From: Limulus polyphemus
Lineage: Eukaryota
Reading direction: 5' to 3'
Assembly (NCBI RefSeq): GCF_000517525.1
Contig: NW_013665974.1
Span: 239,503 to 290,856, forward strand
DNA length: 51,354 nt
Shown: positions 1 to 51,354 of the stretch, in pieces
Position numbering within the stretch: position 1 is the stretch's first letter
How the letters are laid out: each line of letters opens with the position of its first letter
The notes under the pieces: generated by a model
Databases searched by the model: none
What the model was told of the DNA's origin: nothing
What the model saw: only the letters and a program-made list of their open reading frames with translations
Made by a program: the position numbers and the translations under genes

Positions 1-17
1 GATATAGGGTAGGCTGG

Positions 18-57
18 TATATAAAAGAGGGGAATGTAATGCGTGTGCGTAGTCAGT
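18..57 (+). promoter_or_regulatory. Core-promoter-like pair: TATA box 'TATATAAAAG' at 18..27 with an arthropod-type initiator 'TCAGT' at 53..57, about 30 bp downstream
   Basis: The spacing and sequences match the TATA+Inr consensus. No downstream coding sequence was recognised. The site sits at the window edge, just 5' of R2 copy A, and could be a transposable-element promoter. Confidence 0.2.
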
Positions 58-249
58 GAGTAATTGAACTGCAGTCAGAGAGAGACGTATTGTTGTAGTT
101 AACGTTCGTTCGTTATTATAGTTTGTTATAACGCGATTGTTGAAGTTGAGTGTATCGTAGAGTTGTATTCGGAAAGAATAAACCAGTTTTATTAAGTAAA
201 GACTTGTGTCGTTAAGTTTCGTCGGAACGAAGTTACGGAAAGTTAATTA

Positions 250-810
250 ACAAATGGAGACGTAACAATATAGTTTTACTTTCTTAGAACTTTCAAGTTC
301 TCTAGTAACTTTAAGGTTACCTTTCATTTTCATTTGTGTTGGCGCCGTTTGGCTTTCGTCTGTAATTTAATTAAGTACTCGTTTAAGTTCACCTGTGAGA
401 AAATTATGCATAAGTTGTTCCACAAGATAATGGAGCTAAGGACTGTATTTGTAGTATGGTTTATTATTAGTGTGGTGAAATCTAAGTGGGAACTTGGATT
501 TTACAGAAGCTAAAATGAAGGTTAATTGTATTGTTTTACATTTTAACTTAAGGACACCTTCTTTTAGTGATTATCTCTCTTATACACTAGCCTAAGTTAC
601 AGGGGAGAACATGTACTAGCATAAACATATTATTTAATAAAGTCTTTGTTGCTCTTGTTAGTCCCTTTTTGTCACATATTTAAACACACGATCATTTGCC
701 TTTCATTGTATAATACTGCATTTTTGGTCTTCTAAACTGCGAAGATCTCCATTAAATATTTGTTCCTTGGATAAACCTTTGTCTTGCTTCATTCGTTTTG
801 TCCCAATCAT
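250..810 (+). repeat. Interspersed repeat R2, copy A. It carries an internal segment of about 270 bp, 420..690, that copy B lacks
   Basis: 283..415 aligns to 4953..5090 ('ttcaagttctct.gtaactttaaggtt.actttcattttca...gagaaaattatgcataa'). 690..800 aligns to 5125..5215 ('tgtataatactgcatt...aaactgcgaagatctccatta.atatttgtt'). Confidence 0.7.
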
Positions 811-3207
811 CAGGAAACACACCTGTATACAAGATCCACGTATCTCATGTTTTTGTGAGCATGGATTTCTCTGCTTTGTCGGAAATCCTCGAGATACCAC
901 AGAGCAGAGAACGAAGGTGCGAAATATTTTGATGCTGTGACCAGGACCTGATTATTGTGGTTGTGAAGTATTTGATGAGAGGGACAGAAAAACCACACGG
1001 GTTTATTAGGAAGATGGTAAGTGTACCAGAGAGCATGATTGAAATGATATTCTCTACACAACGAAGGATAAATGATCTGTTGGAAGATAAATCACAAGCT
1101 AAGAGAGGGTGACAAGCATAGTCGTCAGATTCAAGGAAAGCCTTCTCCTACATATGGAATTTTAGCTGTTCCTGCAAACAATCTCTACAGACCTTCCCTT
1201 TACTGCTACTGACTCTTGAGACAAAATAACATGGGTCTCCTGGAGCACCCAGAAGGCCTTATGAAGTTTCCCCTAATGTTAAACTTTTGGAAACTAGAAA
1301 AATCTCTTGAATCTCACTGTTCACAGATGGCAGCATATTACCTACTGTAACTGTTGGAAGACAACTTATGGAAGTGGACTGTATGTTTGCAATAGTAACG
1401 AAGCACGTGCCTGAGATGATCAGTTAGAATCTACTAGTGCACACGATTATGTATTTAATTGAGATGTTTACATACATGAAAATATGAAACAAACATAGTG
1501 AACGTATAGAGATCAACCTATGATGGAGAATGCAAGAGTTTGGTCAGACTGTTAAGGCAGTGTATAAAGTTAACTAAATACTGGTCTGACAAACACTAAT
1601 TGAAGCAGCAGCGAGACTGCTGGTTTCAACATAGTAAAGAAGTAAAAATTCAGTTTTGACATTCATGTTTACAGGTATCGTGTTTTGCCAGAAAAGATGA
1701 AGATAACATAGTTTCCCAATACATGTGTACACGAACATGGTTTGAATTGTGTTTAGCAAATTTTAGTGAGCTGTGTGTTTGTTTTGTACTGAAACATAAA
1801 TGAGGAAGTACAATTGTCTGTGAAATGTGAATCTAGACCAGTATGCCTATGCACGACAATTTACCTCGAGACAATCCGAGGTTTTGTTTGTTGTTCAGGA
1901 CTATTTTGATCAACAGATTAAAATATTTTAAGAACTCAATTTTCTTAATTATGTTCTCAACATAAATCAATACAATCTCAGTTCTGCATGAAAATGTAGG
2001 CTGTGATGCCCCAGACAAAATATGATATCTTTGTGAGAGCTGGATATTCTTGTCTTCTGCAAAGTTTGTTGTTGATCAAAGTCGACAAGGAGAGGAGACA
2101 GAGATGATAATAAATTCTCACAGACTGAGGTCAACACCCATGTGATATTTGATCTATATCAGTCACTAATGTGGATACTTTCAATCCCCCATTTCTTTCC
2201 TACTGGATCTGGGATCTGTTAGTTAATAACTAGACAGTTGTAGAGGTAATGTGGTGAAGTGCTAGTTGCAGACCATCAGTGAGGCTGCACCAACATAGGA
2301 GGCATATGAGGTTATGTTTGAGTTTGTTATTCAAGGGTGCCGAGTTAGCAGAAATATTATGGTCTGAATAAAAGTGAGCATGTAGCCCATAGACACGGAG
2401 CCTGACCCCACATTTCATTTTTTATTTTTCACTATGCCCTGATAGGTATTCTAGGATGAAGTTTGTTTTTGTAACAGGGATAGTACTGCTTTAACCTACG
2501 CTTTTGACTGAGTTCCTCTGACCAATTGGCATTTGTTTAACCCTGCATTTTCAAACCTGACTTTACCTATTTAAGATAAAGATCTTAACCCTATTGGCTA
2601 TATTTATCCTTTAAACTGGCCATTGATGTTTTTTGAGTATTCTCTGTTGCAGATAACTCCCTGGAATTGCTGACATGAATGGAACTAATGGTGAGTCTTT
2701 TCCTTTGGACTTTATTAATACTATGGAGTTTCCAATACTGCCTTCAATGCCTGGGGTTGAACCTGCTTTCATGTTCTTACAGCTGATAGATGAAGATGTA
2801 GTGATGGACAAGTCATCAGGCATACAGCCTCTGAAGGCAGTAACTGTGGGCCTGGCCCTCTGGACTGAAGTGTGTCCTAAGTCACTTCCAGCCACTCTCA
2901 CTATTGGTTGTCCTAACAACACCTGATATAAGGTGCCAGAGAAAGTGAGCTTGAACGAGTCTCATGATAACTAGTGTGCCAATCACCCAGCTGCTTACTA
3001 CTACAATGTCCCACATCTATATGAATAAGATGCCACAAAATCGTATAAAGAATAAGAAACGACACAATTAGGAGCATTACAGAAAGCAACTAAAGTGCCT
3101 CATTATGAGAAACAACAGACACAGTATGTGAGCACACCTTCAATGGGATCATAAGATCCAGCACCCTAGTAGAAGCTTTTCACCACTAAAATCAATGAAA
3201 TAAAGAA

Positions 3208-3477
3208 CTAAACTTTGACAAGACCATTCATTCTGTCACCTCCACAATGTTGACAACCATAACACCAGCTAAAACTTATTTCCAAAGTGGCAGTCACCAA
3301 TGTGGCTACAATGATGATGGTACAACCAGCTGCAGCAATAGTGACCACCAGGTTCAGCACAAAGACATCTGCTTCAATCATTCCACTGGTCATGGCTCCT
3401 AAAAAAACATTGGAAATAGTAGAGCTTTCAATAAAGCCCCAACCAATGTATGCTAGTGACACACTGCAACAGATCAC
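3208..3477 (-). CDS. Possible terminal exon of an unidentified membrane-protein gene. Strongly hydrophobic ~90-codon frame preceded by an acceptor-like 'tgatatttacag' and ending in a stop
   Basis: Translation '...IVICCSVSLAYIGWGFIESSTISNVFLGAMTSGMIEADVFVLNLVVTIAAAGCTIIIVATLVTATLEISFSWCYGCQHCGGDRMNGLVKV*'. It sits in a GC-richer stretch at 2400..3550, which also has an overlapping plus-strand ORF at 2675..2926. I recognise no family for it. Confidence 0.15.
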   Translation of the reverse strand: MICCSVSLAYIGWGFIESSTISNVFLGAMTSGMIEADVFVLNLVVTIAAAGCTIIIVATLVTATLEISFSWCYGCQHCGGDRMNGLVKV

Positions 3478-4919
3478 AATTTTGATGTGGCACTGTAAAT
3501 ATCAGGCAGCTAGAGACCTGGGCTCTTTGTAATTGAGAGGAAGACAGTTTTTTAAAGCAACAAGAACCAACAGTGCAGTTGGAGAAAGTGTATCAACTCT
3601 AAAAAGATGTCAAACTCGCAAAACCATTACAAAAACTAAGGAGATTATACACCAAATCACCATAGCTGCATTTGAGGACATACTGTTGAATATAATTTAG
3701 GTGAGTTAAACTATCCTCTTCACCTAAAATGTAAATAGTTTGTTATATCACTGTGTAGAGACATGAACTACGTTTTTGTATAGTTAACGTTTAATTATTA
3801 TTTTTCTGTATGTTTCCTTTCTTTTGGTTCAGTGTATATGTGTTGACGTGGAGTTAAAATGGTTTCTAATTAACATTCTCTGTATTGCAATGTCAAAGGA
3901 TCTTATTTTAAAGTGCACTATTTTTGCTAAATGTTTTTTGTATTTAATATGTTGTACTGTCATTGTTAAAGGGCCAATTCTTATATGTATCATTGTTAAA
4001 AAGTCAATTTTCATATGTAAAATTATTTTTGATGTTATGTGCAGTACCACCATCTTTTTGTTAAGAGGTTTCATTTTCCAATGTAATGTCAGAGTTAAAG
4101 AGCAATTCAATGATTAACTTTATCTTTGTTAAAGAATTCTTATATTATTTTTGTTTTCTTCTATAATTGAAAAGCCTGTTAGACCCCCTCTTTCCTTAAT
4201 GGGGTGGATAAGATTTGTAACATAATTAGTGTTGTTTCATAATGTTTATTTCTAAGTATTATCGAGTAAGTGATTTACAGAGTAAGATTTAATAATCTTT
4301 TTTTTAGTCTTGAGGTTAGGGATTGTCCAAAAAGAAGGAGGGGGATTGCAGTAGCAGGCTTTACTACACGTTTTCCTCTCCTTTTAATTTAATGTTAAGT
4401 TCACAAAATTTTTCTTCTTTCCTAGGATTCCTAAAGCTGGAACATATTATTGCTTATGCAAATTTCTAACTTTAGCAATTCCCAGGGGATTATTGGGTCA
4501 AGTAGAGATTAGGCACCTCTCTTGTCTGATTCTTTTGTAGGAATAACAATGAAATTTTTAGCTAGCATGCAGAGCTACTCTTCTCAGTGAATCAGGCAGT
4601 AGTTGCAGGTGAAATCATTCATTATCTTTATTTCCCAACAGCCAAATGATCCAACAGGCATCAATTTTTCTTGTGTCAGAAATCTGAGGGTTTACCACCA
4701 TATTTAAAACAGTGTTGGAACCTGAGAGAACAGATTTTCCACAGATATCACCTGGATTTGATATAGATTTTCAGTAAATTTTCATCTGTATAGATTTTAA
4801 AAGATCTTTATGTAGAATAATAGAGGTAGTTTCATTTGGACTAAAACAATGTTTTAGCAGTTTTCCTGTAACATCAACTTATACAACAGATATCTTTAAA
4901 GTTCTCACTTTCGATTGAT

Positions 4920-5235
4920 GGTAGCAGGTATGGGTAGTTTAATGTAGCTTTACTCTCCGAAAACTCTTCAAGTTCTCTTGTAACTTTAAGGTTGACTTTC
5001 ATTTTCAGTTGTATGGGATCGATTTGGCTTCTCTATTATGTAATTAAGTAGTTGTTTAAGTTCGCCGGTGAGAAAATTATGCATAACTCTTTTCTGGTCA
5101 CACATACAAATACAAGATAGCTTCCCTTGTATTGTATAATACTGCATTGTTGTTTTGCGTAAACTGCGAAGATCTCCATTACATATTTGTTTTTTGTATA
5201 AATCTCTCGTCTCATTCCTTGCGGCCCAATTATAA
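4920..5235 (+). repeat. Interspersed repeat R2, copy B. Compact form, same orientation as copy A
   Basis: See copy A. Roughly 85% identity over the shared blocks. Confidence 0.7.
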
Positions 5236-7079
5236 CTATCATTTACAATTAATTTTCTGAAATATATTTAGTAAGTAACAATATACTTTTATTAATGTTG
5301 GATACTTTTTTGCAAATACACTTGTAACAGAAAGTCCAAAATAAATACCATATATCTATTGGTTCATTAAGCCTTTTGAGTGTTGAGTTATTGTCTACAA
5401 ATGTACAAATTACTCTTATAATCTACATTTGCATAAACTAAAATAAAATCCACTTATTCTAATCATAAGTAAGGTATCTTCTGTTTATTTTTATGGATAA
5501 AATGTCTGGAGGATCTGGTTGAAACATTCTGATGCTTTTCCTTATTCAAGATTTCCAAATATGTTATTCATAAAGAAAAGGCTACAATCCAACTGCTATG
5601 TCTTTCCTATAAGAATTTTTCATCATTTCATTGTGCTTTATGAGGAACAAAAAAGCTGTGTGTACAAACTTTGATTAGTTAGCAACTATACTACTAGGAG
5701 CACAAAGTTTTGCAAATGGTTTATTCTATTCTATTACAGCCAACATAATATATAAGATGCTATTTCTAACTTCATGATCATAATCTAAACAAAGTTGTTT
5801 GAAAACTTCTACAAGCTACATTAGGTGGGCGAAGTTCTTTTACTCTATCCTAAATGATCCCTAACCCACTTCCTAAATCTTCTTTTACACATAATCTTCA
5901 AAACATATGATGTGAAAAATAAAAATTGCATATGAATAATAATAAAAATTACACCAGAGAGCACCACAGCATAAAGACAAGTTTATACATCTTTAAACTT
6001 CAAGCAAGTGCAGTTTATTGAAGTTTCAATGCTAGTAAAATTTACTTTGCCCAAGTTAAGTTTATAACAAATTATAATAATGAATAAAAAAAATACACTT
6101 ACTTTTAAGCATGCTTTAACATTTTGACTTTCTCTTTCAGATGAGAAAATCAATACAAAGCAATTTTTGTGCAAACCAGCAGAAATATCTAGCTGTATCA
6201 CCAGCAATAAGAAAAAAAAGTACAACAGAGAGAATGATCCTGTTTTTTAATACCTGTTATTTTATTGTAAGTACATGAATATAAATTTCATTAGGTATAT
6301 TCCAGTAAACAAGAAAATCACTGAATTCAACAGAATAGTGGTCAAACATAAAGTCAAAACTACATGTTTACTTTAATACTAAATCTATTTCAGACATACA
6401 GTTATTATCTATCACTTTACTTCACACAAAGTACATGATTCACTTTCAGACAGAGAACAGCTGTGTACTTCCAACTATCTCATAGTACACTTGGGCATTA
6501 ATTTAGCATCCTTAGAATAATTTGTTGATTAAAACAAACTTTCATAACTTTTAACCATCTGGAATAGTTTAAAATCAGAAAATCATTTCAGAGTTATTAA
6601 CAAGAACATTTATATAAAGCTTGAAGTTACTACAATGGAGTGAACCCTTAATGCTAAATGCACTCCTTTGTTAACTGATAAAGGAATTTAATTGATGTAA
6701 TAAAACATTAGTTAAAACACAACAGTTAATAATTTATATTAAACTATTTTAGAATGAAATAATTGCATATTCAAATTACACACACACAATTAGCTATGTG
6801 AAATCTATAATAGGTGTGGATGTTCTTCAGAAATCTGGATACAAAAACAGTTCCAACCTTTTAAGTGTTTACTTTGCAGAGTACTTTTAAGTGTCCTCTT
6901 CCCCCTGAAACATTAAGTCAGTATTTTACTAACAAATACATGTTTGTTTGACACTGAAAAACAGTGTTCTCATTTTTAACATGACAAAATAACCAAAAAC
7001 AACTTGAGTAATATAACATCTTCATAAGAACTATGTCCACAAGATATTGTAGCATAGGATTGTAACTATAGCACTGGTT

Positions 7080-9090
7080 CTGTCTCCTGATAAAGTATTA
7101 AACTTCTTCATTGTTTGAAGGATAAACCCTTGGTAGAGAAAGTATCACACTAACTGATATTTTAATGACAGTCTTTTTGTGTAATGTACCATGGTTCTAA
7201 CAAAAGTTTGTTACAACTATAGTATTAACTTATAGCTTTAACCCTATCTCCATGGGTATCCTTTAGTGTGCATGATACAAGGTTTTAGTGTCTTAGATTC
7301 AAATTTTTATTAAACTACTTTTTGTTTATGTTATACCAATTAGTTTAACATAAAATCTTAGCTAATAATCCATATTTTAATAGTATATAAGTTTTAAGTT
7401 CTTAATTTTATAAGGCAATATTTTAAAATATCCTGAATTTACCCTAATGTGACACATGACACATTTTCTCTAGGTATCTTCTCATCTCTATTTTATCCCC
7501 CTACCCAGAAACTACGAAAATAAACGTAAATTACTCACTATAAAATCGTCATTGGTCTCTCCTGCCACACCCACCTGTCACATCCTCTCTTTCAGGATTT
7601 GTTAATAGTTCTCTTATGTTTAATTATATATTACCTATAACCAATAGAAAGCCAAGGTTTTCATCTATCAAATGACACATTATATTACATTCTGTTCTGA
7701 ACAGAGAAATTTCAATTTCACTTCTAATACAACTTTGGTTCTCACAGGAATGACAATGGTTAGCTTGGATGAATTTGTAACTGTTCTTGTCGCATAGTTA
7801 GAAAGCCAGAAAAATTTTGAATGTTAGAGGAAATTGTCTACTTTTTGCATGTTATTAGTCTATGTTCTTTGGTGTATTATTTAATACACTACTACCATTA
7901 ATATAAAAAAATAGGATTAAGTGTCATCGATAGTTAACAGCAGAAAAAAATAATACTCAGGTAAGTACTTTATTTCTTGTTTTTCATGTTTATTCTTTAT
8001 TTATTATTATGAAAGTAACTAAAATGTAAAAATAGAGATCTCTTTAGGTTAGTTAAGATTAGATTAGGTAAAATAAACAACAATAATAGCATAATAAAAA
8101 TATTTCATGAGGGACACACGCGAACAGCTTGGAGTAGCTCGTGGGTAATGTAATTCGATAGTGTTATGTGAGCTGCACATTCTCCAAATGATTTACAACT
8201 TATAATGGTGCAAATAGTAGTTAGACATCGTTCAAAGGGCAATGAAACAATAAAATTTAATTATAAATAGATGAATACTGTTATGAGTTTAAAGCTGCTG
8301 AGGATACACAAATGTAGTTTCATGCTACATTTGAAGTCATTCTGGAAAGAAAAGGAGGGTAATTTAGATTTTTTTAGAACTTTTTTTTTGTGGTTACGAG
8401 GTCAATCAAATTGACCAACGTTGTATAAAGTTAGGGTAGAGAAGATAACAGATAAAATATAGAGTTTTACTGAAAACAAACATTTGAAATTTATTTAAGA
8501 GGTTTTAGAGATTAACAAATGAAATTTAAGATTCTTGAGATGAAGAAAAGTATTTTTAATCTTAACATGAAAATCACTTTGCACATGGGCTATTCAAAAC
8601 AAATACTCAATATATTCAAGGACAAATCTTTTTTTTTAGTTTATTAAAAATACTTCACTAAAAATTTGATTTTTGTATGTGAAAGGCTTATAATGTTTAC
8701 TGAAAGACTGACAGATTTTGTGAATATCAAAAGTTAGTAGTACCAAATCTATAAAGACTTTATACAAGTAGAAAAAGGTAATATGGTCAGTCAAATTGAC
8801 CAAGCTCATGAGGAGAGAGTTAATGAGGTTTAAGAAACAAATCTCCCTGTTGTAGTATACACAATTTTTATTTGAAGAATATATTGATGTTTTTATAGCA
8901 CTGTTACCCTACACAATATAGAAGAGATTAAATTTTATGAAACAAACACTTTGCTTGGTTGACTATTAGAAAATTTATTAAGTACAATGTAGAGCTGTTG
9001 TAACATGTGGTGATAAGATATAGTAAAAATTACAAAAAAAGAAAGTCTTCTTTAATATTCCATGCCAGTAAATCTTTTATTATTGAAGAA
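7080..9090 (+). repeat. AT-rich ~2-kb interspersed repeat R1, most complete copy. Lies immediately 3' of, and overlaps, the presumed MVP 3' UTR
   Basis: Homologous blocks are shared with 23880..25330 (same orientation), 22480..22990 and 35090..35410 (inverted) and 9900..10430. Signatures are 'ccaatagaaag.caa.gtttcat.catcaaatga', 'tagttagaaagccagaaaaatt', 'ggtcagtcaaattgacc', and 'gtatttttaatcttaacatgaaaatcactttgcac'. Confidence 0.75.
9076..9081 (-). terminator. Candidate polyadenylation signal AATAAA for MVP, about 180 nt 3' of the stop. A second candidate on the minus strand lies at about 8972..8977
   Basis: Plus-strand 'tttatt' at 9076..9081 is AATAAA on the minus strand. AT-rich DNA produces such hexamers by chance, so this is weak evidence. 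Confidence 0.3.
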
Positions 9091-9259
9091 AACTGTTTCA
9101 AGTTTTCTTTTTACTGAAAAAAAACTACTATAATTAATGAATTTCAGACACCAAAATACACTGCTCATATCTAGGGAATCAACTTACTTTTTATCTTCTA
9201 TAATTATAGTCATTTTACATTAGAAAAATAGAGCATTCTTGTTTAAATAGCTATGAAAT

Positions 9260-9397
9260 TTATACCTTAGATGACTCCTCAAGAGCTTTAGAAGATGTAA
9301 TTCCAAGAAGACCTTTTGCTGTAGAGAAAAGGTTGAGAGGAGTCATCCCGTCTGTAATTAAAGTTGACTTGATACCAAGTCCTTGCAACAGCTTCAC
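9260..9397 (-). CDS. MVP: MVP terminal coding exon 14, 138 nt including the TAA stop at 9262..9260. [45 protein letters not shown]
   Basis: Acceptor tttatctttag|GTGAAG. Matches human '[32 protein letters not shown]...'. The protein ends only 14 residues after 'GLLG', whereas the human sequence as I remember it runs about 48 more residues through a Pro/Gly/Gln-rich tail. Confidence 0.88.
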
Positions 9398-9602
9398 CTA
9401 AAGATAAATATTTGATTAATTGCTTTATAGATTTTATATTACATATACGATCTCATAATATCACAAAATTATGCTACCATGTATTGAAATAAACATTGGT
9501 GCATCATGTAATTTGTTAGAGGTTGAAGAAATACATAACCCTTTGAAGTATTTCAGATGTGTCTATAAAAATATCAGTGACGGTTAATGATAAAAATAAT
9601 AC

Positions 9603-9791
9603 CTGCAGTTCTGGACCTGCCAAAGCAATGGAACGGATGGTTTCTGATCCTAGAGAATCAACTATATTTTTGAATTTCTGAGTCTCAATATCTGTAATTT
9701 CTTGAGCTTTTAACACTTCTAACCGGTTCTGTTCCCGAAGGTAATGAATCTCAGCTGTCCGAGCTTGAGTTAATCGTTCCAGTTCTGTCTC
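9603..9791 (-). CDS. MVP: MVP coding exon 13, 189 nt, phase 0. ETELERLTQARTAEIHYLREQNRLEVLKAQEITDIETQKFKNIVDSLGSETIRSIALAGPELQ
   Basis: Acceptor tttttctctcag|GAGACA, donor CAG|GTATTA. Matches human '[61 protein letters not shown]'. Confidence 0.9.
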
Positions 9792-9899
9792 CTGAGAGAA
9801 AAATCTGTATTTAATACATCTTCACAGGTGTTATCTTAAATGACTTTATTATTATCCAGTACCCAAAAAAATATCATAAATCATTGTTACCTTATACAA

Positions 9900-10430
9900 A
9901 AAAGAGAAGAGATTAAATTGTATGAAATAAACATTTTGCTTGGTTTACTGTCAGAAAATTTATCCAGTTACAATGTAAAGCTACTGTAAAATCGTGATAA
10001 GATATAATAAATATTACAAAAATGAAAACTTTGTTTGACATTCCATGCCAGTTTTTTTTTACAATTGATGAAAATACTTGATAGAGAAGGTGTTACACTA
10101 TTTAATTTTTTAAATGAAAACCCTTGATAGAGAAAGTAAAAGAAACTCTTTAGTATGAGAAAGTATTCATTTTGTGAAGGAAACCTCTGATACAGTATTA
10201 AACTGGTTCACTGTGTAAAGTATAAATTCTTGGTCAAGAAAGTATTACACAGACTAATTTTGTAATAACAGCCTTTTTTTTGTTTTAACAATAATTTGTT
10301 AAAACTATAGTACTAGCAATAACAGGTATCAGCTTATAGCCCTAATGAGACTTAAGAAACGAATTTTGATATTGTATACGAAGTTTTTATTTGAAGACTA
10401 TGTTAATGTTTTCATAGCACTGTTTTACTA
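9900..10430 (+). repeat. R1 fragments in MVP intron 12, arranged as R1 tail / R1 head / R1 tail-start. This looks like a tandem junction with an internal deletion
   Basis: 9900..10110 matches 8900..9090. 10140..10350 matches 7080..7260. 10370..10425 matches 8845..8900. Confidence 0.65.
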
Positions 10431-10489
10431 TAAGTCCTATTTTCAATTATGTAACAGGAGATTTTAGATTGAAAGATTTGAATACTCAC

Positions 10490-10733
10490 AGCTTCAATTT
10501 TCATGGCTTCAGCTTTTAATTTGGCTTGCTCAACTGCAGCTTCACCTTCAATTCGCTGAGCCTCTGCTCGGCTCTGGGCCTCTGCTTTAGCTTGTCCACA
10601 GCTTTCTACAATCATGCTAGAAGCTTGTAGCTCTAACAGTTCTTTTCGGGAATGTTCTGCTTCTACCTCATCTGTAATCTTCTGTCTTTCAAGACGACCC
10701 TTTGCTTCTTGCTCACGTCTTTCTGCCTCATGC
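10490..10733 (-). CDS. MVP: MVP coding exon 12, 244 nt, phase 2 to 0. (R)[81 protein letters not shown]
   Basis: Acceptor ttgttatccag|G, donor GCT|GTGAGT. Matches the human cap-helix segment '[83 protein letters not shown]'. Confidence 0.9.
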
Positions 10734-11105
10734 CTGGATAACAATATGCAACATTTTACAGCAGTTGTTGAACAGATTAATTTAACTAATAAACTAAATT
10801 TAACTACTAATTTAATCAAATGTAAAAAAAAAAAAATGATACAAAGACAATTTCTCATTTGTGAGAAGGAATACTAATGCAAAATTAACTAGTAATTTTT
10901 TTGATAAAGGAAAAAAATATATATTCTAAGCAGGGGTTTTCCTAGTGTACAGTTGATCACAAATTTTGCATCTGTAAAAATAATTTTGCAGTTGAGAAAA
11001 TCCTTAGGAAAATCTCTGATTCTAAGTTTAACTACTATAATGTATGATTAACAAACTAATAGATTGGAAGTGGTAAATAAGCTTTATTACTGAAACTATT
11101 TTAAA

Positions 11106-11605
11106 CCTAATAATTTCCTGAGGAATACTGTGTTAACACAATTATAAATGTATTGATTTGTTTTTAAAAAGTATTTAGAAAGGTTTTGTTAAAATTTTAT
11201 CCACTCCTAATAATTTCCTGAGGAATACTGTGTTAACACAATTATAAATGTATTGATTTGTTTTCAAAAAGTATTTAGAAAGGTTTTGTTAAAATTTTAT
11301 CCACTCCTAATAATTTCCTGAGAAATACTGTGTTAACACAATTATAAATGTATTGATTTGTTTTCAAAAAGTATTTAGAAAGGTTTTGTTAAAATTTTAT
11401 CCACTCCTAATAATTTCCTGAGAAATACTGTGTTAACACAATTATAAATGTATTGATTTGTTTTCAAAAAGTATTTAGAAAGGTTTTGTTAAAATTTTAT
11501 CCACTCCTAATAATTTCCTGAGGAATACTGTGTTAACACGATTATGAATGTATTGATTTGTTTTCAAAAAGTATTTAGAAAGGTTTTGTTAAAATTTCAT
11601 CCACT
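11106..11605. repeat. Tandem array of 5 copies of an exact 100-bp unit, about 95% identical between copies, in MVP intron 11
   Basis: The unit 'cctaataatttcctgaggaatactgtgttaacacaattataaatgtattgatttgttttcaaaaagtatttagaaaggttttgttaaaattttatccact' restarts at 11106, 11206, 11306, 11406 and 11506. Only single-base substitutions occur (gag/aag, ttttt/ttttc, caca/cacg), with no length variation. Confidence 0.9.
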
Positions 11606-12664
11606 TGTCTAATTTCTGTTAGAAGTTCCAGAGAGGTTTGTAGAAAAATTAAGTATCAGAAACATTAGTGAGAAACAAAGTAGGCTATCTTGTATTTTTA
11701 TGGGATTAGGATAAAAAATATAGCTTTTTAACAGGCTTCAAATAAAAAGATAACACATATTCAAATGCAGGAAAAAAAATAGTTTCTGCATAATCACAAG
11801 AAATGTGGAGTTATAAGTAAATCATGACATTTGACTTTAATAACTTTCATAATTATTTGATACATCAAATAACAACTACATTGGAAGTATAAACCCTAAC
11901 TATACCTAAACTAAAACTCTGTTGAACTTGTACTTCATGAAAATATAAAACAAAATACTTGATTCAAACATAGAGAGAGCTGTGTATGATATTTAATAAT
12001 GCCTTCATTTGGTGTACTGCTTTCAGATATGGGATTTTATACACAACCCTTTATGGTTTCGGTTGTGCAAACTCTGAAATTAGAAGGTTACTGAGCATAG
12101 ATTATGACATATATAAATTAACAAATTAAAAAGAAAACGTGTTGAGATGAAAAACTTGGAATACGTTTTAACCTGCACAGTATGCTATACATTAAAAAAT
12201 GTGGTGCTTTTCTAATGTTAGAGATACTTATTTTTGGTGTTAACAATAAATGTCTGAATACAATAAAAATGTAAAGTCTCTTTAAATTAGTTTCATAATC
12301 ACATTATGATTTTAAAAATATATTAAGCATAGGATAAGAATAATAGGAAAAACTTTGACTTGCACTTGTATTACCAGAAGATAAAAAAATTGGTTCTGGT
12401 TAAGAGCCATAGAATAGTTATTTATAATAAGTAACACTGTAGAAATCACCCATGAAATGAGATCCTGCTCTCTATGTCATGCTTGGAATGTGGCACTCAA
12501 GTACAAACTTGTTACTTTAAAGTCATTGGAAGTGCAAGTGGTGAATGTCCATTAAAAGTATTTAAACTTGTAAAACAATTGAAACCAGCTTTTAATTAGA
12601 AACAGTCTTATGTTCTACTATTAATACTAATAAAAAACTAACTCTTAATTTGAGAGGTTCTTAC

Positions 12665-12876
12665 CTAGCAGTAGCTTCGAGAGACTGAGTAGTAATCTCA
12701 ATGGCCAGTTGCACTGACTTCTGCAGTGAATCCCTTGTTCTCTGATCCACAGGTTCTACACTTTGAATGTCCACACTAGTGATAACAAGGTTGTTTTGAG
12801 GAAAAGAAAACTGATTTCTAATTTTTTGGTTCTCATCCTGCCCAAAAACAGCTAGTCGAATTATTCTTACAGAGTT
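12665..12876 (-). CDS. MVP: MVP coding exon 11, 212 nt, phase 0 to 2. [70 protein letters not shown] + AG
   Basis: Acceptor tttccattcag|AACTCT, donor GCTAG|GTAAGA. Matches human '[81 protein letters not shown]'. No listed ORF covers it. Confidence 0.88.
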
Positions 12877-13743
12877 CTGAATGGAAATAACAACAGAAAC
12901 ACTAATGAAATAACATATAAAAAAGTTAATCCCTAAAGTTTTGAGGTATATGCTTTATACTAAGCAAATATAATGATGTAAGAGAAACTTCTAGTTTTAA
13001 TTACCAAATATTCCAAATCAATTTTCACATAATAACCCAAAACATTTTCTTCATCACCTAAACTACATGTATATATTAACAATTTCTTCAATATTTTTGC
13101 CAAGAAGAAGGAATTGTTCTTTTATTACACAATTAACAAGGTAAAAACAATTGCACATCTTCATATGTGGTGCTCAAAATATTCCTATACAAAGTTTCAT
13201 ATGATTGACCAGCAAGTTCTGAGACAAGAGAAGGAGAGAAAAATATTTCTTTCTATAAATAATGATACTAATATTTATTACATATGACTTTAACAGAGAA
13301 ATTTTAGTATAGATGTAAATTTCAAGTATAACATTCATAAAGTAATTATTTTAATTAGACTAGGCTGGAGAAATCGGATTCACAGAGGAACAACAATACT
13401 TAATGCTTGAGGTCACTCTTGTAAAGCAAAATACATTGTTAGAAAAGAAAATTAAATGCAACAAAATACTCACTACTAATAGAATCGAATCAAAAATATC
13501 ATTATTATCCTGCAAATTTTTTGCCTGAATGCACAGCTTCTGATAAACAACAATAGCTGTTTAAAGGTTTATTACCTAAAGAAAAGTCTGATAATGAAAA
13601 CAAGTGCTTGTCTTAAAAACATGATTCAATATTATTTTATAAATAACACACAAAACAAACTTGCTCCATGAACATTACTGACAGCTTCATGAAAAAAACA
13701 AAAACAAATTACATAACCTTTGTAAAATATAAAGGGATCTCAC

Positions 13744-13885
13744 CTTATGAAAATCATCAAAGCAGACACTAGCTACAGCTCCCCTAATCCGAGAAGCCAG
13801 AGCCTTACACAAGTCTCCCACAAAGTCTGGAACACTAAAGAGCTTGGTAGCTGACTCAGGGCTCTTATTACCAAACTCAAAATGC
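13744..13885 (-). CDS. MVP: MVP coding exon 10, 142 nt, phase 2 to 0. (W)[47 protein letters not shown]
   Basis: Acceptor ttatcttcag|G gives TG+G=Trp. Donor AAG|GTGAGA. Matches human '[48 protein letters not shown]'. Confidence 0.9.
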
Positions 13886-14699
13886 CTGAAGATAAAAGAC
13901 AAATAAAACTGCTTGGTACTTCATATATCTGAAGTCAAACTCTTGTAAGTGTTGAATGAACAGCCTACAAGTAACTTATGATAACAATGTGTATTACTTT
14001 AACTTACTAATTGAATAAATTTTTAAAAATATTTCATTGAAACTGTGATAAATTTTTAGTAGGTTTCAAATTTTTAAAATTTGCAGGTAGATTTCTTCAA
14101 GGATCTTGAACTTCTTTATGAAGTATAAGAAAATCTCTCATTATTTTGAAGTTTATGAATTCACAATAATATTATGCTTTTGTACATCAATCAATCAATA
14201 AATATATATATATGTGTGCTTGTATATATATACACAAGCATTTCAGATTAAATCATAGTGTTTATACCACCACAAAATTTGCCCACAAAAGAGTTGGAGG
14301 AATTGATTATTGTAAAATCCAGACTCTTTCACCAAAAACCAAAAATGCTAAGCTTGAGATGGCCTTCTTAAAACCCTGGTCACGAGTCCACTGAAGTGGT
14401 TAAACAACTAAGAACTTATTCAATGACTCCTATCCTAAGTGCTTACCCATGTAGTACATACTACATCCAAAATGCTTAAACTGCAAGAAATCATTTCAAA
14501 ACATATACCATAATGCTTCAAATAAACAATACCTTTCTCAGCCTCACCCATGGCTTTAAAATGCTTTGTTGTGTAATTTTGTAAGAAATGTATAAACTTA
14601 AAAATAAACTTTTCCTCTGTAAACTTGTGACAACATAGTGTCACGAGAATAAAATAATACTGAAAAAAGTAAAAATTACCATGTATATCAAATCCTTAC

Positions 14700-14897
14700 C
14701 AATTATATGCCAACTGCAGCTGAAGACGAGCATGGTCAGCTGTTTCAACAGTAATAATGTCAGTGCAAAAGTCTGGACCAAGCAATAGACAGAGAGAACG
14801 AATCACGTTAGGACGTTTAGGTTTCCCACCAGACAAGCTAAGTTGGGTAAACTGTTCATCAGGTCCTAGCATAACTAAGTCTGGTCCAAACACAACC
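14700..14897 (-). CDS. MVP: MVP coding exon 9, 198 nt, phase 2 to 2. (R)[65 protein letters not shown] + TG
   Basis: Acceptor acttgaag|G gives AG+G=Arg. Donor TG|GTAAGG. Matches human '[67 protein letters not shown]'. Confidence 0.9.
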
Positions 14898-15376
14898 CTT
14901 CAAGTACAAATTTAAATGGTATTAAAACATAAATAACTATAAAAATATATTCATGACACTTAGAAAACATATTGGATAAAAAAACAACAGACAAATCACA
15001 TAAAATACTTGGAGCAGACCTTTCTTGTTTCACATTTCAACCTAATATCTCAAGTGCTTTACTGATACAATTCTCCAGTTCACCCCTAAAGAAGGAAAGT
15101 TTTACTTTCCAAAAGCACTCAGATTATTAGGATTATCGTACAGTGTTAACAAAACAGCATTAAAAAATTAGAAATGAAAGCCAATGGAAAGAATTTAAAG
15201 TAACTTTATTATTTCAATATTATCACTTGTACAAAAAAAAGGACATATATTTTCATATTGAGAGGAATTAAAGAATACACTATATTTTTACTATTAGAAA
15301 AATATAACAGCATAGGCTTTCTAGGTCACAACAATATTACAATTCTATATTTATAATGATATTAATTACTGTTCAC

Positions 15377-15644
15377 CTTAGTTCAGGAGTGAAATTCTGC
15401 TGGTAACCACTGGTATTGAGTACTAGAACTTATTTTTTAAGGTGGTACTAGCACCGAGACTTATTGGAGCTGCTTTTTCGGAAACGCGTGCGTTCCGTTG
15501 TTCCATTAGAAAGAATTTATTCATTGACACTCAAATTGTCGTTTTTTATGTTTACACGTAGCTTTTTTTTCTTTTTCAAAACAGGTCCACTTCACCCAGC
15601 TGAGTACCTCTACTTTTTTTTTTAGAATTTCACCTCTGCCTTAG
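15377..15644. mobile_element. Candidate MITE-like element of about 268 bp with imperfect terminal inverted repeats of about 22 bp and an unusually CpG-containing core. Lies in MVP intron 8
   Basis: The left end 'cttagttcaggagtgaaattct' and the right end 'agaatttcacctctgccttag' are reverse complements at 17 of 22 positions. The interior 'cggaaacgcgtgcgttccgttg' is CpG-dense against an AT-rich background. Confidence 0.3.
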
Positions 15645-17282
15645 TTTAATCCTAGACTATGACCTTAGTCCATCTTTGCTTGTCATATCCATTTGTGGAC
15701 AAAAGTAATATTAAAGCCACAAAAAAATTTAGAATTTGAGTTTTAAATTAAAACCAAACCATTAAAGTTTCCATTTAAAGTGGCTGGTTTCTATATTTGT
15801 CAAGATGTCAATCAAAATACAAGGATGTTTTGTTTGTTCTGTTAAGCAAAAAGCTATTCATTGTGGTAATTGTACTGTGCACCCCATGAGTATCAAAACA
15901 CAATTTCTAGTATTATAAGCCCACTGACTTATTGCTGAGTCACTAGAGAGCAACAGGGTGCTAGTTATTTATAACCTCAAAATTAAAATCCTTTCAACCT
16001 TCAACAACATGAATGAGAACATCAGATTTGCATATTTCTTGCCAAGATAATCCACTTTAAAATAAACAGTATATCTGATAACAGATGCAAACAACTATTT
16101 CTAATAACAATACTTTATTCTAAGAAGAAACTTACAAGAAAATTAAATTGAATTGTTAGAAATTAAGATATACTAAAAAATGTACTACAGTATTTAGAGT
16201 TGTTGTTTAGTAATAAATATGAAATTGTCATAATTAAAAAAACAGTCAAATTTTGAATTTTTATTCATATGAAGACTCATTTTAAAGCATAAATCAAACC
16301 AGACCTACTAATAACAAAAATCAGTTTTTAGATGCACAAATTTGACATACTTTAAAATATTTAGACACTAAACAGATTTCAAGGAGAATAATTGTTGACA
16401 CATTTTAATCATTTAGTGTTTAAAATTTTAAGAAAATTCTTTAAGCTTTTATAAGTGCAAAAAGTACATAATAAATTATCCAAATTTTTCATGAAATTTG
16501 TATGTCTAAGATACAGCATTTAATACATATATCAGTTAAAATACAACATTAGGCACATTACAACCAAATCAAAAATTTGTTAGAATTTTATGCATGAATA
16601 TATATAGTAAAACAAACCTATATTATGTAAGACAAAACAATCCAAGTTACAAAAGAGAGCTCTATATATGGTTAGTCGGAATAGTTTTCAATCAAATCAA
16701 ATAACATTTACATAAACATAAGGGCCCAAAATATTACTCTTGACAATATCCATACCAAGACTAACTGTGTACTGCAGTTTTGGGATATATCATCATTCTG
16801 TTTAGTCAATGATGGATAATGAATATCCAAAATGAGTTTTCATGTTTTTAGGCACAAACTTTGGCTAAATCTAGCTGAAGAGCTATGCAGCTTTAAAAAC
16901 ACTTTTATTATGAAAACAAATTACAAAAATGAAAGTGTGAACAAAATTTACATTATATACTTCCAGTTGCTTGAAATATGCAAAACCATAAAAACAAACT
17001 GCAAAGATCAAGTTCACTTTATTGTTTATTTATTACTATTATAATTTATATCATATTTGTCTATGCTTATCCCATAACAGAAATATACAAAGTTTCTAGT
17101 GGAAAACACACTTAAATTAATTACAAGTTTATTTTCACAGAAGAAAAAACAATAAAAACAAAACTTTAATGGACAAATCAGTACCAGCTATTAATATTCC
17201 TACAGAAAAAGGTAGTAGATACTATATAAACATTAAAGCTTTGACAGTAATAATTTTGTTATAAATGTTTTTAAAACCTTAC

Positions 17283-17542
17283 CTAGCCTTTTTTTCTTTG
17301 TAATCATATACTTGAACAGCAGCATTGTGAGGTACCCTAAGTGTTACTACCCTGGTCTTTTCACGAGCTTGAGAAATTGGTTGTGCTAAGCCAACAGCTG
17401 TGGATCGCTTGTTCCAGTCACCTCTGTCAGCTAAAGGGTCCTTGTAGCCTGACAGAAGATCCTCAACTACAGAAGGCAGCTCTTTAGGCCACAACTCTTC
17501 ATCTTGATTTAACATGTATGTCTCTCCACATACTGCTCTTAC
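17283..17542 (-). CDS. MVP: MVP coding exon 8, 260 nt, phase 0 to 2. [86 protein letters not shown] + AG
   Basis: Acceptor cctctgaag|GTAAGA, donor GCTAG|GTAAGG. Matches human '[41 protein letters not shown]...[24 protein letters not shown]'. Confidence 0.9.
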
Positions 17543-18015
17543 CTTCAGAGGAAGATAACAAAATTAAGATATTTGGTATATTACTAACACCTAATTATTT
17601 ATGTGGTATGACATTTATGTTGACACCAGTTTATAAAAAAATTTCACGCTACCCCAATCTTTGCAAAAACAAAATATAAAATTTAAAGAAAAAGATCTTC
17701 CCAGAAAAAAACACAAATAAAAATAACTACATTATGGAAAAACCATAACTCTTAGCATTTCTCTAAAATAAAGGTACAAAAAATATAGATAAACTAGGTA
17801 TGTTATAGCTATCATGAATTAAAATTATGCCATTTTGTCAGACCAACATGAGTTTTGTTGGGAACATTCACTTTCTTAGTAAAGGATCTTCATTTTCATT
17901 GAAATAAAATATATATATAATAAATTTCTGTAAATAGATCAAGAGAAAATAACTTGAAATATACATCAGGTAAAGACAAATTAAATTTAATATGAAATAA
18001 TAAAGATAGCCATAC

Positions 18016-18165
18016 TCGTCCAGTTTTGATGTTTCTAACATAGATTCCTTCGTTCTCATCAAGGGGAATGGAATATCGCTTGATAATAGCTTCTACTTCG
18101 GTTGGTGGAATGTACTCAACAGGGCCACGGATCATCCATTTGTCACCAGGGTTTCTCTTAACAGC
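18016..18165 (-). CDS. MVP: MVP coding exon 7, 150 nt, phase 0. [50 protein letters not shown]
   Basis: Acceptor ttattattttcctcag|GCTGTT, donor CGA|GTATGG. Matches human '[48 protein letters not shown]'. Confidence 0.9.
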
Positions 18166-20809
18166 CTGAGGAAAATAATAATGTGAAATTAAGCCAATAA
18201 TTTCAATATAAAAATCAAGATCATGCAAGAACCTCTATCTCTTAAATTAGAGCAAGTTATTAGTAAATTTATCATTACATTATACACAGATTATTATTTC
18301 AACTTTTTTCCTATTTTTTGAAGAATTTGTTTCCTTCACTCATAAAAGCAGTTTCTGAAAGCTCTCAAACTAAATTCATCCTGGAGAAATGTTTTAACTA
18401 TATTGTAATAACGATGCAACCAATTTTATTTTTTGCTTTTATTTTCCATATATTTTAGTATTTAAAACAAAGGCTTTATTATATCTTCTTTGAGTTATAA
18501 TTAAAATTAAAGAACAATTCTAAGTATATAAACACGTTTCCAACCACTTAAAATTATTAAATCTACTATGTTTTTGTACTTGAAATATGCATTAAAGCCC
18601 GATGAAATGTTCGTTTGATAAAAAAATGGCATAAAATGAAATATATTAATCAAATATTCTTGAGGGTGGAAGCATATTATGCTAACAGAATAGTAAACTG
18701 ATACACAATGATTTACTATTAATCAAATATTCTTCTTTTAACCCTGTACATGTTGCTTTTTTCATGCCTTGTTCCTAACCATTCCTGTGGTCTTTGCCTA
18801 CAAAGTTTAAAGGCCCTGACCTTTTTTGTTGCAATTCAGTTGAAACATGGCAATTTACAAGTTCATATAGGTATCAAAAATTGCCATTTTATGAGAAAGT
18901 TAAATTACAAGACTTGTCAAGGCAAAGTTCTAAATATATGCTAAGTGAGAAAGTTATGTTGGGCTATCTGCAGTGTTTACCGATGATAATGAAATTCCAG
19001 ATTTTAGCATAAACTTACTGCTGTCCCATTGGGGGACATAAAGAAAGGGATACCTATAGTATTGAATCATATTGGTAATGCAAAGGAAGGCTTGATTCCA
19101 TCAGAGAAAAACAGGATACCCTACAATAGGCTAACATTTAAACATCAGTGATAGTGAAGAAAAGTTTAAACAGCTTGTCACCAGAAGCAACCCTAGAAGC
19201 CCATCAGAAGCCCTAGAAGTAAGCCCATCACAGTTGAAATAGAAACCTATGTGGCAAAAGTGTAAACAAAATAATTCACACAGCACTGCCATACAAAGCA
19301 ATTCTGGAGTGGTCAGGCCATTGCCACATTGCCATTTCTAAGGGAGTATGGAGGCATTCCCTCCCAGGAAATTTTAGAAAATTTAATGCTTTGAGATTGA
19401 ATCTTGAGCCATTTTGACTACAAATACTGTATACACACAACGTAATGTAGTTAATTAAAAGAAGCAAGTTTTAATACGCAAGTTGTAGATATACATGCCA
19501 CAAAAAAGTGGTCAGGCCAAGGCCTGACTGGCCTTACCACTTCCTATGGCCCTGCACAGATTTAGGTCTACAAAGTACCATAAGATCCATGTTCACATGC
19601 TTCTCCCAAAACATACAGATGAACAGAAGACTGTTGAAAACTGTACAAGTAGTGTTTAATATAGCAAATGAAATTATGTCATCATACAATATTTTCTTAA
19701 GTGTCATTGATCTAAAAAAGTCCAAACAATTTATTATTATTCTACCAGTGATAGAACACTTAAAACATGGTACAGAACATGTCATGAAAGTTTTCCATAA
19801 GATTTACTGCAGTAGGCAACATCTATAATAGTAAACTAAATATCAGGAGAGTTGATAAATATGCTAAGATGAACTCTGTGTACTATCAGGACAGTATGCT
19901 ACCACCACTTGACAACAATAAGGTATGTCTCCATTAAGAAAAACATTCAGTCATCAGCTACAGCTCCAAGTCAAGGTGCTAGTTCCTTCACAAGATGCCA
20001 GTATAAATGGAAATTTATGCTATACATTCACATTAAGCATATCCCATGAATTTTTGTGTTTTCAACTTTCTCAAATGGGCACTCATAAGTCAGCTTCAGC
20101 GCACAGTTGATGGAGTTTGCAAATAATTTAAAGAGATGGTGACATTAATCTCAATGTAATGTGCAAAAGACTTTTGCAGTAGAAATTGCATTACAGAGGA
20201 ATAGTCCATAACAATGGTAAACGCATAGAGACCATAAATAATGGAACAAGGGGCGGTAAAGCATAGACACTCATCCTTATAGATTGCTATCATAGACTGT
20301 GAGAACCACTCTTGATTACTGAGATAACTTATCAAATCATATCTATCAGATATTATATGTGATGGGGCAAAATATATATCTAACAAAGAAAATTAAAAGT
20401 CTTGTGTGTTAGAGTCTGTGCTTTTTTAAGCAACCTGAAAGACTACTATTAATGTTTATGTGGATCATGATTTCTAATTATGAAACATTTAAGTTGCTAA
20501 GTTTGACAGCTGATTGTAAAAAACTTTTAAGTGTTACTAACTCAGTATAATTATTTCAATGGCACAAGGAATGAATGAAATAATTCCATATGAGTTTGCC
20601 ATCTAAGTGCTACATAGCAGAGTTATGTGAAGTAAGTCTAACAAAAATTAAACTAAATGTTTATCAACTAAAGTTTTGGAGCCATCTTTTGACAAGTCAT
20701 TCAGAAACTTATCGTTAAACATATAATAATAACTATAAAATTAAAATGTGCATATATTTTTTCTATAATATGAATAACTGATCTTATAAAATGGTATAAA
20801 GAAAGTTAC

Positions 20810-20941
20810 TGGTTGAATGGTGTCATCTAAAAAAGACTCCCTTGCTCTCAGGATTAGTCCTTCATCTTCTCCCATGACATTTATATCTTGAATACCATTT
20901 TCTAGCTTTTCATTTGGCATCAGAAAGAAAGATATTTCACC
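20810..20941 (-). CDS. MVP: MVP coding exon 6, 132 nt, phase 0. [44 protein letters not shown]
   Basis: Acceptor ctcttctag|GGTGAA, donor CCA|GTAACT. Matches human '[46 protein letters not shown]'. Not present as a listed ORF. Intron 5 is only 212 nt. Confidence 0.85.
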
Positions 20942-21153
20942 CTAGAAGAGCAGAATCAAATTACAAAAAAATAAATATCTTACGTATAACTTCAAAGTAA
21001 TGTTTTAATCAACTCCTAACATTCAAACATAAGGTGAAAATAACAGTTAAACTCACTCTGAATAATTTCTTTCTTGTCTATTGTAAAAAAGACCATTCAA
21101 ATTAGGTGCTATTAATACTTTTACATTTATTCACTTACAAAAAGCAAATGTAC

Positions 21154-21390
21154 CTTAACCAACTTTTTTTGACCAAGTTGTGGCTTCCCATCTTCACCAA
21201 CAGGATCAAGTATGACACAATACTGGCGATTAGACAATGTTGTAATTGGCACAACCCCAACTACTTGTTCATAAACCCCTGGAATGTAAGTTTCTGTGTC
21301 TGACATCTTAACCAACCACTCTTCTCCATTCTTCCTTGTTACGCCTAGGTCATCCTGGAAAGTTCTGGTTGCTCTCACATGTACTGCTTC
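21154..21390 (-). CDS. MVP: MVP coding exon 5, 237 nt, phase 0. [79 protein letters not shown]
   Basis: Acceptor ttttattccag|GAAGCA, donor AAG|GTACAT. Matches human '[79 protein letters not shown]'. Confidence 0.9.
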
Positions 21391-22479
21391 CTGGAATAAA
21401 ATAGTTCAATACACAAACTTTTATCAAGTAACAAAAACTGCCATGTATTATGTGTATAAAGGTTTCATTTAAATATCATTTTCCTCATTATGGTTGTCAG
21501 AATTTAAAAATATAGATTTTTCTTTTTGCCAGTTGTCCAAAATAAAAGGCTTTTACTATTTCTTAATAGTATACATATATACTATGCTGTTGTTGTCCTT
21601 AGGATTTTTCTACAGTAGGTGTCTGTGCGTTGTTAGCGATAAATCCACAGATGAATAAACAGCATGCACTTCACTTGTTTTCAAAATAATATATATATTC
21701 AGAACAAGTTAACGTATGTACAATAAATTCTTCAACACTATAGATATTATGGACATATCATAAATACTATATATGTAGTTCTCTCCTTCTTGACAAATAT
21801 TTACTTAGGCCTATTCAATTACTTTAGAATTTCAGTTCACAAGCTGAACTATCTTCTCAATTTCTATCGCACTAGTATTCTCTGTGATTTAATTACAATT
21901 GTGGCGAGAGTTACCATAATCGTTTGGTATTCTTTCTTCTGAAGATCCTCTGTTCCTTATGTCAAAGTGCACTCAGGCTGATTCAATTACTTTAGAACCA
22001 CACTTTGACAGAATAAAATTATTTTTCTTATCTTCTTTTCTACTGTTAATTTCACTAACATATTAAATGTTAGGCCTATCACTTCTATAGTTGTTAACTT
22101 CATGCCAACTTTATTCTCTTTTGCTATTATCTGTCTGCTGTTCCCACTCATCTCACTTTATCACTTAATCGTCTGTCCACCTTCTATAATATCGACATCT
22201 ATGTATTGCATGTGACGTTTGATATTCTCAACATCAATGAATTATTAACAAAACTTTCTTCAATCGTCTACTTTTAACTCTTATTATAACAAAACTAAAC
22301 AATAATGAAATATTCACTCACAAAAATAAATTAATCACTAATATATAAACTAAACAGTCTTTTATGTCATGACAATGGTATTCTTGTCTAAATGTTAAGA
22401 AATAATAGAAAAAATTCTAAAGAATATCCAACTATTGTGGAGTACCCTACATCTGTTTCCAAAAAACCATAACAACACA

Positions 22480-22990
22480 TTCAACTTTTTATTTGTTGTT
22501 GGAACCAAGAGAAGTTAACTCTCTCACTACAGGCTCAGTCAATTTGACCTAGTCTATGACCCCAAAGTGATTGTCAGAGTTTTCATACTATAACTTTTAA
22601 CATATTTTGTATATTTTCAATAAATTTGGCAAACTTTCAGTAAAAGTTATAAGTCTTTTGTTTAAAAAAAATCAGACTTTTTAATTAAGTATTTTTACTA
22701 AACATTTGTCTGTGAATATATGTAGTCAGAGTGTTAATTGCTCAAAGTGCAAAGTGATTTTCATGTTAAGATTAAAAATACTCTTTTTTATCTGAAACTA
22801 CCAAATTTCTTTAGTGTAATCTCTGAAACCTCCTAAATAAATATCAAGTGTTTTTCAGAAAAAGTTTATATCTTATCTGTTATTTTCTCTACCCTAACTG
22901 TTTATGGGTTTGATCAATTCAACCAACCTTGTAACCATCATAAAAAATTAGGAAATAAATCTAAATTACCCATTTTTCTTTCTAGAATGA
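22480..22990 (-). repeat. R1 partial copy, inverted, in MVP intron 4
   Basis: Reverse complement of 22540..22990 aligns to 8340..8820, including 'tcatgttaagattaaaaatactc' and the 'tgaccaagctcatgagg' / 'ggctcagtcaatttgacc' blocks. Confidence 0.7.
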
Positions 22991-23879
22991 CTGCAAATTG
23001 GAACTGGATACAACAACTGTTTATCCTAAATAGCTTAAAAGCTCATACCAGTACACACCCACTTATACTTAATTTTATTGTTTTGTTGCCCTTTGACCCA
23101 TTTTTAACTAAGAGTCCTTCCATGCAAGTTGTAAATCACTCAGCAAATGCATAGCTCACGTTACTGTAGTGAACTGCAAAGAGCATGTGCTGCTCAAGAG
23201 CATACCATGTGAAAAACATTTTTTGTAATTATCTTACCTGATCTAACCTAATAAGTTTCTACTTTTTACATTTTAGTTACTTTTAAAATAAAAAATAAAG
23301 AATATACATGAAAAATAATAAATATACATTCAATTCTACACTTTACAGAGAGGTGGTAAATAAATTAGAGAAAAGGGAAAAACCTCTTCAAATTTAAATA
23401 ATATTAATATCTGATTCATTAACTATAGTATGATGCCAAATTTATTTGTATACAATAATAATGACGTAGCTTAATTATATTTGATTGTAACTTTCTACAA
23501 GGTGAACAAAACATCCTTAGCATTCTGTTCTACAATAAGAAGCACAAACTCAAGTATTTGTTATGTATGATCTTATTGTGCCTGCTGGAGCTCAATGCTA
23601 TAAAAGACACTTAGACAGAAAACAATTTGAGCCCATTCACACCAGATGATAAATGGAAGGATAAAAGACCATATCAATGGTAAAAAACATATGCAATTGA
23701 TCTTTTGGAGAATATATATATCGAGCAGTAAAAATACTAAGTGGAATAGACATGAGCAGGTCTCACAAAATAAATGGTGATGAATACTTTAACCTGATTA
23801 GGTTGACTGAGACCCAGTTTGATGACCTGTAATCCAGGAATCAATCTTCAAGGAAAACCCAAGTAAGTTTTGTGCAAAC

Positions 23880-25330
23880 TTATTTAGGGGTTCTCTTCAT
23901 TAACCCTTTTGCATCACGTACGTCAAAGTGTGCATGTTACAACCTTTTATAGAGTTACATTCAAAATTTAATAAAATTCCTTTTTATCAATGTATACCAA
24001 TAAACATAGCTAATAAATCAAATTTTAATATTAATTAAGATTTAAGTTCTTAATTTTATAAGGAAATATTTTTAAAAAATCCTCAATCTCCCCTAGTATG
24101 AAAATTTGCTCTCTATGTCTTCCCTGTTCTCTAATTTATTTATCACCCCTTAGAGGAGCATGGAATTTAATGTAAGTTACTCATTGTAATATACTTAATA
24201 CACAGACAAAGCACAATTTTTACCACCTTCAATCTTATTTAGTTATAGAGTCATAAACTATAAAAGCAGAACCCTCTTCCCACACCCACCCGTCAAATCT
24301 TCTCTTTCACAAATTGCAACAGTTCTCTCCCACATCTAACACTATATTATTTATAACCAATAGAAAGTCAAAGTTTCATTCATCAAATGATGTATTATGT
24401 ATCATTGTTTTCTGTACAGAAAATTGTCTATTTCGCTTTCAGTTCAAATTTTATTCCCATGGGAAACACATTGAGGAACTTAGCTGAATTTTTGACAGCC
24501 CCTTATTGCATAGTTAGAAAGCCAGAAAAATTATGATAGTCATAGGACATTGTCTGCTTTTATACATGTTATTATTCTGTGTTTTTAGGTGCAATATTAA
24601 ATTAAATAAAAAATTATTTAGTGTGGTAGTACCATTAGTATAAAAAAGCAGGCTTAAGTTTTGTTGACAATCGACAGCAGAGAAAAAGAAGACCCAGGTA
24701 AGCATTAAATTTCTTGTTTTTCATGCGTATTCTTTACTTATTGTTATAAAAGTAACTAAAATGTAAAAATTAGATAACTGTTAGGTTAGATTAGGTAAGA
24801 TAGAGATTAATAATAATAAAAATTATTCACAAGGTATGCTCATGAGCAACTCATAAGTAACTCGTGCATTACATAATTCGAAACGGTAACATGAATTACT
24901 TGTTTAACAAGTGATTTACAATTTGTGTGGCAGGATTATTAGTTAGACACAGTCCAAAAGACAATAAAACAATAAATTAAATATAAATAGATGTATACTG
25001 TTACAAGTGTTAAGCTACTTAAGATAAACAATTGTGGTTTCCTGTTACAATTTGCAGTCATTCCAGAACGAAGAAAGGGTAATTCAGAATTATTTCCTAA
25101 TTTTTTTATGGATTATGAGGTCAGTCAATTTGACTGACCCTGTATAGTTATAGTATAGAAAATAACAGATAAAAGTTTTTCTGGAAAAAATAAATAAACA
25201 TTTGATATTTATTTAGAAGATTTTAGGAATTATGCAAAAGAAATTTTAAAATTTTCAGATGACGAAAAGTATTTTTAATTTTAACAGGAAAATCACTTTG
25301 CACTTAGAGAAGTAAACACTTTGACACCAA
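23880..25330 (+). repeat. R1 copy, direct orientation, in MVP intron 4. Shares with copy 7080..9090 a TATA-like 'ctataaaa' and a conserved 'cag|gtaag' block
   Basis: Aligns block by block to 7230..8700. 'ctataaaagcag' at 24261 matches 'ctataaaatcgt' at 7538. 'cagcagagaaaaagaagacccaggtaagc' at about 24676..24704 matches 'cagcagaaaaaaataatactcaggtaagt' at about 7939..7967. Confidence 0.7.
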
Positions 25331-28300
25331 ATAATTAAGTTTTAGTAGAAATAATCACTTAAAAATGCTGAATTTTTTGTCTACAAAAGAATTTTAATGT
25401 ACACTGACAGCTTGCCAAATTTCATAAATATACATTAAGTACTTTACTTTCAAGGGCCTTAGCATGAACACCACCATGGTTACATAGTGGTACAAGGTCA
25501 TGTAAAATACACAAGTCCACTGCAATAGGGTTAAATTATATACAGTGATAGTTGTATCCATGGGTACATTACCAGTTTCTGGTCATATCTTGTTGTTGGG
25601 CAAAATAATGATGCTGCAATTACTTGTCATATGATTGATTTTGCAGATAGAGATTTAGAGAAGAATTAGATCACTTTCAATAACTGGGTGTGAAATCCAC
25701 GATACTATTCTTTCCACAAAAAAGAAAAAAAGAGGGAAAAATCAGCATCTTTCAAAGTTTGACACAAAAATGTATGGGTGGTTGCAGTAATAAACCAGTG
25801 AAAACTACTGGACATGGTATTTATCAATCTGTAGATTCCTTTTATAGTATAGAATATTATGTATGTGCTTCCTTTCAATCAAAATATATGACTCAATTCT
25901 ACTATCACACAATGCACACTTGAACTGATAAAACAACCAAACCACTCTTAACAGATTGTAGTCTGATGGTTTATTGAAAAAATAAACTAAAACAGAAAAA
26001 AAATTAAGCCGTCGGTGTGACTTTAGATTTTCCATACTGGGTGTGTATCATCTGAAGCAGACAGTACTATATACACAAAAACATTTATCTAAGGATAGAA
26101 TGATGACATGTTAGCGAGCAGTGAAAGATGATTTTCTGTGAGTAAATCTGATTTAAGTCAGTGTATGCTCTCTCTCTGGATTCAGTGTGACCAACCTGTG
26201 CTAGAGTTGTATTGTTTAATTCAAACAGGTGCAATAGTAGTGGAATAATTTGCATACACAGCATTATTAATGTGGTTCCCGAGTCTCAAATGGTAAAGGA
26301 ATAGAATTAGTATATGAATCTATTAAGGATGCTGTATCAATGAGGCTTCTGAAGTATTGGACAATGACAGAAGGAAGAATCAGAAAACTTAAAGAGTACA
26401 CAATAAATGAAATGTGACATTTATGGTATACGGTGAACACAATTTGTGGTTAGTCAAAGTATTCAAAAAGAAGGCAATCATTCCTACCTTAAAGACCCTT
26501 GTACTTTATGAGTACAAACAACAAACCATTCATACAGATCAAAAACACAGGAGTCACTTGTAGTGTTGCTTGTTCAAGAAGCTGTTTACAACATGCTTCT
26601 GTTCTGTTGCAGCTGTTTAAAGGCAAGCTAATATAAATTATTTTAAATTTTGTCATTTTCACAATATATATATCATATGGATTATTTGGAAAATGTACTA
26701 TAAAAATAGACAAAATCTGTAAATTTGATGGTGAGTTTCCATGCGAATTAGTGAATGCAAATATATTAATGAGTATTATATTCCAGTATTAGTTTCTTTA
26801 TATGCATAATAATAAAATTGTAAGAAAAATAATATAAACTTGAACAACTTGTGATAGTCTTCTTTTTTCCATATAACATTCACAATTTTACAGTTTAATA
26901 AGGATCTGTCTACAAGATATTACAGTTTGGCCCCAAACTTTTGAAATTGTATTATCCAAATTGTTATCTGCATATATAATAGTCAATGTTTGTCTGTCTG
27001 TCATGCTCTGTATCTCCTGAACAGTTAATCATATAAAAAAATTATATATATCAAAATGCTTCTTTTCAAGAGTATATTAAAAGAAAATTATCCAATTTCT
27101 TGCAATTTGTAAACTTTCATATCGACATCAACATCAATCTGTTAGTCTTTGTATATGCTGAATGGTCAATCTGAGAAAAAACTTAAGAACTAAAATGTTT
27201 CTTTTTGTGAGGGAATTTCATGAAAAAACAAGATTCCCTCCATCAACTGACTGAAGGAAATATTTTGATGATAGGAGCGTGAACAGAAAAGAGCATAAAG
27301 AGAGAAATGTGTTTGAGTATATATTTGTTGTTATATACACATATATATATATGTATATAATTTTTATTTTTTTCATGTTAATATCATATACATGCATGAT
27401 TTTATTCCACCATGTCAAATATAATGCTTTGAATTAAATATCTACCCATGGATGCTTCTTATAGAAATGACCACTGTCAAAAAGCACTCAATTTGGTAGC
27501 AGTTTTTTCTTGCACACAGTAAAATGACAAGGAATGGTGGCATCAAGTGGAAAACATCCCTGCAGCTAGATAGTGAACCTGAGTGCTCTACTGTGCTTCG
27601 TACACCCACTGCATTGAAACCCAAATGTTTTTGCCAACAGTGCATTGTAGTTTGCAAAAAAACAAAGCAATGCAATTTTCCCTTACTAAAATAACACATG
27701 CTAAAATGACAAAAGATGTTTGTAAATGGTTGCTTTAAACCAAGCATTGGGTTAAATGCACATTCTTTATTTATTTGTCACTACTTTTAGGTAACTTACT
27801 ATTTGAATTATTTCAATGGGTATCTGCTAGTAAAACTTAAGAAGTCAATTTAACCTCTAATAACAACATAATAAATATGGCAATATCTACTCAACAACTC
27901 ATAGAAGGAAGCTTATCATGTATTATTAAATATCATTTTTGGTTTCATCCACCTAAGTTGACCTCAGATATTTTTTCTTTCAGACCACTGGGTGTTAAAT
28001 ACATTTGCTAAAACCTACAATAAAATACAGCCTTTAAGAAAGTAGACTTACCCTCTACATATATCGAGTTATTGGACAGCTTCTGTGATTTATCTACTTA
28101 ATTATCAATATCTTAATAACATAATTGTTATTCAAAATGCCAAAGGAATAAGTTTTTGCCATGCCTGTTGAATACAGTTGTTAATGAATATATTTAAAAT
28201 TGTTTGTTTGTAATTAAATACCCAATTTAAAACGTGTGAGAGAATACAACCTGTTCTGTACCAATCAAGATGTATAATTTGACAACCACTTATAAAAGCC

Positions 28301-28626
28301 ATCTTGAAATTCTATACATTAATTACTATTAGTCATTTCAGTTTATGTTTTGTTCTCTCAAGGTGGAGGCATGACGTGTATATTATGGTTAGATTACTAC
28401 ATAATACACTAAATAATCATTTAATGATTATCAAATTCAAACATTAGTTGTCTTTGTTTGTTCAAATCTCAGAATGAATATACTCTTAATTTAATGGTAC
28501 ATTTAGGACACAAATTAGTTCACACCAAATTACTTACACATGGGTAAAGGACTTTCATCACATTAATAAATACAAAGTAGGACTAAACAAATATTCAAAT
28601 TTAATACAAGTACTCAAAACATTCAC

Positions 28627-28853
28627 CTTTTCTGTCAGAACATAGGCATCAACAATTTCTACAATTTCTTCATAGGCACCTGGTAAGTAAGCACCTGTTT
28701 TCCTGACTAGCCATTCTTCTCCACAGAACCTCATTTTACCATCTCGATCTCTTGTCTCTGTGCGAGCACGAAGTTTAAGGGCCTGGTTTGGTTTAATAAC
28801 ACAAGCTTTCACTGTTTCCAAAACTACAACTTCCTTACGAGGAATGTAGGTCC
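28627..28853 (-). CDS. MVP: MVP coding exon 4, 227 nt, phase 1 to 0. (G)[75 protein letters not shown]
   Basis: Acceptor gataatag|GG completes G+GG=Gly. Donor AAG|GTGAAT. Matches human '[57 protein letters not shown]...ILTEK'. Confidence 0.9.
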
Positions 28854-31311
28854 CTATTATCAAATTAGTTCAAACAATAACATTAAACTCAATGTTGTGG
28901 CAAAAAAAAAAACTCTTACGTTAATAATGCAATAAAATATATCACAACAAATACTTGTATATAAAATCATGTTTGACTGATATTTTTTTCATATTTCTTT
29001 TAATTAGTTAACTGCAAGTTTCAAATCTCTCTTTTGTCTGCCTTAAGTCACTTCCCAAGAGGCTTTTCATTTAATGCCAGATACTATAAGCTAGTTGGAT
29101 ATATGGCAACTAAAAAAATTCAAACTCTGAAAGAAAAATCATATTTATATATTTCTCCCTTGTAGTTAATATTGTAAACTTCATTATTTTACAGCGTATT
29201 TTACGAAAGAATACCTACATATTATATACAACTATGCTGAATTCTGAAAACACTATTAGTCATGTGCTTCACTATATAACATATTTTGTTTGATTTTCCA
29301 AATCAGTATTTCTAAAATATCAGTAAAGATGCATCAGTATGAAATACACAGGAATATTACATATATACTGATTGTTTCACCTATTGAGAAATTTTACATT
29401 CATGCTGTTTTAAAGGTAAAGTCTGTGGTAGACTAGAACTATAGATTTTCCAAAAATTATCAGGAAGGCAGACCTGCAAGGAACTACAGATTCCTTCAGG
29501 AAGTAAGGAGAGTGATTCTGATATATTACTTAATTAAGTCTTCCATTTTGTGTAGAATAATGAGACTGAAAAAACAATCTATATTATTGAACAAACACAA
29601 GAAAATGCAGCATATATACTTGTGCACCTGAAAAAAAAAAACTTCTATTAGACTGCAGTGCTGTAGTACAGACCTCGATGTCCGAGACCTTAGAGACCAA
29701 GATCTTGTAATAAATTACACAAGGAAAAAAAAAGCAAGAATAAAAATTGCATGCAGCAAACAAACTTTATTAACATCTTAACCACAAATATTTTACATGT
29801 TAACCTCACAGGCTTTGTTTTAATGTCTCTTTCTGTGAAAAAAATAAAAAAATTATAATGAATGAATAAAAAAAATATTAAAAAGGTCAGCAAATAAAAC
29901 AAAAGAAAAAAGAAAAACTACTGTTGTTTTTCAAGAGCTTATGGTGTCAGTGGATTCTTTATGATCATTGAAGCCAAACAGGATCATAGCAGATCTACTA
30001 GACTTGTTTCAATATCAAGGATATTCTGTTAACGTAGATATGTGCACCAGATGAAGTTCATACAAACTTGTAGTAAGCCTATGTGTATTGCAATGTATAG
30101 TAACAATTATTTCTGAATAACAAATGTTATAACTACAGATTGATGTATAGGCAATATAGCAGTTGGTGATGTAATCAAAAATAAGGGAGGCACTATAAAC
30201 ATCATTACGAAGGTGTAGTACCAACTACCAAGGGGTTTTACTTGCAAAACATCTTTGATGCTATCCTGTGCCTCATATGAAGTGCTGTGTAATCGATATT
30301 CAGTGCTTAACAATCCTGGGTAGGTCTAAGTACTGGTAAAACTTTTATATTTAGCTTGTCTCATTTTTGAGACTTGTAAAACAGCGATATCTAAATGGTC
30401 CAAGATCTTCCAAAGGTTGGTCTTGAGACCTAAAACACTACTAGACTGTACTTTATCCCACAACTTTCTCTCTCTTGAAATTGAATTCTGTAGAACTAAA
30501 CACAATAACCCTAAACGTAAGTCTTCACTCTATAACCTTCTTGTAAAACTTCCTAAAGAAATCGCGCCCGAATTCAACATGTAAATTCACTTGTTTTTTT
30601 TGTCTAGTTCGCAGTTCATCTTGTGAGCTTTGTTCTCTTACTGCACTGATCAGCTGTTACATTTAGACATTATTATGCTCTACCAGGAAAAAAATATTAC
30701 AATGTACTTTTATCCTGGATTCTACATATTACTGCAATATCCTCTCAGGCAGAATAGACATCACCTACTAAAGAGCAAAGAAAGGAAGTAAGTAGAACAA
30801 AGTAATGTTACTAACTTTCTGGACTATGTGTTGTGGCCATTATAACACAGTAACTAAATAATAAAAAATGTTTTTCTTTAAATTTATATATAAATAAATC
30901 AAGTAGAAAGCATATGATATATCTGCCTATCACAACCCTATAAGAAAATGGTAAACACACACAGAAGTTATTAATGAATAGTTTGCACAAAACAATGAGT
31001 GTGATTTACTACTTTAATGAAGTTTTCAATATAAGTCTATTTTTATGGCAGCTACAGAAACTAGTAAAATTTTTTTCAATCTTACAACAACTTGTACTGA
31101 TAATATTTGTAGAAATGATACTTATCATACATATCATGAAATCTTTAAGTTTGAGAAAAAACATTATTTATAATTTCAAAGAACTTTTTAGTATGAAACA
31201 CCCTTACACTACTTCTAAAACACTGTATATATATAATTAATTTTAAATATGCAACAACATATGCATTATTTTCATTCATATGTAATACCCATATTAAAAA
31301 CTAATTTCTAC

Positions 31312-31432
31312 CTGGTCCTTCGAATAACCATTCATCGCCAGCAACTTTCTTGTCATTACTATCTTCAAAATCTCTCAGTGCCTGTAATCTAAGGGCTGTG
31401 TTTGACGGCACAACTTTCAGAAGTGTAACATC
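31312..31432 (-). CDS. MVP: MVP coding exon 3, 121 nt, phase 0 to 1. [40 protein letters not shown] + G
   Basis: Acceptor tttttag|GATGTT, donor CCAG|GTAGAA. Matches human '[42 protein letters not shown]'. This exon has no entry in the supplied ORF track and was found by direct translation. Confidence 0.85.
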
Positions 31433-34400
31433 CTAAAAATATCACACCAAAAACATACATTGTACACATTAATGTTTTATTCTGTGTGTTTTAACTAAAT
31501 ACTAAAGTCTAGAAAACTTGGTACAAGTTAACTGTTATTGTTAGACCAACAAAATACTGTGCTACCCTCCTTTCTTAAGAAAATACCTTTACATAGATAA
31601 TTTCGAATCAAAAAGTGTGCATTAACAGAAAATCATCAGAGTGTAATTAACACAGAACTGTCTTAATATAGCATATTTAAGATTTAATGATTTATGTATC
31701 ATCTTGCTCAAGATCTAGAAATAAAACATTACCTTTTTAAGGAAAGCAACAATATTGTACAATTGAAAAGAACAAAATCAGATGTAATTGTGCCTTTGGA
31801 ATTCACTAGTATACAGCATGAAAAAATGTCACCATGGAATGATCATATTTTGTGATCAGTTGACACTTTACCTTCACTGTTCAATGAAATTGACCAAAAT
31901 CCCTAACTGAATTTCCCATTACAAATTTATAATTATTTTTTTATATAAATCTGGTATGTACATTTAATTTTGATTTACTGTACCACAATCAAAGGCTTAT
32001 TAAGGTTAACTGGCACCCTAGGCCCATAATTTTAGATGTGTCCTTTCCTTTTTGAATGACTAACCAGCAAAATTATCCAACAACATAAAAACAACAATAA
32101 ATGAAAATGCAAAAAATTCCATGTAAAGTTAACATTTTCCTTAATAAAAATGTATTTTTGATAGATACTCATCTCCATACACAAAAAGTGATTTTCCTCT
32201 TGAAATCGAGCTAATCTGCCTGAGAGACTTCCATGCCACCAGCCTTGTGAAAATTCCCACTTAAAATTCATGTGAAATTGCGCTACTGCATGATGACGTA
32301 TCATGTAGAAAAATCCTCCACCAATAGTAGTGCAACACACCTCCTTGCGCAAATGCTCCCTCTATATTCGCATGCAAAATATGTCATTCTTTGAAGAGAC
32401 AACAAATGAAGGTGCACTGGGAAAGTAAGGAGGATGGGTGCAAAGATGTATGGAGGTTAGTATCTATCAAAATACACTGCTCAAGTTATTGCACTCTGGA
32501 TCCAAGTCTTGAAAGCCTACTGATTAATACACCCCTTAACACAATATCTAATGAAAACTCAAGAAAATTAACACTTCAAATAATAACAAAACACTCCATC
32601 ACTGATTTAGGAAGGAACATGCTTTGATGTAGTAATTTTCATTGTGATTTTTTTAAAGATTTAAAAAGATTGAGTATGTTATATTAAAATGATTTTGAAG
32701 CTTCATCATATCACTACAGTTCATGTAACCAAGTCCTGTGATGCTCTAACTGATAATTCTGAATTTTGACAACAACCCTGCAGCATAGTTTTCATTGTAA
32801 AAGGCTGAATCATAAGGCTGTCATTTCCAAAGAATACCATACCTCTTTGCTTGCTTTCCATAACCCATCCAGTGTATGAAAATGATGGTTTCCAAGTGGC
32901 CATTTAAACAGTTTGATTGTCAGAAACCTATAAGCACTGCATCCAGCAACTTGACCTATATGTCTACATATAAAATAGCACAAAAACCCATTTCATTCTC
33001 CAGCTGCTTGAGGTATTCAACAGTTGAATGGGAGGTATGACAGGAAGCCTTATATTGGTGAACACATAACCAGATGGCCTTGTTTTCATATAGAGATCCT
33101 TTTTTATAATATTGTGTACTGTTTCCTGGGACATATGGACAGCTTTTTAACAATTACCTTTGTGTTAGTGGATTCTCACTTGTTACAAGATGCTGTGCTT
33201 TGCTTACCATGACTGGGATATGACTTGTTGCAAGTCTCTTTCTAGATAATCATGGTCAGTTGATCTGTATTCTTTTGCTTTCCAATGGCATTAAGCACAA
33301 GAGATATTCTCATCTTGGAAATTCTACATCCCCAATCTGAATACATCTATGTAATCTTAGTGCATGTAAATTTTGCATCAGAAAGGCCTGTAACATACCC
33401 TTCCCAAAAGCAGTCAAATATCATTGGCATCTACCTACTAAATGTCATACAATTTCAAAATATAGTTTTTTGTACAAGCTGTTCCACCACAAATTTACAT
33501 CAGCTGTGGTTGTAAGGTGACTTGCTTATTTCAGATTCAAAATCATATTAATATAAAATACTCAACCCTCTGTATAAATAATAAATAAATACAATGAGTA
33601 AAAAAAAATCACATTTTATCAGGCAGGACACATTATTGGAGAATTTACAGAAAAATATTTAGTTTAACATATATAAGAAATGTAGTCTGTGCTTATTTTC
33701 ATATGCTTCAACCAAAGTGAAGAATTATTAAGAATGAGCATATTTTTGTCATATGTATAACAAAAATAATAGATTATTGTATAATATAAGAATTTTCATG
33801 GTTATATGCAACTTGAGATTGAGAAAAATAAAGTTGCAACAGAATCCTTAAATACAAGTTGTTATCTTTTACACATAAAATGACTTAGTTCTTAGGATGT
33901 TTCAGAAAACAAATTTCATAATCGAAACAGAGACTTTATGGTGTAGAATGCCTTAGCTGATAAACAACAAACCTTAAGAATAATGTGCATTTGGCATAAT
34001 ATCACAATAAGACTAATAATAATTTAAATCACATCATTATTTACTGTTCCAGTGTGAGTCTCCAGTAAGAAGAGCATATGACAGTACTTCAACTATGCCT
34101 TTTATTGCATGACTCTGTTGGATTACATTGTTAAAATATACAAAGCCTTGATTGAAATATTACCTACATTTAACAGACAACAATTTTTTCCTTATGAAAG
34201 TTTAAGCATGACATTTAGTTTCAATAGATATAGATCACTACTAAACTAAATGTCATGCCCTGCCAAAAGAAGACACTCAACACCTTACAACATCCTGTCT
34301 CATGAACAATTAATTTAACATTGAGTGAAAGGCCTCATCAGCAGCAACATACAATGAACAAGGTGTAGCCAAAATCTGTTATACTCTCTCTTTTTTTTTA

Positions 34401-34619
34401 TTGGAAACCTATATTGAACCAGTAGTGATTAATGTAATTTAAAATATTATCACTCTAATCATAAACATACATTTCTACTAGAAAACATTTAGTTTTTTCA
34501 AAAATGTTGATTCCTGTTTTATCAATTAAAAAAAACAAAAGCCCTGCTCATTCTACATTATTTTATGCAAGAATTACATGATCTTATACATTGAAGTATT
34601 ATTATAAAACTGTTATTAC

Positions 34620-34815
34620 CAAGTGTAGGATTTCTCCAGGGTATAGAGGAAATGGTTCTTGCTCCAATCTAATTTCCAGGTCTGCATGTTGCAGCTTAAC
34701 TAGGCCAGCTGCATCATACTGTATTGAATGATCATCTCCACGCACAACAGGGTTTTGTATGACACAGTAGTGGCGTGGTGGTACTATTACCATTTTATCA
34801 GGACCAAGAATTACC
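34620..34815 (-). CDS. MVP: MVP coding exon 2, 196 nt, phase 2 to 0. (R)[65 protein letters not shown]
   Basis: Acceptor ...caataaag|G, donor TTG|GTAATA. Matches human 'VLFAPMRMVTVPPRHYC...[26 protein letters not shown]'. The first G completes AG+G=Arg. Confidence 0.85.
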
Positions 34816-35089
34816 CTTTATTGTAAAACATGATGGTTAAAATATAGCATTTGCTAAAATTTCCTGTTTTATTACAGTCTTTGTAAATATATAGAGAAAG
34901 ACATACATATTCTTATACATGTAGACACACACACAAACATAGTCTTATATGTGTAGAGAAAGGTTAATATCACAAAATAATAAGTTTAAGGTACATTTCA
35001 GTTCATTTCTGCAACATTACAATTAAACTGATTAGCTATCTGTTAATCAGTTTAATGCATACTAATGTTTACTATAATTTTAAATTTAC

Positions 35090-35410
35090 ATGTATCTGCA
35101 CAAATTTGGCAAGCTTTTAGTAAATATTACAAGGCTGTTATCTGTAAAAAAAACCTGTTTTTGTATTTTAATAAAGTATTTTTCAAAAGATTTTTTTCTG
35201 TGAATTTCCAAAGCCTCTCCTGAGTCAACTTGAGTAAAAGATGATTTTCATGCTAAGAATAAAAATACTTGTTATTATCTAATTTTATTACATTTCCATA
35301 ATCTCTAGAACCTCCTTAATGAATATCTAAAGTTTCTTTTCTGCAAAATGTTATTATATTTTCTCTACCCTAGCACTAACTGTAGTGAAACCGTCAATGT
35401 ACGGTGAAAT
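35090..35410 (-). repeat. R1 partial copy, inverted, in MVP intron 1
   Basis: Aligns to 22600..22920 and therefore, in inverse, to R1 8400..8700 ('aaatttggcaa.cttt.agtaaa', 'gattttcatg.taaga.taaaaatact', 'ttctctaccctag'). Confidence 0.65.
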
Positions 35411-37239
35411 GAAAAGCTTAAAAATACAAAATAAAACAAATAATATCATTTTTCCTCTGCACTAACTGCAGTATTGATAAGAAAGTTTCAAATTACTTAA
35501 TAGTTTCAACCATTAGCCTTTTCCAGTTTCCTTTTAATTTCATGGTCTTATTGCTGTTTTTTTGTACCCAGTGGAGCAATAATCCCTGCATCAAAAGCAA
35601 AAAATCACAGCAGAAATCATTTAGCTATTTCCTGTAAAGTTAACTTAAACACCACATGGTTGTCACATGTAATTTTACACATGAGCTCAAGCATGTGAAC
35701 TTAAAATGTTTTACTGTACTAAAGTTTTGTTATGCTAAGCTAAGAAGTTTCTAATTTTTTCATTTTAAATACTTTTATTACAGAATATATAATATTATAT
35801 ATGAAAACAAGGACCTGTTACTAACAATGTTAATACCCATGCATACTCGAGCTTGTTTACACTTGAGTAAAAACAGACATTCTTCCATAAGCCTCAATCA
35901 GTCTCACAAATTTAGACTTTTAGAAAAGAATTCATGTGCTTTCAAATATACATTTGAGAATAAAAAAATTACCAGTCACTAGAACAGAATGTCCTAATCC
36001 TAGAATATTTTATCTAGCTTTCTTAGTAAGCTATAAATAAGTAATAAATAATTTAATATTCAGAGCAGCAAAGTATACACATCACATATCAAGTAATTTG
36101 GCTGACTAACAGTTTATGTTGGGAAAACTAAACAACAACTTATAAAATTTGTGTATAGGAGAACCTACTTTTTCTATTGGTTATAAACATGTCCATCAGC
36201 TATGTACAATTGATTAGAAAACAATCTTAAAAGTCAGAGAGAGGAGGGGTCTTCTCTGATGGGTTTGACATCTTTAATGGTATCTCAACAAGTCAAACAG
36301 GTAGTGTTATCAATGATTGATTATCTCAACACTCTGAATTACAACTGGGCAATCAGCAGAATCTGCTAATAAATTCAACATTTGGCTCCTTCATCAATTA
36401 CATTCAACTAACTGATTACTCTCTTAAAAAAGTAATCTTCCTATTTTCAGCTTGTTTTGAGTTTTTTATTGCCATTTCTAAATTAATGTATTTATCTCCG
36501 CTAACAAAAACCTTTCTTGATTTATATTGCCCTCTATCTGAACAAATGTTTGCTTACCACTAACCTCGATACTCCCACTTACTCTGGTGTATGTTAACGT
36601 GAGATATCTGCATACTAACATGCAAATGATTATGCTGCAACCCTACACCAATAGGAGTACAACATTACCCCTACCATATCTAGTACTCTCTCCAATCATG
36701 CAGCCGTTAACCACTTTGAGATTGGTCATATCACACCAAACCCCACCAGAAGTGTAGAGGACAGGTGAGAAATGTGAGAGGAGGTAAGTATCTATGGGAA
36801 ATATATTTTCAGTCTAAGAATATGTTAACTTCTGATATCTTACCTCCTCTCACATAAAGCTAGAATCCTACACTGAACAGGTGGAGGACCAGTGAGAAGA
36901 TGATTCTTCTTTAGGAAGTGCCCAAAGGAAAACCACGGGTTGTGAGAAGGAACTATAAACAACACAACCATGGGAGGCACCACTCCTGAGCCAAGTATAC
37001 TCATTGCCTGTGAGTAAAGTGTCATTAAATGGGTGGAAACAAAGGAGGGAGAAAAATTACATAAATAATGGGACCCTTGGTGCAGAGTGGCAAGGGAGCA
37101 ACAGATCGTAAAAGGGAGTTTGACCCCAAACAACACCTGGCAACATCTTGAATTGTACATAAGGCTTGCGGTAGGCAAAAGGTCTTCTACCTTTCACCTA
37201 AAAAATGTTACCAGCAGGGAAGAAAAGCTTCAGTACCAA

Positions 37240-37690
37240 CAACCCACAGGCACACACCTCTAAAACCAGATCCACCAGGAACTGAAATCCAGCTAATGGT
37301 AGGAAGGAGAAGGGCCCAGTTTGGTGTTCTTCTCCAGTCCAAAACCTGGCAGCATTGGTAATTTTTGAAAATGATAGAAGGTGGGTACCAAACCTCACAC
37401 CTGTGGAAATTCCTGTGTCTCATCCAGCTCCAACCAACACCAGATCTACAGGGAACCAACATCCAGTGGACAGTAAGAAGGGGGATGGCCATATGGGTTT
37501 ACTTGCATCTCCAGTCCAAAACCTTGTGGCATGGCAAATTTACCATCCAGTCCGCAGTAGGAGGAGGGTAACCATCCAAACACATGTGAGGACTTGTTTG
37601 GCTGGTCCAGCTCCAACCAATACCAGATCCCCAGGAACCGACATCCAGTAGATGACAAGAAGGAGGGTGCCTCAGATGGAGGAGGCAAAC
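37240..37690. repeat. Internal tandem repeat of about 2.4 copies of a 183-bp unit inside the DIRS-like block
   Basis: 'ccagctccaaccaacaccagatc' restarts at 37424 and 37607. The unit 37424..37606 aligns along its length with 37240..37423. A ~50-bp motif 'caacacctggcagcatctggaattgtaca.aggtcc' also recurs at about 37128, 37338, 37510, 37724, 38037 and 38316. Confidence 0.7.
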
Positions 37691-38317
37691 TGCAATATAT
37701 ATATATATAGCAAAGTGCTACACCCAACACCTGGTGGCATCTGGAATTAGACATCAGTTCTGTAGTAGGAAGGGCATCATACCATCTACACTGGAAGAGT
37801 GCCACTGCTCTACTCTCAACTGAGTGGTATTGTGCACACTCAGGAGGACAGGCCTCCATGGTCTACCACCCTAGTAGCTAGAAACTGGTAAGTGGCAAGG
37901 ACTCCCATACTCTAGAAGGAGGAGAGAAATAATGCATTGGAGAGTCTGAAGGACTGCAACACTAGAGACAAAGCAATGGGTGACTGAGATACCCTATATA
38001 GAAAAGCAGATCAATGATGTTGATGGAGTGCATTATCCTACTCCTGGTGGAATCTGGAATTGTACATCAGGTCCATGGCCGGACAAGCATCAAATGCTAC
38101 AGATCATCAGAGGTGGGCAACAATCCCTGTCTGCTTTACTCATGTTAGTCCATGACTTTTAAGTCTGGGACGAACATATTTCTGAAGCAAAAGACCATGA
38201 GGTACACCTAGGAGCAGTCTTGCAGAACACTCTATCTCCACGGTGGGCATAAAATGACCTGGATATATTTTAGGAAATTGTATTTTGAAAGCCTAAGGAA
38301 CACAGTGACAGAGTCAA

Positions 38318-39034
38318 TCAACCAACACCTGGCAGCATCTGGAATTGTACAAAAGGTCCACAGTAGGAATACATAGCCACTAACAGAACATTACACAGAG
38401 TGATCTGAATTGTTACAAAGACACTTGGAAGGAGATGAATAGGAGGATATGCATATAGGTACCAATCCCGACTGAGAGCATCGACTGCTCCCATCAAAGA
38501 ATGAGGAACAGAAGACCAAAATCGGGGAAGTTGTATATTGAGATAAATGGCAAAAGCATCCAAATCTGAGACACCCCACCATGCACATAACACCCAATGA
38601 TGATCCAAAGACCACTTCATAAGGAGAATCATGTTAGGACAGGATAACTGATCCACAACCAGATTCAGGACACCAGAAATATGGCATGCTAACAAAGTTA
38701 TGTGATAGCTGTGGGCCCAATACAGAAGACCAAATATCTGAAAAAAAGAGGTCTCTCGACTGAGTGCCCCCTTGCCTGGTGATGTATGGGACCAACATAG
38801 AATTGTCAGAGTGGACCAGTACTGACCAGCCCCAAAGTAAAGTTTAATGAACAGCAAGAAGTTCCAAGAGACTGATATGGAGAGAGGACTTGGAAAGAGT
38901 CCAACACCCGAAAACCTCCTGAGTGTTGAGATATGCCACTCAACCAGAAAGAGAAGCATCCATAAAAAAGTGACATTCTGGACAAGAAGGGGGGAAGGGG
39001 AACACCCACAGTAGTATTGTCCCAATCCAACCAC
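38318..39034 (-). pseudogene. Retroelement polyprotein fragment, RNase H C-terminus plus the downstream 'YAYPP' domain. Truncated 5' by the SINE at 39082
   Basis: This ORF is in the supplied six-frame track. The motifs are listed under the parent element. No RT motifs could be recognised upstream (39204..39767), which suggests heavy decay. Confidence 0.45.
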
Positions 39035-39081
39035 CAGGTGAAGTCAGTCTGTAAGGGAGGGAGAGAAAATGGGCATTTAAA

Positions 39082-39200
39082 GGTTTGTTTATTTGTTTGT
39101 AGTTAAGCCCAAAACTACACAATGGGCTATCTGTGCTCTGCTCATCACGATTATCAAAACCCAGTTTCTTGCATTGTAAGTCTGCAGACTAGGGGACAGG
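39082..39200 (-). mobile_element. 5'-truncated tRNA-derived SINE copy with a (CAAA)n-like 3' tail, nested inside the DIRS-like element
   Basis: The plus strand reads 'ggtttgtttatttgtttgtagttaagcccaaaactacacaatgggctatctgtgctctgctcatcacgattatcaaaacccagtttcttgcattgtaag'. 'tatcaaaaccc' is a B-box-like remnant. The same domain recurs at 45008 and 50392. Confidence 0.65.
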
Positions 39201-40837
39201 CATCTATCTAAGGGATCCCAAACAAGGCTCCATTGGTCTATCAAAATTCACTGAAGATTGTGCATGTGGGCATGACCAAGAGTAATGAGGGCTTCTAGAG
39301 AAGCCCACTTCCCCAAAAAAGAAAGAACCTCTTGCACAGTAGGAGAATAAACGGATGAGACGCTGCATATGAAATGTTCCATAGCTCTCAACCAAAGTGG
39401 AGAAGGTTGGGCCCAACTTAGGAGGGAGTTGAAAACACACCAGGATGAATCAACTGTTGTGTTGGTGTGAGAAAAGACTTCTCCACTTTGACAAGTCAAC
39501 TCACCCTGGCAGCTTCCTGGAGAAGAAACTGAATATGTAGGACTTGTGAAGAGACAAGAAGCAGCCAGTTGTCCATGGAAACGAAGGCCTCTGGAATGAA
39601 GCAGGCAGACAAAAGCCCTGACAACTTAACAGGTCACACATGGAGATAAGGCAAGTACAAATGAATGTGCCCAAATGTGAAACACACATCCATGATGAAC
39701 AAAGTAAAGACACTATCTGGCTGCAGGGGAGATGGAGATATGTATCTGATGCATTGACCTTTGTCATTCACAAACCTAGAGTGAAAACACAATGAAGACA
39801 TTGCGACATTGATCAATTTAATCCTAATTGATTATTTCAATTAATCAAGCTAATCATCCAGCTCTAACCCATTCAGGTATAGAAGTTTCATTGGGAGCCT
39901 GAGTTCTCTGTGACATTTGAGGCCTACAAACCACATTAATAATGCCCTGTGTGCACAGAATCCCATCACTTTTGTATTTGCACAACAAGGCAATATCATG
40001 TTCATATGGATGTATTACTCTGTCATGTTGAATCCAGAAAGAATACTTACTTGAAACATGGCAAGAATTGAATCTTTGAATGAAGATGACCATCCTTTTC
40101 TCTACTGACCCACATGTCAAAAAGGATATTTTCAGACAGATGTTATGTATATGATACTGCCTGCTTCAGTTGACCAGAGAAAATTTTCAGACACCTATGG
40201 GAAGTTTAAAACCACAACATCTACTTCAAACTTTTCCCCACAATTAGCCTCTTTTGCATCATGTTTCAGTCTTTTCAATCTGTTGTAATGTATTGAGTTC
40301 TTTCATCCTTTTGGAAATGTATTGTGCAACAGAAACATCAGTTTTTACATTTTGTATGAGAGCAGGCCAGTAGCAGTTGCAAAGAGCACAGACAGTTACA
40401 GGTTAATAAATACCGTGCACAGTAGCTTCCACTATTTCAATAAATGAACACTTATTGATTCTACCACCCATTTTACTTTTGTGAGAAGTATAGAAAGACT
40501 GGGTTTCTCTTACGGATGTGAGTCACATCTCTTTTATTGAAAAAATGGCATGTGGGTTTTCACACCATCTGGATGTTTGTATGAATAAGATACAATGCAT
40601 CACTAAGTTCTCTATCTACAACAGCCATGACATGCAACTGTCTCTACATACAAAGGTTTTTGGCATTATTTCTAAATCTGCAATGAATAAATTGCTTGCA
40701 TTATGATTTCACCCATCAGTAATATATGGACCACAGACCAATAAAATGTCAGTGGATACAAACATCACAGGTTTGACAAGTGGCCACTTCTTATGCATAC
40801 TATACCTTTGCATCTAGAATGCATATTTGACTTATGC

Positions 40838-40843
<6 letters not shown>

Positions 40844-40870
<27 letters not shown>

Positions 40871-40874
40871 AACA
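40844..40874. repeat. Compound microsatellite (TA)n(CA)n
   Basis: 'atatatatatatatatatatacacacacacaaacaaa'. Shorter TA or CA runs occur at about 14195..14240, 27335..27360, 37688..37705 and 44958..44975. Confidence 0.8.
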
Positions 40875-43638
40875 AATGTGCCATATGCAATTAGGATGAC
40901 ATCTTTGTTCTCTTTAGTCAAAAAGTTCCAAGCAAGATGAACCAATATGTTCAAAGTCTAAGACAGAGAACAAGTCAAGTGTATTGCTCTTTTTTTTACA
41001 GAAAAAATATTTTCCAAGGTAGGTCTACTGTTTCTTGATTTTGAACCCTCCCCCCAGGGATTGCAAAGTAATTTTTGTGGGAGGGCCGCAAAGCTACTAA
41101 ACACAACACTGACTTTAATGTTTTCAAGAAGCATATTCAGGTTTTGCTGACTTCTAACTTATGATGCCAGTTAGCTGGATATAGAAGGTTCTTTTCTTTT
41201 GTGTGTGCATGGTTTATATCTAATCATTTCAGTATTATTCCATTTCATGATATTGTTTTCTCTGGCAAGATGGGCTATTGCAGTTAGATCATTACTATAG
41301 TCTTTTATGTTTATTATGCCCCTCAGACCCGAATTCTGATTTTTGTTTATGTTTTTGTTTCTTCAATTTATCAGAGTCGACATTCACAAAGGATATTGTA
41401 CACGACATTCTTGCTAAACACATTGTGTTGTGATTTGTGAATACCGTTCTACATTTATATTGCTTACATTTTTATGTATATTTATTATTGAGACCTTTGA
41501 CATATTGGAAAATGGTTGTTTTTCCTGTGTCTTCCTGCTTATACATGATGTTTATCTCCTATCTTTTCTTCATCAAGTATTCAGAGCACCCACTATCAAG
41601 GAAGATTGTAAATGATGTATTTTTTTTCTTCTTCTTAGGATCTTCTGTATTACAAATCCTGTTCAATCTAGAAACTAGGTAGTCTTTGATGGCCACTTAT
41701 ATACTGTTGTAATAATTTAGTCTATATTCAAGGTATTCATCTATATCTTTGGAGGTTACAGGAAATCCATAGATACAGGTAAATACATTTATTTTTTACC
41801 ACAAGACTTTAAAAATGTAAAAACAGATGTCACAAACTGACTAATCTCTAGACTGAAAAAAGTTTGTACTTCCAAAGCATGAAATGAAAAAAATAAATGG
41901 AGAAACAGATTTTGTTATGAGCAGTTTATGAAGCTTTAAAATATACAATATTTATTCAATGCAATTAATGAAAATTGGAATAAAATGTCCCTTATTATTA
42001 TTAAAATAATATTGATACATTTTATTAGTTAAGATATTATTAAGGAATTACATGTGTCATTGCAACTAGGCTTATATCCTACATTTGTTTTTAGGTGTAC
42101 CATGGAAAAGCTGACGTCTTGAATTCTCAAAGATGAAAGAGCTGCTGACATTACATAGTAGGGAGGTGGCTTAATGTGTTTTCTTTGGTAAAGTGATATT
42201 CTAGTGTGAACATGTTTCCAGTTACCAAAACAAGATACTTATAAGATGATGGTTCAAGACAGCACTAATGTTTGTGTGTTCCCTAAGTAAGCTAAACTAT
42301 ACTGTTTATTTATTGTTGCTTTCATTAACAATATTGGTTATACTGCTTATTACATCAAATGTCATTAATTTTTTATTTATTGTTTATTATTAAACTTTTA
42401 TCACAGAGGTTGTTGTTTTGTATTGTTAGCTTATAATGTGTGTATTTAGGACTAACCTAAATCTTCTAAGCTGGTTGAACCTCATGAGATATTATTGGGA
42501 TTATGGCTGAAAATATTGTTAATAGTGAGAGTACTAAACTGATGAAACAACACATTCTAATCTTTTTTTAAGTAGAAAAGAGAGAAAGGTATATTTAACG
42601 AGTTATAGTGATGGCCAAGTTAATTTTAAGTTTCATTCTAAGTACATAGCTTATTCTGTTTGAAAGTTGTTATTATTATTATCATACATCATTAAGCCTG
42701 TATCCAGATCTAACAATCATCACCCCTTTCTAAAATTCTGTACCCACCCCTAAAGTTAACTAGCACAGAAGCCAGCAAAATTTAGATACTCCTCTTATAA
42801 GTAAATGATTTATGTCCTCAGGGAGAATACCCTGTAACAGTGTATAGCATTGCAACTTTTCTAACAAGAAGAACCAGGACTGAATGATGGCCACCACAAC
42901 AACCACACACAATCCTTCTCAGAATTTCCTTCAAAACAGCATCAAATTAGTAACTGAACCACTAATAATAACAATAATAACACAGGCCTATGAAGTTAAA
43001 CATCATAAAAGTTGTTTTGATTTTAATTTTGAAAATAATATTAATTTTTTTCTATCACATAAGGATTTTATACAAATTGGGAAAAAGAACTCTTATTTAA
43101 ATCAAATTAACATTTTGTTTACCACAATGAAAATTTTTTACTATTATGTTTGTTAACAAAAATACAAACAAACTGAAGAAAAAAGAACACTGATGCCAAA
43201 CAAATATGCATCCTCATTCATCCAGAGTTTTCTGTGGTTTTTCTTTTATGTATTGCATTATGATGTTTTGTGAAAAATCTGTATCTGAGGAAAATGGATA
43301 TCATTTTTGGATTCAGCATACAGGAATTACTGTAGAACATGTAAAAATTTCAAGACAATAAAACCATCGCAGGCCTGTGTAACTAGTAACAAATTAATAA
43401 TTAATTTAGGTATTCATACGAGCTATTAACCATGACAACAGTTAATGTCATATTACCACAACCTTACTGTATGTCCATAGCTGTATAATTATATCTAAAT
43501 ATTTTTTATTTACAAAAAATTTCTTTCACATACATATTTCCAAGTATCCATATATCAAGTGCATTTCTTTACAGCTCTCAACATTAAAAACCCATTTTCA
43601 ATTTCAATGAAGACAAAATAAATATATTTTATACTAAC

Positions 43639-43793
43639 CTTTCATTATCTTTCCTAATGTAAGTTTGTGGTCCAACTTCTACTCTTGTTACATTTGATGT
43701 CTGGTCTAGAACATGGAGGTAGTAAAATGGTGGAATACGATAAATGCTACTATCATCAGACTGCCCCTTTTGATTCACTTTTGATCCAGCCAT
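43639..43793 (-). CDS. MVP: MVP coding exon 1. ATG at 43793..43791. Product [51 protein letters not shown] + AG. Donor AG|GTTAGT. Ends in phase 2
   Basis: Reverse complement of 43639..43793 read directly. Matches the human N-terminus '[36 protein letters not shown]'. 'tttttttctgaatttatag' ends at 43834 on the minus strand, 40 nt 5' of the ATG, so it is a likely acceptor with the true first exon being non-coding and further upstream. There is an in-frame stop 27 nt upstream of the ATG. Confidence 0.75.
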
Positions 43794-45007
43794 CTCAGCA
43801 AAAATTGTGGACAAAAACTATTGAAATTCTCTACTATAAATTCAGAAAAAAAACAAACAGAAAAGTTAGAATGTTAACTTCCTAAAGTCAGTATTTGTTT
43901 AGTTTAAACTATGTCTATGTTTATACAACAAAATGATTTTTAATTACCAATACAAAAATAATAACCAATTAATATTCTTTTACAGATAATTTTGGCAGAG
44001 TCTTCATAATGAACAAACTTGAAATGGGCTGCAACTGCACAGTTCAGAGTGACACTTTGTTGGTTCAACCAATTAACATGTTACAAAAATGCTGAAAAAT
44101 TATATGGTAAATGATAACAGATGGTTTTAATTTTTGGTAAACTAATAAACAAAAATAGTTTTAAGGTTTTCCTTCACCTTTATACAGGTATTGAAAGGAT
44201 GTTCCATGTGTATTTTTCGAGACTGGTAAATAAAATGTTCTAAAAATAACAACTTCTTGAAAAAGTCGAGACATTAAAAATTTAATTACAAGTTAAAATT
44301 AGGCCACTTATTGAACAGTTTTTATTAAATGAATTTTAAAAAGTTACTTTCTCAACATGAAATTCAGTTATTGTATAAAAATTATATCATTAAAGTGTTC
44401 AATCTTTTGTACATAGTTACTCACCATCAGATATGAGTGGTTAATCTTTTTTGATTTTGGTTTTACAATGTAATATTTTTTTTAATGTTTTTTATGGAAA
44501 CACGCAATTTTGTCGTAATTTTAAGATGTCATAAAATAAAACCAATCATAAGTAGATTCAAATCCACAAGGTTAACCACTTCAATTATGTTTATGATTTA
44601 CTCTTAAAATGATAAATCTCTTTAAGTAATACAATTTTTTTATGAGAGATGAACTAGAAAGTGCCCATAGAAAATCCATTGAGGCTTAGTTTGCATAAAA
44701 TCTCATAGATGGCAGCCACCTCAAAATTTCATTTTTTTTTTGTCATCAATTGCATTGATCAGGTCTGGTCTTACCTAGAATCATTACAGGGAAAAATAAC
44801 TTATTACTTTAAATTTTGTTCATATAATTTTGTATGCATTCATTATTACGCACTTAGATACTGTCTAATAGCTTATTTTTTGATAATGTCTTGAAAGAGA
44901 AAAAACATTCTGGTAAAGATTATCTGGTGCATAAGATGAGTCATAGTTTTGTTATTATATTTACATGTACACACACACACAAGCAATAAAAAATAAATAT
45001 TGATAGA

Positions 45008-45110
45008 GGTTTGTTTGTTTGTAATTAAGCACAAAGCTACACAATTGGTTATTGGTGCTCTGCTCACCACGGGTATCGAAAACCCAGTTTCTAACATTGT
45101 AGCTACTTAC
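45008..45110 (-). mobile_element. SINE copy of the same family, 5'-truncated, about 1.2 kb upstream of MVP
   Basis: 'ggtttgtttgtttgtaattaagcacaaagctacacaattggttattggtgctctgctcaccacgggtatcgaaaacccagtttctaacattgtag'. Confidence 0.65.
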
Positions 45111-46650
45111 AGCTTTATTTTTAGAGATAGCTCATTGATATTTTATCTCATTTATTTTCACTGTATTGCTTGTGAGTATCATTCATGTAACGTTCAGTGT
45201 TGGTTAGGGAGACAATGCTTGGTATTGGCTAATGAAATAGTAACCCAGGCAACATAGTGGCCACTTGTCCCCAACTGTTATGGCAGTCACGTGTGAAGTT
45301 TTACACACTGATTTGAAATCAGGCAGAAATGCTTTTGGTATAGGACCACTTATTTTTCAGTTCATGATCATTAATGAAAAAAAATCTCATAAACTACTAC
45401 GTATAATGAACTATAGATGTAAACTTTTTCATTTTACACAATAATATAAACTATTTATATGTAAAGATTTTACACGTGTTTATAGTTTTATATCATCTAT
45501 CTTCAGTTCACAAATATCTTCTAAATATTGTCATTACTGAAATCCTCACAGAAAACTAGCAAGTGGTTTTCTAAAACAGCTTATTAAGTAGTTATGAATA
45601 TTCCTGCATTTTAAAAATCATAGTTGTAAATAAGTCTTGGAATTTTCCTCATGCTTTATGTAATTGTAATTATGTGTAGATTGCCAAGTTTTATTAGTTC
45701 TCAAGAAGTACAGTTTTATATATCTATTAGTAATTGATCTTTTTTCATTTATCTATGATATTGTTGGTTTCCAGTGGTTCACTACTAATTAGACAATGTA
45801 ATTGTAACTTGCTTCAGGCATGTTACTTGACCTGACAGTGTGAAAAATGGGACATTTCCAACTTGATCTCAGTTGTGAAGGTGATAGCTTTCCTGTAATA
45901 TGGAAAATGAAACCGATACAACAAATAACTGTGATCTCACTATGCATACAAAGTCGGCATTTTTACATACGTAAATATATATATACACAATATAAAAAAA
46001 CTAGTAATTTGTATTGCAGAAGATCTTTAAGTTTTGTTTGTGGCATGTATGAATACGACTAAGAAGGGACTGTGAACATAGGCTTCATTTTCTACATGGT
46101 AACAAATTGTGTTGCATAATGGCTTACCAGGCGATACCTTTAATGTGCAATGTATCTTACACTAACTTTCTTCACTTGAAGCATTTTGAATATATATTAT
46201 AAGGTCCATCTCAAAATATAGGTTTAGTATATTCACAAAAAAGTGTCTGGACAGCATGTTCTGTGCAAGTGAAGTTCTGTAGGCTCATATATCACTGAAC
46301 TAAACATCAGAAAATAATTCAAGTTTTTTATTTTTACTTCATTTATTTTTAGCCTACTCAGTTAAGAAAATTTGGAATAAGAATTCAGATCCAATATAAA
46401 TTTAGCTTTACCATATAATATTTAATTTGCATGTGAGGTACATCTGTCATACAGAACAATACACACTACAAAGATAAATCTATAAAACAACCCAAACTTA
46501 TTCTTCATATTGTTATGAAATCAAGAATACTAAATATTACTGAACAATTCTCTGTAGATCACTAATAAACTTGAGGATTAGTAGTCTGTCTGTGTTGTTT
46601 ATTATTGGCAATAAATTGTTATTGTTACTAGTTTTATGTTTCCATAGGTG

Positions 46651-46740
46651 CTATGATTGGCTTGTATGTATTCCAAAATATTAGCTTGACCTGTGGATAC
46701 TATGATTGGCTTGTATGCATTCCTAAATATTAGCTTGACC
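46651..46740. repeat. Tandem duplication of a ~41-bp unit with a 49-bp period
   Basis: 'ctatgattggcttgtatgtattccaaaatattagcttgacc' and 'ctatgattggcttgtatgcattcctaaatattagcttgacc' are separated by 'tgtggata'. Confidence 0.75.
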
Positions 46741-48019
46741 AAATGTTGAGAAACAATCGTAATAGCATACAAGTTCTAATAGGAAGAATTAGTTACATAC
46801 ATGTCATGTGATACCTTATCCATGCAATAGGCATAGTACTGTACATAGGCTCTGCCTCTACACTGGATCATCAACTAATTGCAATATAACATATTCATGC
46901 ATTTATGCCATCTATTAGTGTTAATCAGTAACAGTGGACTCTGAAGGAAAACCTTAAGTACTAGCAATTAATTTATAAAAAGGTAGAAAAAATCTTAAGT
47001 TATGGAAACTTGTATAAATTTAGCTGTTGAATTAACCTGACAGTTCAGTTATAATAATTATCACCAATAGCTAAAATATTCTCTACCTATTTATGAGTTA
47101 TCGATGGCTATAGTGATTTTTGTTTTCATTATTAATATAAGCTAAAACTAACAAGAAGTAATTTCCATTTTTTATCTTCTATTTTTATATTTTGGTCATC
47201 AGTATCATATGTAAAATATTTTGAAGAAGATGGATGTGTTTGTAAAGATCATCAGGCCAAACTCTTAACAAACTGAACCTCCTCACAATACTAAATGTGC
47301 AAATACTATAAGTTTGTAGTTGAAATAAAAAATCTTCACCAGAGAGAACAAGTTTCTGTTTTTTTTTCAAAGTTTAAAGATGACATTGTGCACTGTATCA
47401 TGATGATGATAGACTACAATACACTGCACAGTGTAGCATACATATAGTATGTGATTAGCACTACTGGGCATAAAAAACAGTTTATTTTCAAAAAGTTATA
47501 GTATTAAGACTAGAAATAAACAACCTTACAACACCAAAATGTTTTTATTTAATTAGACACTCAATATTTCGCTTTACATCTTCTTCAGGAGCATTCACTA
47601 AAACATAAACTGAAATTGACAGTACAAAGCTTTAAATGGTCATTTATTTCTAGTATTAATATGTCTTCTATACATCAATATGCACTACAGAAATTTAATA
47701 AAAAAAATTATATTAGTTTTTTTAATATAGTGATTCTTTCTGAGAAATGACTAATTTTTATGTACAGAATAGCCACCTTCTTAAGACTTAAAAAAAAATC
47801 CATTAAGAAATCAACATTTCACAAATTTACTAATTTACATGTTTCAAATTTTTATGATTTATCTATTTTTCTTTTTTATCTGTATCATAATAAACAATTT
47901 TACAGTAATGACATATTTTAATTTGATAATATTTCTAAGATGATCACAGTAACTATGAGCTTGTTAACAAAAATCAACAAGTTTAAAGAATGATAAGGCT
48001 CCTGAACATTATAACATTT

Positions 48020-48575
48020 CACCAAGGGTTTGAAGGAGGTTAAGGATTGGGTATGTGAGTCTTGAATAGTGGGCAGGTGCCAGAATATTGTAAGTTGGCT
48101 ATAGTTACTCCTCTTTTCAAGTGAGTTGATAAAAATTGTACAGGTAATTATAGGCCTACTAATTTTACATTGGTGGGAAAAGTTTTTAAAAGTCTCATAA
48201 AAGATGCTTTGCAAATTCATTGAACAAAGTTTAAAATTTTTTGGATAGTCAACATGGTTTCACCAGTGACAAATTTTGTTGGTTGTGATGAGGACTTTGC
48301 TACTTTACAAAAGGATTTAGATTATTTGTTGAATTGGGTGAATAAATGGCAGATGTATTTTAAAATGTAATTATAATAAATGTAAAGTAAACCACATGGA
48401 TTATCATAACTTAAGTTATAAGTATAATTTTGATGGGAACAGCCTTCACAGCATCACGGAAGAAAAGGATCTTGGTGTTTTAGTTGATCAATCTCTTAAG
48501 CCTTCCAGGCAGCATGTTTTTGCCAGTAAAAAAGCAAATAGGATTTTGGGTTGTGTCTAGAGGAATCTATATAAA
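48020..48575 (+). mobile_element. Degenerate non-LTR (CR1/RTE-like) reverse-transcriptase fragment with an internal deletion
   Basis: The plus frame gives 'VPEYCKLAIVTPLFK..(stop)..NYRPTNFT', which fits the LINE RT N-terminal 'VP.DWK.A.V.PI.KKG....NYRPISL' block. It then gives 'DFATLQKDLDYLLNWVNKWQMYFK' and 'EKDLGVLVDQSLKPS...ANRILGCV', which fit the RT C-terminal region. Stops and frameshifts are present. Confidence 0.55.
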
Positions 48576-48999
48576 TATAATAGTACTGTATGTTGTATGT
48601 ACATGAAACTACTTCACAGGTTATGGAGGTTCAACAGATCCATGGGAAGACACATACTAATTTTCAGTTTTATATTTTGTGTTTTTTATGGGCAATTTTT
48701 ACCACTACCTCACCTGCTGTGGATGGATCTTCACCAAATTTAGTATGCAGGTTCATTGGATCTATGCAGAGATACATGCAAACTTCCAGTTTCACATTTT
48801 GTGTTTTGCAGTTTTTATGGGTGTTTTTGCATTTATTCACAATTGCATATAATGGAAGCAACTTTTCATGTCCTAAGATAACCTTTCATTAATCATGAAT
48901 TTACATAACTTCCTTCCAGGGGACAAGTTCTCCAGCTAGTACTGAATACTTTTTGTACAAATATCTGGTTATGACTCACTTGCAGAATACTGTAATTAT

Positions 49000-49450
49000 G
49001 TATACAATATTCAATTTAATGTCCTGTGTTTTACTATTATAATTATTATTTTATGAGTTAAATTTTCTTTTAATTATGCATTTTAAATTTTCATTTTGTT
49101 TAAATCCTACTTCATAATTTTAATTTTGTTTACTTTTATCCATAATGTGTTAATTTCATTTCATGTGTTCATCTGACTAGCTGTTGAGCTTTCTTAATGA
49201 CTTCATTTTAATTTTCTATTTTGAATTGTAATTTTTATTTATTTTATACTTTAGTTGCACTTATTATTTGTAATTATGGTTTTGATGTTTTGTATTTTGA
49301 GTTGCATTATGAATTTGATTTTATTTGTCTTTCATTTTAATTTACTGCTTGGTGGAGTTTTTGTGTTAACCCTTTGTTGTCTTTGTTTAGATTTCATGGC
49401 CTCTTAACTTTAAAATTTGACCTTTAGTGTTTTATTCTGGTGTGTCTGGA
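49000..49450. repeat. T-rich degenerate minisatellite-like tract, with 'attttNNttt/aattt' motifs repeated
   Basis: Visible low complexity: 'taattttcatttt...taattttgtttac...ttttaattttctattttgaattgtaatttttatttattttat'. Confidence 0.5.
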
Positions 49451-50036
49451 AGACCCTGAGATAATGAACTGGTGGAGTGGAGGGGGATTGTGATGGCTGC
49501 AATAGGTATTAATTTCATCATTCTATAATAAGTTTTTCTTTATATAGGATTAGGAGATCATACATGTATTTATACAAATTGGTATGAGCCAGGGGTATGC
49601 TATCTTGTATATGTTACTTGGGACAGTCATTGATGTACATAGCTTTGAGTTATATGGAATATCACATTTGGACCCTAGGCATGAAATGAGAGTGTGATAA
49701 ATCATAATTCTTTATGACCTTGTCCCATGTGGACACTTTAGGAAAGCTTCCGCTTTACCCCACAACCAGTGTAGTCATTACTGGGAACATAGAAGCTGCC
49801 TGGCAGATAAATACACAAACATATCTGTGAATAAAGATTTTGTTTATTTGTTCACTTACATCTATTTGTGTTTCTCTTGCTGTCCATGTTTCGAATTATT
49901 CTCTGCAGAAGATTCACAGAATCGAAATCTAACTACCTGGAGGATATGTTCTGCTAATTGCAATGTTTATTTTGACATCACCTTCCTCATGGGCCAGCTC
50001 TGTATCTGAATACCACAGAGGTAGCTTCAGGGAACA

Positions 50037-50345
50037 TTGAATGAAGACAGCAAACTAGCAGCAAAGCAACAGACATATTGGTTACAAGTCAAAAGATGTG
50101 ATTATGTCTTTCCAGGTGAGTTACTAGTTAGGCCTTATTTGGAATATTTTATACATTCTTGGTCTCTTTATCTAAGAAAGGATATTGATTCATTGGAAAA
50201 GGTTCAGAGAAGGGTTACTAGGATGATTTTAGAAATGAATAGTTTATCACATAGGGAAAGGTTAAGATTTCTTATTTTTCTCAAGTAAAAAAAAAAAGAG
50301 TGAGAGGTGAACTCATTAAAGTTTAGAATATTATCTAGGAAATTC
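50037..50345 (+). mobile_element. CR1/RTE-type LINE ORF2 C-terminal tail fragment
   Basis: The ORF reads 'ELLVRPYLEYFIHSWSLYLRKDIDSLEKVQRRVTRMI...SHRERLRFL' and continues 'GELIKV' after a stop. It fits the canonical tail 'LVRP.LEY....WSP...KDI..LE.VQRR.T.MI.....Y.ERL..L.L.SLE.RR.RGDLIE.FK'. Confidence 0.6.
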
Positions 50346-50384
50346 ATGGAATAAATGTCTTCAATTTTTTGTGATGTATTCTGA

Positions 50385-50490
50385 ATTCATTTGTGTGTGT
50401 GTTTTTTTTTTTGCACAAAGCTACACAATGGGCTAGCTGAACTAGGATATTAGAGTTGTAAGGCAAGAGACTTACCACTGACCCACCAAG
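50385..50490 (-). mobile_element. SINE copy, a variant body subfamily, with an A-rich tail on the minus strand
   Basis: 'gtgtgtgttttttttttttgcacaaagctacacaatgggctagctgaactaggatattagagttgtaaggcaagagacttaccactgacccaccaag'. It shares 'gcacaaagctacacaatgggcta.ctg' with the other two copies, then diverges. Confidence 0.55.
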
Positions 50491-51354
50491 AGATATTCCC
50501 AAAACAATATGAAGAGAGAACACAAGCTTAAGATTTTGAAAAGACAGGCTATGCTCCAGTAAGATTGTTTTATTTTGTAAACGTGATTGGATAATGGAAT
50601 ACATTGCCATTGGCAATAGTGGAGGCTGCAGTACATTATGGGAGTTTAAGAGAGGAATGAATTACTTCCTGAAAAATAAAAGGTGCAGTTAAAGTTTTTC
50701 TTTTCTCCATGGTGGGAGTGCAAGGACAGTATTGAAGAATTAAATGGTTCTTTGTTGTCCATATGCTATATTATTTTGAAATTCTTAAAGTACTTTAACC
50801 ACTTAAGTAGCATCATTTGTGACATAACTTAGTTTCTTATCATTTACAAGATTTAAAACATTAGACTGATCATGAACTTCATGATCCCCAGCTACTATAT
50901 TGATAAAACATATGTTGCCACAAACTTATATTTGTGTTGTATTTACTTTAATACCAACATTCTTTTGAAGCTTGAAAATTGCACCTTGAGTGGTAGAAAC
51001 TGTAATATTATACGAGTTTAACAGTTTAAGAAAAGGACTGAATATTTGGAGGATCAGGACAATTTTTTTTGTTGTTGTTGAAGGATGTTGGGAGTCAGGA
51101 TATACTTGATGAATCTAGGATAAAGTCCTTTTTAATTTTAGAATAACTTTTCATTAAAAATAATATTAATTTGATAATATTGCTTATATATTATGGGACA
51201 TAAAACTAAAAATAATTAATGCTGCTCATTGAATGTACCTCTATTATAGCAAGAGCATAATAACTTAAGACCATGCGGTCTTACAAGTTACAACTATATT
51301 AACAATTTCGATGAGAGGAACCCACTTTGAGACTAATAATGCTTGGAGACGGCT

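Follow-up and report, generated by a model that had tools for sequence, protein, structure and literature searches.

In the major vault protein (MVP), nine repeat domains are followed by a shoulder, a cap-helix of 155 residues and a cap-ring, and 78 chains form one vault particle (PMC7916137). The human MVP gene consists of 15 exons (PMC7916137), and the mammalian proteins are represented by the structures of rat and human MVP (PDB 4V60, 4HL8 and 7PKZ). Among the Ecdysozoa, Daly et al. (2013) found no MVP in arthropods (PMC3762200), a claim that has since been overtaken by a 2024 survey reporting MVP in 41 ecdysozoan taxa and in most ecdysozoan lineages. The carriers in that survey comprise Chelicerata, Crustacea, insects of the Archaeognatha and Zygentoma, and two marine nematodes, and a well-supported loss was assigned to the Pterygota, the winged insects (PMC11219742). 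The proteins matched in the present analysis likewise include MVPs from scorpions, spiders and myriapods.

Here, we describe an MVP locus in a stretch of 51,354 nt (the window, meaning the whole DNA analysed), which is AT-rich with a GC content of ~30%. Short open frames with translations resembling MVP line up along the minus strand of the window. A rough join of these frames was used as a query and retrieved 3473 matching proteins, headed by XP_013772610.1 (P0001; 870 aa, E = 0). A second Limulus MVP and Tachypleus MVPs ranked next, followed by scorpion, spider, myriapod, mollusc, hemichordate, echinoderm, cnidarian and sponge MVPs. The top match, 'major vault protein-like [Limulus polyphemus]' (UniRef100_A0ABM1B123), is an NCBI prediction from a 648-kb Limulus scaffold.

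Identity and exon-intron structure of the locus

A tblastn search of XP_013772610.1 against the window gave 14 collinear matches on the minus strand, the E-values of the individual exons ranging between 1e-19 and 3e-50. To place the junctions, all GT/GC donors and AG acceptors located ≤45 nt from each match boundary were enumerated, and those combinations were kept that were in frame, free of stops and in agreement with XP_013772610.1. For each of the 13 introns between exons 1 and 14, this search returned one solution with zero mismatches, in every case GT-AG, and the next-best solutions carried 6–79 mismatches. Together with a short fifteenth exon discussed below, the coding sequence amounts to 2613 nt, in which the terminal stop is the only one and there is no frameshift; all 14 introns are GT-AG (Table 1). 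In the list of open reading frames (ORFs), an in-frame stop at 43817-43815 precedes the initiation codon.

The 15 exons of the window, once joined, encode a protein identical to XP_013772610.1 in 870/870 residues; the two represent the same gene with no difference at the protein level. We assign positions 6887-43793 of the minus strand to the coding part of the Limulus polyphemus MVP gene, with 15 coding exons and 14 GT-AG introns, at a probability of about 0.96. The MVP signal is real and well above chance, and the locus is correctly interpreted as an intact MVP gene.

Table 1. Coding exons and intron 14 donor of the MVP gene in the window (in-frame ORF lengths are given for the exons with the four shortest ORFs)
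Feature	Position	Strand	Length (nt)	In-frame ORF (aa)	Following intron (bp)	Remarks
Coding exon 1	43639..43793	-	155		8823	ATG 43793-43791; donor GAAAG/gttagt
Coding exon 2	34620..34815	-	196		3187	starts in phase 2; junction gap-free in 21-species alignment
Coding exon 3	31312..31432	-	121	36	2458	
Coding exon 4	28627..28853	-	227		7236	
Coding exon 5	21154..21390	-	237		212	
Coding exon 6	20810..20941	-	132	59	2644	ends in variable-length loop (DDTIQ/PAVK)
Coding exon 7	18016..18165	-	150		473	
Coding exon 8	17283..17542	-	260		2385	
Coding exon 9	14700..14897	-	198		814	
Coding exon 10	13744..13885	-	142		867	shoulder domain begins
Coding exon 11	12665..12876	-	212	37	1931	
Coding exon 12	10490..10733	-	244		698	cap-helix region
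Coding exon 13	9603..9791	-	189		205	
Coding exon 14	9266..9397	-	132	45	2361	last codon K865 = AAG, 9268-9266
Intron 14 donor	9260..9265	-				GTATAA; originally predicted as V866 + TAA stop
Exon 15, coding part	6887..6904	-	18			GGGGAAGAGGACACT + TAA = GEEDT*; acceptor ...tgtttcag; 3' UTR extends downstream

The original prediction, made by eye from the raw sequence, had placed an MVP gene at 9260-43793; the 14 collinear matches bear out an MVP gene, on the minus strand and with its ATG at 43793. All 14 exons that it proposed are real, frame-consistent and joined by GT-AG introns, and none of them contains an in-frame stop. Read through beyond exon 14, the exons of our junction search give exactly the predicted 866 aa and a stop that ends at 9260, so that the 13 introns proposed originally agree with ours at least as regards net length and frame. 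The original prediction had also stated that exons 3, 6 and 11 had to be found by direct translation and that fragments of only eight exons were listed in the ORF track. We recomputed the ORFs from ATG/GTG/TTG to stop with the default cut-off of 60 aa. Exons 3, 6 and 11 were indeed unlisted in frame, but the count of eight could not be reproduced, as in-frame ORFs of 60 aa or more overlap ten exons. Over exons 3, 6, 11 and 14, the in-frame ORFs are all below this cut-off; those over the other ten exons span 61–148 aa, with ends that do not match the splice sites.

All junctions are based on protein homology and on an NCBI prediction. Since that prediction stems from the same Limulus genome, we sought support beyond XP_013772610.1 by aligning 21 MVPs with MAFFT; several of these come from ~3-kb contigs, which are necessarily spliced transcripts. 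Junctions 1–5 and 7–13 (12 of the 14) fall within gap-free, strongly conserved columns of this 21-species alignment. Junctions 6 and 14 are located in segments of variable length, which are not fixed by the cross-species alignment alone. The indels relative to rat MVP reside within exons, with none at the junctions.

The exact protein match identifies the host as Limulus polyphemus (Arthropoda, Chelicerata, Xiphosura), and a contaminant origin was rejected, the product being identical to that of a gene on a Limulus scaffold. The earlier conclusion that the host is neither an insect nor a nematode thus holds, given the 870/870 residues shared with the Limulus RefSeq protein. The premise behind it, the absence of vaults from insects and nematodes, is sound for the winged insects, which show a clear loss, but not for basal insects and two marine nematodes, in which MVP is present (PMC11219742).

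The 3' end of the coding region

The original prediction described a complete gene of 14 coding exons encoding 866 aa within 9260-43793. Reading past exon 14, one indeed encounters GTA (V) followed by TAA, and residues 1–865 of this 14-exon model are identical to XP_013772610.1. The annotated protein, however, continues as ...ESSK-GEEDT, for which reason the GTATAA following the AAG codon of K865 is a splice donor and not coding sequence. The missing residues are encoded after a 2361-bp intron by GGG GAA GAG GAC ACT TAA. When we searched the whole minus strand for the pattern AG/GGN GAR GAR GAY ACN stop, there was one match in the window, aGGGGGAAGAGGACACTTAA at 6906-6887, preceded by ...ttaatgtttcag. 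The final splice had accordingly been missed: the true coding sequence has 15 exons and 870 aa, and since exon 15 lies outside the range given originally, the coding region spans 6887-43793 and not 9260-43793.

A 14-exon form ending in ...ESSKV* might nevertheless be the true product, or a substantial alternative one, if intron 14 were retained or if polyadenylation took place just past 9260. The frame does stay open beyond exon 14, with the TAA six bases further on, the donor GTATAA is weak, and AATAAA-like strings occur within ~200 nt downstream, in AT-rich sequence. Against this form, the RefSeq model uses exon 15, which the window reproduces exactly, and the Tachypleus tridentatus orthologue, predicted from a separate genome, shares the C-terminus ...ESSKGEEDT. 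The exon encoding GEEDT and the stop has a good acceptor and was found exactly once in the window, and the exact 866-aa variant is absent among ~15 billion proteins. Furthermore, GEEDT resembles the short acidic C-termini (for example DDDDE, DEDE or SDDEDA) of many MVPs in the 21-protein alignment; judged from these sequences, it suits the family better than a bare V. We consider the 866-aa form to be quite improbable as a true or substantial product and retain the 15-exon gene encoding 870 residues.

Both 3' ends could also be in use, in which case an 866-aa MVP lacking the acidic GEEDT tail would arise from a minor transcript that reads through or retains the intron, and the two Limulus MVPs might co-assemble into mixed vaults. 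Mixed vaults have been reported in organisms with several MVP paralogues. We regard this combination as an unlikely, tentative suggestion for Limulus.

What was overlooked is a very short terminal exon behind a stop codon inside the donor site, a classic trap in gene finding. The by-eye reading of the raw sequence otherwise recovered 14 of the 15 coding exons and 865 of the 870 residues, which is useful as a calibration of such readings.

Intronic and flanking sequence of the window

Intron 1, the longest of the gene, contains a GC-rich block of 41–43% GC at ~36–40 kb. At E ≤ 0.001, 1057 relatives were found for an open frame of 241 codons in this intron (minus strand, 39043-38321), the match extending over roughly codons 95–225. 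The long relatives carry an RVT_1 domain and then RNase H-like domains, with the matched part located downstream of the reverse transcriptase, and one relative bears a Dam-like methyltransferase signature. DIRS-type retroelements typically show reverse transcriptase, RNase H-like domain and methyltransferase in this order. The copy in intron 1 is broken by stops and frameshifts and shows degenerate direct repeats of 180–310 bp. A tandem repeat of five 100-bp units with 98% identity resides in intron 11.

At the gathering threshold, Rfam gave no match in the window, vault RNA included, and a tRNA scan of the window found none. The only sub-threshold candidates, mir-297 and mir-466 (Rfam E ≤ 0.1), coincided with a TA/CA simple repeat at 40820-40883 and were dismissed as low complexity. 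Homology searches with four long ORFs at 2614-3530, on both strands, returned no match, so that no neighbouring gene was identified there; no second gene was detected in the window. Pfam gave nothing above noise for 20 intronic and flanking ORFs, and a mariner-like relic near 33 kb and tail pieces of LINE reverse transcriptases at 48.3–50.3 kb are therefore no more than impressions from motif resemblance. A scan for bacterial promoters and terminators upstream of the ATG produced fewer sites than shuffled sequences, and the underlying bacterial model is irrelevant for a eukaryote.

Domain architecture and paralogues in horseshoe crabs

The product of the locus matches the Pfam families Vault in four stretches (1e-65), Vault_2 in two stretches (9e-36), Vault_3 (5e-37) and Vault_4 (2e-22), and MVP_shoulder (PF11978) is covered from profile position 1 to 118 of 118 by residues 533-650 (7e-54). 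The matches to all five families are far above the curated cut-offs. Rat MVP (PDB 7pkz_A, 861 aa) aligns in a single alignment of 1205 bits, from residues 14-856 of the query to residues 4-853 of the chain; the repeat fragment 3gf5 is also matched (5e-157), and the cap fragment 9z5n_B corresponds to residues 755-856. At the level of sequence, the product displays all the features expected of the MVP family, namely the N-terminal repeats, the shoulder, the collinearity over cap-helix and cap-ring, and an intact frame.

The Limulus product is collinear with rat and human MVP nearly throughout and shares their layout of R1-R9, shoulder, cap-helix and cap-ring. It differs from them in its C-terminal tail and in a small number of short indels, which are located within exons 3, 8, 10 and 11. 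By homology to the mammalian proteins, its N-terminal part is predicted to fold into nine β-sheet repeat domains, with a shoulder, a long cap-helix and a cap-ring beyond them, and its full-length homology to rat MVP suggests that 78 copies would self-assemble to form the shell of the vault, a cytoplasmic ribonucleoprotein.

At least two MVP loci exist in Limulus. The second protein, XP_013774778.1 (P0002), is encoded on a different scaffold and is a paralogue of the window protein; together with Tachypleus P0003, its orthologue, it has the same domain set and length class, but its C-terminal tail reads ...SPQHKEEE in place of GEEDT. The orthologue of the window gene in Tachypleus tridentatus is represented by XP_076340754.1 / XP_076340755.1 (P0080; isoform X1 = P0117). 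The annotated Tachypleus proteins are N-terminally shorter models beginning at the equivalent of M198, and isoform X1 contains five extra residues (YAFPQ) at the junction of exons 6 and 7. An acceptor for this insertion is absent from the window, in which the dinucleotide located 15 nt before the acceptor of exon 7 reads AT instead of AG.

In the alignment of 21 MVPs, the window protein shows 93.9% identity to P0080 over the aligned part, and XP_013774778.1 shows 88.9% identity to P0003. Identities between the two ortholog pairs amount to 80–83.5%, the window protein being 83.5% identical to XP_013774778.1 and 80.4% identical to Tachypleus P0003, and its identity to a scorpion MVP is 73.9%. 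These identities within and between the pairs place the duplication before the split of Limulus and Tachypleus and after the split from arachnids. Whole-genome duplications have been reported for horseshoe crabs (PMC4066314, PMC7815833, PMC11836539), and the MVP duplication agrees with what these events predict.

With at least two MVP loci in Limulus and a retroelement acquired by one of the introns, the window copy might be thought a decaying duplicate left by the genome duplications, with only XP_013774778.1 being functional. The 2613 nt of coding sequence, however, contain no premature stop and no frameshift, the 14 introns are all GT-AG, and the domain scores are as strong as those of bona fide MVPs. 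Moreover, the identity of the window protein to its Tachypleus orthologue exceeds that within the pair of the other paralogue (93.9% versus 88.9%), which argues for continued purifying selection on the window copy. With its frame intact and its product identical to that of the Limulus scaffold gene, we rejected a pseudogene, a reading that we consider extremely improbable, and keep to an intact MVP gene.

The gene is already annotated in RefSeq, and the locus therefore offers nothing novel and is of low interest as a discovery. Its biological weight is small, the gene being in RefSeq already and MVP having been reported previously from chelicerates. In a lineage that has undergone whole-genome duplications, this locus is one of two MVP copies that were retained.

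The retroelement in MVP intron 1

The first intron of the major vault protein gene (MVP) contains a GC-rich block: a retroelement, now decayed, that is oriented like MVP itself. Within this block lies an ORF with 1057 relatives, the long ones of which carry RVT_1 and RNase H-like domains, and one relative has a Dam-like methyltransferase match. A Pfam search gave no match in the ORF itself. The combination of these three domains among the relatives suggests a DIRS-type element.

Features of the window outside the MVP coding exons
Feature	Position	Strand	Remarks
Open frames, 89-116 codons	2614-3530	both	slightly GC-richer stretch, 36-38%
Tandem repeat, MVP intron 11	11106-11605		100-bp unit x 5, head-to-tail, 98% identity
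YYFPQ-encoding site upstream of exon 7 acceptor	18166-18185
Short frames, MVP intron 2	32700-33200	minus	…VHNIIKKDLYMK…, …HQYKASCHTSHSTVEYLKQ…
GC-rich block, MVP intron 1	36000-40200		41-43% GC vs ~30% for the window
Degenerate direct repeats	37.1-38.4 kb		180-310 bp
ORF within intron 1 block	39043-38321	minus	homologous part ~38761-38369
TA/CA simple repeat	40820-40883		sub-threshold Rfam matches
Open frame pair	48342-48557 and 50025-50285	+	~1.4 kb between

Other open frames and repeats

The translations of the open frame pair, …EEKDLGVLVD…KANRILG… and …VRPYLEYFIHSWSLYLRKDIDSLEKVQRRVTRMI…, resemble the part of LINE ORF2 proteins that follows the reverse transcriptase core, and the short frames in intron 2 look like a possible relic of a Tc1/mariner transposase. 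Pfam neither matched the frame pair nor supported a transposase in intron 2. The GC-richer open frames found no match in Pfam and no homologue among 5.8 billion proteins.

The tandem repeat in intron 11 is a young minisatellite within the MVP gene. At the simple repeat, the Rfam matches to mir-297 (35 bits, gathering score 90) and mir-466 (30 bits, gathering score 85) lie below gathering, and we rejected both as low-complexity artefacts of the TA/CA sequence.

Splice variation and paralogy of MVP

At the exon 6/7 junction, isoform X1 of the Tachypleus orthologue carries an insertion of five residues, YAFPQ, as would result from splicing to an acceptor 15 nt further upstream. Limulus encodes YYFPQ at the corresponding position, where the needed AG was not found and AT stands instead, so that the X1-type alternative splice is probably unavailable in Limulus.

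Outside the window, both Limulus (P0002, XP_013774778.1) and Tachypleus (P0003) possess a second MVP paralogue, sharing 80-83.5% identity with the MVP of the window. The Limulus-Tachypleus orthologue pairs are 93.9% and 88.9% identical, so both copies predate the split of the two genera and have been kept ever since.
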